Origin: Bilabrum cf. latius
Taxonomy: Eukaryota
Assembly: GCA_965178125.1 (NCBI GenBank)
Contig: OZ237749.1
Span: 930,001 to 994,000, forward strand
DNA: 64,000 nt
Direction of reading: 5' to 3'
This document shows, piece by piece, positions 1-64,000 of this stretch; positions within the stretch are counted from its first letter, which is position 1, and the number at the start of each line of letters is the position of its first letter. The notes beneath the pieces are model-generated. The model had not been told where the DNA came from and made no database searches. It saw only the letters and a list, made by a program, of their open reading frames with translations. Both the position numbers and the translations under genes were made by a program.

Positions 1-188
1 ACTGGAATTGACGTGAATCCATTAAATCCAGAGACTTGTCGCCAAAGTCCTTATATTTAAAGGGCAACGCGGATCCTGGTTGCGATAGTAACGTGATGTT
101 ATTGTTCAGGAGCTAGCCGACGCTTGGAGGCCCTCAAGGGAACGCGAACAACTTGTAGCAGCTATCCAACAAATTGACGGCCGTATAA

Positions 189-3056
189 ATGCCTCGGACT
201 CGATCTGGGACGCGGTCATCGAAGGCAGATAGCCCGCATGCCGGCGCCAAGAAGCAGGCTCGTGGAGCACCGATAGATTTGCACAAGCAGCGCCGATTGG
301 TGGACTATGGCAAGTGTTTCAGAGCATTGAGGCATCCTGAGTCATGGTCATGCACCTAGTCCGGGACTACAGAGGATGTGGTGCTGCTGCTAGGTACTGG
401 ACAAGTGTCTAGCTACTCAGATGCGAGTGTGCCATCAAACGGTTGCCGCTTGGCACTGCGGCTGGGTGAACGCCCTTTCAATATCATTGACTTGACAGAT
501 GGACAGCCCATCGATGTCTCCGTCGAACGCACCGGTCTTCTCCAGAAAATGCGAATTCGCTGCGCTGCCCTCCAACGAACGGTGCTCGGGTCCGCGGCAG
601 GCACCGGGTTGGGCGGCAAAGAGAGCCCTTGGGAGCACCTTAGAAGGTACGTTAGGCTATTTAGCCTGCCATTCTTCAAGGCGGAGAGCCTTCGGAGGCG
701 CCGGCTCGACGACCTGCGTGCAGCTGCCGAGCTGGAAGAGGGCGAGCAATCCGAGGGATCAACCGCCAGTGGCAGTGGCGGCGAGTCTGAAACTGGGTCC
801 GCAGCTGCAGGAATGTCACAGGAAGACGAGCAGCTGCAGTCTGTTCTTGAGCAGGAGCAGGCCACGCTGAAGCGCATCCTCAAGAAGTCGACCGAATACC
901 GCCACGAGGCAGGCAGCAAGCGAGCCTCCTCCTCCTCCTCCTCCACCTCCTCTTCCTCCTCATCCTCGTCGTCGTCATCGGGGAAAGCGCCCAAGCAGGC
1001 AAGAGGCCCCACCCCGCCAGGATTCACGGGCCTCCGTAACCTCGGCAACACGTGCTACATGAACAGCACCCTGCAGTGCCTCTCGTCCTGCGTTCCTCTG
1101 AGGCGGCTGCTCTTCGCCTGGAGGCCGCCAATCGTCACGTCGTACGAGGAATACCTGGGCGGCATGGCGGCCACGGGGCAGCCGTACGGAATGTTTAGAG
1201 CTGCCTCCATCGGAATGCAAGATGGTGTCTCCGAGCCACTCGGCGGCGATGCGGGGCGGGGCTAGAGTGCAGGTGAGGCAGGTGAGGCAGCCGAGAGCCC
1301 CGCGCTGCAGGCGGTAGGGAACGAGGAGTCGGCGTCTCTGCTGACAGCGCCCAAGATGCTGCGGCTACCAAGTGAAGTGGTCAGGGCCTTTGAATTCGGC
1401 GGGGGACTCAGGGGCGGCTCCACGCCGGCTGCTTCTCTTGACGGCGCGGACAGGCCTGCATCATCTGCCCCTGCCCCTGCTTCCTCTTCATCCTCGTCCA
1501 AGGGGGACAGCAAGACCAGACAGGCCTCTACTGGCACCAAGTCGAGCATCGGCACAGACAGGGACTCGCAGAGAGACGTGCAGGGGTCAGACCTCGCGTC
1601 TGTACCCCTGGGCTCTGCAGTGCACGGGTCGCTCAGTCGCCTGTGGATGCCTGCCAGGCTACCCATCTACACGCCGCAGGCCCTCTTGTCGACGGTGTGG
1701 AGGAGCCTTCCGCGATTTGCGGGTTTCAGGCAGCACGACGTGGACGAGTTCCTGCGGGGCGTGCTCGAGCGGCTGGACGAGGAGCTGAGGGCAGCAGCGG
1801 GATTCGGTCAGGCAGGCAAGGGTGGGGCCAAATCTGGCTCATCCTCATCCTCGTCGTCGGCTGCGGCGGCTGCGGGCGGCCAAGGCGAGAGCGAGGCGCC
1901 ATCGACTCCCGTTGCGTCAATGTTTACACACGAGACGGTACGGAGGGTACGGTGTCGAGCGTGCGGGCACGTGTCGGCAACGAGGAGCTCTGCAATCGGG
2001 CCACTGCTCGTCGACATACCTGCCCGATTCTCGGGGCAGCCCAGGAGCAGGAGCCGGTCCAGGGCAGGGGAGGCGTGTACCCTGCGCAAGTGCCTCGAGA
2101 GCATGTGCGAGCCATCCGCGCTCGAGGGTGATTGCAAGTACTAGTGTGATTCGAAAGAGTGCAAGGGCACCAAGCAGGAGGCAGACATCTGGGTTTCGCT
2201 TGGCAAGCTGCCCCCAGCCCTGCCAGTCACGATAGTTAGGACAGAGTGGACCATGCAGGGGCGCGTCAAGAAGCAGACGCACGTTGAATTTCCGCTGGAT
2301 GGTCTGCAGCTCGCTGATTTCGACGAGAACGGTGCTGTTGGTCGAGGCCCCATGGCCCAGACGGCTGCTGGCAGCGCTGCCTCCAACGCAAAGGCAGGAG
2401 CGCACTGCAATAGCAAGGCGTCGAACAGCAACACCGTTCCGCCGGCTAGCGGCGGTGTCGAGACGAATCCCGAGTACTCGCTCGTTGCCTTGATCGAGCA
2501 CCACGGGAAGAAGCCGACATCCGGCCACTACACGAGTATCGGACGGCGGGACGCGTTGTCTGCCAGGCGACTGGCGAGCGGGAAGCGTGTCCTGAAAGGC
2601 GGCGAACAGTCGGACGCATGGGTCAATTTCAACGACGCCCGCGTGAAGGTAATCTCCCCCGACGTGGTGCGCAGCACTGAGGCCAGCATGCTCATGTACG
2701 TGCGCTCCGACCTCTTGTCTAGACCGAGGGCCTCGGGGTTGGCCGGGGAGCTGTTGCACAGAGCAGGCTTTGTGCTGCCACCGACTGCAACGGTGCTGCT
2801 GGATAAGACGGGGGACGGCCATGCAGACGTGGCCCTCACTGTGGCCCCGGGTGACGTGGACCAGCTCTCGGCCGAAGGAGCGTGGGGCGCACCGGTGTCT
2901 GACGATGACTCTGCTGCGGCAGACGACCAGCCACTTGGGGCAAAAAGAAAGAGGCAGGGTGTTGACGAGTCTGAGAGTGCGTCAGACGAGGCAGCTGGAA
3001 GCAAGCGATCATCAGGATCGGAGGGACGTGGACGGAAGGCTCACAGGGTGTCGTAA
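189..3056 (+). CDS. Ubiquitin-specific protease (USP/C19 family), ~955 aa, read through 3 TAG codons
   Basis: ATG 189. ORFs 378-1265, 1356-2144 and 2253-3056 share one frame, with TAG at 357, 1263 and 2142. Cys box GLRNLGNTCYMNSTLQCL, QHDVDEFL, His box HHG..SGHYT and WVNFND are spread over the three pieces. Ends TAA. Confidence 0.9.
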
Positions 3057-3215
3057 TTCGACCTAGGATCTCCCTGCCTACTGAGCGGGAATTCGGGGGG
3101 TTCTGGAGTCCGGTGGGGCTTGGGTGCACCAGCAAACATGTGGCTCGAAGCCAAGTACAAATTTGGTTTTTCACTGAGCGAATCCGTAGGATGTGTGCGC
3201 CTGGCACTTAACAAG

Positions 3216-6200
3216 TCACATTCGAGACCCACTTCGCTAGGAACGCATCGCCAATGCCTGCATGCGCAAAGAACCCATCGCGCCACCAGGTTGCGGTCTC
3301 GTAGAGGACCGCCGTATCGCATCCGATCGGACGGCAGAGGGGCGGAGAGCGCGGTCTGCCGGCGCAGTGGCCGTTCTTGAGCGTTCGCGTTGCTCATCGA
3401 AGCCAGCGCCGCCAAGCAGGCTGGCGCTGGAGTTCCCGCCCTGTGCTGCAATTCCGGCACGACCTCGGCTGGAGCTGGTCTGTTGCTGTGCACCTCCTGA
3501 GACAGCCCTGTTAGAGGCCTACCGGCGAGCAGCCTGCACTGTCCTGTCCCATGCATCTCTGCGTGAGCTGCCCGTAACCGCCCTAGCCAGCCCTGCCTGG
3601 ATCTCGTGATTCATTGCAGACTGCTTCCGAGCTCCCACCGTTCGCGCCGCCACCCTTAGCTTGTCCAACGGTGACACCTTGGCCGCTCCCGGCGACGACA
3701 GGCCGATTCCACTTGGAGGAGCGACTGCAGCGGCAGCATCTGCGTTCGCTGCACCGCCCCCATCTAGATGCAGCCTGGACGATCTTTGCCGCTGGTTGAC
3801 ACCCACACTGGCCACTGGTGCCCTTGGCCCGGACTGATCAGATTCGCCCGGCCCGCGCGCCGAGTAAAAGCTCACCCTGCCGGTGCGCGCGCGATCTACG
3901 CTCGCAATGTGTCCCCGTGGTCGCATAGACTGCCTCCGCGCCGCCTGCGCACCGAACACCTGCGTTCGTTGTTGCCCGGATCCAGCGGCCGCACTCTACC
4001 CTCCGAGCTGCGAACCTCCCCCTCCCAGTGCAGACTGTGGGGTGAGCCCAAGGAAAGCCAGCGCACGCTGCACTTGATCTGGAAGCAGCTTATATGGCGT
4101 GGGAATGTACCCTTCGGGCACTTCCCACTGCCTGGCTCGAGTCAGCACGTTGATGTAGTACGGCAGGCCAGTATCCGTGGTCAGCTGCCACCAGCACTCG
4201 GCTGGAAGCGTGCGCACGTCCGGCGGCCTGTTCCATTGCGTGATACCAAGCTATCGATTCACCCAGTACGGCACCTTGCGCAGGGGGTGCGACTTGCGCT
4301 TCCAGCTCCGCAGCACAGAGGACTGGAACTCGGCCAATTTCTCCACATCGCGTGGCTTCTCCCACTTGTTCTTCTTGCTCTGCGCGTTGTACCAGAAGCT
4401 CTCGTTCGTGGTCGGGTGTTCCCGTTGGATCCACAGGGCTGCATTTTGATGCAGGTCGGCGAGCTCGTTGAGCGTCTGCCGTGCAGTGGCCGTTGGTGCC
4501 ACGCTGACAAGCTCGCGGGCAGTTGCAGCTGCTTGCTGGGAGGCTGGCCCGGTCAGCAGTGGAGTCACGACTGCCATGGACAATCCCGCCGCAGTCCCGC
4601 TCGTGTATATGGAGGACCGTTCTCTATCTCTCCGAACGCTGGCAGTCACATCCGTCCTCGGACTCGCCGCGCTGCCTAGCTGCCGAGACTGCTCCGACAA
4701 GGATGGCCCCCTGCTGTGGCTATCCCCGGACTCCGCATCCATCTCGCGAACAGCACCCAGACGTCCCATATCTAGCCCAAAACTCGATGGCCGTGACTGG
4801 CGCTGGCCCAGCCCTGGGAAGTGCAGCCCGCGCCGCCCCGGAATCTCACCCCTGCCACTGACGCTGCGTCGGCGAGCTCCGACTCCCTCCGTACCTGATC
4901 CTGACTCGTCCCCTGTCTCGGCGCTGCCGCCTTCAGGTCCCACGTCAACCATGCCGGATATCATCGACCTCCGCGAGGACTGAGATCGCGTGCGGTATCC
5001 CGCGCGACGGTCCTGAATGCTGCCCGACCGCTGCCTCTGAATCCCGTCCACACCTGCACCTGCACCTGCGCCTGCACTGTCTCGACTCAGCATGGGGTTG
5101 TCCCTCATCCAAGCACCCAGGTCGCCCTCGTTCTCGCCAGTCCCACTTGCGCGACTCCCTGACGCCACCTCGCTTGACGCACTGGATCCAGCGGGCCGCG
5201 ACATGACACCCGGGTGCTCACTACCACTGCCAGCCCCGTCCTACTCGCGCATCTTTTGCTCCTGCTCCTCCTTGTCAACGATCCCTCGGCTGCGAAGGAG
5301 GTACCCTCTAGGTCCAAATCGAAACTTGCCACGAGCGTGCCCGACAGAGGCATCCCCACCGCGCACAGGCACCATTACCTGGCCCTGTGAGGAGCCTCCC
5401 TTCGGTGATACCCCTCCCGGCGCTTCTTTATATTCCTGCACGGCGGGAAGCGGGTCAACACCGGCCTGCCGCCCCCTGCGACCTCTCGATCGATTGAGCA
5501 TTGCGGCCAGCCGCTTCCCTTTCTTGAACTGAACCATTGCCTTGCGCTGGGCGATCGATCGTGCCGTTGCAGTGGCAGCGGCCTAAGCCGCCTGGGGCGG
5601 CCTGGCTGGCAGCGAGGCACTCCTGAACTCTGTGGCCGTCGAGGTGCTGGAAGCCGTGGTGCTGGCTCGGTGCCTGCCCAGCAACGGAGCGAGCTCTACC
5701 TCGCCCTCCGCGACCGCGGGAGCCGTGGTCATCTGCGGCGTGATGGCATCGGCCACGGTGCGGGCCCGTCCCCTCCTCCGCCTCGCCACTCGTGGCCCTG
5801 TGACTGGACCGGCTCCTCCGTCCACCGGTGTGGATCGGCCGTCTGCCTCTGCAGCTAGTTGCAGCGCGCCCGCATGCATCTCGTCGGAATCGCTCGTGCC
5901 GTCCTCTGAGTTGGCTGCGTCTTGCCCGGCGTGCTCTTTGGCCTCCTTTGCGGCGCCGAGGGCCAGCAGAAGCTGGTTCGGCTTCCACTTCTCTTCGTCC
6001 AGCTTGTGCCCCGTGAACACATTGTGCACCCCTAGCTCCTCGCCGTACCACATGCGGTTGAAGTCCAGCACGGGCAACACCCTGAATCCGTCCGAGCCCA
6101 CAACGCCCTCCACTCCGGCAGGCATCTCGAGTCCGTAGCTGCTCCTGCGCCTACCCCTGGTGCGAGCCGCCGTCATCTTGCGGGCCGGAAGCCGCGCCTG

Positions 6201-7952
6201 CGCCCGCTGGTCCTCGAGCAGCTGCAGCGCCTTGCGCACCCGCTCGGCCAGTTCTGCACTCCTGGCCGCAGCCACAAAGTCGTAGACTAAGATGGACAGG
6301 CACACGAGCACCACGGCAGCCACGAGCACCGCGATGGACACGGCGATGAGCTGCCGTACCACATCGGTGATCCCGCCCAGAGCGAGCAGCTGGCCCAGCA
6401 GCAGCACGAGGAGCGAGGTGATGATCGAGTACTGCTCAACCTGCCCCTACGTGTAGTCGCGGAACGGCTGCAGCTGCAGGTGCAGGATGAGCGCCGCGAG
6501 CTGAACCAGGATGCCGCAAAATATCTGGTGCCCGAACTCGTTGCCGCCAAGCATCACAGAGACTGCCACTAGCAGAGACTTTCTGGCCATAATCACGGAC
6601 TCGTAGTAGTACGTGTCGTTGCGATACCCCTGCGATAGTAGGAGAGCAGCGGATGGGATGACTCAGCAGTGCAATGCGGTGCACTTGGCGGGTCACGATG
6701 TGGTTCAATGAGATGGGAATGCGAGGGCCTGTGCGTGCCCGTGGTGCAAGTGCTTCTAGGCGAAGTCGCAATCGATAAACAAACTCACGCTGAACAGGAA
6801 CCAGACCCTCCTCCTGGCCTTTTCAGTGTCCAATCTGTCTCTGAACCTGTACATGATCAGGGCGCACACCACTGGGAAACCAACAGTAAACAGCACCAGC
6901 ACGCCCCAAGCGCCGTACGAGAAGCCCCTATGCAGGCTGGTATCGCACCGAAAGCTAACATCGGCTGCCAGATAGCTGATTCCGTCCACTTCCTCTGTGC
7001 ATCGAAGGATCTGCATTGCCGACGTGGTCACGGTGGGATAGAGCAGGAACAGCAGGAGGAGGGAAACGGTCGTGTACAGGGACAGTGGAGACACGGAGCA
7101 CAAAGTAAGGGGGATAGGTACGTAGTCTGGGTCCTTGGCAGCCATGTCTGCCTGCCCCCAGCGGTGGCAATCCACGATGGTGCGGATGGCAATCCCGGGC
7201 AGGATGGTGATCACGGGCACCGCACAGGAGAGCGCCATGAACCGCAGGTAGGGAGACCACTGCAGCGCGCAGTCCGCAAACGAGGCATCCAGGCTGAAGG
7301 TGCTCGTGGTGGATACTCCTTGGAAGAATCCAGAGATGGCGTTGGGCCACTCGAGCTCGAAATCGTTTAGCAGCGCCACTGTCGAAGCAAACGTCAGCAG
7401 GATTTTGAGCGTCATTAAGCTCTCGCGTCCGGACGTTCCAGGCCTTCCGCCCGCACTGGGATCTCCAAGAGGGTTTTCCAGCCCCCCATCAGCGGGAGGC
7501 TGCACCGTTTCGGCCCTGGACCCCAGCGTCGTGATGCTGCCTCGGCGGACGGAGGCCCCTTCCAAATCCGATGCCGGCGGTATAGACAGTCTGGACGACT
7601 TGCGATTCCTACCTTGTCTAGACGATGCCAGTCCCCGCAGTATCGTGAAAGTAATGCCGCACAAGACGCTACCGCTGATAAGCGCTACGAGTGCGATCGA
7701 TAGCGCGCTTGACGGGCACCTTGAACAAGTTGGCCTTGACCCGACATTTCTGCCATACCCGTCAAGGCATCCAGCGCACAAAACATCATCGTATCCGTCC
7801 GCGCAGTCTGTCTCCAAAGTGGTTTCGTTGAACAGGCACGCAGCTGGATTCAAGCATCGCACCGGCGACCATCCAGGCGGTCTACCCTCCAACGCAAGGC
7901 GAGCGGCCGTAGCGTTTGTCCAGAAGTAACCATCAAATAAAACATCGCTCAT
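3216..7952 (-). CDS. Multi-pass membrane protein with Cys-rich N-terminal segment, long disordered cytoplasmic tail and three WW-like domains (~1500 aa; start uncertain)
   Basis: ORF 6756-7952 is spliced (intron 6630-6788, FLFS|GYRND) to one frame that continues through TAG at 6447, 5583, 5241, 4251, 3996, 3519 and 3237 to TGA at 3216. WW-like repeats W..(F/Y)(W/Y)xN...W..P at ~4100-4445. Confidence 0.75.
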
Positions 7953-8145
7953 CGTTGGTGCATCGCTGATGGCATGAAACGGAAGCTGTCGTCCTTTCGG
8001 GCGCGATCAGCCGGTCACCAGCTGGCAGTGCGGTGCAGCCGGACATGCGGTCGCAACTGTTCGACGGAAATAGGCTTGGTCGCGCTCTGGTTCGAAGTTC
8101 GCACTAATTAGAACACTCGCAGTACTTGACGAAGTAAGGTACTCA

Positions 8146-11100
8146 TCAGCTTCTTCGGCATGCCACTGCTTCGTCATCCGAGTCGGCATCTGCTGCACGT
8201 GCAGGCGCCGGCGCTGGGCTGGCAGCACCAACAGCCGATGCAGGCTGAGGCTCCTCCTTGCTCCCGCTTCGAGCCCTGTTCCGCGATCGGTGCCTGCGGC
8301 TGCTCGTGCGTCGCCCCGCAATGGCACCCCCATCATCATCATCGTCCTCCTCATCGGAACCGCCGGGCCCCACCCCCATCCCAGGCGCACCCCCCCCTAG
8401 CGAGCTGCTGCCAAGTGAAGCCACAGAGGCCGCCCCAAGCCCGTGCAGCCCGTCCGTGCTACCCTCGCCCTGGCCGGCACCAAACAAAAGGTCGGGGCTG
8501 CGGCGAGCAGGGCCCCGGGGAACACGCTCACCGGCGTGGTCGTCGAGAGACACCGACACCGAGCCGGACACGGACACGGCCGCGCCGCTGCCCTGCCTAC
8601 CGCTCGAGTCCCCAGCGGCTGGGGCAGCAGCATCTCCGGCCGCAGCCCCTGTCCCTATCCCTTGTCCCTGCCCTGTTTGCAGCCCCGCCCCCGCCCCCAG
8701 CCCGCCAGCGCTCCCTCCAGCACCCCCACGCCCACCCTCCCCGTCCCCGTCCCCCTCGAATTCGAGCCGACCGCGCCCGCTCGCCGCCCTTGCCACACTG
8801 GCCGCCAGCTCGTCCGGGTCCTCCTCCACCTCCTCCTCCACGGGAGGCCTCTCTGCCACGCGCCGGGCGGGCGCCTCGTCCTCGTCGGTGCCGAGATCCG
8901 TCGAATCGTCCGTTCCCACCCTGGACACTAGCTGGTCGATGTCTCGAGGGCGGGCAGGCGTCCTGCCAGCCCTGCCCGACTCTGGTGTCTGCGCCCGTGG
9001 CTCCAACTCTCCCTGCGCATGCGCCTGTGCCCCGGTCTAAGCGTGCTCGGCGACCGCTGCCAGGTCGAGGTCGAAGCTGGCCACCGCTGGTGCGCCGCTC
9101 TCCGTGCGTGCCTTCCGTCGGGCGGCAGGCAGGTCCGAGTCGGTGCGACGGTGCATGGAGCGCTTCGGGGGCGGTGTGGAGCTGCTGGAATCGGGGTGGT
9201 TGGCTTCTCCTGGGGCGCGAGAGCCGGGCCTTGCCCTCGGTTTGGCCACTGCGTCATTGTCATCATCATCATCCGAGTCCTGCTCCACGATGGGCCCCTG
9301 TTCCTGTGCCTTGGCCATCGGGGGGTTGGCTGCTGCCATGGGCTCCACCCTCGTCGTCTCTGCAGCGCTGGACGTTGTTGATGGCACTGGTGCTGTGCCA
9401 CGCGCGCTTGAACTCGCTGCATTCGAGTCGTGAGGGTCCGGAGAGGCCGCGGATCTGGACACCACGCGGCGAGCAGCAACCATGGGGGAGACGGGTGGGG
9501 ACTCCTAGCTCTCGGTGGACAACAGCGCCCCGGCACCTCCGTGTGAACGCGCCCCTCCTGTCTGGCCCGCGGCTGCGGCACCACTTCCGCTTCCACTAGG
9601 ATCGCCAGCAGCCTCCCCATCGCTCGTCCGCTCCCCGTCCAGCTGCGATAGATCCACGCTAGTATCAAGCTCGTCCGCAGCACGACCAGAACCGTTACGG
9701 TCCTGATCCGCCCCACGGCTGTCGCGTGCCCCTACGGCGGCACCGCCGGGTGCAGCAGCAGCAGCCGGATCCCCCGCCCGGCCAGGCCCCTGATCGCCCG
9801 CCCTCTCGCCTCCGCCCATCATTTCAAGCGCATGTGTCAGCGTGGCGCCACCTGAGCTGCCCTCGGCCTGCCCCTGGGCCCCGCTCCTCTCCCCTCCATC
9901 CCCACCTGTGCCTCCTTTCCTCTTCCCGCTGAAGGTTCTCCGCATGGCCCTCGTCCACTCGCCGCTGCCGAAAGACGCACCGACACCCCTGCTGGAGGAC
10001 CCGCCCCGGTGCTTCGGCTCAGCCACGTCCTCCGCCGCCTTGTTCAGCTGCTCTTCCACATCCTCAGGGAACACCCACGTGGCACCGGGCAGCAGGCTCT
10101 CGCCCTGCCCCCTCCGCTCCTAGTCTGCCACCTGCGCCAGCGCGGCTGCCACGGTCGGCGGCACGTGCGGCTGTGCATGCGCATGTGTGCCCGCCCCTAC
10201 CGACGGATCAGTGGCCCGTGCATCGGCCCTGCCAGGTGCCACCGCGCCTCCCGTTGTTGCAGCAGATGTAGCGGAGGGCAGCGAGGGCCCCTGCTAACCA
10301 CCAACAACAACCCCGCTGCCGCCGTTGCCGCTACTGCTACTGCTTGCCGACCTCACGACCTGGGCAGTGGTGGCGGAGAGCGCCATGGCCTTGTCGATGG
10401 CGAGGCTGGCAGCATCCCGGATGGGCCCTCTGCGGCTGCCCGTCTCCCTGCCCCGCCCCACCCCGCTGCCAGATCCCTTGGAGCTCCCCCCAGCTGCACC
10501 AGTGCTCCCTCCTGCTCGTGCACGGAAGGAGACCCCTCTAGTGGGCCCCGACCTGCGGGGACTGCCACCTGTCGACTCGGGTGCCGCTGCTGCAGCCACA
10601 CCGGCGTACAGGTGCTTGTACAACGGCACGTCAAGCTCTGCGCTCACGCTGTCTGCCCTACCCCTGGTGCTGCCCGCACGCCCACTTCCAGCCCCAGCCA
10701 CTGCTCCTGCTCCTGCACCTGGGGCCTGCACCACGCCCTCTGCCCCGCTCCCCGCACCGATCGCCTGCGCCTCGGCGCCCTCCACGGCGTCTTTAGCCAG
10801 CCTGAGCGCCTTGCCAACCACGTCCTCCGTAGGAATATCGGGCACGTGTTCCCTGAGCTCTGCCAGGAAGGCGCCCTCCTCCGGGGCGCTCGCGATGAAG
10901 GCGTGCCGCAGGAGGGCAGCCGCGGAGGGACGGTCCTCCGGGCTGTAGAGGAGGGCCTGGTGGACAAAGTCGCGGAATTTCCTCGAGAACTTGGAGGGGT
11001 CCGCCACGCCCTTGACTCCTTGGTACGAGTCGAAGGAAGGCGGCTTCTTGGTGAGCAGTCGCACGAGCACGTCCTCGCTGTCCAGGTCAGAATAGGGTGC

Positions 11101-11983
11101 TCTCCCCATGGCCAGCTCCAGGGCGGTGATGCCCAGGCTCCAGATGTCCACCTTGCAGTCGTATCCCTCCGCCGTGTCCAGGACCTCCGGTGCGATGAAG
11201 CACGTGGTGCCGACCAGCGTCCTCGTCTTGCGCTTGAAGGCCTCGGCCACGGGCTCCCTCAGCCACTGGGACACGCCAAAATCGGCGATCATCGGCCCTT
11301 CCCTGCCGTCGAGGAGCACGTTCCCGCCCTTAATGTCTCGGTGGATCATCCCGGCGGCATGCAGGTACTGCAGGGCCTGCAGCGAGGCGCGCATGATGGC
11401 CGCCACCCAGCGCTCGGGAAGGCCGGGACCGCACAGATCGGCCTTCACCGCTTCCGGACTCTGCGCAGATCTTGTAGCAAGGCGTCGCATGACCCTTACT
11501 GCCGACCCTTTCCGCATCATGGGCACGACCACCCAAAGTGTGTCGCGCACAGCGAAGGCGCAGTTGCACGGCAGCAGGGCAGCGCACCGGCTGCTGCGCA
11601 TGATCGCTACCTCTGTCTGCAATTAGGTCAGCATGGAAGCACAGTGAACAACAGTTGCCAAGACGAGGCCTCGGCCACCAGAATAGTGCGGTTCGCAGCT
11701 TTCTCTCACACCGACAGACTCCACTGGAACCTAGATGTGCTCGAGTGCCATGATTTTGATCGCGCATTCTCGCTTTAAGCTCAAGCAGTATGCCTAATAC
11801 ACCTATCCATACGAGCCCTGCGAGGTAAGGCGTGCTGTCGAAGCTTAGGGCGTGTATTCCCCTGCACATCGTGCGCTTGGCAACTTGTCCAATCATCGTG
11901 CAGCTCACCCTCCCTATCCTTCGTCCAAACGCATACTCTCCCGGTGTCACGGGCCACAACTCATCTCTATAGTCAACTGCCAT
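8146..11983 (-). CDS. STE20-family Ser/Thr kinase (OSR1/SPAK/fray-like) with long acidic disordered tail, ~1217 aa
   Basis: Introns 11818-11908 and 11617-11709 give IGR|GSYG*VY*A...CAIK. HRDIKGGN, DFG and APE are intact. TAG at 11803, 11794, 11731, 10294, 10120, 9505 and 9037. Ends TGA TGA. Confidence 0.88.
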
Positions 11984-12156
11984 TCTGAATCTACCAAAGA
12001 GGCGTTCTGTATGCCGTTCCAGACGCTGCTTTCGGAAACAGCTTTTTGATTCCGCTAGAATCGGCGCCGCGCTGATAATTCTGATTAAAAAGATAATTGT
12101 AACGAGTGCATCGAGCTGGACGGATCGAAATCCGTACAATTGGCACCTGTGCGAGT

Positions 12157-14592
12157 ATGCAGGTTCAATATTCGGCCGTTTCACCTCCAAAGCTTGCCGC
12201 AGCAGTATCGTATGGGCTGGGAGTGAAGGTTGATTTTAAGAAGGCGAAAGGATCCGCAGCTACGGCCGCACCTGTTCTGGCAACCAGCGACGGGTAAGAA
12301 AAGTAGTCAGGCCATCCCTAGCGTTGCAGCACACAACACAGGGCATCGCGCGTTAGTTTACGTTTTGTTCTTTCAGTCAATTGCAGGTCATTCGTAGCTG
12401 GCGATGCTGCTATCGCGAAGGCGATCTGCCGCAGGGCCGGCGATGTTGGCCAGGCCTTCCTTGGGCAAGCCGGTACTCCCTCAGCCGCTGACGGTGTTGA
12501 CTAGTGGCTCGTCCTCGCTGATGTTGTTCCATCCCTCTCTAGCGCGGTCGAGACGGTTGCTGCCCTCGAAGCGACCCTTAGCAAGCGCACTTACCTTGCA
12601 GGCTACAGCCTGACGCTTGCCGATGCCGCCATGGCGCAGGCTCTGCGATCCAGGAGCGATGCCTCTCTGCCCGAGGCGACTGCGCGGTGGGCTAGCATGT
12701 GCGACGACCGATTCTCGCTCGCAAAGGTGGACCAGAACTTCCCCGCTGGCGGCGAGGCGGCGGCTGCAGCTGCCGGCAAGTCTAAGGGCAAAGGCAAGGG
12801 CAAGGGCGCGGCCTCTGGAGCGGGCGCTGGGCAAGCAGGAAAGGGCAAGGGCAAGGGTGGCGGGGGTGCGGCTGCCGCAGCAGGCGGCAAGGGCAAGGGC
12901 AAGGGGGGCGGCAAGTCCATCTCGGGGTTGACGGGCGCGGAGGAGGGCAAGGTGTGCACGCGATTTCCCCCGGAGCCCAGCGGGTACTTGCACATCGGCC
13001 ATTTGAAGGCTCTGTTGCTGAACGAGCACTTTGCACGGTCGTACGGTGGCAAGCTCCTGATCCGGTTCGACGACACCAACCCGTCCAAGGAGCGCGGCGA
13101 GTTCGCAGAGGCGATCCTCGAGGACATCGGGCGGCTGGACATCCGGCCCGATGCGGTCTCTCACACCTCGGACCACTTCGCGCTCATCGAGGAGTGCGCC
13201 CGCGGCATGATCCGGGAGGGCAAGGCCTACATGGACGACGCCCCGCAGGACGTCATGAAGATCGAGAGGAGGAACGGGATCGAGTCGGTCCACAGGCAGG
13301 CAAGTCCCGAGGAGAACATGGAGAAGTTCGACCTCATGCTCTCGGGGGGCGGGCCCCAGTGGTGCCTCCGCGCCAAGATGGACATGCGGGACCCCAACAA
13401 GGCATGCAGGGACCCGGTGCTCTACCGCGCCAACGACGAGCCGCACATCCGGTTCGGCAGCAAGTACAAGGCGTACCCCACGTACGACTTTGCGTGCCCC
13501 ATCGTCGATTCTCACGAGGGCGTGACCCACGCGCTGCGTACCACCGAGTACAGGGACCGGGACAAGCAGTACCACTGGATGATCAAGGCGCTGGGCATGC
13601 GGCACGTGCACATTTAGGAGTTCTCCCGACTTAACTTCCAGTTCACGCTCATGAGCAAGCGCAAGCTGACGCAGTTCGTGGCCCAGAAGCAGGTGGAGGG
13701 CTGGAGCGACCCCCGCTTCCCCACGGTGCGCGGTATGCTACGGCGCGGGGTGCAGGTCAAGGCGCTCAAGGACTTTATGGTCATGCAGGGAGGCAGCCGA
13801 AGGGACGTGGACATGGAGTGGGACGTGTTCTGGAACGCGAACAAGAAGGTGGTGGACCCTCAGGCGCACCGCTTCTTCGCCATCGTGGCGGAGGGTGCCG
13901 TGCCCGTGCGGCTGTCCAACGGGCCGGAGGGCGTCGAGGTGGGGCGCGTGCAGTTGCATCCCAAGCACCCCGAGTACGGGCACAAGGCCATGCCGCGCAC
14001 CAAGACGGTGCTCATCGAGGCCGAGGACGCAGCGACCGTCCAGGAGGGGGAGGAGATCACGCTGCAGCGGTGGAGCAACGCCATCATCCGGAAGAAGAAC
14101 CTGAGGGCAGACGGGTCGATCGAGAGCATCGACGCCGAGCTCAACCGCGGGGGCGACTTCACCGCCACCAAGAACAGGATCTGCTGGGTGGCCTCTGGGC
14201 CGGGCGCGCAGCCCACGCCTATCGAGGCCGTGGAGTACGACTTTTTGATCACCAAGAGCAAGCTGGAGGAAGGAGACAACGTGGACGACTTCCTGAACCC
14301 CGTGACCATGGCCGTGACTCCCATGCTGGGTGAGGCCGCGCTGGCGGGAGCAAAGGAGGACCAGGTGCTGCAGCTGGAGCGGAGGGCCTACTACAGGGTG
14401 GACAGGCCGCTGGTGGACGAGCGAAGGCCGCTGCGGCTGGTGCTGGTGCCAGACGGGAAGACCAAGAAGACCTCTGCTCTCAGCTCGGCGATCACGAGGA
14501 GAGATGTTGCAAAGCAGAGGGACGCGCAGGCGGCAAAGGGGGGCGCCGGGGACCGGGCGCCCAAGAAGGGTAAGAAGGGCGCGGGCAAGTGA
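12157..14592 (+). CDS. Cytosolic glutamyl-tRNA synthetase with N-terminal GST-like domain, ~780 aa
   Basis: Intron 12294-12386. GST-C-like VD*WL...RTYLAGYSLTLAD, then RFPPEPSGYLHIGH, RFDDTNP, YPTYDFACPIVD, MSKRKL, WSDPRFPTVRG. TAG at 12502 and 13615. Ends TGA. Confidence 0.95.
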
Positions 14593-14856
14593 TATGTGAT
14601 TGGAGCGATGCACGGATCAACCAACAAGCAAGTCGATCCAAGAGTCAACAACGCGATAGAACACCCAAATTCAAGATGCCGCCTCCCACCCGCATGGCAG
14701 TCCACCCGAGCGCTGACAGCGGATCCCAAGAGATGCAATCTGCGTATGAAGCCTGGCGTGCGATCTTCTTGAGATAGCAACCCTATTGCGGCTTCCGACC
14801 TAACGCATCATCTCGACCCAGCTGCCACCCGCTAGCCACCTGCCCGTCGTTGTGCT

Positions 14857-16029
14857 TCAGTCCTGCTTGGGCCTGGTCTTGCCTCGGGACCCAGCGCGTC
14901 CCTTAGTAGCAGAAGCCCGCCTGTGCCTAGCCTCCTCCTCATCGCTGCCCTCATCTTCCTCGTCTGTGCCCGCCCCGGACCGCTCAGCGTACACCATGGC
15001 CAGCGCGCTCTTCTTCCCCTTGTCCAACTCGACCTTGACCCCCTTCTCGTTTGCCCCAGCGCCCTTGCCCTCCTCCTCCTGGGAGTACGGCTCCTCGAAC
15101 CTGACCTCGAAGCCCTTATTCTCGAGCAGCTCCACCACGGCCTCTCTGTTCCCCGGCTCCGTCTCCACCACCACCGCCCGCACCCTGCCCCAGTGCTCGG
15201 GGCGCACCCCCCGGAGTACCGCCATCTCGGCCCCCTCCACGTCCACCTTCAGCAGGTCGATGCTGTCCAGGCCAAGGCGGTCCACATGCTCGCTCAATGT
15301 CCGGATCGTGCACTGCACCGGCTCCGTCTGCGTGGCGATCTGCATGAAGGGCCAGAGGAGGGCCCAGATGAGGGGCCACAGGAGCGGCCGTACACAGGTG
15401 TGGGCGTCCTTGAGCACGCCTTTGACGAAGCCGTCCAAAGTCGCGTTTGGCCTGGACTCCAAGAGATCCTCGGATGACGTGGACCAGACGCTCATCCTGG
15501 GGTGCGACAAAAAGGTCGGGGCGGCCGCCTCGTCCCCGAGGCCCTCGTTGATCACCAGGCCGCCGGCGGGGCATTTGCTCTTGCCGCTCGAATCGGCACG
15601 GAACGACGCAGTGGCTGCATCAATTTTCTTTGTAGCCGGATAGTTCCGCTGAATGTTGCTCGCAAGGCGCTTGAATGTCGAAGGGATGGGCTCGAACGCG
15701 AGCACCCGACCCTCGGTGCCAGCCAGCCTTGCTGCCCACAGGCTGAACATTCCAATGTTCGCGCCTGCATCGACTACTGTCGATCCAGCTTTGATATGCT
15801 TTGCCACTTTGGAGTAACACGACTCCTTGAATATCTCGTGGTAAAGCAGGCTAGTTTCGCCGTTCGAGATTTGATCAACTTCAATGCCATTCGGAAGCTC
15901 TACAACCGCTGGTTCCCATGGTCCGGTAGCTGTCAGCAAGAGCAGCGCACAATAAAGTACACCTATGAGCAGCCCCAGCGTGCATGCCGCCAGAAATGCG
16001 ACCTCCTGGCCGAGCTACCACCCGGTCAT
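14857..16029 (-). CDS. FkbM-family SAM-dependent methyltransferase with N-terminal membrane anchor
   Basis: VVDAGANIGMFS, VLAFEP, IDLLKVDVEGAE. The ORF extends through TAG 16015 to ATG 16029, adding a hydrophobic helix. Ends TGA. Confidence 0.85.
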
Positions 16030-16363
16030 CGTCGGTAGAGAACTCACGGATGGAGGCAGCACCTCGTAGGCTCCAAATCCTGCGGCGCCAATACCTATGA
16101 CTGCTAAACACGAATATATTATTTCTAGTGGAGTCATTCTGGAACTGTCCGACCGCTATGAGTGCAAATTGGGCAGCTGAATTATTCCAACTCGGAGCTT
16201 CAACATCCACATCGGTCGAAAGCTTCATTCGGCCTTCTAGCCGGGATCTGTTTTGTGATAGAGCATTCATACATCTGTACTGTCTAGCGGGGAAAAGCAG
16301 GTACGTATCCATTGATGGCTTAGGAGGCAAGGCGACCGAATCGACTGTGAGTGAACCTGCGGC

Positions 16364-16813
16364 ATGTCAGGAGCTGGTAGTGGGAAGCCGGCGGCAAAGA
16401 CTGCATCGAAAAAGAAAAAACAGAAGGATGGGTAGAAAAAGAATGCGAAGCCGGCCCAGAAGCCTGGTGGTGGTCAAGCGCAAGGCAAGAGCCGCGGCAA
16501 AGGCAAGAACACAGGCGGAGGCAAAGGCCAAGGCCAGGCCAAGAACAAAGGCAAATCCAAAGGCAACACTGGTGGTAGAAACAAGAGTAATAGCAAAAAG
16601 CAAAGAGCCCGTAGCGGAGCAGAGAAGGCGTCGGGAGGCAACGGATAGACGGGTGGGTTTGGTGGTGCCGCAGCGTCTGTGAGCAGCAAAGGTGCTGGCG
16701 CTCCCGGTAGTGCTGCTGCGCATGGAGCTGGACTATCCTACATTGCGGAATAGCTCGATTTGCCGCACGTTGATATGGTCGACGCGCTTGCGGTGCTAGA
16801 TACCTTGTATTGA
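16364..16813 (+). CDS. Small Gly/Lys/Gln-rich basic protein (149 aa), absent from the ORF track
   Basis: MSGAGSGKPAAKTASKKKKQKDG*KKN...LSYIAE*LDLPHVDMVDALAVLDTLY-TGA, with TAG at 16433, 16646 and 16751. Coding-like composition. An upstream exon is possible. Confidence 0.55.
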
Positions 16814-16937
16814 TCGCTGGTGAACCTACAGCTTTCACTCGAGCCGCCTGCCAATGATTTTTATGCAAACAATGTGTAGAGTGCCATGCAACACGCGCAT
16901 ATAGTGCAATGGATAGCCTGCACCCTGAACCCAATCG

Positions 16938-19068
16938 TCACGCTTGCGGAACGATGGAGCCATAGGTATCGCTGCCCATCCGGTCGGCCCTACCCTCCTG
17001 CAGCCTGAGGGCCTGCTCGGGGCTGGCCCCAGCCTCGGCCCCCGAGCCATGCCCCGACCCGCCCCCGGCCCCCACACTGTTCCCCAGCAGCGCCCGCCTG
17101 CCACCTTCCTCCGCAACCCCCTTGCCCCCCTCACCCGCACCCGCACCAGCGGCCTGGCTCTTGCTGTCGCCATGCCCAGCCCCATCCCCGTCCAGCGGCT
17201 TCCCCGCAGTCTCCTTGCCCATGAACAGACTGGCGATGGCCGCCACCACAGACATGCTCCCAAAGATGTACACCGCCAGCCGCACCTGCCCCTTGGCCAC
17301 CAGCCCCTGCCCCACGAAGGGCGCCACCATCCCGCCCACCCGACTCAGCGAGTTGGCGATTCCAAAGGCCCTCGCCCGGATCCTCGTGGGGAACAGTTCC
17401 GGCGTGATGATGAACAGAGCCGTGAAGGCGCTCAGGATGGCCGCCCTGCCTACAAAGATCACCACCGTCCTCATGATGCCCTCCTTCACGCCCAATAGCA
17501 AGAAGAACGACAGCGCGCCCACCAGCAAGCTGCTCGACTGCACCGCCTTGCGACCAATCACGTCGATCATGAAGGCGCAGAACATGAGCCCGGGCACCTC
17601 TGCACTGGACTCGATCGCGATGCTGGCGTAGTCCCCATCGTCCAGAGGCACGCTCCCGTCCGCAGGACAGCCCCCGTTCTCGTTGACAGCCACCTACGTG
17701 GCCAGCAGCACCAACCCGTAGTACGTGAATGCGTTGGTCACCCACACGAGCCACAGCACCAGGGTAAGCAGCACATAGGGGGGCGACAGCACCTCCATGA
17801 AAGCACCCAACAGGCTGCGGTCGCCTGCCACGGACTGCCAGCACCCACCCGCGCACGTGTCCTCGCCCCCCTCGGCCCCTGCCAACCCCAGCCCCTTCCT
17901 ACCGCCGTCCGTCTCGGCGCCCCTTCGCTCCAGGTCGTGCCTCTCCCCCCCGGTCAGCTCGAGCCCCACCCCACTCGCCCTCGCCTCGGGAGGACCCCCT
18001 TCCTCCACCTCTACGCCCCCCGCGGGCACATCGTCGCTGTGTTCTCCAGCACCGCTCGAAATGGCATGCGGGTCTACGCCCTCGGTGGCCTCCTGCATGG
18101 AAATGGGCCTGAGCCTTGCCTCCTGCAGGAGCTCCAGGGCCTTGTGGGAGCCGTTGGAGCGAGCAATGGACCGGAGCACTTGCTCGGCCTCCTCCTCCCT
18201 GCCCTTGGCAAGTAGCCATCGAGGCGACTCGTGGGCAAAGAAAAATCCAACGGCGAGGACGAAGAGCGGGATGGCACTGAAGCCGAGCAGCCAGCGCCAG
18301 CCCATGGACCGCAGCACCAGGTAGGCAAGAAGGCACTGAGTGAGCGTGCCGATGGCCCAGAACCCCTGGATGAGGCTGCCCCACATCCCGCGAGAGACAG
18401 TGGGTACGATTTCCAGGAACATCGACAGCATGACGGGGACCCCCCCGATGCCAAAACCCGTGAGTGCGCGCAGCAGCAGGAGCAGCCACACGTTGGGCGC
18501 CAGAGCAGAAGCTAGGCCGGATACTCCTACCAAAGCGCTGCTCAGAATAATGCATAGCCTTCTGCCGTACATGTCTGCCACTGCACCCCACGCGTTTGCG
18601 CCAAAAAACATACCAATGAACACCACCGTGGAGATGAGCGATTCTTGCTCGCTCGTGATAGCTATGCCATGGTCACACGACACAGCCGGACCCAAAAATG
18701 ACAATATCATAATTTCCATAGCATCAGCTGCGCGATATCGAGGCGTTTGAACGGGTGAGACGTTGCGAGGGCCTGCCGAGTGCGATACAGTGGCGTGAGG
18801 CAAATGAAGTTGGTCTTTTTTGACGCTTTCTGTCGTCTCACATGCATAACCAAGCCCACCCAGGCAAAGAAGTACTATCTGCGACATGCGTATGCCCAAA
18901 AACTAGCGTGATACATCCGAGATGACCCCGATCTGGGCAATACATTGCTATTCAAGTACTATTCAAGCAAACAGCTCGTAAGGGCCGCCTGAGAGTGCGA
19001 CTCACCTGGTACTGACCCCACCCAACTGTGTTTACCACCTCATCGATTCCTACTTGACGCCGCTCCAT
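16938..19068 (-). CDS. MFS transporter, SVOP/organic cation transporter-like, ~629 aa
   Basis: Introns 18879-19005 and 18728-18841 give GWGQYQ|IVLL...GYASDAMEIMILS. Motifs DMYGRR, ESPRWL, DVIGRK, PELFPTRIR. TAG at 17694 (YYGLVLLAT*V). Ends TGA. Confidence 0.9.
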
Positions 19069-19167
19069 GCGCGCCATTGCAGTGAGCGAGAAACGAACAC
19101 TCGCCCTTGGCCACACCAGCATTCGTCACAGTGCAGCAGCTCGCTGCTTGCCACTGGCAGCGGAGCA

Positions 19168-20799
19168 TCACTGCCTCCCAGGCTCCTTTCCTACCCCTTG
19201 ATCGGGTTCCTGACTTGTCTATTCCTTACCGTCTGTATTTCGTGCTGCGATTTGCTCCTACTGCTTGCTTTTGTCCGCAACGACTTCGGCCTGCCGAGCC
19301 GCTGCCTGCGCCCGCAGGGCCGCCAGCTGCTCCCTTTGTTCCTTGGAAAACATGTGCCCCAGGGCCGCGTAGTTCTCCACAGCTTCTTGCAGCAACGCTG
19401 CGTTCTTCAGCTTGACCCCCTTCTCCTCCGCCCGCTTGGCCACGAGCAGGAACACTTCGGCCGGGGGCGTGCGCGCGGGCAACCTCTGCGCCTCCTCGAT
19501 GATGGACGCCGCTGCAGCCTGGCTCTCGCCGTCCATCTCCAGCTCGATCTGCAGCGTCTGAGATCCACCCGGGGCGCCCAGCGGCCGCGAGTTCCATACA
19601 TACGTGTGGTCCTCCTCCACGCCCCCCTCCTCCTCCTCCGCGGTCCCGCCGGCAGCGGCACCACCATTCAGCCCCTGCCCCTGCCCTGGCACTGGCTCTG
19701 GCTCTGGCTGCATGGCCGCGCCCAAATCGCCCGCATCCACGGTGGCCCCCGCTTCCACCTCCACCATCCTCGCGCGCACCTGCTTGATCCGATCCTCGAG
19801 CTCGCCCTCGTACCCCAGCGAGGCCGCCCGCTCCAGCAGCTCAAGGGCGCGAGGCAGGTCAGCGGGCCCGCCCAGACCCGCCTCCAGCACGTACGACAGG
19901 CTCAGCAGGCTGGGCACGAAATCCAGGCGGGCGGCCTCTTCCAAGTAGCCCCTCGCGACGCCCTCGTTCTTGCCCACCCCCTCGCCCTGCAGGTAGCAGA
20001 CCCCCACGTTGTGCAGGGCCACGGGGCGGCCCGACCTGGCGGCCTTCTCTAGAAGGTGAAAGGAGCGCTCGGGGTCTTCGGGGACGCCCTCCCCGCGCTG
20101 CAAGCGACGGGCGAGGTGTACCTGTGCCACCGGGTCACCACGCTTCGCCGCAAGTCGGAGCCAGCGGAGGGCCTCCTCGTCGTTGGGCTCCACCCCTTGG
20201 CCGTAGGCGTAAATGTTGTGCACATTGTAGGCGGCCGGGGCCACGCCTTTGTCTGCCGCGCAAATGTACAAGTCTAGCGCCCGCTTTAGTTGTACCCTGC
20301 TAGCTGAATCTTTCGCGTCCTTGTGCCGATCGTACAGGATGTTCGCGAGACCAAACATTGAGTACCCGTGATCTGCTTTCCTAACGATAGTTTCGTACAC
20401 TTTTTCGGCTACTTTGGGAGCGGGACCTCCATACACTTCTTTGCAAATGCCCAAGCCCTTGTTGATGCAATGGGCAAGGTTGTAGTAGCTCTCTAGGTCT
20501 CCCTTTTTCGTTGCTAGCGTCCACATCACGGTGGCAGTACGAATATCCTACTTTGTGCCAGAGCCGTGAAATGCCCGCTCACCAAGAATGCGTAACTCTT
20601 TTGATGTTTTTGATTCAAGCAATTCCTATGGCGATGCAGCGTACTGCGAAGCGAATTCATCCTGGACAGCCTGTCGAGGCTTTATGCCTTCCAATTCTGC
20701 CTTTGCCTATCGAAGCACCTCCTTAGGATCTTGCCTGCGAAACACACTACCAATTGCAGATGATACGCGTCCAGCTGCACCCCTTAGACTCCTCCACAT
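19168..20799 (-). CDS. Sel1-like repeat protein with possible mitochondrial presequence, ~543 aa
   Basis: Repeated GxGV..(D/N)...A..W...AA..G motifs. N-terminus MWRSLRGAAGRVSS. TAG at 20707, 20626, 20548, 19258 and 19219. Ends TGA. Confidence 0.85.
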
Positions 20800-21029
20800 C
20801 TTGTCTGCAGAGTGGAGCGGCGCGATGGATGCCTGATGGCAGCTCCGAATCAGCGCAGTGGCGGAGCTGCACAGCGATGATACTGGTCACCGAACGCAAC
20901 GATGACGCCCCAGCGCAGCGACATCGCACGCAGGGCTCGCAGCGAAGCTTGTACCATGTTCTAGTGCCTCCAGGCTCGCCGTGCTCTTCTGCAATCCTTG
21001 CAGCTGATCAGCAGCTCTGCCTGCCGTCA

Positions 21030-21911
21030 TCACTGGCGACCCTGTGTGGATCCGTGCCTGGTGGCAGAGGGCTTCGTATGCGTGCGCGCGCCTTCATTGG
21101 TCGTTGCAACGCCCTTAACCCCGCCCTGCGACTCCCTCACTCCGTCGTTCATCCCGTGAGCACGGGGGCTCGGGGCCAGCATGGCGGCCACCAGCTTGCC
21201 CGTTCCCACCAGCACCAGCAGCAGAAACGCAGCACCTCCCGCCGCGTACGCGTAGCTTCGTCGGAGCGTATCGCTAGCGCTCTTGCCTGCGTACTCAACG
21301 ACCGTGTCCCGTTCCCCGATCGGAACCTCTACAGCAAGCTGGCCGTCGGGCTGCGCACCATCGGCCACCAGCACATCCAGAGACCACTGCGCACCCATGA
21401 GGTGAGCTATCTTGAGCTCCCCTGTATCGCCACCAACGTGCTCGAGCAGCTTGGCCGGTGGCTTTGACTTGCCGGCTAGCTGGACTTCGGTCAAAGGGTC
21501 GCCCCAAGCTCTCAAGCGGCAGCCTCTGTACCCTTTGCCGTCGACCGGGGCTTGCTAACTATCCTGCGTCACTTGCAGTTCAGCATTCGCCTTCTCAGAG
21601 GCAACTTCATATAATAGGGGCCCTAGCGTGTTGATAATGCTGTCTTGTAGCGGTGCGCGACTGACGGTCTAGATCTATCGCAGCACATCATCGCTACCAT
21701 GCTGCTTAATCTGCAGCTAGAAAACGTCAAACCCAAGCAAGTTAGCTGGACCACATGTAGCTTTGGAAACATTGGCAGATGCGTCCTTATCGTACTGCAG
21801 AGACACTCGAAGCTTTTGCAACTGCAAAATCACATCGCCGTGGTTGTTCAGCGTAGACACACGCCGCAAGCCAGTTCCAAAGCTCGTCGCCATACACCGA
21901 GAGGTCAGCAT
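21030..21911 (-). CDS. Hypothetical protein with C-terminal transmembrane helix (~293 aa)
   Basis: ORFs 21717-21941 and 21030-21515 are in one frame, joined through TAG at 21717, 21675, 21669 and 21555. Ends TGA TGA. No family recognised. Confidence 0.55.
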
Positions 21912-22155
21912 ATTTGTTTTACGTATTGCACGGACTAGCATATGCGTATTAAGCTTTTGTATGCAATTTTGAGGTTGGATCCAAAAAACAGAACCGGATT
22001 CCGGATTGGATCAGCTGCTTGAGTGCAATTGTGCAAATCTGGTCGGCGCCGCGCCCAGTGAATGGCATCATCGTTCATCATGCCCGCCACTTTGTCTCCC
22101 TCACGCGACATGTCCACCCTGTGCGCCTGCTTTGCTCCTGGACCGCATTCGACAC

Positions 22156-22989
22156 TCAGAATCCAGGCGCAGAGGCACAGGCAGCCGCGACTTGCTCCGT
22201 GGAGAGGGCAGACCCGTACACTGCCAGGCCCCCGAGCAGCCCGTTGAACCGGTTGTGGACAAGGGCAGGGCCGCCGGATGTCTCGTTGACGAAGTTAGCT
22301 CCCACGCCAAAGTTGGCCCCCTGCGCTTCCGTGGGAGGCCTGTAGATGCCTTTGGGGTAGGGGAAGGGGTTGTTCTGGGGCTCCTCGTACAGCTGCCCGT
22401 TCAGGTACGCCCGGATGGCCAGCCCGTCGTAGGTCATGCCCACGCATTGCCACTTATCGTGCGGGACGGGCTAGCCGGAGCACGCCCTCGTCACGCAGTA
22501 CTTGTGCCCCGGAGTCGGCCCCCCCACTGCTGAGATGTGGCCGACGACCGCGTCCCTCGGCTCGCACACACCGAGGTTCAGGAACAGAGCGTACTGCCGC
22601 GCCTTCATGTACTCGTTCCACACCCCACCGATGAACGCTCCCGCACTCCAAGCCGGAGTCGTCTCCCATTTGATCCAGGCGAGCATCGAAACAGTCGCGT
22701 TTGGACCGTAGATATGCGTCAATTCTGGCGCACTTTCTCTCGGAATTCTGAGCAGTTGCCCCTGCCGAATGAATGCAGAATACTATCCCCATACTCCATT
22801 GCTGCTTCTTTGCACGGGATCGCTGCTGTTGTAGTCATGCAGCGGAAAATTTCCGACCTGAGATTGCCTCGGCTACCCCGTCGCTTCCTGGAAGTCCCAG
22901 AAAGCGATTGGCTGTGGACCGACTGGAACTTTTGCAAAGGTCTATTGAATGGCAAGAAAAGCTGCAAACGCCGTCATTGGTTTCCTCAT
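22156..22989 (-). CDS. Secreted LamG/concanavalin-like jelly-roll protein (277 aa)
   Basis: Signal-peptide-like start, AFWDFQE, W.CVGMTYDG..IRAYLNG, FNGLLGGLAVY..AL. TAG at 22942, 22873, 22783 and 22471. No intron. Ends TGA. Confidence 0.8.
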
Positions 22990-23124
22990 GCTGCAAAAAA
23001 AAGTTACGCAAGCCTCACAGATCCAAGCAAAAGCAACCGACGAGCAGCCAGCGATGACGCGTATCGATCATCGTACGGTTGCCCGCGGCGGCGAGCGATT
23101 CGACCCGAAACCGATCCAAGCTCA

Positions 23125-25368
23125 TCACGCATCGCACCAGCTCGCCCCGTCCACTTCCACGTCCACGTCTCCCATGGCATAGGTCCGGCTCCCCTCGGCC
23201 CCTTGCAGCACCAGCGATGCACCCCCGCAGCACCCACCCCCCCCCTCCCCGGCCACCTCCACCCGGGGGAGCTGCCCCCCCTTCTCACCGTCCATCACCA
23301 CTAGGACCACGAGGAACGACCCGTCTCCAGCCCGAGCGCCTGCGGTGCTTCCCGCCGCAACCGCTCCAGCTCCTGGCGCAGACGCAGAAGCACCCTCCGA
23401 AACACCGCCGGCAGCCGCCACATCGACCCACGTATTATTGTGGTACAGCTTGTCTCCGTAGGGATACCCGAGCGAGTGAGAGTCGCCGGGGATGCCCCTG
23501 TGCACGCTGCCCCTCCGCAAGGAATAGTTCCCCGCCCGGGGCCAGCCCACGAACGCGTGCACACTGCCGATTGCTGGGGCCCCTTGGCCCTCGCTGCCCG
23601 GCCGCCGGGACACGATCGCATCCAGGGCCTCCTGCGCCGCCTGCTTGGCCTCTGGTGACACGGTCAGGCGGAAGGTCTCCGGCACGGCCACGCCTCCCGG
23701 TGTTCGCACGCTGTGTTCCCCAGCCCCAGCCCCAGCCCCAGCCTAGCCACCGCCCTCGCCCTCACCCTCGCCCTCGTCCTCGTTCTCGTCCTCGGTCCGC
23801 AGCAGCTCGAGGTCGTTGAAGTCTGGGGTGTTGAGGCGCCACACGCTGCCGTTGCTCGAGGTATCGCCCACGACCACGACCGCCTTGACGCCCCCGCCGA
23901 GCGCGCCCGCCGCCCCAAAGTCGGCCAGCACCCGCCTCGTGTGGTTCCCCACGAACGTCGCTGACCCTCGCACCACGGAAAAGGCCCCCAGGCCCTCTTT
24001 GAGGCATGGCTGCCTGAGCAGCTGCCCCCGTGCCTGCGTGTCCCCGTCTGAAATCAGCTCCGGGTCCTCAGGGAACAACGAGGTCTGCCCCTAGGGCTTG
24101 GTGATGCGGCCCGCGCCCGCCGCCCACGCGCTGCCAGCCCCCAGCAGCCTGAACCCGTTCACGTCGGAGGAGCTGTGGCACTGGTAGCACTGCCTGTGCT
24201 TGGCCGTGTGCTGCACGATGATGTCGCTGCCGTCCATGGCGTGTCCCGACCGCGCCAGCGTCATGCCGTACGACGTGTCGTTGTACACGAGCCAGCCATC
24301 TGTCGGCGGCTCGCTGGGCCCTTCCTCCTCTGGCAAGAACAGGAGGGCATACAGTGCCCCGCCCCTATACGAAGAGAAGTGCCTGTCGCCCAGATTGCCG
24401 TACATCCTGCGGTAGGCCCTCAGCATGCCGGGAAGGTGCTCGGGCAGCGACACCCCTGGGCCGAACGCGAGGTTGGCGGACCCCTGCGCGGTGCAGATCG
24501 CGTTGTCGTCCACAAAGTCGTTGTGCAGGCCCAGGCTAGGGCCGGCTGCAGCTGGGTCTTGCGAATCGAACGAGGGGTACGGCAGAGCGGCGCACGCCAG
24601 GTAGGTCGTGAACAGCATCTGCCGGGCCGGAGGCACCTCGGCCCCGAAGTCAAATCCCCACAGCCGGCGCGCGGCAATCACGAACGGGCCGGTGAACTGC
24701 CACGGATAAAATGTGTACCCTTTTCCCTCAGGATCCCACCCGCGCTGCTCCGATTCATGCAGCCGGTGCCCCTGGTTCGCCCGAAGGTGTCCCATGAGGT
24801 AGTCGAAGGCATTTTTCCCGCGCCGCTCGCACTCTGTCTCGTCGCAAGCCGCAAAACAGAGCCCAGCAGAGGCATATCGGACAGCTTCATGATTATTGCC
24901 GAAACCGTTGACGCCGTCGAACTCGTACATTAGCGAGTAACCGTTAGAAATGAGCTATACAGACAAGTTGGATCTCGTGGCTTCAGGCCATTCCTGATAG
25001 CACCCATCAAACGCGATTGCTACCCCTACTGAGAAGTACGCCCGTGTCAGCCCTCTTGCACTCGTGTTCGCCCACATGCCAGACTCGTACACTACAAACT
25101 TAGCGAGCTCCAGGGCTTGAGTGCAGTACCCGCGGTTGCCCGTCGCAAGGTATGCCCCCGGCAGCGATCGCAACAGCGTTCCGTTGTAGTAAGGCTCTGT
25201 ATGATTGTCCAATGGATCAACCAAGAGCTTTGCAATTGACGCGTAAGGCTCTCTCGCAGCCTTGGCCCGAATCGTTGGAATGTCGCTGCTGCTCCAAAGG
25301 AGCCTTGGATGGTCCTGCGCTATGCCTTGCACCGCAAGCGCAGCAGCCGCGAAGAATGCTAGCAGCAT
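23125..25368 (-). CDS. Secreted heparinase II/III-like (polysaccharide lyase-like) protein, ~747 aa
   Basis: Signal peptide then HPRLLW....IPTIRAK (typical N-terminus), GNNH, EGKGYTFY, HSSSDVNGFRL. TAG at 24955, 24091 and 23743. Ends TGA TGA. Family call rests on motif recall only. Confidence 0.65.
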
Positions 25369-25572
25369 GTAATTCGAAAGCTCGGCGATCTCAGTGGCGG
25401 GGGAACGTGAGTCTACCGGCCTGCGCGGGCGTGAGCTGCAGCACCGAGTTGCCGCCGGTGGCCCATGCAGCAATGCAACACCCGCACCGTACCGTACCTC
25501 CGCGTTTGAATGCCAGCGATGCACCGGTGATGGGCGATCCATGCGACACGAATACAAACACAGCCACACGGT

Positions 25573-27505
25573 TCAGACAACGCCATTTATCGAGAGGTAA
25601 GACAGCGTCAGCAGCCCGGACCCCGCGAGCCGCATGAGCAGATGCGCGGGGGCGAGCTCCGCCCGAGCCTCCGCCTCCGAGATCCCAATGTACCTTCGTG
25701 CCAGCGTGGCCGCCAGGATCGACACGCCCCAGCACAGCACCACTCTCAGCACCGTCATCTCCAGGTACGTGCCCGACAGATCCACGAAGGCCGTCGCCAG
25801 GTAAAAAAACAAAAACTCCCTCCCGAACTGCAGAGCCCGGAACAGCACCAGAGACACCCACTCGGTCTCGGACCACGACAGACCCAGGAGGCGGCCGAAC
25901 CGGCCACAGCCGCACTGCTCGCATCCACCACAGCTTGCTTGTTGCTCCCTGTTTCTGCTTGCAGCCGCTCCCGCCTAAATCTCGACGGGAGCTACCGCCA
26001 CCGCCAAAGCTCCGCCGTCCGCCCCCGATTGCCGACCACCCCGCCCGCCGTCCTCTTCCTCACGGGCCGGTCCCAAGGCAGGCCCCACCGAGCCGGGTCC
26101 CAATGAAGAGGCCCCAAACCCGGCCTCCGTGCTTCTCACGCCCGCGACCTTCCCTTCACTTCCCAACATGCCACCACCTGCCCCCTCACCGCCTCGACTG
26201 TTCCCTCGTGTGTTCCCCAGCTCCTCGATCCTGTCGCGTGGCTCTCCAAGAAACTCGGCGAGCTGGGGCCAGGCGGCCGCGGCCCACACCAAGGGGAGCG
26301 AGGTCACGGGCAGCATGATCTGGTCCGCTGCCGCATACCCGAACATGGTTATGTCGCACTTCTCCTCCAGGTAGGTCGTGCACACGATCCCCACGCCGGC
26401 GGTCAGAGCGAGCACCACAAAGGCGAGGCCGACAGAGGCCACGTGCCACAGCTCCAAGCGAGACCACCCGCCGCCCGAATCGTCACCCTCTTCTGCCTGG
26501 AGCCGAGGGGCGGATTGTAAAGAAGAGTCGTTCCAATCTCCATTTGAAGTGCCATGGTCGTGGCTTCCACCCTGGCCCAGGAGCGGGCTGGTGGCGCCGT
26601 CCTCCGGTTGCTCACCGCACCCGTCCGAGACCTAACCGCGTGGAGGTTTGGTGGCGGTTCGCAGCTGAGCTGCATGGTCGTCCGTTGCGTTAATCTGGGC
26701 TTCAGATGGCGGCTGCTAGAGCCTACTGTCGCCGCCACCGTCCCTGGGCCTCGTCTTGGTCGCGGGCGAGAGGCAGCTGAGAGCGGCGCTCAGGCTGGCC
26801 CAAGAACCCCTCCAAGAGGGAGGCAGAGTCATAATACACAACACTGTACCAATGATTGCCAGCATGACTCCAAGTGCCCCGGGCGGAGCGTCGCCAGACA
26901 TACCTACCACCCGCTCGAACGGTGCAATGAACAAGCTCGCCAGAATGAAAGCCAGCACGACTAGCACAGCTCCAAGAGGTTCCCGCAATACATAAATTAG
27001 TGCTACCCAGTATACTGTATTATTGAACGCATTCACCCAGATTCCTGGGCACCGTGCCAGGCCCAGCGGCAGCCACAGTGAGCCCTGCCGCTAGGTAACT
27101 CCCGCGGGCAATGCGAGCTAGAGAATAGCCAAAATAATAAATGCTTGTACCGCAGAGTACACGGTGACGGACGTCAGTTGGCGCAGAACGGAACGCTTGT
27201 GCACTATCCTCGAGTGCCGCTGTCCGAAAAACTCGCCACCGGCCGATAATCCCTATGTAAAGAGCAAGAGCCAAAAGCTGGGATGCCCAGTCTGCTTGGC
27301 AGCACCTAATAAGGCGCGTGCGCCCCTCAGGAAGCGCGATGCCATTCCTGGAAACAGGCCGTTTGAGCAGTTGTCGAGGCTGCAGCGACCGTCACCACGA
27401 GCTGGACTGGAGTGACGAGTTGGCGGCTGGCGGATCCGATCCGATCTTTGGCTTGCGCTGGACCAAGCCTGGGCCAGAGCTGCCAACGCAAAACCGACGG
27501 GCATG
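25573..27505 (-). CDS. Multi-pass membrane protein, possibly DMT/EamA-like transporter (5' end uncertain)
   Basis: Hydrophobic ORF pieces in one frame joined via TAG at 26716, 26632 and 25975. Probable intron 27045-27150 (VLCG|IWVNAFNN). Ends TGA. Confidence 0.55.
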
Positions 27506-27604
27506 CACCGATCAGCCAGCCGTAACCGAGACCGTGGAGCGTCATGGTCCCCCAGCCTGAGGGACCGTGCAGCCAGCGGCACTCCAAAGGGATCGGGCCA
27601 GGGC

Positions 27605-30600
27605 TCATGCGAGCACGTGCGCCCCCGTCCGCACCACGTGTACCCCGGGCTCGAGAGTGACAACCGCGTACTGCTCGTGCGGCTGCTCGAGCTCCAGCTC
27701 CACCTCGCCCAGCCTCTGGCCGTCCACCTCAACCCTCCTCCGAGTCGGTTCGCTGCCCCTGCTGGCCACAGGGGCATACACCACCGCCCTGCAGCTGCCG
27801 GGAACCTCCACCCGAACGCTGAACCCAGCGGGTGCAAGACCGCTGGCACCGCCCGTCCTCCTCCCCAGCTCGCCCGGCTCCTGCTGCAGAGTCTGGTTCA
27901 CGTCGACAGGGATGGGCCCTCGGATCGAGGGAACAACTAGGCTTGCCCTCGTCAGCGCGCCCAGCTGAGGCCTGACTTCGAAGGTGGCAAATCCCGGCGC
28001 GGTCGCCTTCACCCCCATCAGGTACTCCGCCACAACCCACACCAAAGGGGCCCCCCACGGGTGCGAGAAGGTGAGGTTGGGCTTCTCGCTCGGGTCCCAC
28101 GCCTCCATGCCAGCGGTGGCATTGAGCGACAGCTGGTGCAGCCACGAGTGGGGGCCTGCAGCCGCCATGAACTTCACACCCGCATGCCCGTGGTCAGTCA
28201 CGTTCTAGAAGAGCACCGTCAGTGCCCACGGGCCCAGGTACACGCCGCCCACGATGCCGTCCTGCTCCTCCATGCGCCGCAGCACCATACCCCGGAGAGC
28301 CGCCTGCTGCTCCTCTTCAAGGCCGTCGGCCAGTCCGTGCAGCATGGCAAACACAGTGCTGTGCCAGGCCTGGTGCGGGGTACCGGCTCCATCAATGAAG
28401 CCGTCGGCCAGCTGCTGCTCTTCTTCTTCACCCTCCCTTCCGGGGTCCGGCAGCAGCAGCGTTTGTGCTGCCCTGCGCATGCGAGATGCCGCTGCCGCCG
28501 CCCTGTCAGCGTCCTGCGAGCGGTTGAGTGCCCTGGCAAGCGCCTCGAAGCTGACGAGGGCACGGTAGCTGAACGCGTTTACCACCGTGTTCTCTGGACG
28601 GTACACGAACCCGTCCCTCAAGTTGGATGGCCAGTCGATCTCGGGTCCGTTGCAGCTGAAGAGCGTCACGTTCGCGGTGCAGTGCTCCACTCGACTGAGA
28701 CCGCCACACGGTGGACAGGACCACAGACCAGAGGACTGGTTCACCAGCGCCGTCCCTGTCCAGTTCCTCAGGGTGGCGTAGTGCCTCTCGGCTAGGTCCA
28801 GCAGCCCCGTCCTCATGTAATCCTGGTAGGTCGAGATGACCATGATCATGGGCCACTCGGCCGCCCGGGGCCCGCCCCAGCCCCGCTGCTGGATGCCGTA
28901 CTCGAGCGACTGCCGCTGCACCATGAACTCGAGCGAGGAGGCCCAGCCCATGCGGCTGTTGATGTTGATGTTCTCGCCGCACATCACGTCTCGCTGCCTG
29001 GTGTTCGAGTCGGTGAACATGTCGATGGTGGTGGTCACCTGCGTGTCCCGACTCAGCCCGTGGACCCTTGTCACTGCCTGTGCCAGCGTGGCATTTCCAG
29101 ACTCCGCCTCGAACTCTGTGCCGGTGTAGTCGGCATCGTACCGCACTCGCCAAGCAGAGATGTTGAAGGAGGACGCGGGAGGCGGGGCCTGCTGGGATGC
29201 ATTCAAACCGGGCAGCACCCGGATCCTCGCGAACCGAAACTCGGAGTACTCGTGCTGGGTGAACCGCTGGGACCCCGCCCTCAGCGTCCACTACTCGTGG
29301 TAGTCGTTGCCCGTGTGCATGGGCACCTTGAGATCCCGGGGCCAGGCTGTGCCCGGCAGTAGGTCCTCGGTCATGGACACGTCCAGGACGGTTCCCTCAC
29401 TTCCGGGCGGGGCATCCACAGCCACGTCCATGCCGCCCATGAACTCGAGGCCGAAATCGACGAACAGGTCCAGGGTATGCGACGAGGGGTACTGACGGAT
29501 GTCCTGCGGCTGCAGACCGTGTGTGACGAGCACGTTGTTGCTCGGTCTCGGTCGCAGCGGGGCCCACCATCCTGGCGCAGGCACGGCCTGCTCCCACGAA
29601 GAGTCGTTGAATCCCGCCTGCCGCCAGCCGACGGGCTCCTGCCTTGCGTCGAAGTTGTCGTGCGGCTGGTACTGGTCCTGCTTGTAGGCCGAGGCGCAGC
29701 ACGATGGGTTAAAGTAGTCCGTGGCGTTGTACGCCTTAAATGAAGGCCCTGATCCGACGGAGATCCTGGTCCCGTTCCGAAGCACCAGGTCTAGCTGCAG
29801 GAGAACCTTGGGCGGGATAGGCCCGTCCTCGCCGTAGTTCCTGGACATGTACGTCTGCAGGGCCACGACCATCGTAGACGGTGCAGAATCGCTGCCATCT
29901 TGGGATCGTTCAGCCTGAAGCTCGCCCTCAAGCTGCCCCTCTGTGCCCCAGGGGCCGATTGCGCCGTCTCCCTTCTCTGCACTTTGTCCCGGCACCTTCA
30001 TCTGCGCCTGCTCACTGGCAGGCCTTTGCCTCCCTGCACTGGCGCCCTGGGTCACCAGCGCAGTGACGTCATACACGTCATAGAGGTGATGGGGCTCGCA
30101 GGAGCACTCTGTGGTCGCGTCTTGGATGGGGCACACGGGGCCGCAGGTGGACACCCGGCCGGGACCCATCCCCACAAGGGCACCGTCGAGGTACAGCTTG
30201 TACGAGGCGAGCAGCTTGGCGTTCTGGACGCCGCTCCCGTGGGTCGTCTGGGGGTTGGCGGTGATTCCCGCGAGGGCAAGCACGACGTCTTGGCGGAACG
30301 ACACCTCGATTTCCCTGCGGAAGAGGACGAATCCGTCGGCGCCCTCCATCCACATGGGAGTGGATGTGGCTGCATCGGGCTCCCCTGACCAGCCTGTCGT
30401 GAAGGAGGCCCAATCGCTCCATGGCAGGCACTCTCCGCGAGTCATGCACGCAGAGACTCTCCATTTGTAGGCATGCATGGCCTGCAGCAGGCCTTCGCTG
30501 ATCACAAGATCCGTTGAGGGCGCTGCAGATGTGCCATTCTGCTCTAGCAATATCTTGCCCGTCACAGAATCAGCCAGCTCAAGGCCGAATGATTCTTGGT

Positions 30601-30784
30601 CCCCGTGGCCGCTCGGTAGAGCCCACGATACAAAAGCTGAGCTTGTGTTGGGCTGAACTGGGCCGTAGCTACGAAGATTCGTCAGCAGCTGAAATGGAGC
30701 ATCTTGGCTATCCAGTCGCGATGCCTCGACTCTAGACTAGTGCACGACACCAAATATCGCAAAAAGACTCGAGGCCACCCGCAT
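27605..30784 (-). CDS. Alpha-L-rhamnosidase-like glycoside hydrolase (GH78), secreted, ~1059 aa
   Basis: LYLDG..VG.GP, YDVYDVT, FDARQEP.GW..AGFNDSSW, FVDFGLE, FTDSNTRQR, EAWDP...SHPWGAP, LMGVK..PGF. TAG at 30737, 29291 and 28205. No intron. Ends TGA. Confidence 0.85.
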
Positions 30785-30885
30785 GCAAGAAAAGAAATGG
30801 TCTGGAAGGATCGGAGTTGCACTTGGGCGGCGCCGGTTCCAACCTCCCGCTGCGATCTCATTGTACTTCACAATAGCACGTAGCT
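30785..30885. promoter_or_regulatory. Probable bidirectional promoter between GH78 and GH28 genes
   Basis: Only 101 bp separate the two divergent ATGs. No specific motif identified. Confidence 0.5.
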
Positions 30886-32256
30886 ATGACCTCTATGTGT
30901 AGGATCGCCATTCTTACTGCTTGTGCTTCGAGTATGATGGCCGAGTCGAAGCGTTGCGACGTCGTGGTTGACTGCAAAGCGGACGCGACAAACGTCAGCA
31001 TCTCGACATCACAAGTGTAGGCCTGTGTAAACGAATGCTTGCATGGAGGAGAGGTTTATATCCCCAACAATGCCGCAATTCGCATCAGCTCAATCGATCT
31101 TACGGGAGCATCCGACTTTGCGCTGACGTTTGGGCGAAATGCCTCGCTGAATGCTGTGCAGGACCCGTCCCTGTACCCGCTGGTCCCCTTCCTGCCGTTC
31201 GGCGAAAAAACGAGCTACAGGCCTATTATTTACGGCTGGAATGTGACAAATGTAACGATCGCCGGCTCGGAGCAATGGGCTGCGTTCTCCGAAGAGCCGC
31301 CGGTGCTGAACGGCGCAGGAGGCCCATGGTGGTTCAATTTTACAAAGGGAGTGCTCAAGTACAACCGCCCGAAGCTGATAGAACTGGCCAATGGAACGCA
31401 GATCACCATCAAGGATCTGCACCTGCGGGACTCCCCCAACTGGACCAACCACGTGTACGGGACGTCTGGCGTGAAGTTCAAGCGCCTCCTGGTGACGGCC
31501 CCTCGCGCCGTGGGGAACACGGACGGCATCCACCCGGAGTCGTGCTCGCACGTGCTCATCGACAGCTGCCACGTTGACGTGGGCGACGACGCAATCACGC
31601 TCACCTCCTCGGCTTGGCCCCACACGGACCGCTGCTCGGCCACCCGGCACGTACTCATCACCAACTCGACGCTGCTCTCTAGGAACCTCGCCATAGGATC
31701 GCAGACGTTCTGCGGGGTGCACGACGTGCTCGTGCAGGGGGGCCGCATCGGGGACGACGGGAACGCGCAGGGGATCGGCTCCTCCCCCTGGGCCTTCAAG
31801 ATCAAGCAGCACCAGGACCAGGGGGGTGACGTGTCCAACGTCACTCTCGACGGAGTGAGGGTGGGCCGCATCACGCCCAACCCGTGGCAGCAGAAGCATG
31901 GAGGTTGGTTGGTCACCGCCTACATGAACTACGGCGAAGAGGGAGAGGAGGGAGGGGCGACGGAGGGGCCCCGCTCCCAGCACGCGCACCCGTGGGGCCT
32001 CGCCGATGATGACGAGCCCGCCCCCGCCCCTCCTCCGACCATCCGGGATGTCACGCTGCGCAACATTGTCGTGACGAGCGCGATTTATCCCGCCTCGCTG
32101 ACGGGCCTCCCGTCGTCGTACATCTCAGGCATCACCTACGACAACGTCACGATCCTCGACACGCAGCACACGCAGCCTTGGAGCTGCCACTACGTCAGGA
32201 ACACCACGGTCATCAACTCGTCTCCTGGGCCTGCACCCGGCACCTGTGGGACATGA
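30886..32256 (+). CDS. GH28 polygalacturonase-like glycoside hydrolase, secreted, 456 aa
   Basis: Signal peptide, DSPNW, NTDGIHPESC, VGDDAI, AIGS, FKIK. TAG at 31018. Ends TGA. Confidence 0.88.
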
Positions 32257-32513
32257 GTGGGCCTAGCGCTGTGCTGGTGCTAGGGCCCAGCACATAGTGC
32301 CTGGCAGCACTAGTCAATGATGACACAGGTGGCGTGAGTGTTGCTGTCATGGCAGGGAGTGAGCTTGCGTCCCCCCGAAATGCCTGAAGTATACTTGAAA
32401 ACACTCGCCTAAACCAAGCTTTATAGTTATAATTATTGCCTGTCCATGTTTTTTATCCATCAATTCGATTCGAGGGCTCGCCGTATAAAAGCCATGCCTA
32501 TCCCATTTACGCC

Positions 32514-35500
32514 TCAGTCGGTGGCTCCCCCCCCAGCCGCTCCCCCTGCCGGCGCCTCCTCCCCGACAGACTTGAGCGTCTTGGTCAGGATCTCGCGCGT
32601 ATTTTTCGAGGGTGACCCGCCCAGGATGCCCCGCACCTGCTCGACCTGCAGGGCCCGCAGCGCTGGAGTCACGCTCCTGGCCTTGTCAAAGCAGCCCGCC
32701 ATGCGCGCGCCCACCTGCGCGTTCTTCTCGTCCACCCGCTTGAGCATCTCAGCCACGGCGGCGTACCCCTTACCGGAGGCGTCGTGGAAGGCCCGTGGAT
32801 TGCCGTACGCAAACCCACCCAGCAAGGCGTACACCTTGTTGGGGTTGGTGATGGCGAAGGCAGGGTGCTTCTGCAACTCGTCCAGCACCTCGGGGCCCTC
32901 CGCCGTGGACGCCTGAGTCCGGAACCACTTGTCCAGTACCAAGGCGTCGTCCTTGTGCTTCTCTCCGAACGCGCGGATGCTCTCCGTCCGCTGGGGCGAG
33001 CCAGCCGGCAGTGCGCAGCAGATGGAGAACCCTGCGAACTCGTCCGTCATGTTGGTCGCATCCGTCTGCAGGGCAAGGGCGCGGTCCGCTGCGCTGACGC
33101 TCCCGGCTCCAGAGGTGGCCTTGCCCGCCGCAGCCTCCTCACCCTTGGCCAGCAGAGCCAGCGCTGAGGCACGCACGGCCCTGCAAGCCTTGTCCAGCTG
33201 GCTGTTCCAGTCGTACTTGCCGTCGCCCGACTGCAGCCGGAGGGTGGAAGCCTCCCACACGGCGTTCAGCTCTTCGCTTAGGGTCGTGCCAAGCTCCTGC
33301 TGCAGGCCCTTCTTGGCGTCAGCGATGGCAACCGGGTCAACGCACCCGTAGATCTTCTCCGCCTCCTGCTGCAGGGCGGACAGGGACGGCAGGGCAAGGA
33401 TGTGTGAGGCCAAGAAGGCAGTCACCGAGGCAGCCGCCTCGTCGCTGCCACCCACGGCCCCGCGAGGCCCCGCGGCCTCGATGGCCTCCTTGGCGCCCTT
33501 CAAAACCGTGCGCATGGACTCAACGCACGCCGCCCTGGTGCCTTCTGCCAGCTTGGGGGCGGAAGCGCCCTCCTTGGCGCCCTCGGGGGCGGGCACCGCA
33601 GCCACGATGACATCGGTGGCCACCTCGCCCGCGGCCTCTGACTTGTTCACCACGTCAGTGTCGTGCGCCAGACGGAAGAGCCTGTTCTCCAGCGAGTCGC
33701 CCTCCACGGTGAGGCGCACGGGAGCGCTGAAATTGCGCAGCAGGGAGGGCACGGGCTGCGCCGACACGCCCTCTAGAACGAATGTCTGCTCGGGCTCGGT
33801 CAGGTGCAGCACAACCTCGGCAGAGGGTGCAGCCGTGGCGGCGGCGGCATCATCCCCGGGGGCATCGACGCCCGCGAGGATGGCCTTGCCCCAGCGCTGG
33901 CTCCACTCGGCGGGGTCGGCGCGCAGGGTGACCGGCATGGCCTTGCCGTCGGGGCCCAGCAGCGACATGCGCACGGGGATGTGCAGCGCGGGCTTGGGGC
34001 CCTTCTGCGTGGGCGTGTCGGGGACGGTCTGCGACAGGGTGACACTGCAGGTCTTGGACGCCTCGTCCCAGGCGACCTTCGCATTTACGTGAGGCGTGCC
34101 CGCCACTGCGTACCACCTGCGGAACTGCAAGAGGGGCCTGTCGCCCGCCGCCAGGAAGGGCGCGTCCACCCACCTGGACATGGAGTCCTCCACGCTCTTC
34201 ACGGAGCCGTCAATGTCCTTGAGTCCTCCCCAGTTGGCGTCCTCCATGGCCGTGCAGAAGTCGTTGCAGGTGACCGCCTGCCCGTCGTGCCTCTCAAAGT
34301 ACAGGTCGGTCGCCCGGCGGAAGCGGTCCCTGCCCAGGATGGTCTCGTACATGCGCACCACCTCGGCGCCGCCATCGTACACGGTCACCGAGTAGAAGCT
34401 GCGAGCAGAAAGGACCGACGAAACTGGTGCCAAAGATATCAATTGGAGAATGTGCATGCAGATCTATGAGCTCGAACATGCATGCATATAGAAAACACAC
34501 GCAAGTAGGAGCACTATGGAACACGCAGTGGCGCAAGAGTTGTTCCGATGCCTCACTTGTCGATGGCCTCCACCTCGTCGGGACGGATTGGGTGGGACAT
34601 TGGCCCTCCTGCCTCGTCGAACTGGGCCGACTTGACCGTGCGGACGTCGTCCAGGCGCTTCATGGCGGGCGACAGCTCGTCCATGGTGAAGGCCTGGTCC
34701 CTGAACACGGTGAAACCCTCCTTTAGGGTCACTGCGGATGGGATTGACAACTAGAGCGTACGGATAGAGGCGTGCTAGGGTGACCGGTCACAGCGGCACG
34801 TCAACAAACCAGTACCCATGGAAGTCACCAAGCAGTACCCATGGAAGTCATCTAGTGCCCTCTCACGCTGGAACCAGTCCTGACAGGTCACGCGGTTACC
34901 CGAATAGTTGTGGAAGTACTCGTGTCTGCGTAGGGATGGGCAAGGGAGATGAAAGGGAGTGAGTGTAGGTTGGAGGCACCGCGTGGCATGGCAAACGAGT
35001 GGAAACGGTCCGGCCGCACAATCGCCCATTGAGACTCACCCTACCACGTCGCAGATCATGTCCAGGTCAAAGTCAGTGGCACTCCTCTCGGAGCCCAGCA
35101 CGTACTTGGTGTTGAACACGTTCAGGCTCTTATTCTCCATGGCACCCATAGTGAAGTCTGGGGTGGCCACGATGTTAAACTAATCCAGGTCGTAGACTCG
35201 ACCAAAGCGGCGCTCGTCCCAGGCCATAGACCGCTGCAGGCTGCGCATGGCGTGCCCGCACCGCTCGATGTCGTCACCGATTGCGAAGATGCGCAGGCGC
35301 ACGTCCACGCCGTCCTTGCGCTTGAACGAGTCCTCCAGCACGTTGAAGTCGCCCGCCACCAGAGCAAACAGGTAGGTCGGCTTGCGCCAGGGGTCCACCC
35401 ATTTCACCCAGTGCTTGCCCTCGGCGGAAGGGTCCTCCGGCGTGCCCTCCCCCTTCTCCACGTCGTTTCCGTTCGAGAGAAGGAACGGGTACTTGGTTCT

Positions 35501-36046
35501 GTCGGCTGTGACGACGCACGAATACGAGCTCATCACGTCGGGACGATCGAACTGGGGGGAAAACCGCCTGAATCCCTGTGCCTCCATCTGCGTGATGAAC
35601 ATCTTGCCGCCCTGCGCCTTGTACAGGCCGCTCAGCTCCGTGTTGTCTGCGGGCTTATGCCTGGTCAACGTGGTGATCTCGAATGTGTCCGAGCCGGACG
35701 AACCCACGGAGCCAACTGCTGCTGCGGTTGCGGCCGCAGAAACGGATAGCTTGTCCTCATCTTTCTTGTGCTCGAAAGCTCCTGGCTCAAGCCTGGTCCC
35801 ACTGACGGCGACTGAGAGCACTTCCACAAACTTAGAAAGATCGAGCTCGATCGTGCTGGCGGGTGCGCCTGTTGCCGTTTCGAATGCAGCGTTTGGACGG
35901 GCTGCCAGCGTGGAACTTACAGTAGTCCACTCATCGTCGAGCTCTACTTTCAAATCGACCGTGTCAACTAAGAATGGTGGTGGTGTGTAATCTAGGCGCC
36001 GCAAGACCGTGACTGCAGGTTTGCTCCCTGGCGCTGATGCAGACAT
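32514..36046 (-). CDS. pepN: Aminopeptidase N (M1 family, PepN-type), ~1041 aa
   Basis: [15 protein letters not shown]...[12 protein letters not shown]. Introns 34926-35039, 34732-34866 and 34399-34556. TAG at 35180 (YDLD*FNIVA). Ends TGA. Confidence 0.93.
34810..34850. repeat. 18-bp direct repeat inside an aminopeptidase N intron
   Basis: cagtacccatggaagtca at 34810-34827 and 34833-34850. Confidence 0.85.
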
Positions 36047-36596
36047 ACTGCGATACGGACCGCATACTGGCACATAGTTGTCACTTATTAAAACGCGGGA
36101 CAGAGAACCCCACTGCCTGCCTTGCCGCTGCCGGGAGTTCACGCATGTGTTGCTGCTCATTGCAAAGCATCGAGAAATCGAGCACCCCTACGACGCATAT
36201 TTCACAAGCTACTGCCTAGATCGGCGAAGTATTATTCGATTCATGCGCAGTGTATGGGCAGATAATCCACCTAACGTGTCTGGTAGCCTCACCTTTTACA
36301 AAGTGTGAGGTGTCTGCGATTTTCCCAAAAGCGCACGGTACAAAGGCTACGAGTCGCGCGCGGCGCGCGCGTAGCGAGTGCAGAAAGAAAGGCAAGGGAG
36401 TGACTACCCTCCTCACAACAGCCACATTTCAGCTTCAGGTGAGAGAATTTTATGCTTTTTCTCAGATGCCCTCCGGTGAAAAGGCTGGTCAGATCGTGCT
36501 ACTGGTAGCATTCCTGGTCACAACGAATGCAGTCAACCGTTGCATTGCCAGAATACCACGGCTTGCACCCACTTACGACTCGCAGGAATCGCTCGA

Positions 36597-38666
36597 ATGG
36601 CTAACTCAGGTTCAAGTCTAGGAAAAGCAGGAGCTGCTGCACCGCAAGCTGGTTTTGCTTCGGGCCCGAATCCGATGGCGCCCTCTAGCAATGCCGGCAC
36701 TACAAAGCCAAAGGAAGAGGACGACAACAGGCGGTCTTGCTCGACCTTGTGCTTCGTCATTGCAGGAACTGCTACGATCGCAGTGTTCCTGGCCATTTTC
36801 GTCGGCCTGGCATTTGGCCTCCCAGACGACGACGACGACTCCGATGAGAACAACGGACAAGCTTCTTTCGATGACTTGGTGTCGCAAGGGTCCTGCCCGA
36901 CGAATCCGCCACCCGCTGTGATGCAAAGTTCTACAGCAGAGTTCTTTGTTTCTGTCGAGTTCCCTCTGGCAGCTGGATACTCGGACGGGTGCGCATCTGA
37001 TTCGTTCCCCATCGAGCAGGCCGTCACCGCATCGGTCCCCGCCCCACCGGATCTCATCTTCATCGCCCACCCAGCGCCAGAGACCGTGCAGATCACCATA
37101 ACGCACCAGACTCAGTCCGATGCTGATGGGTCGGCTGCCGCGCTGGCCGACCCATCTGCGGTAGCATCAGTCGCTGCCGCCATCGAATCGTCTATGGCCG
37201 GTGCAGACGTGCTCGAGGACAGCATCGGGCAGCCAGTCACTGGGAGGATTCTATCTACTGCCTCTCCTCAGACAGACGACATGGGAGGCCCGGGAGGACC
37301 CGGTGGGCCGAGCACGGACGACACGGGCAGCGGCAGCGGCGGCGGCAGCGGCGGCGGCAGCAGCAGCGAGCCCGACGCAGGTGACTCTGGGAGCTTCGCT
37401 TTCCCGCCCGTGCGCAGCACCTTCATCAACGAGCTCTTCCCGGTGGCAGACGGCAAGGTGGCAGTACTGGCGCGACAGTCATCCAAGGGCGTCTGGGCCT
37501 CGATGGACCCGCAGGCGGGCACGATCGAGTTCGAGGAGCTGCTGACCGAGCGCTTTACCACCACCATCCTGGACGGGGGCATGGGGCCCTTTCAGGCCGT
37601 GCTCGATGGCAAGGTGTACTTTGGAGGGAACGGCACCGACTCGACCGGCACAACGTCCGGCATGGAGCTGTGGTCTTACGACGGCGAGACGCAGGAGATG
37701 GTGGCCGACATCTACCCGGGCTGGGAGTCCTCCGAGCCACAGGCACTCATCGCGTTCGACAACAAGATCGTGTGTCAGGCCACAATGCCCAACCCGGGCG
37801 CGAGCTTCGAGTTCCCAACGCTGGTGGTGTACGACCCTACGACGGGCCAGGCGGAGCATCCGTTCCCCGCCTCGGACACGGCCAACTATAAGAAGTACTA
37901 CCAGAGCGGCTCCGTGCACAACGGCAAGCTATACATCAAGTACGGGAACCTCGCATTCGTGTGGACCGGCACGGGAGCCCCGACCAGCCTGCAGGCCGCA
38001 GACAGCTTCTACTCGTTCGGCGCGAGGGTGTTCGGGTCGCAGAACCAGTACACGTACGAGATCGACCAGACCACGGAGACCTTCACTCAGCTGCAGCAGG
38101 TCGAGCTGAGGTCGGCATTTACGGCCAGCGGCAAGATGGTGGGACGGTACATCGAGCCTCAAAACGACTACGATGAGTACATCTACGTGTTCGACGAGGC
38201 GCAGGACACCTTCAACCCGGTGGTGCAGGTCAACTCGGACCAGGGGATCGAGGGCAGGGTCTCGCAGGACACCGAGGCCGTGTTCGACGGCAAGTACTTC
38301 TTCGCTGCAGGCTCTGGGACAAGCTGGCCGCTGTACATGTTCGACGGCACGGGGACTCCCACGGCGGTGGGGCAGCAGGCCGCGTTCACGTCCAACATCG
38401 GTGCTTTGGTCTACATCATGTCGGTCACGTCTAACGGGCTCTACTTCAAGCCAACGGTGGGTCAATTCAGCGCGGATCCCTCAGAAGCAGTCCCCCAGGA
38501 CTTCATCGCCATCCGGGCTGGAGGCGTGATCGAGGTGGTCGATGTGGGTGACATGAGGACCTCCAGTCTGGTCAGCGAGGTGCACGGAGTCGAGTACATC
38601 GGTGGCAGCGTTGAGGAAATCAGTGGTTTGGACGCGGCAGTTGTCCTCGCGCTGGATGCTCCCTGA
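36597..38666 (+). CDS. Type II membrane protein with ELWxxDGT-like beta-propeller repeats
   Basis: Single TM helix near the N-terminus. KVYFGG...GMELWSYDG...MVADIYPG..SSEP and KYFFAA...LYMFDGT. No intron, no TAG. Ends TGA. Confidence 0.75.
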   Translation: MANSGSSLGKAGAAAPQAGFASGPNPMAPSSNAGTTKPKEEDDNRRSCSTLCFVIAGTATIAVFLAIFVGLAFGLPDDDDDSDENNGQASFDDLVSQGSCPTNPPPAVMQSSTAEFFVSVEFPLAAGYSDGCASDSFPIEQAVTASVPAPPDLIFIAHPAPETVQITITHQTQSDADGSAAALADPSAVASVAAAIESSMAGADVLEDSIGQPVTGRILSTASPQTDDMGGPGGPGGPSTDDTGSGSGGGSGGGSSSEPDAGDSGSFAFPPVRSTFINELFPVADGKVAVLARQSSKGVWASMDPQAGTIEFEELLTERFTTTILDGGMGPFQAVLDGKVYFGGNGTDSTGTTSGMELWSYDGETQEMVADIYPGWESSEPQALIAFDNKIVCQATMPNPGASFEFPTLVVYDPTTGQAEHPFPASDTANYKKYYQSGSVHNGKLYIKYGNLAFVWTGTGAPTSLQAADSFYSFGARVFGSQNQYTYEIDQTTETFTQLQQVELRSAFTASGKMVGRYIEPQNDYDEYIYVFDEAQDTFNPVVQVNSDQGIEGRVSQDTEAVFDGKYFFAAGSGTSWPLYMFDGTGTPTAVGQQAAFTSNIGALVYIMSVTSNGLYFKPTVGQFSADPSEAVPQDFIAIRAGGVIEVVDVGDMRTSSLVSEVHGVEYIGGSVEEISGLDAAVVLALDAP

Positions 38667-38854
38667 GTTCTGAGTGGATCGGTCGTGCTCCATCGGTTCC
38701 CCATCCGTAGTCCGGACAGACCTAGACCTGTGTTGTGCATGGCTCATCGCTGATTGGCGCTTCAGTGGCCGAGTGTGGACCTCGTGAAGTGCGGTGAATC
38801 GAGCTCATTTGCTTGTATTGATGCGGTAGAAACAATGCCTGGTGATGCCATGCC

Positions 38855-40161
38855 TTACGAGCCCTTCCCATCGCCACTAGCACTGGCACTGGCAGCACCA
38901 CCCGTCGCTGCCCCGCTCCCGCTCCCGCTCACTTTCGCCAGAGCTGCCTCTACTGGGGCATCCTTCACTAGCTTGGGCACCCCCTCCGAGGGAACAAGGC
39001 CGCGCCTGGGATGCGCCACCAGCGCCGACTCGATGTCCCCCCAGTTGCCGCTGTTGTCTCGGTACCACTCCACGGTCCTCTTGAGCCCCTCTTCCCACGT
39101 GACCTCCTCCACCCAGCCCAGCTTCGCGAGCCTGTCCGTTTCCAGCGGATACCTGAGGTCGTTGAACAAGCGGTCCTCCACCGTGACAATCCACTCCTTC
39201 TTGGCCTTTTCCTTGTCCCCCCCGCACTCGTCCACCTTGCCCATGAGCCCCAGCAGAGTCTCGGCCACGACCAGGTTGGACAGCTCGTTCCTGCCCCCGA
39301 TGTTGTACGTCTCGCCCACAGCGCCCTTGTGCAGCACCACGTCAAAAGCAGCTGCCACATCTTCCACGTACAGGTAGTTCCTGGTGTTGGACCCGTCCCC
39401 GTGCAAAGTGAGTTTCCGATCGCGGAACAGCTGGTTGATGAACTTGGGAATGATCTTCTCGGGGTACTGGTGGGGCCCGTACACGTTGTTCCCCCGAGTG
39501 ATGATCACTGGAAGGTGAAACGAGCGCTAGTAGGCCTTCACTAGATACTCTGCGCCGGCCTTGGTGGCTGCGTACGGGTTAGTCGGCTCGAGGATTGTCT
39601 TTGTCTCGTGGCTCTTGGCTCCCGTGGCACCCTCGCCGTACACCTCGTCGGTTGACACATGGATGAACACCTTCAGCTGGCTACCTAGGCTCTTGGCTGC
39701 CTCTAGCATGACATGGGTTCCAAGAACGTTGCATTCCGTAAAGCTAAAGCTATTTCCGAACGAATTGTCTACGTGTGTTTGCGCAGCAAAGTGCATGATG
39801 GTGTCAATCCCTTCTTTGTGGAGCACATATCGCACCAGGTCAGCGGATCCGATATCACCTTTGACGAACTCGTAGTTCGGCTCGTCGGCTATGCTTTCAA
39901 TGTTTTTGAGCGACGCGCAATAATCTAGTCGATCGAAGTTTACAATCTTGTACTGAGGATACTTCCTGACGAGTCGCATCACCACATGGGAGGCGCTGCG
40001 AATTATATATATATAGTAGTATGCAGGCTAAGACTAGGCGACGACAAACACAAGATAATCTTGGGTCTCGGCATAAACACTCACATAAACCCGGCACCTC
40101 CAGTGATTAGGATCCGTCGTTCGAATCCGTCTGTTTTCGCAGGACTTGATGCACTCGCCAT
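38855..40161 (-). CDS. UDP/dTDP-glucose 4,6-dehydratase (rhamnose biosynthesis; RHM N-terminal/TGDS-like)
   Basis: ILITGGAGF|IASH (intron 39996-40084), HFAAQTHVDNSF, STDEVYG, YAATK, TRGNNVYGP. TAG at 39527 (VKAY*RSF). Ends TAA. Confidence 0.93.
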
Positions 40162-40352
40162 ATTGCAATGTATTCCGATAAAATTATACGCAAAGTACGA
40201 CTTCGTTAGCTCTGTTTGTTGCAATTTTTGCAAACAACGCTAGCACAACTCGGAGTTGAATGATATTGTAAGGTTTACTTCATGGCGTAAATGAGAAAAA
40301 TCGAAATCAAGATCAAGAACAGGTGGTCTTTCATTAGATAAGTTGGGCTGGA

Positions 40353-41305
40353 ATGTTGAACCTGTTCTGTTGTATTCTATTCGTGCTAGCTGCTTCCGCT
40401 ACGTACGCCATGAGAAGCGGTTCAGGTGAGGTTATACTGCGTTTCTCCCCTACAGTTGCTCCTGCGATGATTCTACCACTCCACAGGCTTGTTTGGCATG
40501 ACTCGCACAGCGCCATTGCAGTGCATGTAAGAAATTGGGACATACTATTTCGCAGCTGATGGAGCTTGGCCCAAGCCCCCATTTACAGACAAGGTGGGCA
40601 CGGCGAGGTGGATGATGGCCTCGATCGATTGGGCTGTCCTTGCTACCAAGAGCGTGCACCTCGGCGGTGTCCCCTTCGGCAATATCATAAGCAGTGCCAA
40701 CGTGACGACAAAAGAATTTGGTGGCGGCGTCCCGGTTTTCTACACCTCTCCCATGGACACGAGCATGCAGGACATCGCTATCAACAATTCTGTGTCTCTC
40801 ACGTACAGCGAGGCTGAGCTGCGAAGCGAGTGCTCCCCAGCATCTGGTGGCAACAGCTCCCAGCCAGACCCCGAGCTGCCAACCTGCGCCAGGCTGACGT
40901 TTTCCGGGAAGTTCGTGAAGACGCCCGCTCACGAGGTCGCACGGGCCAAGGAGCAGCTCTTTCGGATCCACCCCCAGATGAAAGAATGGCCGGGCGACCA
41001 CGACTGGGAGGTCTGCCAGCTTGACATTCAGGGTAAGGGTGGCGGTGTTACTGCTCTGCGCACTGTTGAAGCTAGGTTGCCACAGGCTACAATAACTTCT
41101 CGCAACCAACCGCACCTTGAGATTTCTCCCCGCCCGGTTGCAGATGCTCTTTGCTGCGCTATCCAGCGACCGCATGTGTCCCCGCATTTCTTCTATTGAT
41201 TCTTGTCCTATCGCAGAGATCTGGATGATTGATTTCTTTGGTGGTGCCACGCACATCCCACCCGCTCAGTACGCCGCCTACCAGCCGCCCTCGAGAGAAG
41301 TCTGA
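40353..41305 (+). CDS. CREG: CREG-like secreted/lysosomal protein (split-barrel fold)
   Basis: Signal peptide, ARW...W.VLAT.S, DPELPTCARLTFSG, HPQMKEWP..HDW, IWMIDFFGG. Introns 40426-40555 and 41033-41216. Ends TGA. Confidence 0.85.
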
Positions 41306-41581
41306 GGATGAGCGGTCGATGCTTGCACCGTTCGGTCGACTGGTCTAGACGGTTGATGGGCGGACCTGCGATCCATAGATAGCTGCTCGTTGGGGTCCAC
41401 TGAAGCGCGTTCTGGTTGCCTAGGCGTCGCTGTATGCTCTGTGCACCCTAGAAATGAAGATGGAAATTGAAAAAATGCTCTTGAGGATCATGGACACTCC
41501 AGGAAGCTAGGACGTCCAAATGCACGCACCCAACTCTGTCAGCGGCCGGCACGATTCATTATCATCCACCGGTGACTTTTG

Positions 41582-44500
41582 TCACTTGCCACCCCTCAGG
41601 CTCCTGAACCTCGTCACTGCGTCCGCTGGCGCCTCGCCCGTGCGCTCCGCCTCGTCTGCCTGCGCCCTCAGCTCCCTCTCCTCCTGCTCGACCTTCCTGG
41701 CCCTGGCTTCCAGAGACTTTGCGGCGCGGATCGACTGCTTGAGCTCCTCTTTCTCCGCCTCGCTCAGCCCCTCGGCGCCCTCGATCGAGTCAACGGCCGA
41801 CTCGTCCCCAGGCAGGTCCTCCTTGGCTGCCTCCTCCTCGGACACTTCTCCGTCCAGGGGCTCTGGGGCATCTCCCGCCTCGGAGCCGGTGAGGATGTGT
41901 TCCCTGGCGTCAAGCCTCTCGGCAGCCTCCCTGTTCAGCCGCTCTCGCACCTCCTCGTAGCCGTACTGCCTGGGCTCCTGCCCGTCGATCTCACCCTGGT
42001 CAAGGTCGAACTGGTACTGCACGGGCTTCGGGATCACAGAGGGCTCGGGATGCTGCACCTGAGGGGGGGAGGACGGCGCTGGGTCTGACTGCGACTGTGG
42101 CGCGGTGGAGGGAGCCGGCTCAGTCTCAGTTTGGGTCCCTGCCCCTGTGTCGGTGTCGGTGTTGCCAGCGTCCTGGGCTGTGGGGCCCTAGCTGGGAGGA
42201 GCGGCGCCGCTACCGTCGCCGGTCGGCTGGTCCTGCTGCTGCTCTTCTCCCGCTCCAGCGCCAGACGATGCCGGTGTCAAGGGTGGTGATGATGGCGCAG
42301 GCGGACCATCCTGAGGGACACTGGGTACCTCTGGCTCATCTTCTTGCACCGGGGATGGGTCTCCTTCCTCTTCTTCTTCTTCTTCCTCTTGATCTTTCTC
42401 GGCCTCCACTGCAGGCTGAAGCTGCCCACCATCCTCGGAAGGCTCTTCCTCCTCCTCTTCCTCTTCCTCCTCCTCCCCTTCCTCTGCCACCGCATCCTCC
42501 CCTGCCTCCACCTGCGGCTGGGGCCCCTCTCCCGAGCTCTCGCTCTGCTTCCCGGCCGCGATGCCCTCGAGCCGCTTGGCCTTGGCCGCAGCCGCATCGC
42601 GCTCCTCCTTCGCCACCGCAGCAGCGTCCTCGGCCTCCTGCTTGGCCCTGTCCGCGCGCAGCACCTCCTTATCCGCCAGCTCGCCTGCACCTCCAGGCAA
42701 CCGGGGGAGCCGAGGGGCCTCCAGGGGCAGCGCTTGCGCCAGCCGAGCCGCCACCGCCTCCCTGGGCTCCCCGCTGTCGTGCAGCGCAAGGTCGGCTTCG
42801 GCCAGCCTCTGCGCCTGCTGGCGGGCCCTCTGGGCAGGCAGCACGGCAGCCCTCGATGCCTCCACCGCCTCCCTGGCAGTCCCCTGGTGCGCCGCCGCCT
42901 CTGCCATCGCCTCCGAGGCGCTGCATATGGCCTCCTTGGCCCGAGCAGAGCGCTCCAGTCGGCGGGAGGTCACGTCCCTCGCCGCCTCAGCGGCCTGTTC
43001 CCTGCCCTTCCTGAGCGCGGCGTCGATGGCACGCAGCCTGTGCATGAGCTTCGTGTACGTCTCCACAGAGGTGGCCGAGGCGTTGACGTGCAGCGCCACG
43101 GCCGTGCAGTGGTCTCCTTGTCCCCGGCACTTGTCCGCGATGACGGCCTCTTCCACCAGCTCGTCTGCCTCTGTGCGGGCCTTGGGCGCAGGGGCCGGGG
43201 CCGTGGCCGCCTCTAGCGCGCCGTCAGCCGTGGCGTTGTCGCCGGCGCTGCCAGTTCCCTCGGGGCTGCCCTCTCCAGACACCGGGTCCTCCACGTCGGA
43301 CAGGGGCACGGGACCGGACTACATGACGCCCAGCATGCCCTGCTTGGCCAGCGACTCGGTCTGGGTTTCGCCCAGAGGCACCTGAGAGGCAGGTGGCGCG
43401 GGGGCCTCCCCCTCCCCCTCGCCCTCGCCCTCTTCTGGGCCAGCCTGCACATCGCCATCCTCGCCCTCATCTTCGACAGCCTGCACATTGCCATCCTCGC
43501 CCTCATCTTCGCCAGGCTCTGCTTCTGCCTCATGCTCGTCTTTGCCGGACTCGCTTTCATCACCAGTGGGCTCATCCTTCTCCTCCTGGTCCTGCTCCTG
43601 CCTAACCGATCGGAAGCGGGGGGGCTCCCCCACCTGCGCCATGGGATCGATTTGCTCTGCGGACGACGCCACACCGGCCGACAGGGTAGACCCCGCCGAT
43701 GCCTCGCCCAGAAGCGACTCTCGGCCATATAGCTCAGAGGCCAGGGGAGTCGGTGACACGGCACCATAAGCTCCATGGGCCGCCTCCAGCGCAGCCTCCA
43801 CCTCCGACACGGGGTCCATGCCCGCGCCCCCGCCTGCTCCTGCCTGCAAGAAGGCCAGGTCAGCGGCGGGTGGAGGCGATGCATGCTGCTGCTGCGAGCC
43901 GCCGTGTGTCTTCGCCCTAGCACTCTTGAGCACGCCGAGGAGCTTGGCGAGGACGGCACCCGGCCCCTCCCTCTTCTACCTGGCCAGCTCCTCGTCCTCC
44001 GCGTGCTTGCTTGCGGCCACCGTGGGGCCCATGGAGCTCTCCCGGGCGAGCGAGGTCTCCAGCCCCGGTCGCACAATGGGCGCAGACTACCCGTGCAGCC
44101 CCTCTCCCTCTGCGAGCGGGGAGCCCAGCCGGTGCACAGCCGACCTCACCTGGTGGATGGAGTGGTCCAGGTACACCGCGGCGAGGTGGGACACCCTCAG
44201 CCGCAGCCGCTCCAAGACCTCCACCCTCTCCTGCGTCACGTTGAGCACGGTAGCGGCGGAGTCCACCCTGGCCTGCAGCCACAGCACGGCGTGCGCCGTC
44301 TCGTTCAGCGTCTGCATGGCGATGTCCATCGCGTCACGCAGCAGCCCTCGGTCCGGCGACATCTGCATCTCGGCCGCGACGCCGATCTTGCGGGCGGAAG
44401 CGCCCCACTCCTCCGCGGCGGCCGACACCTCGTGCGCCTCGTCAAGCTCAAACGATGCCCGCTAGGCCTCGTCCAGCGCGTCCACGATGCCCTCCCGCAG

Positions 44501-47500
44501 CTTCTCCACCTGCCGCGCCAGCTGGGTCCGGTGCTCGATGTCACGCACGGCAGCCGTCGAAGCCTCCTTGGCCTCCCTAGAGTCCCTGGCCAGCGCCTTG
44601 GAGGACTCCGCTTGGGCCGCGCGCAGGGCCGCGTTGGCGGCCTACTGCGCGATGGTCACGGTGCGGTTGGCTGCCCCACGGGCCGCCGCCAGCTCCTGCT
44701 CGATGTCCGCGAGGTCCTCCTTGGTGCTGTCTTCCTGCTCCTCCACCGCCTGCAGCAGGGGAGCCAGCCGGGTCTGGGAAGCCTCCTTGGCCTCCTTGGC
44801 GTCGCGGATGACTCCCTTGAGCTTCGAGTCGAGCTGCTGCTCGGCCTTGGAGACACGCTGCTGCTCGTCATGCAGGAGGGACAGCACGGAAGGCACGGTG
44901 CGCAGGGCCTTCGCCCTGTCGCGCAGGCGCCCCAGGTGCTTGGCGGACGTGGCCAGCACGGAGGACAGCCTGGCCTCCTCCTGGTCCAGCCTGAGGCCCG
45001 CCTGCCGCAGGGCAGCGGATGCCGCGTGCCTGCGCTTTGACTCCGCCTCCCGTGCCTGGGCGCGTCTGCGCGCGTCCCTCGCTGCCTGCTGCTGGCCCGC
45101 GCGCTGCTGCTTGACGGCGGCAGACTTGCCTGCTGGCAAGGTCTGCCCCTCGAGGCAGTCGATCGGGTCCGCCTCGAAGCGGCCGTCCGAGCACTGCGCC
45201 CAGTTGAGCTCCATGGCCTTGTCGATGCGCGCCAGCTCCGCCTCCTGCCGGTCGGCCACCTCCCGGGCCTCGTCAGCCAGCCGGTCCGCCTCTGTCCGCC
45301 CCGCGAGCGCCTCGGCCACCTCCTTCCTGCGCTGCTTGACGGCCTCGAGCCGCTGCCGGACCGCCTAAATCTCGCCGTCGGCGCCGGTAAGCGCCAGCTC
45401 TGCGGACTTGCGGATGTTGTTCACCACGGCAGCGGCCTCCTCTGGAGTTGCAATTGACACGGGGGCGGGGGCAGGTGGCGTGCCCGGGGCTGGGGGGCTG
45501 CCTGCTGTCCCATTCCCATTGCCAGCAGCACCAGGCACAGGGACCGGCCCCTCGTCTGTGCCCTCCTTCGCGCCGCTGCCTGCCGTGCCGTTGCCCGGTG
45601 CACCCTCATTTCCTGGCTTATCAGCTCCGGTCATGCCTCCGATCACCTGCGATTGCGCCCCGTGCAGCAGCTCGTCCCCAGCCCCAGACGAGGCACCTTG
45701 CGTGGCAAAGGCACCCGCGGCACGTGCCGCCTGCCGGGCCAGCGAGGACCCCTCCCCGCCGCCTCCCGCGGGGTGGGGCAGCTCCACGCCACCAGCTGCC
45801 CCCAGCAGCTCACGCTTCATCTCCGCCGCCTCCGTCGAGACCTGGTCCGCGACATCGTGCGCTGCCTTCACTGCGGCCTCACCACCTCGGGTCAGGTCCC
45901 TAAGACCGGCGGCAGACATGCCCGGCGGGAGCAGGTCGGCCAGCCTGGGGGGCGAGGGGGGCGGGCCCGGGATGGGGAGGTCCTTGAGGCTGTCTGGGAC
46001 TGCGTGCGGGGACATGGGCTCTACCAGGGAGCCGGCTGGGGCTGTGCTGTCCTGGTTCTCGGGCAGCGGGGCAGAGGTCGGCATCGGATACTGCTCGTGC
46101 TCGTGCCCGTGCCCGTGCTCGTGCATGGCCGCAGGTACACCTGGCCCGGATGTATGCTGCGGGTGGACACCCGGAGCATAGCTAGCCGTGCTGCTGTAGT
46201 GGTCCTCCTCATATGGCAGGTCCTCCCCATATGGCTACTGTCCGAATGGGTGATCGCCGTGCTGCTCATCTCCGTACGGCTCATCGCCATACAGCTCGCC
46301 CTCGCCCATCTCCGGCACGCCCTCCTCGCCGTAGCTGAGACCGTTGAAGTGCTTCGCCGCATTGCCGACAGGGTCCGGCACTGCACCAGGCTGCAAGTGA
46401 GCAGTGGGACCATCGCCGCCGACGGGCAGAGGGCCAGTTGGATCGAGCGGCCCTAGAGGTGGCTGGGGCTCGCGCAATCCCGTCACGGACATGACAGGCG
46501 AGCCACCCGCCTTGCCACCAGCAGGGTTCTCGCGCCCCATCGCCCTGCGGCTGCGGAACCGCGCACCCGCCCCCGCCCCGGCATCTAGCCTCGCCGCACC
46601 ACCGAGGGCCATCCCCATCCCCGCGGGCGTCCAGGAGGGGTCCTGCTGCATGAGCGCCCTCTCGCCCGCGGTCAGCAATCCATCCGTGCCCAGGGAACTC
46701 CCCACGCTGGGCTCACTCTGCCATGCTCGGCCCGCTCCAGTGGATCGAAAGCGGGCCGTCCCTGCTGCGCTGAGACCGGCCCCAAAGGGACTGTCGGCCT
46801 GCTCGGAGGCTGCGTGCTGGGCTTGCCCGTTGGCCTGCTGCCGCGCCAAGAGGTCTTGTTCCTCTGGGGTCAGCAGAGAGACGGGGCTCGACAGATCGCT
46901 CGAAGCGTACGGGAGGGAGTGGCTAGAGGCCTGCAGCAAGCTCATGCCGCGCCCATGCATGTGAGCGCGGCCATGCAGGTGCCCACTGTGACCATGCAAG
47001 TGCCTACGGGCCCTTGCCGAGTGGACCTAGGAGTGGGAGTGGGTGTGCGATCCGTGATGCCCCGGCTCTGCGGCCTGCAGCACCTGCTGCTTGATCCCGT
47101 GCCCTAGCCTGCGGTGGGCCCGCAGGGCGCGGCTCTCCATCGCAGAGGAGCTGCCATGAGCGCGGAGGGTGCTGTGGGAGACCGAGGCAGCTGCCGCGCT
47201 CCTGCGGCCTGTCCCTGCCGATGCCCTCGGGCGGCTAGAGGCTGCCTTCCCCAGGGAGCCTGTGCCTGTGCCCATCCTCCTCCTCGAGGCGAACCGCTGG
47301 GCCTCTTGGCCGGCCTCTTCCTCTTCCTGCTCCTCTTCGTCGTCTTCTGACTGCTCCTCTTCTGGTTCCTCATCTGCATCCCCGCCTTCAGCAGGCTTGA
47401 CGTCTTTGGTACCCTCCTCACCCTCGTCCTTGATTTCCTTGGCATCGCCATCCTTGGACTTGTCTTCCTATTCGTTGCCATCTCCTTTTGATTCCACCCC

Positions 47501-49603
47501 TTCTTCCTCATCCTCTGCCTCCTCATCCTCCCCCTCCCCTTCCTATGGCTCGCTGGCCTCGCCGACCTCCCCTCCCTCACCATCCTCATTGCCGGCAGCG
47601 GCCCCGTCCTAAGCAGCAGCACCATCCTCATTGCCGACAACAGCCCCGTCCTAAGCATCAGCCCCATCCTCAATACTCGGCCCCTGGACAGCAGCAGGCA
47701 CGTCGCCCAATGCCTGCCGCAGCGCATCCTCAGCCCCCGAGTCGGGCACAGCGCCAGCCGCCTGCCTCACAGCGTCCGCCAGGTCCGCCGCAGTGCTGGC
47801 CACCGCAGCCCCAGACATGGCAGCACCCTGGGAGAACCTCTTCTCGGCCAGCTCTGCCTCATGCACGCCGTACACCACCGGGGCCTCATCGTCCGGCAGT
47901 GACACGCCACCCTCACCCTCACCACCGGCACCATCGCCGCTAGCCGCACCCAAGGTGCCGTTGCCGCTGGCAGCTGCAGCCCCGCCATCACTGGTGCCAT
48001 TCGTACTACCACCAGCAGCTTTCCCTGCCTCTTCGCTGCCATGAGCATCCCCTGCAGCCTTCTTCAGCGCCGACACAGCCGCACCCGCCCCCTCAGACAC
48101 CCCATCCAGCGACACGGGCGGGTGCGCCTGCACGATTTGCAGCAGCTTGTTCAGCGCGCCCTCCACCTCGGTGGCTTCCTTGTGCATGTCCCCGTCAGCA
48201 CGCTTCAGACCCTCCAGCAGCAGCCGCACGGCCGCCACCCGCCCCGCAAACTTGCCCAGGTACTCCTCCTCCAACGTCCGGACGCCCCCGACGGCCTTCT
48301 GCGCCGCTCGCACGGGCGCCAGCAGCAGCTCCCTCTGCTTCCTGAGGACCTGCTCCTTCTCCCTGAGCTCCTTGCGGGCCTCACGCCTGGCCTCGCGAGC
48401 CACCTTGTCCGCGTTGGCTCGCGCCTCGGCCACCTCTGCACTGGCCCTCTGCTTGAGCACCTTTTGCTCCTCCTGGGCTTGCTGCTTCCTCGCCGAGAGC
48501 TCCTCCTGGAGCTGTGCCCTGGCACTCTTCAGCGCGGCGAGGGCATCGTCCCTCTCGTGCTGGGCTTGACCCTCCATGGCCTCCTGCGCGTCCTCCCTCG
48601 CGTCCTTGGCCTGCCTCTGCGCGCTCTCGAAGGTGGCGGCCACCCGCTCCAAGGCAGATTTGGCGCGCGCCGTCTCCTCCGGGGAGGGCTTGAGGCGATC
48701 CATGACACCCATGACCAGGTCGCTGGCCGCGCGCGGGAGCTGCTTCGCCTGGTCCAGGGCCTCCTGTTCCAGCCGCTCCAGCTCATGCAAGGGGGTGGAC
48801 TCCCCGCCCAGAAGCAGTGTCTCGTTGCTGAGGTGCTCCAGGCCGGTGCTTGGCCGAAGCATGCTGATCCACCAGCTTCCCGTGGTTGCATTGCAGAACA
48901 GGCAGCTCTGATCTTGAGGGTCATCAACTTCGATTTCATCCTCAGCGGTTTTCGTCCCATGAATGCTGGACGCGTCCGTTGCATTGCCTACCGTAGCATT
49001 CCCATCGCCAGCGCCGTCGAAAGATCCTAGCGCTGGGCTGGAAACGGCGCCCTACGTAGTATTGTCAGCGGCTGGATGCATAACCTACTATTCTTGCGTT
49101 CCATTCTATGCGCCTATTCTGCTTCCTTGCGAGCGACTGTGCCGAAGAGCACCGGACTGCTGCTCCCGACCAGAAACAAATCGCAGGTCCTGTTCTGTCG
49201 AACTCAGCTGCGACTTTATCCCTTCCCAGACGCTACTTGCATCACCTAGCGTCTCCCCGGAATCTCTTCGATGCTCTGTGAGGTCGAAAGAGTTAGCGGT
49301 GGCATCAACATCGGGGTGTGGGGAGGCCGTGGAGCGCAGCTGCATGCGAGCTCATTTCGTGTGCTTACCGGCGCCAGCGTGCGTATGGCTCGACAATGTG
49401 GATCTATGTTCGATTCTCTCCCAAACAGATGGCCCTGCGAGTAGGGGATGAGCAAGCATAGACTACAACATGGGCCTCGATTTGCAGCACCGAAGTGGGT
49501 GCACCTGACTGCTCGACTCATACTTACGTTTGGTATTTATTCCAAAGGATACATTGGACAATGCATATATTACCACCAATATCAGGGGCAATCGCCCCAT
49601 CAT
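41582..49603 (-). CDS. Giant secreted acidic coiled-coil protein, ~2610 aa, 17 internal TAG
   Basis: Signal peptide MMGRLPLILVVIYALS. Introns 49435-49527 and 49276-49368. One frame through TAG at 49106, 49088, 49085, 49052, 47651, 47609, 47543, 47468, 47027, 46235, 45365, 44642, 44462, 44087, 43976, 43319 and 42188 to TGA. Confidence 0.75.
43441..43512. repeat. Two-copy 36-bp coding tandem repeat (EDEGEDG(N/D)VQA)
   Basis: cagcctgcacat(c/t)gccatcctcgccctcatcttcg twice. Confidence 0.9.
47579..47662. repeat. Two-copy 42-bp coding tandem repeat, each copy containing an in-frame TAG
   Basis: accatcctcattgccggcagcggccccgtcctaagcagcagc / accatcctcattgccgacaacagccccgtcctaagcatcagc. Confidence 0.9.
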
Positions 49604-49826
49604 TTGCGGATTCGGTTGCAATTTTGCGATTCGGTCGAGAGCCAGTTGAAGCGCGGTATCTGGTTTGACAGTGTTTGTAAGGTATATTTTGAAGCGAAGC
49701 TCCGGTCTCGGTCCGTGCTCCTGCTTGCGCTCTCGGCGGACGCACCTGCAAGGATTTCAATCGCGAGATTATCAGTGCAGCTGAGGCAAACAAATATGGT
49801 TGTCTAATTACATATCAACACACAAA

Positions 49827-51885
49827 ATGGGTTGTTTTCACAGCCAGGTACTGCCCAAAGACGCAGCATTTGGCCAGGAAAGCACTCGCTCCAAGCCAAA
49901 TGGCACCCCCGCCGGGCCCGTATCAAAAGTACCGAATGAATAGACCCTTAAGGCTCGTGTAGTCAAACAAGGTCAAGGATCCTCAACGCAGTAGACATTT
50001 GCACCCGAAAACGCGACCAGCGAGCCAAACGGACAGATTGACAGTGATGCGCACCCCGCAAAGCATCTCTCTGGAGCAAGTATCCACTTGACTGTTGCCA
50101 TTGGTGAGTAGTACAACATTTGAATTTTAAGTCCCGGATCCTGCGATGAGTCACTGCTCGCGGCTCGCATGACTGCCACTTCGTTTGACGGCCGCAGGTA
50201 TCACCCGAGCGAATTCAAGCTCAAGGCATGATCGGATACTGCAGGGGCTAGAGACGGACAGCTTGCTGCAGGACAGATCGTTAAGAGCAGCATCAAGATA
50301 CAGGCAGGCAGCAAGTGCTACCCTTGATGCGATTGGAAGTAGTGTAAAGACGATCAGCGTTCTTGGTGTTGGAACGTCCGATTCAACGCCGATCTGCTTT
50401 GGGTACTCTCAAGTCAATTCTAAGGCAGCATCACAAGCAGTACTCTCCAAGAGCATCGATGCGTGCGCTGCTTCAGGAGAGGGTGACCACCCGATCCGGC
50501 TTGGTCCCGCGCTTGCCTACGCCACCAGGCAGGCACTCGAGGTGAATTCCACGGCTGTGCTTGTGGTGCTCGCTGCGGAGCCTCCGCACCCGGACCCAGT
50601 GAAAATTAATGATAGCAGCAAGTCCAATACCGCCAGTACGCAGGACTACGAGGCTGCTGACATGCAGCCGTTCGCTGCTACTGCCTCAGCCCTGGCGGTG
50701 GCAGCCAAAGCTGGTGTCCTAGTGCTCTTCGTGTTCGTGGGTGATGTGGACAGGCCCGCGGTCGATATGCTACGACAGCAGCTTCCCTCCGATCGACCGG
50801 CAGCAAACATAAAGGTGATTCCGTCCGAGGTTGTCGCGGACCGTTCCATGCCCGGGTGCTGGAACGCGCGCGAGCTGGCGCGCCTTGCGCACGTGATCAA
50901 GGCCGGATTCCAGCAAGCAGTCGATACAGCAGTCGAGTTGAAAGCAGATCTGATGGACGACTTGGAAAGGGATCCCGTGCTCCACGCTCTGCAGCGCAAG
51001 AGCCTCTTCAGTCTCGCAAGGGCAGATCGGATGCCGGGTCACAGGCAGGTGCGCAGGTTCGACGAGCAAAACCTGACGTAGTCATCGTCGGATCCAGCTC
51101 AGGTAGAAGACGGCAAGCCCCACGAGCGACCTCCTCACAGCCATTCCCACCTTTCAGGGATCAGGGAAGCACCAGAAGGGCCATCCCCCACGGACCTGGA
51201 GCTGGGCGCGCCCTTGGACGAGACGGCCCAAGGAGGGCGAGAGCACCCCAACGGAGGGGGCGTCGGGCGTTCCTCGCGGCTGCTCCTGGCCCAGCTGGGG
51301 GATTCTCAGAGGGCACTCGCGAGTGGCGATCTTGTGGTGCAGGACCCAACGAGGTACTACCCTCGAGGGGTCAGCGGCGGGAAGGGGTCCTCCTCCAGGG
51401 TCACGTTCCAATTGGAGGGGCAGCTCGAGGGAGCCCAGCACGACTTGTTCGACTATGCCAAAGCCGGCGCACAGCACCACCACCAAGACGAGATGCCAGA
51501 GCTGGAAGCATCCGCACGCGATCCATCGCGCCGCGCCGTGAGCCTGGATGAGGCCATGCGGCAGCGCGGGGCCATGGCCAGCCGGTCCTTCAGCGTGACG
51601 GCGCAGGTCGCGGACAATGGGATGGTCATCCCGTCGGGGCGCACGCAGTCTCACCAGTCCTTGCTATCTCACCAATCCAGATTTTCCAGCGCGGCGATGC
51701 AGCACGACACTGGGTCTGCGATGCCTACCGACTCTGGCTCGCACCACGCCTCTGTGACAAACTCTGTCCGCAGTAGCCGCGAGGCAGAGATGGATTGGTG
51801 GCGGTAGGCATACGATCAGGCCGAACAAGACGAACAAAGCGACACGGATTCCCAAGCAGCCGCCGGCGGCTCATTCATGACGTGA
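49827..51885 (+). CDS. Putatively N-acylated (MGC) protein with degenerate copine-like vWA domain, ~654 aa
   Basis: MGCF start. Intron 50104-50197 gives LTVAIGITRAN (cf. copine L.VAIDFT.SN). VLFVFVGD. TAG at 49941, 49992, 51079 and 51805. Ends TGA. Confidence 0.65.
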
Positions 51886-52079
51886 TTTATTGCTCGATAA
51901 TTATGAGCTCTCCGAGTCATGTGACAATCATCAGTGGACGGCATTCGACAACGGCTTGAAGCAAGTGGGCCTTGGGCTTTGCGCCAAATTGAGTTGACTG
52001 ACAGATTTCGAAGCATTTATGAGGATCTGCGCAGAACTTACACATGCCTTGGTCTGGCCGAGCCGGTCCTACACAAGTA

Positions 52080-55000
52080 TCACTTCCCGTCTAGCTGGGA
52101 GGCAACGCCCCCAATGTGCGCGAGGATGCCCTGTGCGGATACCGCCTGGACTTCATCGACACCGGCTGTAGCACTCCCGCCCCCATCTGGTGATGACGCT
52201 ACACCGGATCCTCTCTTCACTGCCGCCTTCTACCTCCCGCCTGCGACGCGCTGCCTCGCGAGTGTCCTGGAGGCCCCTGCCGCCGGCACTCTCCTCCTGC
52301 CGTGGCTGCGGCTCATGGCCCGGCCGCCCAAGCTCCCGAGGCCCCTTGCCCTGGACATGGCCCTCGAGCTGCTGGTCCTGCTCATGGCCCGGCTCACCGC
52401 CCTCGAGGCCGACCGGGAGCTGGACCTAGGCCTCTCGGGGGTGTAGCCCTGCGCAAGCGCGGTGTCGGGCGTGAAACCCTCCTTCTTCATCTCGCGGATC
52501 TCCATGGGATTGTACTGCTTCTTCGCTCGGGTCGCGCTCGTCGAGTCATAGTAGTGGTGGTACCGCCCTCCCGCCCTCCCGCGTGACCTGGTGGCCTGCG
52601 CCGTCACGTTGTGCACGAACCGCATCAGGGCGTCGTCGCCGGAGGGGCCCGGGGACGAGCCCTGGAGCGAGGAGTTCGCACTCGTCACGCCAGCACCCCG
52701 ACGGACGCCTCGCCTGCCACGCGGCCGCTCCGTGCGCCTTCTCGAGCTAACGCCCGCCCGGGCCGATGCCTTGGACCCGAACCCCCCCCTGCCCCCCGTG
52801 CCCAGACTGCGGCCCGCCCCCACTGGTGCAGCCTGGGCGGACCCGGGACTGCCGAGCCCGCCCCGTGACGCGGCCCGCAAGCCCGCAAGCGCCGTCTCGA
52901 TGCCCTCTCTCCCGCTGGTGCTGCCCCCGACTTGGCCCCGCCTGGCTCGCGCCGCCACAGCCTCCGGCGAGGGCGACCGGGAGCCGCCTGCGGACGGAGG
53001 GCCCGAGCTGCCGCTGATCCCCGCCGCCGGAGCCACGCCCGACCGTGGGGTGCCCTTGTGTGCAACACCAGCCCCCGCATTGCCAACTGGTCGCTGCCTC
53101 GGCCTGCTATCACCCCTGCTACGAGACCTGTTCCCTGCCACGCCTCGTAGCCTGCGGCTGCGGGAGCGCTGCTGCCGCTCCATGGCGTGCTGTCTGGAAG
53201 CGTATCTCCCCATCCCCTTTCGCAACGGTGCAGCGTCAGCATCAGACACCCCGGTGCCTCGTTGGGTCCTCCCAGCTCCTGTGCCAGCTTCCTTGCCAGC
53301 ACCCTCAATCCCGGGCCCATCGGTGCCGCCCCCAGCCCTCATGTCGCTGTCCCTCCGTGGCTTGGACTCCAGCGTGCTGGTACTACTGAGCCTGCCATCG
53401 CCCTTGCCCGCCGAAGCTGCCGCTGCAGCCGCTGCACCCTGCCTGCGGGTCGGAATTGCAGAGGTCCTGCCCGTGCGCCACACGGCAGCGGCGGGCTGCT
53501 TCCCCTTTTCGGCGGACGAGGGCGACTTCTTTGCGTGCCTGCGCCGAGTGGCTGTGCCTTCCTTGGCCCCTCCCGCACTGCGTCTATCCGCAGGCACCGA
53601 GGTTCCGCCTCTTACCGGAATCGATGCGTCGCGCTCTGCTCGTGCAGCACGACCAGGGTCTGCAGTAGATCCTTCGCTGCTCTTCTTCTTCGGCTTGGGC
53701 AGAACGGGCGGCTGGATCGAGCTGCGGCGGCGCTGGGCCGGCCTGCCCGCCGCGAGCCTGGCCCACTTGTCCTCCTTGGCCCAGCCCTATGGGCCGCTTT
53801 TACCAGGACCGTCCCCTTCTGCGCCTTCACCGCCGCCTCCTACGCTTGCGCTGCCTTCGACATGAGGGCTGGGCTGCGCCTCACCACCATCCTCGCCCTG
53901 CTTGCGTGTGCCAGGCCCACCGAACGGCACAACAACCTCTGTGTCCGTGTCTGAATCATCATTGCTGCCAGCAGAAGATGCTGCGTCTTCGCCTGCTCTG
54001 TCGCTTCCAATGGCTGCAACCCCAGGCCGATCGGCATTGCCTTCCAGTTCACCGTCGTTCGACCGTTCTCCAGCCGGTATCTTGCCCTCATCATCCTCTC
54101 CACTCGGTCGATCGTCCACTGCATCGTTGCCACTCCCTACTGCGTCAGCATCGGCCTTGCTATCAGAATCTCCGCTGCCGACTCGTGTAGCCTCGGCTGC
54201 CCCCGCCCGCTCTGGCTCCGGCTCTGGCTCTGGCTCCGCCTCTGGCTCTGGCTCCGCCTCTGCTGGCTCTGGCTCCGCCTCTGGCTCTGGCTCCGGCTCG
54301 GCATCGTCCACGCCCATGGCGCTGCGGAGCTGTGCCGATTGCCCTGGACCCACAGACACGCCCGCGTCCAGCACCATCGGTCCCACAGCCGCCTGCTCCC
54401 GCGCCCAATCACCCGCGGTTGGTTGCTGCCCGAGAGCTCTCTTGGCCTTCGCCGCGTCATCCTCGCCGGCACCATGATCCCCACCGTCCCCATCGCCGTC
54501 AGCATTGTCATCCTCGCGCTCGCCGACTGCTTCCAGCTCCGGCACAGGCTCGAGCACGGCCGATCGCTCCGCCAGCGAGCTTCTTCCTGGCCTAGGTGCA
54601 ACCTCAAGAGGCCCCCTTCTGTCCCGGCTCTTCTCCTCCGTGCCATCCCCGCTGACGCCGTCGCGGCCACTGGTTCCGCCCGCTCCCTGATCGGCCTTCT
54701 TGGCCTTGTCCTCCGCGCGCTTCAGCTTTTTGTTGAGCTGTACCACCTGCTTCTTGTACTCGGCCAGCCGAACCTTGAGCTGGCGCTCCTGCTCGCTGGT
54801 CAGGGGCGACGACGGAGCGCTCCGGGTCCTCTTGGCGGCGCCCGGCCTGCCCGCCGCGCGCCCATCACCGTCCTTCGTGGGTGAGAACAGTCCGAACCCC
54901 AGACCGGCTGGGTCACCATCAGCTGGGCCCTCGCCCTCCTTGGACTCAGACCCCTTGGCGCCCTAACCGCCCAGGGTACTACCGGCAGCAGCGGCCTGGG

Positions 55001-58000
55001 CCAGCTCCAGGGCGGCCTGCAGGTTCCTTGCCTTTCTCCTCTCCTCCTGTGCCTGCTTCTCTGCTCGGTCCAGCTCGGCTGCCAGCACCTTCACCTCCTG
55101 GCCGTGCGACTTGCGTCCGCCGTCCACCACGGCTGCGATCCGTCCCTCCGCCGCCTCCTTGGCTCGTCTCTCTCTTGCAGCGTCCTCCTTGGCGGACCGA
55201 AGGGCGGAATCAGCCGAGACCAGCTGGCTGCGCAACCGCCTCACCACGTGGTCCTGATTCTGCGCGTCAACCGCTTTAGAGGCACGGCCCAGCCGCAGCC
55301 GACGGAGCCGGGCCGCGAAGGCCAGGCACTTGGCAGTGTCTGCAGCCGTGGCAGGGGAGGGACTGGCAGTGCAAAGCAGGGATAAGAGCCCGGGCCCGTC
55401 TTCCGACAGCACGTCCTGCAGCATGTGCGTCACCTGCGAGGCGCGGTAGGGCACCTTGGACTGCTTTTTCTCTATGGCTTCCACCACGCGGCCCAGCGCG
55501 GTCAAGCTGTGAGTCGCGGGGCCTGACCCCGAGCCGTCTCCTCTCCTACCTCCATCGCTGGGAGACCCCTTGCTTTCCTTTGACCGGCCCATCGGACCAA
55601 CCCAGCGCTTGCCTCCTGGCGTTGATCTGCCGCTCCCGTGCTTGGACATGGGAGATCCGCCGGGGCCGGAGCGGTCTGGCACTTCCATCCAGGCCAGGTC
55701 CACAAACATGAGCCGCCCGTGCATGCGGGCCTGCGGAGAGAACAGCGCAGAGGCCTAGCCTACCTGTCCGCTGCCCGGGTACCCCTCGGTGCCTGCTGCA
55801 GGCGAGCGCCCACCGCGAGCTGGCTGCAGCACGGGCAGCATGGAGCCTTGGGCCTGCGCTACAGCCGAGGGCATGGCGGGCATGGAGTGAGATGGGACCA
55901 TCCGCCTCCCTGTCATGGAGCCTGGACTGGCCACGCCGTGGATGCTAGAAGGTGCTCCGGGAATCGGCCGGTCAGTACTCGGCTCCATTCCGCTCAGCGT
56001 GATGCGGCTGTCGAGTCCGTCGTCCGCAGCACCGTATGCAGGCCCCTCCACGTCTACCACCACGAAGAAATGCGACCGCCGCAGGTGTTCCCTAGGCCGC
56101 AGCAGCCCGTGCTTTCTCGTCTCTATCGCCTGGCGAAACACGGCCACCAGCTCTGGCGTGCTCGATACGATTTCCCGGTGCGCACCTTCCAACCGCACGG
56201 CGCCCTGCGAGCCGCCGCCCCGAACCACCACTTCAGGCAGCCCACGCGTGTCGGCCGTCACTGCGTGGTGATGGTGATGATGCTGCTGCAAGTGGTGCCC
56301 CGTGCTCCCGCTGGAAGATCCGAGAGAAGAGGCGGCAGCTGCCGAGAAGGAGCCCTTGGCCTGGGCCTCCTTGATCCTGGAGGCACTGCTGCTCAGAGCC
56401 GGAGACTGGGACTGGGAGGGGGACTGGGAGGGGGAGGCAGGGCCCCCGCTGCCGCTGCCGGTGCGATGCAGAGCACCTGCCTTGCTGCCCTGCAACAGGT
56501 CGAATACACGATTCTGGAACACCTCCACCACGCTCAGCCGCACGGCGTATTTGAACGCATCTACCGGATCGCTGGGGGGCTCCTCCCCCTCTGGGCCCAG
56601 TCCGGAGCTGAAACCGAGGCCGCTCGATCCGCCCCTCTCGGTAGCAGCCTTCTCCAGTCGTTCGGCAGCGATCCGAGCCGCATCCGCTCTCGACATGAGC
56701 CCGTTGCCTCGAGCATGCAGCACTCGGAGCAGCTTGTCCACGGAGCGCAGGCACAGACCAGGGTACGTCCCGTCCGGTGAGCCGCAGATCGAGTGGGTCT
56801 TGCCGGAACCAACAGGTCCGTAGGCCAGCAAGCAGGCATGGAGCCCATCTGCTGCTGCCTGCACCAGGTGCTCATGGTGCCGGTAGAGCCCCATCTGCCC
56901 CACTGATGGCCCCAGGACTCGGTCCAAGCAGAACGGCCTCCAGGCGTATGCCTTGGACCCGCGCTTGCCCTGGGTCGAGTCGTACACGGCCAGGTCCTGG
57001 TCGCTGAGCACCTGCACGCAGCTGCCCACGTCCCTCGGCTGCAGGTTGGAGGAGCAAGGGGCAGAGAGTCCCCCGAGTGAGCCGTCGCCCCGCTTGGCGG
57101 AGGCGGGGTACTCACTAAAGTCCAGCTCAAGCCCGGTCCCGCGGCGGTGCATGTCCCCAGGCGCCCCTGTGAAGGTTCGCCGCAGGTCACGACCGCTTCC
57201 GTCCTCCTCGACCATCGTGCCGATCCCTCCCGCACTCCCACCGGGCCCGGTGTGCTCCACGAACGCCTCGTCGTGGTGACCCCCCATCGAGTCCCCGAAC
57301 CCCGACAGCCGCAGCCACCTCGCCTTCGCCTCCTCCCTGAGCCCCTCGAACCTCGCCCTAGCCTCCGAGGTACCCGCACCGTCAGCAAGCAGCCCGATCA
57401 ACACCCGCTCGCTCGCGACCTCTTCCACGGAGGGCGGCCTCACCCGGCAGCACACCACCACCCTACCGCTTGACCTGTGCATCTCACCCAGCAGCGCCGC
57501 ATTCTCCACCACGAGGGCCGCGCACCTTCGCAAAAGCCACGCCATGTACCCCCGGTCCCTGTCCGTCCCTGGCACAGCCCTCCGTAGCACCAGCTGATTG
57601 CTGGGCTCGTCCGCCGACGGGTCATCGTGCCGTTGCACGCGCCCTTCCTCCCCGCGCACGACAAGCGCCACCGCAGCCTCGTCGTCCCGCAGAACGATCG
57701 CGTACCCCTCCTCGTCGTCCAGCGACCACTGTGAGGACGCGCGATCCCGCCCCATGGACTAGGCCGCGTCCCTGCGGCGCGCACCCAGCTGGGTCGTGCG
57801 CGAAGAGGGGACCAGCTGCAAGGCACGGCCGTTCGCGTACGCGCGCCCCCACGCGTCCGTCGACTAAGCCATGACCGCGCTCCACAGGGCGGCGGCGTTC
57901 TGCGACTCGCGGCTGTCTGAAGGAGGCCGCGGGGGTTCCCCGCCAGCCTCACTTCCCGATGAGCCTTCCCGTTCCTTGTCCCTGTTCCTGTCTCGGCCGG

Positions 58001-61000
58001 ACACCGAGCCGAAGGCGCTGACGGCCTCGCTGGCTCGTCTTCTGCCACCCACCGCGCGAGAAGCGCTGTCTTCTTCAACACCGTCCCCGAAACTGTCCCC
58101 AGACGCACCAACAGATCGAGCCTCGCTCCCTGCCCTGTTGCTGGCGCCGATCTGCCCTGCAGGGGCCGAAGCGCCGCGGCTTGACTGCTCCCCTGCAGCT
58201 GCCACGGCAAGCGCAGAGGCATGCGAGCCTCCCACGCGCGCCTCCCCGTCGAACCCCTCCGCTGTGGTACGCAATGAGGCCTGCATGGCGGCGTCCAGCC
58301 GGGCGGCAGCCGCGAGCGCGGCCGCTTCTCGCTCGGCTGCTTGGTCCCACGTGCGTCCGGCGTCCCAGCTGGACGCGCCGACGCCAGAGGCAGCCAGGAA
58401 GCGGAACCCGAACCCCGACCGCAGGTGCTCGCCGTCCTGCAGACCATCTGCGTCTCCCGGCCGCAGCACAGACGCCCCTTGCCCGTCTTGCGCCGCCTTA
58501 CGCACCTCTGGCAGCGCGTGTGCCCCTGCAGCCACCTCTGCGGCATCCCTCGACAAGATCTCCACCAGGCGGTGCAGACGGGTGGCCAGTTTCTGCACGT
58601 TGCCGTGCTGGCCCAGCGCCCCCGCCGATGTGGCAGCCCGCCCCTTTTTATCCACTACGTGGTGCCCCCGAGTGAGCAGCTTGGAGGCCATGGCCTGGGA
58701 CACTCGGGCGCGGGAGGCCAGCGCGGCCAGCTGGACCTTGGCCTGCTGCAGCCCTGCAAAGGCGCCCTCGCACCGGAGGTAGATGGCTCGCAGGCTCTGG
58801 GGCTTGTCCGTGCTGGACCGGATGCCCTCGAGCAGGGGCGGCCAGGGCAGCGAGGAGTACTGCTGGGGCGCGATCACGGCGGGTGCCAGGCCAGAGGCCG
58901 TGTCCAGGTCCAGCTGGGACCACCGGGAGGCGGCGGTGGAAGGGGTGTTCTCCCGCTCGGGCTCCCGCTCGGGCTCGGGGCCGTCTGCCGCCGCGCTGTG
59001 CATCGAGGGCGCGGCGCTGGCGAACTCTAGCTGCAGCTCGGCGGTTTCCCCGCCCGGGGATGCGGATCTCGAAACGTTGGCGCTGACTGGAGGTAGTTCC
59101 AGGCGGTGTCCCGCGGTGCCGTTGACCTTTGCCTGCCCCACGCTCCCCTGTGCCTCCCACGGGGGGCCCCCGTACCCGTACATGGCCCCGAAGTAGCCCT
59201 TCCAGCCCATCACTCCGTCCGGCCAGCCCCTGCCTGCGCTGCCCCTCACCTGCGCGTGCGCCTCCTCGTCGTCCGCTCGGATGAACTTGACACCAATGTC
59301 CCCGTGTATGCCCGTGTGCCACTGCCGCAGCGAGTCCAGTGACTTGGGCTCCACCCCCCTGAGGCCCCTAGCCTCCAGCGCCTGGTTGGCGCTGTCCCAC
59401 CACTTGAGAGAGAACGAGAGCAGCCGGCGGAGCCTCCACACTGCCTGCTCCGTGATATCCAGGTGTTTCTTTCTCTCCTGCAGCTCCCTAGTTGCCCTCC
59501 GTACCGCGTCCTCGTACAGCATCAGCGCCTCCCTGTGCTCCACACTCTCTGCTGCGGCCCTCTGCACATCCTGCTCCAAGTGAGACACGCGCTCTCTCAG
59601 CACCTGCACCTGTAGCTGTGCCGCCGCCGAGGACTGTCGCGTGCCCATTCCCGTGCCTCCGTTCTGCAACCCACCCGAGGCACCATCTGCGGCTGCGGCT
59701 GCTGCCGCCTGTGCCGCCGTGAAGCTCCGCAGCTTGTCCCTGGCCTCGTCCCTGCCACGGATCGCCCGCTCCGCCCTGGCCGCAGCCTCGTCCGCTCTTG
59801 TTCTCTCGGCGCGGACGTCCTTGAGGAGCTGTTCCACCTGGGCCCGGGCCTGAGTCAGAGATGCCTCAGCTCTCTGGGCCCGGGCAGCAGTTTGCGTGCT
59901 TTGGGAGCTGCCAACTGCGCTGCTGGCGCTGCCTGCTGCAGCGGAGGGCGATTGCTGTAACGCCGCCCGGGACGCTAGCTGCGCTCCCATAGGTCGAGCT
60001 CCTGCCCCTGCGGAGTCGCTGCGCCCATGCATCGTGACGTCACTGGCTGAGCGGCGCTGGGCAGCCAGGGCCTCCGCTGTTGCGAGGGCTTTCTCTTCTT
60101 GGCTTCCAGCTGCCACGCCGGGAATTGCGGTTCCAGCGGTCATGTCGTCAGAAGAGGTTTTCTGCTCCAGGATGTAGGTGCTGGATGTGTTTGTCTCAAC
60201 GTGGGACTGCACGTGGTTGGATCGCAGCTCCTCCCGAAGGTGAATGATGATCTCGTCGCGCTCTCGGAGCAGTTGAAGAGCATTCTGCGATACTTTCAGA
60301 GGCACGCAGTCAAGTTGGAATTGAAACTTGAAGCACAGGTGTCGTCCAATGCGCCCTGAACGGCTGCTGAAGACGACGGCGGAATTGCAGCTTGCATGGT
60401 CGCAACTGCAACAACCGCCGTGCCAATTCCCCGGGGAAGCAACTCGACGCCTGGCCAGCAACAAAAAGCGATATGCGCACAAATTCTATGATTCGCAACG
60501 CGGAACCGCAGTGGCAGCTTACCTTTTGCGCGATCTCAGCCTGAGTCCGTTCGGCTTCACGCAGCCGCTTCTCTTCGGCAAGCTGAGCTTGAGCCTGACC
60601 AAGCTCTGCTTTCAGATCCAACCGCATCTATTCTTCCCGTTTCATGTCTTCCCTAAGGTTGTTGATGGCCTCTTCGGCCTCTACCAGCTGCTGGTGCGTC
60701 TCATCGTGTGACAGTGAGGCCGCCTCCAATTCACCGAGCAGCCCTTCTGCACGCTCCACGGATATCTTTCTCTCATCCTTCTCCTGCTGCAGCTCTTCGG
60801 CTGTCTCTTGCAGCTAGATCTGTACCGCCTCGTACTACTCTCCAAGCTGCTTGAGCTCGTTTTCCAGCTCAGACTCGATGGCCTCGCTCGATTTAGAATA
60901 CTTCTCAAAGTTCGATTGGAGCTCTTTCAACTCCGCTTTCCGGTCCTCAGCAAGTTCTTTCCAGTAATCAGCTTCGTCTCGAGCGGTTGCGAATACCCGC

Positions 61001-61032
61001 TTGCCGATGGCGCCATCGCTGGCAGCCGACAT
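52080..61032 (-). CDS. Kinesin-14-like motor-domain protein with N-terminal NudE-like coiled coil, ~2900 aa
   Basis: GRVVVCCRVRP, FCLDRV, AYGPVGSGKTHS, VPYRASQVTHMLQDVL. Intron 60285-60522. TAG at 60835, 60814, 60628, 57864, 57759, 55755, 54963, 53787 and 52230. Ends TGA. Confidence 0.78.
54209..54300. repeat. EP/EA hexamer minisatellite within the kinesin-like gene tail
   Basis: (tctggc/tccggc/tccgcc)n encoding EPEPEAEPEP on the minus strand. Confidence 0.85.
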
Positions 61033-61117
61033 TGAAAGTGCAAGTGCAGAATTCCGTAGAGTTGTAACGTGCACATTTCGGACAGAACGAAACTCGACTA
61101 ACTGTCTCATTTCTGGC

Positions 61118-61867
61118 ATGCAAAGGCTATTCTTCGACTGTCTCCGGCAAACGCCCGTGCCTTTTCAAAAGGTTTTCAATAGGGTATGGTTCTGGCCAAC
61201 CGTGCTGGCGACAAGAGCGGTTGCGTCCGTGTGTCCATCTTGCTTGCGGCTTCGCGACGAAGTTGCTCCAGGAATCTGGCTTGGTGTAGCACCAGTCTTC
61301 GAATCTGACGCAGAGAGCCTATACGAAGATGGCGTTAGATGTGTTGTGAACATGTGCGAAGAGTGGCGAGAGCACTCCGCTCTGTACGAAAAGAGGGGTA
61401 TCCGCGAAGTGTACATCCCGACGCTTGACCATCACGCACCCTCCAAAGCGGAGTGCGATGATGCCTCAGAGATTATGAAGCAGACCCTAGATAGTGGTGG
61501 CCAAGTCTACGTGCATTGCAAGGCAGGCAGGGGCCGCAGCAATATAATCGTACTGTATCACCTCGTGAAGACGACCGGCGATCGCCCCGAGTCTGTGCAT
61601 TTGAAAATGAAAGAGCACCGGGGCCACATTGTTTGCAAGTGGAAATCAGAGCCAGTGCAGCAGCTGTGGAGCGAGCTTGGACACGAAGACGACGGTTCCG
61701 TGGAAGCTGAAAAGCAGGACCGCAGAAAGGTCGCTGTCGCACCGTCCCCGCCCACGCGTGCCGCTGGCGTGGTGGTGCCAGGACCAGAGGGTGCAGGTGC
61801 ACAGGAAGGTAGCAAGGTTCACAGTACATCTGGCACAGCCCGAAGTCGCGCGAGAAGGGCAGACTGA
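61118..61867 (+). CDS. PTPMT1: Dual-specificity/phosphatidylglycerophosphatase PTPMT1-like phosphatase
   Basis: GVRCVVNMCEE, IPTLDH, VYVHCKAGRGRS. Ends TGA. Confidence 0.8.
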   Translation: MQRLFFDCLRQTPVPFQKVFNRVWFWPTVLATRAVASVCPSCLRLRDEVAPGIWLGVAPVFESDAESLYEDGVRCVVNMCEEWREHSALYEKRGIREVYIPTLDHHAPSKAECDDASEIMKQTLDSGGQVYVHCKAGRGRSNIIVLYHLVKTTGDRPESVHLKMKEHRGHIVCKWKSEPVQQLWSELGHEDDGSVEAEKQDRRKVAVAPSPPTRAAGVVVPGPEGAGAQEGSKVHSTSGTARSRARRAD

Positions 61868-61963
61868 ATGAATGAAAAATGGCATCCCGCCGATGGATCA
61901 ACACCGATAACAATTCATCACTCACGACATACATTTTTGCTTCTTGTAGCACCTTGCTTGCTA

Positions 61964-63302
61964 TCATCGGCCCGCCCCTCCGCTGGCGGCAGCGCTCTTG
62001 CTCGCCCCGCCCGCCGCGGCCGCCTTGGCAGCAGCAGACGAGGACGAGGGCTTGAGGAACTGCTAGATCCACGGGTGCCTGGGTACACTGGATAGAGACA
62101 GCCGCTGGCTCGGGTCCTTCTTCAGGAGCCGCTGCACGAAGTCCCTGGCGGCGTCTGAGACGTGCGCGGGGAACCGCAGGTCCACCTTGACGATCCTGCG
62201 GTAGGTCTGCGTGTTCCCCGGGGCGTCGAAGGGGGGCTGCCCCACGAGCAGCTCGTACGCCAGCACCCCCAGTGCCCACACATCCACCTGGTAGTTGTGG
62301 TCTTTGCCCTCGACCATCTCGGGGGGAAGGTAGTCCAGTGTCCCGCACAGCGTCCTGCGCCTGGAGGAGGGCGCGTGCACGGACCACCCGAAATCCGCGA
62401 TCTTGAGCTCGCCCTTGTACCCCACCAGCAGGTTCTCCGGCTTGATGTCCCGGTGAATCACGTGCTTGGAGTGGCAGTACCGCAGTGCCCTGCTCAGCTG
62501 CAGCACGTACGAGGCCGCCTTCCTCTCTGAGAACTTGCCCCTCCTCTGCAGGTCCTTGTACAGCTCTCCCCTGGGCGCGTACTCGAGGATGAGGTACACC
62601 CTCTTCTCGTCCCAAAAGTACCCGTACAGCCGAAGGATGTTCCTATGCCTCAGGTTGGACTGGATCTCAATCTCCCGACGCAGCTGGTGCTCCACACCGG
62701 ACTTGGTCAGCTGCCGCTTGTGGAGCACCTTGATGGCCACAATGTAGCGGTAGCGCTTCTCGCGGCACAAGTACACGTTTCCAAACTTGCCGCGTCCCAG
62801 CGGCCGGCCAATATCGAAATCATCCAGGGTCCAACGTCTCTTGGGCTCCATGCCTGTGCCCCCACCGGTGTCGTCGCCTGCTGCTGCCTTGCCCTCGGCC
62901 GCCCCAGCGGCATCGCTTGCAGCTGCACCAGATGGCATGGGTCGCAGCATGGCCGAACCGGATGAGGATGCCATAGCATCTTTTGCAATCTTAGATGCCA
63001 TGTCGGACGTATCTTCTGCTCGTTTTGTGGCACCACCGCTTGGAGCAGCAGCTGCAGCAGCAGTAGATCGGGGCAGCGACGGGGCTGCAACCTTACTCCC
63101 ATCTCGCGAAATATCTCCGGCATTTGCCTTCGAAGAAGAGTCTCCAAGAGCACATCTAGCAGGTTTATCGCTAGACGGTGCTGTAGTTGTGCCTGCAATA
63201 TGCAATACTGTCGCTCGAGCAAGAGTGCGCGGATGAGCAACTGGATGGATTTGGGTCGACATTGCGATACTTCGCCGTTAGCCACTCACTTAATGCACTC
63301 AT
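61964..63302 (-). CDS. Aurora kinase
   Basis: [52 protein letters not shown]. Probable intron 63193-63289. TAG at 62063 (HPWI*Q). Ends TGA. Confidence 0.93.
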
Positions 63303-63470
63303 AGTACTATGAATAAACGGTTTCCTGATTGTGGATTCTTGAGTACCAGTAGCAGAGGTACTTTGCAGAGTGGCGCGTATTGCCCAGAAAAACGGACCGA
63401 AGCGTATTTGAAACAGAACGCTACAAAGCAAGCGAGCGCGAAATACTTTACGCCCTAATTGAGAGCCAAA

Positions 63471-64000
63471 ATGGCCGCTGTTTCAGGGTCCAGTGGTGCC
63501 CTGTAGGAGAAAAGTAGCAATATCAGTCCATCTTCAGAGGACAAGTCAGAAGGAGCCGCACCTCCCGTTTCCAAGCCGGTGTCGCCGAACGACTTCGAGG
63601 TTGGCAAAATATTGGGAAAAGGCAAGTACGGAACGGTATATAGGGTCCGCTATAAGCCCACCAAGTAGACACTTGTACTTAAAACTGTTCTAAAGCGAGA
63701 GATTCTGGTAAGTGCAGCTTCAATCGCAATGCAGCTCAGCACTCTGGGCAACGGCTACCAACGTCAACTCTGTTGGATTTCCCTGTTCTTACCTTTGTCA
63801 AACGCAGGAGGATGGTGTCAAGCACCAGTTGCAACGTGAAGTTGAAATACACTCGCGCTGCCGACATCCGAATATTGTTCGCTTCAAGTGCTTCCTATAG
63901 GACAAGGACAGGCTGTACATGGTGCTGGAGTACTGCAACAAGGGAAACTTGTACGAGATGATGCAGAAGCAGGCCGACAAACGATTGAGCGAGGATACGG
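63471..64000 (+). CDS. Second, divergent Aurora-like kinase (truncated by window end)
   Basis: DFEVGKILGKGKYGTVY, intron 63708-63807, HQLQREVEIH..CRHPNIVR, LYMVLEY. TAG at 63504, 63666 and 63898. Confidence 0.8.

Follow-up and report, generated by a model that had tools for sequence, protein, structure and literature searches.

In-frame UAG, probably read as glutamine, in nuclear genes of a GC-rich protist

We analysed a 64-kb (64,000-nucleotide) stretch of DNA, here called the window, which has a GC content of 62% and carries genes with short GT-AG introns on both strands (+, forward; -, reverse). Candidate frames were bounded by TAA and TGA alone, and a non-overlapping set was chosen by a codon log-odds score; a GC3 filter for true frames was dropped, as it separated sense from antisense poorly.

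Cytosolic glutamyl-tRNA synthetase (GluRS) extends from exon 2 to a TGA stop at 12387-14592 (+) and matches Pfam PF00749 (E=7e-91) and solved GluRS structures (PDB, E=1e-154). Its exonic TAGs lie at 12502-12504 (codon 69 of the frame 12298-14592) and 13615-13617 (codon 440, in the catalytic domain), and the two earliest TAGs in the stop-to-stop frame fall inside an RNA-verified intron of 93 nt (GTAAG...CAG, 12294-12386, +). The ubiquitin-specific protease (USP; 189-3056, +; Pfam UCH, E=1e-40) ends in TAA and contains TAGs at 357-359, 1263-1265 and 2142-2144, two of which (codons 359 and 652) are inside the UCH envelope of 280-837. Aminopeptidase N (PepN) consists of an N-terminal exon (35039-36295, -; Pfam match; PDB PepN, E=1e-62 across a TAG) and a C-terminal exon that ends in TGA (32514-34415, -; Pfam DUF3458_C, E=7e-62). 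The TAG of the former (35180-35182, -) stands 13 codons ahead of the GAMEN motif, and both TAGs of the frame 34553-35035 are within PepN introns. A dTDP/UDP-glucose 4,6-dehydratase-like exon with a TAA end (38855-40183, -; Pfam PF16363, E=2e-59; PDB, E=7e-82 across the TAG) has its TAG at mid-domain (39527-39529, -). The PDB alignments of GluRS, the dehydratase and PepN all cross a TAG without a gap. The initial annotation had singled out these TAGs in USP, PepN, the dehydratase and GluRS as examples, and each was found where it had been described. As a side observation, the C-terminus of PepN had only bacterial-type clusters in the protein atlas.

Other frames of the window are interrupted in the same manner. 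A conserved multi-pass membrane protein of 590 aa (25576-27345, -; 141 homologs) has TAG at codons 31 (27253-27255), 76 (27118-27120), 85 (27091-27093), 210, 238 and 457, and its C-terminus matches the ends of its homologs and is followed by TGA. Also on the minus strand are a secreted GH78 rhamnosidase-like protein (27605-30784, -), recognised by Pfam but without a match in a phmmer search against solved structures, with TAG at codons 59, 541 (29291-29293) and 903 (28205-28207) and in-frame TAG inside the GH78 domain; the main exon of an MFS transporter (16938-18727, -; Pfam Sugar_tr, E=6e-42) with a TAG at 17694-17696; and a Sel1-repeat frame with 5 TAGs (19168-20886, -; Pfam Sel1, E=3e-36). 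A WW-domain membrane protein frame (3216-6662, -; Pfam WW) has 7 TAGs, including codons 804 (4251-4253), 889 (3996-3998) and 1048 (3519-3521), and a Ser/Thr kinase that carries a long tail of low complexity (8146-11622, -; Pfam Pkinase, E=8e-37) has 4. The two longest frames are a coiled-coil/acidic frame of 2,589 codons with 17 TAGs (41582-49351, -; score +0.46 bits/codon versus -0.34 and -0.80), which has the relatives P0121 and P0122, and a kinesin-domain frame of 2,812 codons with 7 TAGs (52080-60518, -; Pfam Kinesin, E=8e-33; score +0.27 versus -0.38 and -0.58). Lastly, an Aurora-type kinase (61964-63277, -; PDB Aurora B, E=7e-127), the TGA stop of which is followed by TAG, has an in-frame TAG immediately past the kinase domain (62063-62065). 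The 32 codons beyond this TAG scored +0.33 bits/codon versus -0.58 and -0.42, with a GC3 of 0.81.

Altogether, the 19 frames total 17,774 codons and contain 79 in-frame TAGs (~0.44% of codons) spread over unrelated genes, with at least one TAG in 18 of the 19. Several of the 79 are upstream of the likely start codon, and a hand tally that subtracted intronic and pre-start TAGs left ~64, in 17 of 18 genes. The ~83 TAGs in 21 of ~24 genes of the initial annotation were close to our count. Some of the 79 lie outside the mRNA. Its claim that TAA and TGA do not occur internally agrees with all 19 frames, and also with the 3,821 codons that are supported by homology, in which we counted 8 TAG, 0 TAA and 0 TGA; the absence of in-frame TAA is partly circular, because the frames themselves were delimited by TAA. 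By comparison, these homology-supported stretches read in their two alternative frames (7,626 codons) contained 26 TAG, 19 TAA and 128 TGA. With TAG taken as sense, the longest frame reaches 2,812 codons, and the maximum in 60 Markov simulations was 893. From the off-frame stop counts and the simulated frame lengths, we concluded that the TAG-containing frames exceed chance.

We next consider the TAGs in transcripts. Contigs from three sequencing runs of two other studies (X5, X6 and X7; studies P2 and P3), available as assemblies and not as raw reads, join the GluRS exons with the 93-nt intron spliced out, and the DNA-like run X1 retains this intron. None of the three is recorded as RNA, and X5 is labelled 'probably DNA'; we take them as RNA because their contigs are spliced. 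The assembly may derive from X1 to X4. GluRS codons 69 and 440 are spanned by X5, X6 and X7 contigs with zero letter differences. The in-frame TAGs that are covered unchanged number 20 in X5 (counting the listed pieces), 6 in X6 and 7 in X7. An X5 contig spans all six TAGs of the membrane protein, the Sel1 TAGs are covered 5/5 by X5 and 3/5 by X7, and the three GH78 TAGs are unchanged in an X5 contig (27344-30781). X5 also resolves two GT..AG introns upstream of the main MFS exon (18728-18841 and 18879-19005, -). These contigs reach positions 12001-32000 of the window; the ends of the WW, USP, dehydratase and Aurora genes are outside this range. The GluRS contigs stop 14-33 nt past the stop codon, and 3' UTRs look very short. 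UAG is therefore present in spliced mRNA. Sequence of the window organism also occurs in runs that are labelled as other organisms.

In-frame TAGs are not confined to the window organism. An environmental contig, L001, is syntenic with the window at ~79% nucleotide identity (blastn with a word size of 11; megablast gave no match) and has in-frame TAGs of its own together with one that it shares with the window, at 10294-10296 in the Ser/Thr kinase by codon alignment. The predicted protein P0123 (93% identical) terminates exactly ahead of WW codon 1048; P0124 (93%) terminates exactly ahead of codon 804, and P0125 begins directly after it. At least two related environmental organisms have in-frame TAGs, some at identical positions, so that a sense UAG is a trait of the clade. 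Overall, the location of TAGs in conserved domains, their retention in spliced contigs and their occurrence in related organisms bear out the proposal of the initial annotation that UAG is a sense codon.

That annotation had left the amino acid open. The most decisive position is codon 31 of the membrane protein, where 50 of 53 homolog rows have Q and none has R, K, H, E, L, Y or W. At codon 76 of the same protein, Q is found in 38 and E in 21 of 63 rows, and in the relative P0126 both codon 76 and codon 85 correspond to Q. L001 has CAA and CAG opposite the two exonic TAGs of GluRS, and in one reverse pair its own TAG is opposite a CAA of the window; WW codon 889 is matched by Q in P0123. Among well-aligned differences between a TAG and a close relative (73-93% identity), six of seven were Gln and one was Lys, a TAG-AAG pair with L001. 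When the two GluRS columns were combined, Q scored best (24/120 and 14/109 rows), K and L were absent from both columns and R occurred once. More distant homologs had residues other than Q at the TAGs of the dehydratase (F, Y, T, G, H), PepN (T, I, I, I, V) and Aurora (K). Taken together, the alignments indicate that UAG encodes glutamine. A pyrrolysine-type recoding of UAG was ruled out by the frequency of TAG across unrelated genes and by Gln in the decisive column.

As for termination, 17 of the 19 frames end in TGA and two, USP and the dehydratase, in TAA. UGA terminates, as judged from these ends and from its absence in frame against 128 off-frame occurrences in the homology-supported stretches. 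The change is likely limited to UAG, given the lack of in-frame TAA and the two TAA-ended frames. Overall, we think it very probable that the window comes from the nuclear genome of a GC-rich protist whose introns are short and of the GT-AG type, and that in this organism UAG means glutamine, UGA is the main stop and UAA is probably a stop as well, a code that we take to be NCBI table 15.

We weighed this reading against four others. It is scarcely conceivable that the TAGs escape translation in this form, whether through an error in the assembly, pseudogenes, splicing or RNA editing (UAG to CAG or UGG): we found no supporting point, the frames are interrupted by TAG and never by TAA or TGA, the contigs of two other studies are letter-identical and collinear over the TAGs and yet have true introns spliced out, and relatives keep in-frame TAGs. 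A sense UAG that specifies Arg, Lys, His, Glu, Leu, Tyr or Trp is also very improbable. Five TAGs of the fast-evolving 2,589-codon protein are matched by R, R, H, R and I, and never by Q, in P0121 and P0122 (61-66% identical), one TAG pairs with AAG in L001, and a BLOSUM-based likelihood calculated before the membrane-protein data were included still gave Arg ~10%. Against these stand the absence of all seven residues from column 31 of the membrane protein, the predominance of Gln in the close-relative pairs, two of which are CAA and therefore two base changes away from TAG, and GluRS columns in which K does not occur and R occurs once. Leu or Tyr/Trp had first been hinted at by hydrophobic contexts and by the W or Y that solved GluRS structures carry at the TAG site; the column and relative data contradict them.

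The two remaining alternatives concern the stop codons. If UAA and UAG both encoded glutamine and UGA were the sole stop, as is common in ciliates and hexamitins, in-frame UAA might simply be too rare to appear in 64 GC-rich kb. The predominance of TGA ends would fit, few TAA are expected because CAA accounts for just 11 of the 133 glutamine codons counted in the clean set, and the kinesin frame is bounded by a TAA whose 30 preceding codons look coding (GC3 0.87). However, the CAA:CAG ratio predicts ~7 TAA in all frames and ~2 in the two longest, against none observed alongside 79 TAG; coding score is lost past the TAA of USP and of the dehydratase (-0.30 and -0.20 bits/codon, from these two frames only); and of eight segments that precede a bounding TAA, six lack a coding signal. 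We regard this alternative as unlikely. Slightly less so, but still doubtful, is a dual role in which UAG is glutamine within genes and, by context, the terminator of some, comparable to Condylostoma, karyorelicts and UAA in Blastocrithidia. Neither the 100 codons past WW TAG 1048 nor the 29 codons past Sel1 TAG 543 have a GC3 excess or a coding score, so UAG may end those two genes; in the 93% identical relative, TAG 1048 is also conserved and coincides with the end of the predicted protein, and the apparent 3' UTRs are very short. On the other side, TAGs are not enriched near frame ends (by tally, 7 in the last 100 codons of the 19 frames versus ~8 expected), the tails past the TAGs of Aurora and kinesin look coding, and dedicated TGA stops are abundant. 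With about the same reserve, we entertain the more specific idea of a bicosoecid-like clade of GC-rich stramenopile flagellates with a changed nuclear code, in which context would decide the reading of UAG: glutamine internally, but termination in certain genes whose 3' UTRs are very short, such as the WW gene at TAG 1048.

The affinity of the window organism was approached through GluRS. The closest named sequence is that of the stramenopile Cafeteria (58%), which carries an ordinary Ile at the GluRS site. In a FastTree analysis the window and the sequence P0001 shared an unresolved group with the Cafeteria clade (SH-like 94), adjoining oomycetes and ochrophyte-like rows. This tree is of a single gene and of top matches only, with 73 of 121 rows (48 named fungal rows were omitted), and the apparent stramenopile affinity that it suggests is a lead rather than a placement.

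Returning to the reading of UAG as glutamine with UAA and UGA as stops, we compared it with known codes. In two published accounts, the changes of UAG without UAA are those of a single metamonad, a single rhizarian and a few phyllopharyngean ciliates (PMC5304391, PMC11687900), in line with the list in the initial annotation, which was right in substance. A close parallel is the fornicate Iotanema spirale, in which UAG is Gln, UAA and UGA are stops and the GTS motif of eRF1 is reported to carry T32G (Panek et al. 2017, PMC5304391). UAG alone is reassigned to glutamine in Iotanema, and probably so in the window; in both, the reading came from UAG codons standing in frame at conserved sites of transcripts, and by likeness a tRNA-Gln(CUA) and an altered eRF1 would be expected here. 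Unlike Iotanema, which is described there as an anaerobic metamonad with UAA as its primary stop, the window is 62% GC, uses UGA as its main stop (17/19) and has a stramenopile as its nearest named GluRS. The phyllopharyngean ciliates Hartmannula sinica and Trochilia petrani also read UAG as Gln (McGowan et al. 2024, PMC11687900), with UAG in wide sense use and UAA kept as a stop, as is probable in the window; they differ from it as ciliates that prefer UAA, whereas the window has conventional introns, high GC and non-ciliate affinities. In the rhizarian exLh and in TARA phyllopharyngean ciliates, likewise reported as UAG-only changes that keep UAA (as the window probably does), UAG is Leu (PMC5304391, PMC11687900), in contrast to the window, where L was found in 0 of 53 rows of the decisive column and in neither GluRS column. 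Finally, Tetrahymena, Oxytricha, hexamitin diplomonads and some ulvophytes are listed as reading both UAA and UAG as Gln (PMC11687900, PMC5304391). Those codes likewise turn stop into glutamine and include tRNA-Gln(CUA) among their decoders; they differ in that UAA is also sense, whereas the window has no in-frame TAA and two TAA-ended frames.

By analogy, we propose that a tRNA-Gln with a CUA anticodon, probably derived from tRNA-Gln(CUG), would decode UAG, that eRF1 would have lost efficient recognition of UAG and retained that of UAA and UGA, and that new UAG codons would have arisen mainly from CAG by C-to-T changes at glutamine sites. Within the 64-kb window, no tRNA was detected by ARAGORN or by Rfam at the gathering threshold, and no eRF1 gene is present.

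The nuclear genetic code seldom changes, and changes that split UAG from UAA are rarer still. Our full-text literature searches returned no report of UAG as Gln for stramenopiles or for any GC-rich flagellate; if the change is true of a stramenopile clade, it would be the first nuclear code change of stramenopiles. An independent, GC-rich, UGA-terminating and apparently stramenopile case would add a new datum on how eRF1 and tRNA-Gln tell UAG from UAA. Since UAG is not expected to vanish from a GC-rich genome, such a case would be a further test of whether reassignment requires AT pressure or the disappearance of a codon at all. In addition, gene calling with the standard code fragments the genes of such genomes: public proteins of the relatives are cut exactly at TAGs, so that annotation, phylogenomics and metagenome binning of the clade are corrupted.

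The longest reading frame in the window, which has a G+C content of 62%, was 873 codons under the standard code, and reading TAG as sense gave frames of 2,812 and 2,589 codons. Reading TAA as sense left frame lengths nearly unaltered, reading TGA as sense gave a longest frame of at most 1,000 codons, and when the window was simulated 60 times with a first-order Markov model, TAG-sense frames reached 893 codons at most. We then chose non-overlapping frames, delimited by TAA (and TGA) and ranked by codon log-odds score. The 19 chosen frames (17,774 codons) contained 79 in-frame TAGs, with at least one in 18 of 19, and ended in TGA (17/19) or TAA (2/19). A homology-supported clean set of 3,821 codons held 8 TAG, no TAA, no TGA, 122 CAG and 11 CAA, whereas the two off-frames of the homology-supported stretches (7,626 codons) held 26 TAG, 19 TAA and 128 TGA. 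TAA and TGA are therefore excluded from coding frames, whereas TAG occurs within frames almost as often as outside them. Two of the 79 TAGs lie outside the mRNA, in the intron of a cytosolic GluRS gene; the TAGs of frame 34553-35035 are inside introns of the aminopeptidase N (PepN) gene and so also outside the mRNA, and several more are upstream of likely starts. By hand tally, removing intronic and upstream TAGs left ~64, in 17 of 18 genes. The initial annotation had read UAG as a sense codon from ~83 in-frame TAGs in 21 of ~24 genes; the frame counts, this tally, and Pfam and structure alignments bore out its numbers and named gene examples in substance.

Pfam matches identified a ubiquitin-specific protease (USP), a WW-domain protein (3216..6662, minus strand), a Ser/Thr kinase, GluRS, an FkbM-type methyltransferase, an MFS transporter, a Sel1-repeat protein (19168..20886, minus strand), GH78-like and GH28-like enzymes, an intron-split PepN, a dTDP/UDP-glucose 4,6-dehydratase, a kinesin and an Aurora-type kinase; no tRNA genes or Rfam families were found within the 64-kb window. 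Alignments to solved structures passed uninterrupted over a TAG in GluRS (E=1e-154), the dehydratase (E=7e-82) and PepN (E=1e-62); that of the Aurora kinase (7e-127) stopped on a TAG. In PepN (34416-35038, minus strand), three short introns surround the HEXXH and WL.EG motifs, and the exon carrying HEYFHN has only ~19 codons. The GH78-like (minus strand) and GH28-like (plus strand) genes stand head to head at 27605-32256, with starts ~100 nt apart and signal-peptide-like N-termini on both; the GH78-like protein is far in sequence from all solved structures.

A 9-kb stretch of the window was fully present in four sequencing runs from one sample (X1-X4), possibly those from which the assembly was built. 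Three runs from two other studies, labelled as other organisms, contained 82% (X5), 66% (X6) and 44% (X7) of this stretch. We compared contigs from the runs with window positions 12001-32000. A 93-nt GT..AG stretch in GluRS was retained in an X1 contig but missing from X5, X6 and X7 contigs, and an X5 contig likewise lacked two GT..AG stretches on the minus strand, upstream of the MFS exon. Depth varied ~100-fold between genes, and contig ends coincided with gene ends. By these features X5, X6 and X7 look like RNA, even though a tool labelled X5 "probably DNA" and no record describes any of them as RNA. No differing letters were reported in the contigs on 12001-32000, and the pieces listed covered 20 (X5), 6 (X6) and 7 (X7) in-frame TAGs, with both exonic GluRS TAGs covered in all three. 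The initial annotation had proposed transcript reads as a check, and the spliced X5-X7 contigs do retain the TAGs unaltered. Assembly error, editing and splicing are thus excluded as the source of the TAGs at the covered sites, on the basis of assembled contigs rather than raw reads.

The contigs also showed seemingly very short UTRs, with the reservation that contig ends are imprecise: GluRS transcript contigs stopped 14-33 nt past the TGA (14592-14625), a GH28 contig began exactly at the ATG (30886), and a contig of a membrane protein began 25 nt ahead of its ATG (27345-27370). One X5 contig linked the MFS exon, by way of a 37-nt exon and two short introns (114 and 127 nt; 18728-19005), with sequence overlapping the upstream Sel1 gene at its 3' end (19006-21919); either an MFS 5' exon lies within the 3' part of Sel1, or overlapping transcripts were fused during assembly. 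An X1 contig carried one additional C after 23236, within frame 23125-25572 and ~37 codons short of its end, and either this contig or the window assembly may have a frameshift error there. The occurrence of the organism's transcripts in X5-X7, and of small shares of the 9-kb stretch in "algae" and "protist" metagenomes (X8 and X9), would fit a small flagellate living in other cultures.

The top GluRS match was an environmental protein (90% identity), followed by Cafeteria roenbergensis (58%) and then oomycetes and fungi (~50-55%). A single-gene FastTree of GluRS grouped the window with the Cafeteria clade, with no resolution, so we refer to the taxon as stramenopile-like, unplaced. L001, a 5-kb metagenome contig syntenic with 9894-14489 (~79% nucleotide identity), has in-frame TAGs of its own, two in GluRS and two in the kinase. 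For the WW-domain protein, the predicted protein of one 93% relative has Q at TAG889 and stops exactly before TAG1048, that of a second 93% relative stops exactly before TAG804, and that of a 79% relative begins directly past TAG804, indicating that standard-code gene callers cut the relatives' genes exactly where the window carries a TAG. Judged from these sequences, the in-frame TAG trait is shared across a group of organisms, with conservation at some TAG sites.

Which amino acid does UAG encode? GluRS TAG69 and TAG440 correspond to CAA and CAG in L001, L001 TAG33 to CAA in the window, and TAG218 of the L001 kinase to AAG; one pair is TAG in both, and two pairs (GCC, AAC) fall in poorly aligned low-complexity sequence. 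At well-aligned sites, close-relative differences were Gln in 6/7 and Lys in 1/7. The GluRS columns point the same way (codon 440: W 59, H 28, Q 24 of 120 rows; codon 69: A 43, S 39, Q 14 of 109 filled rows), and Q is the sole residue frequent in both, as well as that of the nearest relatives. On pairs known before the membrane-protein data, a BLOSUM-based likelihood gave Q 0.89 and R 0.10. Arginine appears in a fast-evolving 2,589-codon coiled-coil/acidic protein (41582-49351, minus strand), whose relatives (61-66% identical) carry R, R, H, R and I at five window TAGs, contrary to glutamine. The membrane protein (25576-27345, minus strand; 590 aa, multi-pass, no Pfam match) had 141 homologs in an exhaustive profile-free search; we aligned 67, and set aside the 74 for which the match listed covered just the C-terminal part. 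At its TAG codon 31, 50 of 53 filled rows carry Q (V 2, S 1). The column at codon 76 has 38 Q and 21 E among 63, codon 85 is variable (G 26, D 7, S 6, Q 4, K 4, others), and the alignment is poor around codons 210, 238 and 457; the closest relative, P0126 (~90% identical over the conserved part), has Q at 76 and 85. Near-invariant motifs of the family are a TM1 Gln, FGQR, QLALP, TGGQG and REPLG. At the level of sequence, the invariant-Gln column settles UAG as glutamine; for the Arg run, CGG-to-CAG-to-TAG paths are our guess.

Were UAA also glutamine, the CAA:CAG ratio would predict ~7 in-frame TAAs against the 0 found, a shortfall that is suggestive only, since TAA itself served as a frame boundary. 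The USP and dehydratase frames end in TAA with no coding score past either, and coding signal was absent from 6 of the 8 segments lying upstream of a bounding TAA. Together, these observations make a UAG-only reassignment likely, but not proven. TGA ends 17 frames, among them the membrane protein with its homology-supported C-terminus. TAG was not enriched in the last 100 codons of frames (7 versus ~8 expected); tails past the Aurora and kinesin TAGs were coding-like, and those past WW TAG1048 and Sel1 TAG543 were not. UAG may still terminate some genes. Tandem in-frame stops follow the Ser/Thr kinase (TGA TGA, 8143-8148), an 815-codon frame (TGA TGA, 23122-23127) and the Aurora kinase (TGA then TAG, 61961-61966).

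According to PMC5304391, the only anticodon for UAG but not UAA in other UAG-only lineages is CUA, one base from tRNA-Gln(CUG), and eRF1 there is altered near residues contacting the third stop-codon base. By analogy, a tRNA-Gln(CUA) would decode UAG here, and eRF1 would not recognize UAG efficiently. Full-text searches of the main text of papers, together with passages of reviews, turned up no reported change of the nuclear code for stramenopiles or a comparable flagellate. UAG is reported as glutamine with UAA kept as stop in Iotanema spirale (PMC5304391), and in Hartmannula sinica as well as Trochilia petrani (PMC11687900); UAG is reported as leucine in a rhizarian and TARA phyllopharyngean ciliates (PMC5304391; PMC11687900). 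As described there, the main stop in all of these is UAA, whereas in the GC-rich window it is UGA. We file the finding as the Iotanema-type code with a separate origin, in a lineage new to it and against a different compositional background.

Follow-up and report, generated by a model that had tools for sequence, protein, structure and literature searches.

The window, by which the whole analysed stretch of 64,000 nt is meant, consists of GC-rich eukaryotic nuclear DNA, and its best database matches are to a stramenopile-like organism and not to a ciliate. The GluRS encoded in it clusters with Cafeteria in a single-gene tree, which suggests that the host is probably a bicosoecid-related stramenopile. 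There are 22 gene models in the window, two of which, those of a ubiquitin-specific protease (USP) and an NDP-sugar 4,6-dehydratase, end at TAA and the other 20 at TGA (Table 1). An earlier, sequence-only reading had listed two TAA ends and 21 TGA ends; both TAA codons are present where it placed them, while the TGA count fell to 20 upon remodelling of the genes. The DUF7630 and WW genes, and likewise the HAUS-like and kinesin genes, each fuse in frame across a predicted GT-AG intron, so that two of the apparent TGA ends are probably intronic, and two TGA-ended genes, one CREG-like and one small, were added to the models.

Table 1 Features of the window that bear on the reading of TAG and TAA.
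Feature	Position	Strand	Evidence
USP gene, 955 aa, three in-frame TAG, TAA end	189..3056	+	Pfam UCH, 1-254 of 254 profile positions, E 1e-40
TAA stop of USP	3054..3056	+	sequence reading; read-through score; end of fragment P0241
USP 3′ untranslated stretch, to the limit of the cDNA-like contig	3057..3183	+	X5 record 8 covers 984-3183
Kinase intron, 93 nt, GT..AG, with the bounding TAA of the main kinase ORF inside	11617..11709	-	joint in X5, X6 and X7; absent in X1
Kinase exon 2, three in-frame TAG (first bases 11805, 11796, 11733)	11710..11816	-	two flanking introns by joints in X5, X6 and X7
GluRS intron, 93 nt, position +/-1, two raw-ORF TAG inside	12293..12386	+	joint in X5, X6 and X7
In-frame TAG in the GluRS catalytic domain	13615..13617	+	Q in 90% identical relative P0001
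Small Lys/Gly-rich gene, 149 aa, three in-frame TAG, TGA end	16364..16813	+	codon-usage scan; cDNA-like contigs 16240-16885
TAA stop of NDP-sugar 4,6-dehydratase	38855..38857	-	sequence reading; relatives' ends at the same column
Dehydratase exon 2, one in-frame TAG (39527-39529)	38855..39995	-	Pfam GDP_Man_Dehyd, E 9e-60
Predicted dehydratase intron, 89 nt, GTGAGT..TTCGCAG, two raw-ORF TAG inside	39996..40084	-	splice prediction
Dehydratase exon 1, start MASASSPAKTDGFERRILITGGAGF	40085..40161	-	
CREG-like gene, main exon	40555..41032	+	Pfam CREG_beta-barrel, E 2e-29 in the window and in L001
Giant ORF, 2,590 codons, TGA-bounded on both sides, 17 TAG, no TAA	41582..49351	-	

Sequencing runs were compared with the window over positions 1-20000, the dehydratase end lying outside this region. 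One run (X1) represents DNA, while three runs from two other studies (X5-X7) were taken as cDNA-like, a status resting solely on the absence from their contigs of GT-AG introns present in the DNA contig, with X5 having been flagged automatically as probably DNA. All four runs agree with the window, without a single mismatching letter, wherever they cover this region.

Once introns are taken into account, every TAA that bounds an ORF on its upstream side lies inside a shown or predicted intron or in a 5′UTR. The TAA bounding the raw GluRS ORF is situated at the junction of exon 1 and the intron, and the spliced product begins MQVQYSAV.... The intron predicted in the dehydratase gene, outside the read-compared region, is the sole splice that restores the GGAGFIASHVV motif of its homologues. 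The 35-residue kinase exon gave no match among solved structures. The last exon of the CREG-like gene reads EIWMIDFFGG...SREV followed by a TGA near 41300 and is conserved in L001, an independent metagenome contig from a relative of the host. A third TAA-ended ORF at 40432-41265 on the reverse strand was considered and discarded as a gene, the conserved gene at that place being the CREG-like one on the forward strand.

TAG is frequent within the reading frames. The 24 raw ORFs hold 92 in-frame TAG codons, or 87 after cutting at the introns shown by RNA, and when 5′UTR and intron portions are removed and the three codons each of kinase exon 2 and the small gene are added, approximately 78-82 remain in coding sequence, close to the figure of about 83 internal TAG given by the sequence-only reading. 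Some fall inside conserved protein domains, namely the catalytic one of GluRS and that of the dehydratase, and others in the N-lobe exon of the kinase. The same usage is found in L001, where the orthologue of the giant ORF spans 2,164 codons with 17 TAG, no TAA and a TGA end; TAG usage of this kind is thus common to at least one related lineage.

An origin of the TAG codons in assembly error, pseudogene decay or removal by editing in the RNA is practically negligible as an explanation, with no supporting point found for it. The TAG sites in the spliced cDNA-like contigs are still TAG, including that at 13615..13617 in GluRS, and since these contigs skip GT-AG introns, neither RNA editing nor a DNA artefact explains the codons. 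The agreement of the DNA run and the cDNA-like runs with the window, the splicing of the genes together with their long open frames, and the same usage in the independent contig of the relative all speak against such an artefact.

TAG might alternatively be ambiguous, being translated as glutamine within genes and terminating translation near some 3′ ends, with UAA and UGA as plain stops. Two genes with short tails could be read in this manner: in the WW gene a TAG precedes the TGA by seven codons and the six codons between them have a non-coding-like score of -0.31, and the Sel1 gene has a TAG 17 codons ahead of its TGA, the tail scoring 0.07. The longer tails after the last TAG, which can be judged, are however coding-like, as in the Aurora (32 codons, 0.28), kinesin (49 codons, 0.20) and unk6 (25 codons, 0.31) genes. 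Counted by deciles along the ORFs, TAG occurs 14, 9, 11, 11, 7, 7, 11, 5, 3 and 9 times, with no accumulation at the 3′ end, and no gene in the window requires TAG as its stop. An ambiguous UAG is for these reasons unlikely, although TAG may occasionally terminate translation, as in the WW gene.

The identity of the encoded amino acid is indicated by the closest relatives. Besides the glutamine of the 90% identical relative at the GluRS site, the dehydratase TAG corresponds to glutamine in two relatives of 96% (P0121) and 87% (P0122) identity, and the respective codon in L001 is CAG. At 25 orthologous sites with TAG on one side, the partner is glutamine in eight, compared with a conservation of 41% for ordinary glutamines in the same alignments, and in a likelihood test over these sites glutamine is the best residue, 6 log10 units above the next one, glutamate, and at least 8 above lysine, arginine, aspartate and histidine. 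Within the giant ORF, where 10 or more of 21 flanking positions are identical, glutamine is the partner of only one TAG out of nine. Two gene-caller fragments from relatives (P0243 and P0275) terminate directly before a glutamine that is encoded by CAG in the USP of the window.

More distant homologues do not point to glutamine at the TAG sites, which are variable positions, and they provide what can be said for a different residue such as glutamate, lysine or an aromatic one. Among 120 homologues, the GluRS column contains W in 57, where it is the commonest residue, followed by H in 28, Q in 25, I and V in four each, and A and D in one each. Solved structures have W/Y/Y at the GluRS site and F/Y/T at the dehydratase site, and T or I in aminopeptidase N, which is uninformative. 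The three closest relatives, 87-96% identical, nevertheless all carry glutamine at the GluRS and dehydratase sites, and together with the margin in the likelihood test this makes another amino acid highly improbable; an aromatic meaning of TAG, considered on account of the structures, was dropped on the same grounds. Judged from these sequence comparisons, TAG is a sense codon meaning glutamine in the genome of the window.

Another code with UAG as glutamine is NCBI translation table 6, in which UAA and UAG both encode glutamine and which is used by many ciliates, Hexamita, dasycladalean and other ulvophyte algae, and others. Table 6 and the window have UAG as glutamine and UGA as the main stop in common. 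Were it to apply here, TGA would be the sole stop, the lack of in-frame TAA would be due to GC-richness and the two TAA ends to chance, with translation continuing to the following TGA. TAA is indeed rare on both strands of the 64 kb (152 and 148 occurrences), and it ends only two of the 22 genes, in both cases behind a low-complexity tail.

The internal TAA codons that define table 6 are, however, absent from the window. An initial count of zero was circular, given that the ORFs had been defined with TAA as a stop, and was replaced by a test on ORFs running from TGA to TGA. There are 15 such ORFs with 11,012 codons in all, among them 61 TAG, 110 CAA, 377 CAG and no TAA, so the absence of internal TAA claimed by the sequence-only reading also holds in a non-circular test. 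That reading was likewise right that CAA is in use, with 155 CAA against 641 CAG in the raw ORFs. Since CAA makes up 19% of the CAR codons, approximately 18 in-frame TAA would be expected under table 6 (17.8 if glutamine were encoded at the CAA:CAG ratio; probability of zero 2e-8). TAA occurs off-frame at 2.1 per 1000 codons, a rate at which 23.5 would be expected in the same ORFs, and three TAA are found within 518 nt of RNA-shown introns. These observations cover the 64 kb of the window and 10 kb of L001.

The two TAA gene ends provide further evidence. In the dehydratase, the 96% and 87% identical relatives both end at the alignment column of the TAA. The stop codon of the former was not seen as DNA, and L001, the syntenic DNA of the latter relative, has a TGA in this column, which amounts to the replacement of one stop by another. 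Because of the low-complexity tails in front of both TAA ends, the homology of the dehydratase and L001 stops is defined by the alignment column and not by conserved residues.

In the USP gene, reading through the TAA would continue to a TGA at 3378-3380, which lies inside the convergent neighbour (own stop at 3216-3218; contig 3167-6384), as the sequence-only reading had anticipated. The 107 codons of read-through have a non-coding score of -0.18; of equally long coding windows, only 1.2% score that low. The cDNA-like contig ends 127 nt beyond the TAA and short of the next in-frame TGA, although this is only a weak hint, as the contigs do not define RNA ends. A C-terminal USP fragment from a relative (P0241), known as protein and with its stop codon unread as DNA, ends at most two residues from the TAA of the window; the fragments of USP relatives came from a profile-free search of representatives, and querying a word index with the C-terminal part of the USP plus its read-through gave no match at E <= 1e-5. 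The caveat, raised at the outset, that neither TAA end is anchored at a conserved C-terminus is correct as to the low-complexity tails and has otherwise been largely removed by the ends of the orthologues and the RNA-derived contigs.

Against the lack of some 18 expected codons, the TGA of L001 in the dehydratase column, the resemblance of both read-through frames to post-stop sequence and the overlap of the USP read-through with the coding end of the convergent gene, beyond the end of the cDNA-like contig, an ordinary table 6 code is very unlikely. The absence of in-frame TAA together with the evidence from the dehydratase and USP ends, a small sample, implies that UAA stays a stop and that the UAR pair is split, in line with the main claim of the sequence-only reading. 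We therefore consider it very probable that the host, probably a bicosoecid-related stramenopile, uses a variant nuclear code in which UAG encodes glutamine while UAA, rarely, and UGA, predominantly, serve as stops.

It can soundly be deduced that the eRF1 of such an organism would have to discriminate UAA and UGA from UAG. In a mechanism modelled on that given for a comparable code (PMC5304391), UAG would be decoded by a tRNA-Gln(CUA) unable to pair with UAA, which would probably have originated from tRNA-Gln(CUG) by a single anticodon change, and eRF1 would have lost recognition of UAG, through changes in its N-domain, and kept that of UAA and UGA. The eRF1 N-domain motifs that paper names are GTS, TASNIKS, YxCxxxF, E55 and S70. 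The window contains no eRF1 gene, and a scan at Rfam gathering thresholds and ARAGORN with introns allowed detected no tRNA genes or RNA families in the window or in L001.

Ciliates are the group best known for changes of the genetic code. The reassignment of UAG to glutamine with UAA retained as a stop has been described from one of them, Protocruzia tuzeti, and on two occasions from the phyllopharyngeans (PMC11687900); the codon change is the same as in the window, but the organism of the window is not a ciliate according to its best hits. The Protocruzia case and the two phyllopharyngean ones show that the UAG-only change arose repeatedly. Iotanema spirale, a fornicate, has a nuclear code with the same assignments, UAG alone to glutamine with UAA and UGA as stops (Panek et al. 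2017, PMC5304391), and Iotanema and the window are alike in that UAG alone is reassigned, UAA and UGA terminate and in-frame UAA is lacking. The two differ in that the window belongs to an unrelated, stramenopile-like lineage, as indicated by the GluRS tree and the best hits, and in their data, the window being documented by genomic DNA and spliced cDNA-like contigs and not by a transcriptome alone. A tRNA-Gln(CUA) and an altered eRF1 are part of the account of Iotanema, whereas for the window they are proposed by extension from it. The dominant stop also differs, being UGA in the GC-rich window, where UAA ends two of 22 genes, and UAA in the two taxa of that paper.

Other codes that split the UAR pair, as listed by PMC11687900 and PMC5304391, are those of the rhizarian exLh (UAG as leucine), Scotinosphaera (UAG as serine) and Oligohymenophorea sp. 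(UAA as lysine, UAG as glutamate), from which the window differs in the amino acid, glutamine being favoured here, and in that UAA is not reassigned. In the context-dependent codes of Condylostoma, Parduczia and Blastocrithidia (PMC5304391), a standard stop codon is translated within genes, as in the window, yet no codon of the window was seen to act both ways, since TAA is never internal and TAG never demonstrably terminal.

The novelty of a split UAR pair that was initially implied is overstated in view of Iotanema, Protocruzia and the phyllopharyngeans (PMC5304391 and PMC11687900). No report of a UAG-only code in a stramenopile or bicosoecid was found in the literature, where subscription journals and supplements lay outside the search and such a report may exist. 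The code of the window seems to be a rare but previously described kind of change in a group without an apparent earlier report. Chances are about even for a broader proposal, namely that a clade of bicosoecid-related stramenopiles, comprising at least the organism of the window and the relative with the 87-88% identical dehydratase, independently evolved UAG as glutamine with UAA and UGA as stops, that no stramenopile nuclear code before it would have been non-standard, and that it arose in a GC-rich genome in which UAG would be expected to have been a common stop and UAA is almost disused.

Standard gene callers truncate the proteins of the host at every TAG, and public fragments from its relatives end exactly at such sites. 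Every independent origin of the code tests by what adjustment eRF1 can give up one purine-ending stop codon and keep the other, and whether one altered anticodon in tRNA-Gln suffices; with genomic DNA, spliced cDNA-like data from public runs and one or more related lineages, the changes in the tRNA and in eRF1 could be read from the whole assembly. The composition of the genome also makes the route of reassignment informative. UGA is the dominant stop of this GC-rich genome, and UAA is functional though rare. At the time of its capture UAG was probably not a rare codon, and, if true, the capture of UAG in such a genome would be the opposite of what simple codon capture by disuse predicts.

In the window, TAG is a sense codon meaning glutamine. 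With TGA and TAA set as the stops, in-frame TAG numbers 92 across the 24 long ORFs, a count that becomes about 78-82 in coding sequence once the untranslated and intronic parts are dropped and small exons added, in keeping with the about 83 of the sequence-only reading. The codons are located within conserved domains and are still TAG in contigs of the cDNA-like public runs. First, the TAG site of the glutamyl-tRNA synthetase (GluRS) is matched by glutamine in a 90% identical relative, and that of the dehydratase by glutamine in relatives of 96% and 87% identity, the codon being CAG in the DNA of the 87% relative, L001, a 10.3-kb metagenome contig syntenic to 35.5-48.5 kb of the window which has a like TAG usage (17 TAG within a 2,164-codon orthologue). 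Next, at 25 aligned sites having TAG on one side the partner is glutamine in eight, ordinary glutamine conservation there being 41%, and the likelihood over these sites gives glutamine as the best meaning, 6 log10 units above glutamate. Finally, the database fragments of the ubiquitin-specific protease (USP) from two relatives terminate immediately ahead of a glutamine encoded by CAG in the window USP, the outcome to be expected of a standard gene caller meeting a TAG. Distant homologues, however, show W, Y, H, F, T or I at variable TAG sites, and in the giant 2,590-codon ORF glutamine is found in only one of nine TAG partners among the better-aligned contexts. TAG may also have a dual use, as sense codon and occasional stop: the WW gene has a TAG 7 codons ahead of its TGA, with a non-coding-like tail in between, and the tail past the last TAG of the Sel1 gene is ambiguous, although the corresponding sequence is coding-like in three genes and no gene in the window needs TAG as its stop.

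TAA is not a sense codon. Since counts in ORFs cut at TAA would be circular, the fair test is provided by the 15 ORFs with TGA at both boundaries, whose 11,012 codons include 61 TAG, 110 CAA, 377 CAG and 0 TAA, whereas 17.8 TAA would be expected if it were read as glutamine at the CAA:CAG ratio (probability of none 2e-8) and 23.5 at the off-frame rate; the earlier observation of zero internal TAA despite the use of CAA is thereby upheld. The DNA does contain TAA, at 2.1 per 1000 off-frame codons and with three in 518 nt of shown introns, and all TAAs bounding ORFs upstream are inside a shown or predicted intron or 5′UTR.

That TAA terminates genes is supported by a small sample of ends, 2 of 22 in our gene models, the other 20 being TGA. 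The two TAA-ended genes had been recognized from the sequence alone, and 21 TGA ends were counted there; two of the ends are probably intronic, and two TGA-ended genes have been added. At the dehydratase TAA, proteins P0121 and P0122 from relatives terminate at the identical alignment column, occupied by TGA in L001, although with a low-complexity tail the homology of the stop is by column only; the 30-codon read-through scores -0.03, resembling sequence past TGA stops. The 107-codon read-through frame of USP scores -0.18, a value as low in only 1.2% of equal-length coding windows, and would indeed enter the convergent neighbour, as had been suggested, overlapping its coding end before the next TGA. 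A relative's C-terminal USP fragment ends at most two residues from the TAA, and, as a weak hint, the cDNA-like USP contig ends at 3183 and that of the neighbour starts at 3167. Another TAA-ended ORF was rejected as spurious, the opposite strand carrying a conserved CREG-like gene that is TGA-ended in both organisms. UAG as glutamine with UAA and UGA as stops is very probably the code in use.

Following the reasoning in PMC5304391, reading UAG without UAA would need a tRNA whose anticodon is CUA, most simply derived from a mutated tRNA-Gln(CUG), and an eRF1 that has lost recognition of UAG and kept UAA and UGA. We infer that such a tRNA(CUA) and an altered eRF1 may operate here. A search of the window and L001 for tRNA and other Rfam families found none, and the eRF1 gene is not among the genes of the window.

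Read evidence comes from contigs of four public runs aligned to positions 1-20000 only, which the contig of the DNA run X1 covers unbroken. Those of X5, X6 and X7, from two other studies, have zero differing letters there and are classed as cDNA-like because they skip five short GT..AG introns; the run labels only guess at RNA status and mark X5 as probably DNA. Once these introns are removed, the kinase, GluRS and MFS transporter read as clean products, and further introns are predicted where splicing at GTGAG/GTAAG..YGCAG sites brings back homologous sequence or connects frames. The 3′ untranslated regions seem to be very short, with convergent transcripts that adjoin or overlap each other (14590-14625; 3167-3183): the GluRS contigs stop 14-33 nt past the TGA and the convergent methyltransferase contig begins at 14618, and the contigs of USP and WW have 17 nt in common. 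In all four runs the Lys/Gly-rich GluRS linker, with its GKGKGKG repeats, collects numerous chimeric joints and loose ends from other contigs, being a low-complexity repeat common to many genes and no sign of a real rearrangement. A small Lys/Gly-rich gene of 149 residues, missing from the earlier list, encodes a short C-terminus that looks structured, and its depth in the cDNA-like runs is fairly high.

Features of the window and their coordinates
Feature	Position	Strand	Remarks
USP stop	3054-3056		TAA; next TGA 3378-3380
Dehydratase stop	38855-38857		TAA
Rejected ORF	40432-41265	-	TAA-ended
Introns skipped in X5/X6/X7	11617-11709; ~11817-11908; ~12293-12386; 18728-18841; 18879-19005		GT..AG joints
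Predicted intron, dehydratase	39996-40084
Predicted intron, DUF7630 joined to WW gene	6630-6788
Predicted intron, HAUS-like exon joined to kinesin	60285-60522
GluRS linker	12784-12915
Small Lys/Gly-rich gene	16364-16813	+	3 in-frame TAG, TGA end
Carbohydrate-active cluster	22156-32256		LamG/ConA-like gene; 816-codon ORF of unknown kind; GH78-like alpha-L-rhamnosidase; GH28 gene
729-codon ORF	36480-38666	+

The window, with a G+C content of 62%, carries about 22 protein genes, the majority being long open frames with few short introns, and its Pfam assignments comprise USP, GluRS, kinases, an MFS transporter, an M1 aminopeptidase, a nucleotide-sugar 4,6-dehydratase, a kinesin, glycoside hydrolases and others. 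The top named match of GluRS is Cafeteria roenbergensis (59%), with which it groups in a single-gene FastTree (support 0.90), and the dehydratase matches Bicosoecida sp. (65%); from this thin single-gene evidence the organism would therefore appear to be a bicosoecid-related stramenopile. Every gene of a cluster of carbohydrate-active, bacterial-type genes has in-frame TAG, and the cluster, if acquired by transfer, has therefore either been in place ever since the code changed or become adapted to the new code. The 729-codon ORF has no Pfam match, no in-frame TAG (about 3 expected at the window's rate) and no counterpart between the dehydratase and M1 aminopeptidase in L001, and may be a recent gain or have been lost in the relative.

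According to PMC11687900 and PMC5304391, UAG alone was reassigned to glutamine, with UAA kept, in Iotanema spirale, in Protocruzia tuzeti and, on two occasions, in phyllopharyngean ciliates, while UAG means leucine in one rhizarian as well as in some ciliates, and serine in Scotinosphaera. The window fits the first kind as described there and lacks what defines table 6, in which UAA and UAG are both glutamine. No stramenopile or bicosoecid case was found in the full-text literature, a scope outside which subscription papers and supplements fall, and the code is of a known kind in what seems to be a new lineage. Public collections contain the proteins of this lineage (P0243, P0275 and P0241 for USP, P0001 for GluRS) solely in pieces, truncated at TAG by standard gene callers, so that the annotation which metagenome resources give for such organisms is broken in a systematic manner.

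What the first reader, a model, noticed from the sequence alone, without database searches (positions are those of the whole stretch)
12490..31035. Diagnostic motif positions suggest UAG = glutamine
Seen plus family knowledge: GluRS GST-like domain ADGVD*WL (12502; consensus VDQWL). GH28 N-terminus TSQV*ACVNEC (31018; consensus T.AIQ.AI..C). Sel1 repeat GSGTK*D..TA (20548; consensus G.GV.QD..A). Kinase 2 also has FL*DK (63898; cf. FQD) and AL*EKSSN (63504). TAG also sits in hydrophilic Q/E-rich contexts (KSKQ*EQ, FGQ*PY, TQE**V), which argues against Leu or Trp. TAG is one transition from CAG. Less supportive sites: PepN DLD*FNI (homologs often I/L) and GluRS HI*EFSRL (often W/Y). Glu is the main alternative I cannot exclude by eye.
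Basis: partly seen in the sequence, partly recalled or inferred. Interest (0 to 1): 0.9.

Follow-up and report, generated by a model that had tools for sequence, protein, structure and literature searches.

The report
UAG read as glutamine, Cafeteria-like protist
This stretch of DNA comes from a GC-rich protist related to the flagellate Cafeteria that reads the stop codon TAG as the amino acid glutamine, a rare kind of change to the nuclear genetic code.

Summary
The window is an intron-poor, 62% GC eukaryotic contig. Its genes form reading frames of up to 2,813 codons with no TGA or TAA, but with 77 in-frame TAG in 18,129 codons. Glutamine is the meaning. At 6 of 6 TAG positions where a close relative aligns in a well-conserved context, the partner is Gln, and CAG or CAA where DNA is held. 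These are GluRS 13615, the MFS transporter 17694, and three sites in a membrane protein plus one reciprocal site where the relative has TAG and the window CAG. Pfam rescoring rejects Leu and Tyr but cannot separate Gln, Lys and Glu. TGA (20 of 23) and TAA (3 of 23) end the frames. Contigs that look like spliced transcripts carry the TAGs unchanged. A more distant relative still uses TAG as a stop. A GluRS tree places the organism beside Cafeteria. No tRNA(CUA), eRF1 or peptide data could be examined. Verdict: a new lineage with a known code variant (UAG=Gln, UAA/UGA stops). Seven literature searches found no report of it in stramenopiles.

The parts
12502..12504 (+). In-frame TAG in the GST-like domain of GluRS ('GVDxWL')
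   Evidence: for position. In alignment A1, Q in 6 of the 10 homologs aligned there, the others H, E, A, T. X5 and X6 transcript-like contigs cover it with 0 differences.
13615..13617 (+). In-frame TAG in the GluRS catalytic domain ('HVHIxEFSRL')
   Evidence: The 90%-identical relative P0001 has Q. The other 13 aligned homologs have I3, H4, Q2, V2, A1, W1. PDB relatives have W or Y.
12387..14592 (+). GluRS exon 2 through its TGA terminator. An intron at about 12294-12386 (GTAAGA..CAG) lies upstream.
   Evidence: Pfam tRNA-synt_1c 304.9 bits. PDB 7wrs E=1e-154. Intron ends read. X5 record 6 and X6 record 13 both begin to match at 12386.
17694..17696 (-). In-frame TAG in the MFS transporter ('LVLLATxVAV')
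   Evidence: Q in P0284 (95% identical) and in P0124 (94% by BLASTP), both of one 90%-identity cluster, and in P0125 (64%). Among 144 homologs: E 53, Q 19, S 14, R 13, A 10, T 8, V 5, K 5, gap 5, and 12 others.
27253..27255 (-). In-frame TAG in the unnamed membrane protein TM25 ('LLLFTxGLSAGG')
   Evidence: L001 has CAG here. Q also in P0287, P0276, P0280 and P0283 and in L002.
27118..27120 (-). In-frame TAG in TM25 ('LAILxLALPAG')
   Evidence: L001 has CAG. Q in P0274, P0286, P0287 and P0275. E in P0276, P0280 and P0283 and in L002.
27091..27093 (-). In-frame TAG in TM25 ('AGVTxRQGSLW')
   Evidence: L001 has CAA. Q in P0274, P0286 and P0287. More distant homologs have D, E, R.
27220..27222 (-). 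Window CAG (Gln, 'EFFGQRHS') opposite an in-frame TAG of relative L001. Coordinates are derived from the 11-codon offset to 27253.
   Evidence: window CAG against L001 TAG, local identity 19 of 20. The near-identical ENA protein P0287 has Q there.
20548..20550 (-). In-frame TAG in a Sel1 repeat ('GSGTKxD')
   Evidence: Sel1 Pfam score: X 123.0, Q 125.6, K 125.8, E 123.6, Y 122.2, L 121.8.
35180..35182 (-). In-frame TAG in PepN exon 1 ('YDLDxFNIVA')
   Evidence: The PDB column reads I (four constructs of one protein) and T (5dll), so it is a variable column.
39527..39529 (-). In-frame TAG in the dTDP-glucose 4,6-dehydratase-like gene ('KAYxRSF')
   Evidence: The PDB column reads F, K, T, A, H, so it is a variable column.
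31018..31020 (+). In-frame TAG near the GH28 N-terminus ('SQVxACVNEC')
   Evidence: Of the 2 PDB alignments that reach it, one has Q (1bhe) and one has A (5olp).
28205..28207 (-). In-frame TAG in the six-hairpin domain of GH78 rhamnosidase ('VLFxNVT')
   Evidence: Bac_rhamnosid6H score: X 54.5, Q 55.7, E 55.8, K 55.6, L 54.0, Y 54.0.
63666..63668 (+). In-frame TAG in exon A of the second Aurora-like kinase ('KPTKxTLVLK'). Others lie at 63504 and, in exon B, at 63898.
   Evidence: Pkinase scores.
62063..62065 (-). TAG 33 codons before the TGA of Aurora kinase 1 ('HPWIxQF'). Its reading as sense or stop is open.
   Evidence: It lies just past the end of the Pkinase match (residues 156-404).
18728..19005 (-). 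Intron region of the MFS gene (GTGAGT..CAG, 278 nt), dropped from transcript-like contig X5 record 9
   Evidence: The record has 37 letters of its own between the two laid pieces, so a short exon may lie inside.
25573..25575 (-). TGA terminator of TM25, at the conserved C-terminus of the family
   Evidence: Relative L001 ends at the same aligned place with TAA. L002 ends there with TAG.

Best explanation
The window comes from the nuclear genome of a GC-rich, intron-poor stramenopile whose nearest named relative is Cafeteria. In this organism UAG has been reassigned from stop to glutamine, while UGA (the main stop) and UAA still terminate.

Shown:
- TAG lies in frame inside conserved domains of many genes.
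- Those TAGs are present unchanged in contigs that lack GT-AG introns, so they look like spliced transcripts.
- In close relatives the same positions hold CAG or CAA (Gln), and the reverse also occurs.
- A related lineage (L001) shares the trait and ends the same gene with TAA.
- A more distant relative (L002) ends that gene with TAG.

Inferred from established knowledge of such codes (Panek et al. 2017, PMC5304391, section 9 read): decoding is by a tRNA-Gln with anticodon CUA, derived from tRNA-Gln(CUG) by one anticodon change. That anticodon pairs with UAG but not UAA. Inferred likewise: eRF1 has lost or weakened UAG recognition. New TAG codons then arise from CAG by C-to-T transitions. TAG now makes up about 9% of Gln codons (77 of 821).
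For: 1. Frames and domains. Frames delimited by TAA and TGA only run up to 2,813 codons. Pfam domains lie inside them.
2. TAG density. There are 77 in-frame TAG per 18,129 codons, against 614 CAG and 130 CAA.
3. Close relatives at TAG columns in well-aligned context give Gln at 6 of 6 positions:
   - GluRS 13615: P0001 (90% identical) has Q.
   - MFS 17694: P0284 (95%), P0124 (94%) and P0125 (64%) have Q.
   - TM25 27253, 27118, 27091: L001 has CAG, CAG, CAA.
   - L001's own TAG lies opposite window CAG, and opposite Q in the near-identical P0287.
   A seventh column without a close relative, GluRS 12502, has Q in 6 of the 10 homologs aligned there.
4. Pfam rescoring of 9 segments. Summed top-family bits are Q 982.3, K 983.3, E 978.2, Y 972.0, L 968.7. 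Leu and Tyr are disfavoured by 10-14 bits.
5. Terminators. Of 23 frame ends, 20 are TGA and 3 are TAA. L001 ends TM25 with TAA at the same aligned residue.
6. Transcript-like contigs. X5 and X6 contigs match the window with 0 differences across the TAGs. They stop at or skip GT..AG introns (12294-12386 and 18728-19005).
7. Limits of the trait. L002, whose TM25 is 35% identical, ends that gene and a second ORF with TAG. The trait is therefore derived within a narrower clade.
8. Placement. In a GluRS tree the window plus P0001 (support 1.0) is sister to the Cafeteria clade (0.69), and the larger clade that also includes P0003 has support 0.99.
Against: Wider-family columns do not favour Q everywhere:
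- MFS: E 53 against Q 19 of 144.
- GluRS 13615: W or Y in 5 of 5 PDB alignments, and I, H, V, A or W in 11 of the 13 other aligned homologs.
- PepN: I and T.
- RmlB-like: F, K, T, A, H.
- TM25 27118: E in 3 of the 5 homologs.

Pfam rescoring scores Lys 1.0 bit above Gln, so it does not separate them.

Seven further TAG pairings between the window and L001 lie in poorly aligned, low-complexity parts (local identity 7 of 20 or less). They read S, A, S, R, I or a gap.

The close-relative evidence comes from only 3 genes. No tRNA gene is in the window or in L001/L002. No genome is held. eRF1 and peptides were not seen.

The RNA nature of X5 and X6 is inferred from splicing-like gaps. The tool labels X5 'RNA? 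(probably DNA)'.

TAG is mildly enriched in the last 35 codons of frames: 7 seen against 3.1 expected, P=0.04 uncorrected. Some 3'-proximal TAGs could therefore still terminate.
Confidence: 0.93

Rival explanations
1. TAG has two meanings. It is read as Gln inside genes but still terminates at some 3'-proximal positions, as UAA does in Blastocrithidia nonstop (abstract seen in the listing) and as Panek et al. describe for stop codons of Condylostoma and Parduczia (Fig. 4 legend). This refines the Gln reading and does not contradict it.
For: TAG is mildly enriched in the last 35 codons: 7 seen against 3.1 expected in 22 frames, P=0.04. Examples are Aurora 1, where TAG falls directly after the kinase domain and is followed by an Ala/Ser/Gly-rich tail, the WW protein (7th codon from the end) and unk40 (6th from the end).
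Against: The same pattern is expected if former TAG terminators were simply read through to the next TGA or TAA after the reassignment. The significance is marginal and was not corrected for the choice of threshold. The three genes whose C-termini can be compared with relatives (GluRS, MFS, TM25) end at TGA. No gene in the window needs TAG as its terminator.
Confidence: 0.1
2. TAG is a sense codon but encodes another amino acid, most plausibly Glu or Lys.
For: Pfam rescoring puts K (983.3) slightly above Q (982.3), with E at 978.2. E is the commonest residue in the wider MFS family column (53 of 144). E also appears in 3 of 5 homologs at TM25 27118.
Against: No relative at 60% identity or more has E or K at a well-aligned TAG position. 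All 6 such positions pair with Gln, and with CAG or CAA where DNA is held. K is absent from both GluRS columns and accounts for 5 of 144 in MFS. Leu and Tyr score 10-14 bits lower in Pfam.
Confidence: 0.03
3. TAG is still only a stop. On this reading the in-frame TAGs are assembly errors, belong to pseudogenes, or are removed by RNA editing.
For: None specific. The RNA nature of the X5 and X6 contigs is inferred and not on record.
Against: 77 TAG are spread over 21 of 23 frames, while TGA and TAA are absent from them. Independent runs from other studies reproduce the sequence with 0 differences. Contigs lacking GT-AG introns keep the TAG, which argues against editing. Relatives have in-frame TAG in the same gene family. 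Domains remain intact on both sides of the TAGs.
Confidence: 0.01

Closest known systems
Iotanema spirale (Fornicata) nuclear code: UAG = Gln, UAA kept as the primary stop (Panek et al. 2017, PMC5304391; abstract and section 9 read)
   Same: Only UAG is reassigned, and to glutamine. UAA and UGA still terminate. The predicted mechanism is a tRNA-Gln(CUA) plus an altered eRF1.
   Different: It is an unrelated lineage (a metamonad against a stramenopile). In the window TGA is the main terminator (20 of 23), not UAA, and the genome is 62% GC. tRNA and eRF1 were not seen here.
Ciliates with UAG-only reassignment to Gln: Protocruzia tuzeti and two phyllopharyngean lineages (McGowan et al. 2024, PMC11687900; passages of the Discussion read)
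   Same: The same code variant, evolved independently.
   Different: Those are ciliates (alveolates). The window's organism groups with Cafeteria in a GluRS tree.
UAR = Gln codes (NCBI table 6 type: many ciliates, hexamitin diplomonads, ulvophytes, Streblomastix, Amoeboaphelidium; listed in PMC11687900, passages read)
   Same: UAG is read as glutamine.
   Different: In those codes UAA is also Gln. Here no in-frame TAA occurs in any of the 23 frames. TAA ends 3 of them, and it ends the TM25 gene of relative L001.
UAG = Leu in the rhizarian exLh (PMC5304391) and UAG = Ser in Scotinosphaera (mentioned in PMC11687900)
   Same: The meaning of UAG is decoupled from that of UAA.
   Different: The amino acid differs. 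Leu is disfavoured by 13.6 bits in Pfam rescoring. Neither Leu nor Ser appears in close relatives at well-aligned TAG positions. Ser was not rescored.

Membership tests
Nuclear code variant UAG = Gln with UAA and UGA as stops (Iotanema type) | In-frame UAG inside conserved coding regions of many genes | tested here: met
   77 in-frame TAG in 18,129 codons, present in 21 of 23 frames. TAGs lie inside Pfam-matched stretches of 9 genes.
Nuclear code variant UAG = Gln with UAA and UGA as stops (Iotanema type) | UAG positions correspond to glutamine in orthologues | tested here: met
   Gln at 6 of 6 well-aligned positions in close relatives, and CAG or CAA where DNA is held. GluRS 12502 has Q in 6 of 10. 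Only 3 genes supplied close relatives.
Nuclear code variant UAG = Gln with UAA and UGA as stops (Iotanema type) | UAA is not a sense codon and serves as a terminator | tested here: inconclusive
   There are 0 in-frame TAA, but the frames were defined that way. TAA ends 3 of 23 frames. L001 ends TM25 with TAA at the conserved C-terminus. TAA is rare in this genome (152 and 148 per strand), so the power is low.
Nuclear code variant UAG = Gln with UAA and UGA as stops (Iotanema type) | UGA is a terminator | tested here: met
   20 of 23 frame ends are TGA; one of these, at PepN exon 1, is an intron donor and not a terminator. The GluRS, MFS and TM25 ends coincide with the ends of relatives.
Nuclear code variant UAG = Gln with UAA and UGA as stops (Iotanema type) | A tRNA with anticodon CUA and glutamine identity | not testable with these tools
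   No tRNA gene in the window or in L001/L002. No genome is held.
Nuclear code variant UAG = Gln with UAA and UGA as stops (Iotanema type) | eRF1 altered in its stop-codon recognition motifs | not tested
UAR = Gln codes (NCBI table 6 type) | UAA also read as Gln | tested here: not met
   No homology-supported frame continues across a TAA. TAA ends 3 frames and ends the L001 gene.
Context-dependent codes in which a stop codon is both sense and stop (Condylostoma, Blastocrithidia) | The same codon terminates at true gene ends | tested here: inconclusive
   Mild excess of TAG in the last 35 codons: 7 against 3.1 expected, P=0.04. There is no direct evidence of termination at TAG.
UAG = Leu, Tyr, Glu or Lys variants | UAG positions match that residue in orthologues | tested here: not met
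   Pfam sums are L 968.7 and Y 972.0 against Q 982.3. E (978.2) and K (983.3) are not excluded by Pfam. They are excluded by close relatives, none of which has them at 6 of 6 positions.

The most novel reading that the evidence does not exclude
A whole clade of Cafeteria-related stramenopiles reassigned UAG to glutamine in a GC-rich genome. At least three lineages are involved: the window's organism, the relative in runs X8/X10 that differs by about 5-8% in nucleotides, and the L001 lineage at 62% protein identity. In the ancestor UAG was a common terminator, since 2 of 5 frames in the standard-code relative L002 end in TAG. Many genes must therefore have been extended at once, and 3'-proximal TAGs may still terminate part of the time. 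That would make it a young, possibly still ambiguous reassignment, and a natural test between the ambiguous-intermediate and codon-capture models.
Probability: 0.12. Interest if true: 0.8.

Novelty: new member of a known kind. Interest (0 to 1): 0.62.

Why it matters
Changes to the nuclear genetic code are rare, and cases in which UAG changes meaning while UAA does not are rarer still. The papers read list Iotanema, Protocruzia, a few phyllopharyngean ciliates, a rhizarian and Scotinosphaera. Seven full-text searches found no report of a nuclear codon reassignment in stramenopiles. The only stramenopile item seen was a cited paper on labyrinthulean mitochondria. If that holds, this adds a new eukaryotic supergroup lineage to the list.

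The GC-rich setting is of interest. A standard-code relative uses TAG as a frequent terminator, so the change cannot easily be explained by prior disappearance of the codon.

There is also a practical consequence. Gene callers using the standard code cut this organism's proteins at every TAG, and the database fragments P0121, P0274 and P0286 end exactly at such codons. Metagenomic bins of this clade will therefore be mis-annotated unless they are read with a code in which only TAG is Gln.

Tried and rejected
- Naive-Bayes guess of the residue from the ±4 flanking residues of 77 TAG sites. All 20 residues scored negative, with no sensible order, so it was dropped as uninformative.
- PDB alignments for PepN, the RmlB-like gene and GH28. 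The columns are variable or covered by 1-2 sequences, so they decide little.
- Search for shorter relatives of the 2,589-residue coiled-coil protein. Only 3 fragments were found and none spans a TAG column. P0121 ends where the window has 'FGQx'.
- Read laying. The table of differences for the divergent relatives X8 and X10 showed 40 of 1,752 rows, so substitutions at TAG sites could not be read from it. None of the 40 rows falls in a TAG codon. No holder listed is on record as RNA.
- First alignment for the metagenome scan (A2). The 9,360-nt contig that holds P0283 was not recovered.
- MAFFT on 151 MFS sequences timed out and was replaced by pairwise BLASTP read-out of the column.
- ARAGORN with intron and low-threshold settings gave only spurious calls with kilobase-long 'introns'.
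- The search of earlier findings gave nothing on this genome, on the words tried, or on look-alike sequence.
- Trp and Ser were not rescored against Pfam.
- Supplementary files of the papers were not seen. Additional file 5 (Table S4) and Additional file 6 (Figure S2) of PMC5304391 may bear on tRNA and eRF1 comparisons.

Full report
**What the window is.** The 64-kb window is 56-69% GC in 4-kb windows. With TAA and TGA as the only stops it resolves into a dense series of long frames on both strands, with the codon-position GC pattern of coding sequence. Pfam identifies the following:
- a ubiquitin hydrolase
- a WW protein
- a STE20-like kinase
- a eukaryote-type glutamyl-tRNA synthetase (GluRS)
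- an FkbM-type methyltransferase
- an MFS transporter
- a Sel1-repeat protein
- a GH78 rhamnosidase
- a GH28 glycosidase
- aminopeptidase N, in several exons
- a dTDP-glucose 4,6-dehydratase-like enzyme
- an Aurora kinase

A second, Aurora-like kinase runs off the window's end in two exons. Introns are few and of the GT..AG type. No whole genome is held for the window. There is no tRNA gene in it.

**The observation.** Counted from the first Met of 23 frames, there are 77 in-frame TAG in 18,129 codons. The off-frames of the same DNA hold 115 and 103 TAG, 273 and 272 TGA, and 33 and 54 TAA. Frames of 2,590 and 2,813 codons contain 17 and 7 TAG but no TGA or TAA.

Some of the TAGs counted are not coding. 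Those at 12304 and 12319 lie in a GluRS intron, and a few lie upstream of likely start codons. Many others, however, sit inside matched domains. Examples are GluRS 13615, within a continuous 513-residue alignment to a solved GluRS, and sites in MFS, Sel1, GH78, PepN, the dehydratase, USP, WW and the second kinase.

**Which amino acid: broad families.** I rescored nine TAG-bearing segments against Pfam with TAG read as Q, E, L, Y or K. The summed top-family bit scores were:

| Reading | Summed bits |
|---|---|
| K | 983.3 |
| Q | 982.3 |
| E | 978.2 |
| Y | 972.0 |
| L | 968.7 |

. This rejects Leu and Tyr but cannot separate Gln, Lys and Glu.

PDB alignments showed that several of the columns are simply variable:
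- PepN: I and T
- dehydratase: F, K, T, A, H
- GH28: Q and A
- GluRS 13615: W or Y

**Which amino acid: close relatives.** The decisive evidence comes from close relatives in public metagenomes and run assemblies.

- *GluRS 13615.* P0001, 90% identical, has Q. At GluRS 12502, Q is present in 6 of the 10 homologs aligned there, including Cafeteria.
- *MFS 17694.* P0284 (95% identical), P0124 and P0125 (64%) all have Q. The wider family has E 53, Q 19, S 14, R 13, A 10, T 8, V 5 and K 5 among 144.
- *The unnamed membrane protein at 25576-27330 (TM25).* A JGI contig, L001, carries the orthologue at 62% identity overall. In the well-aligned part (16-19 of 20 flanking residues identical), the window's three TAGs at 27253, 27118 and 27091 face CAG, CAG and CAA.
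- *The reciprocal site.* L001 has its own in-frame TAG where the window has CAG, and where the near-identical protein P0287 has Q.

That makes 6 of 6 well-aligned positions paired with glutamine. Gln makes up about 4% of residues in these frames.

Seven other pairings between the window and L001 fall in low-complexity stretches that do not align reliably. They read S, A, S, R, I or a gap, and I give them no weight either way.

**Stops.** Of 23 frame ends, 20 are TGA and 3 are TAA. One of the TGA ends, at PepN exon 1, is an intron donor and not a terminator. GluRS, MFS and TM25 end where their relatives end. L001, which has in-frame TAGs, ends TM25 with TAA at the same residue. TAA is rare in this genome, so the case that it is purely a stop is reasonable but thin.

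**Is it in the RNA?** Two runs from other studies (X5, X6) hold contigs identical to the window (0 differences). These contigs are broken near gene borders and differ in depth from one contig to the next. X5 record 6 and X6 record 13 both begin to match at 12386, the acceptor of the GluRS intron. X5 record 9 drops 18728-19005, which reads GTGAGT..CAG on the gene's strand. These look like spliced transcripts, and they keep the TAGs, which argues against RNA editing. The runs are not on record as RNA, so this step is an inference.

**How far the trait reaches.** Runs X8 and X10 hold a relative about 5-8% divergent in nucleotides across the whole laid stretch. Its MFS gene (P0284, from a 6,096-nt contig) has Q at the window's TAG. 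A database fragment, P0121, ends exactly where the window has a TAG. L001 shares in-frame TAG.

By contrast L002 ends both its TM25 orthologue (at the conserved C-terminus) and a second ORF with TAG, so it uses the standard meaning. L002 is part of a 43-kb contig, and its TM25 is 35% identical to the window's. A FastTree of GluRS puts the window plus P0001 (support 1.0) next to the Cafeteria clade (0.69), within a clade supported at 0.99. This is a single-gene placement.

**Mechanism.** Shown: UAG is a sense codon that stands for Gln. Inferred: a tRNA-Gln(CUA), one anticodon change away from tRNA-Gln(CUG), reads UAG but not UAA, and eRF1 has reduced UAG recognition. This is as argued for Iotanema (PMC5304391, section 9). 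Neither molecule could be examined here.

**An open point.** TAG is mildly over-represented in the last 35 codons of frames: 7 seen against 3.1 expected, P=0.04, with the threshold not chosen in advance. This fits relics of former TAG terminators now read through to the next TGA or TAA. It would also fit residual termination at 3'-proximal TAGs.

**Comparison and novelty.** The code matches the UAG=Gln, UAA/UGA=stop variant known from Iotanema spirale, Protocruzia tuzeti and two phyllopharyngean ciliate lineages. It differs from the common UAR=Gln codes because TAA is not sense.

Seven full-text searches found no nuclear reassignment reported for stramenopiles. The library does not hold most subscription-journal papers, and the source runs date from 2025, so a recent report cannot be excluded. 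I file this as a new member of a known kind.

Noticed in passing
window 62063 (Aurora 1), 3237 (WW), 40450 (unk40), 19219 and 19258 (Sel1), 6756 (DUF7630), 51805 (unk50): TAG codons cluster near the 3' ends of frames: 7 in the last 35 codons of 22 frames against 3.1 expected (P=0.04). They may be relics of former TAG terminators now read through to the next TGA or TAA, or sites where TAG still terminates.
   Followed up: partly
L002:10325-11524 and L002:6500-8011: A more distant relative (55% GC, from a 43-kb JGI contig) ends its TM25 orthologue at the conserved C-terminus with TAG, and ends a second ORF with TAG. It therefore keeps the standard meaning, which bounds the clade that carries the reassignment.
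   Followed up: partly
window 27608-30913 (-) and 30502-32253 (+): A GH78 alpha-L-rhamnosidase and a GH28 glycosidase lie head to head in what appears to be a heterotrophic flagellate. These are plant- or algal-wall (pectin-type) degrading enzymes with mostly bacterial and fungal relatives. This may reflect diet or gene transfer.
   Followed up: no
window 32517-36295 (-): Aminopeptidase N is split into at least three exons. The HEYFHN..WFQ zinc-site exon lies between 34787 and 35039 in another frame. This is unusual in an otherwise intron-poor contig.
   Followed up: partly
window 41585-49351 (-): A 2,590-codon frame encodes a coiled-coil, acidic low-complexity protein that holds 17 TAG. Four of these lie in an acidic Asp/Glu/Gly-rich low-complexity stretch. 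Only three short relatives (84-91% identical) were found among shorter database proteins.
   Followed up: partly
P0276 (hit of TM25): A protein filed under Symbiodinium sp. KB8 is 44% identical to the window's TM25 and has Q at one TAG column. It may come from a stramenopile contaminant of that assembly and not from the dinoflagellate.
   Followed up: no
window 12784-12915: The Gly/Lys-rich linker of GluRS (GKGKGKG repeats) attracts many partial, rearranged contig matches in all four laid runs (joints and loose ends). This looks like a low-complexity repeat artefact, not structural variation.
   Followed up: no
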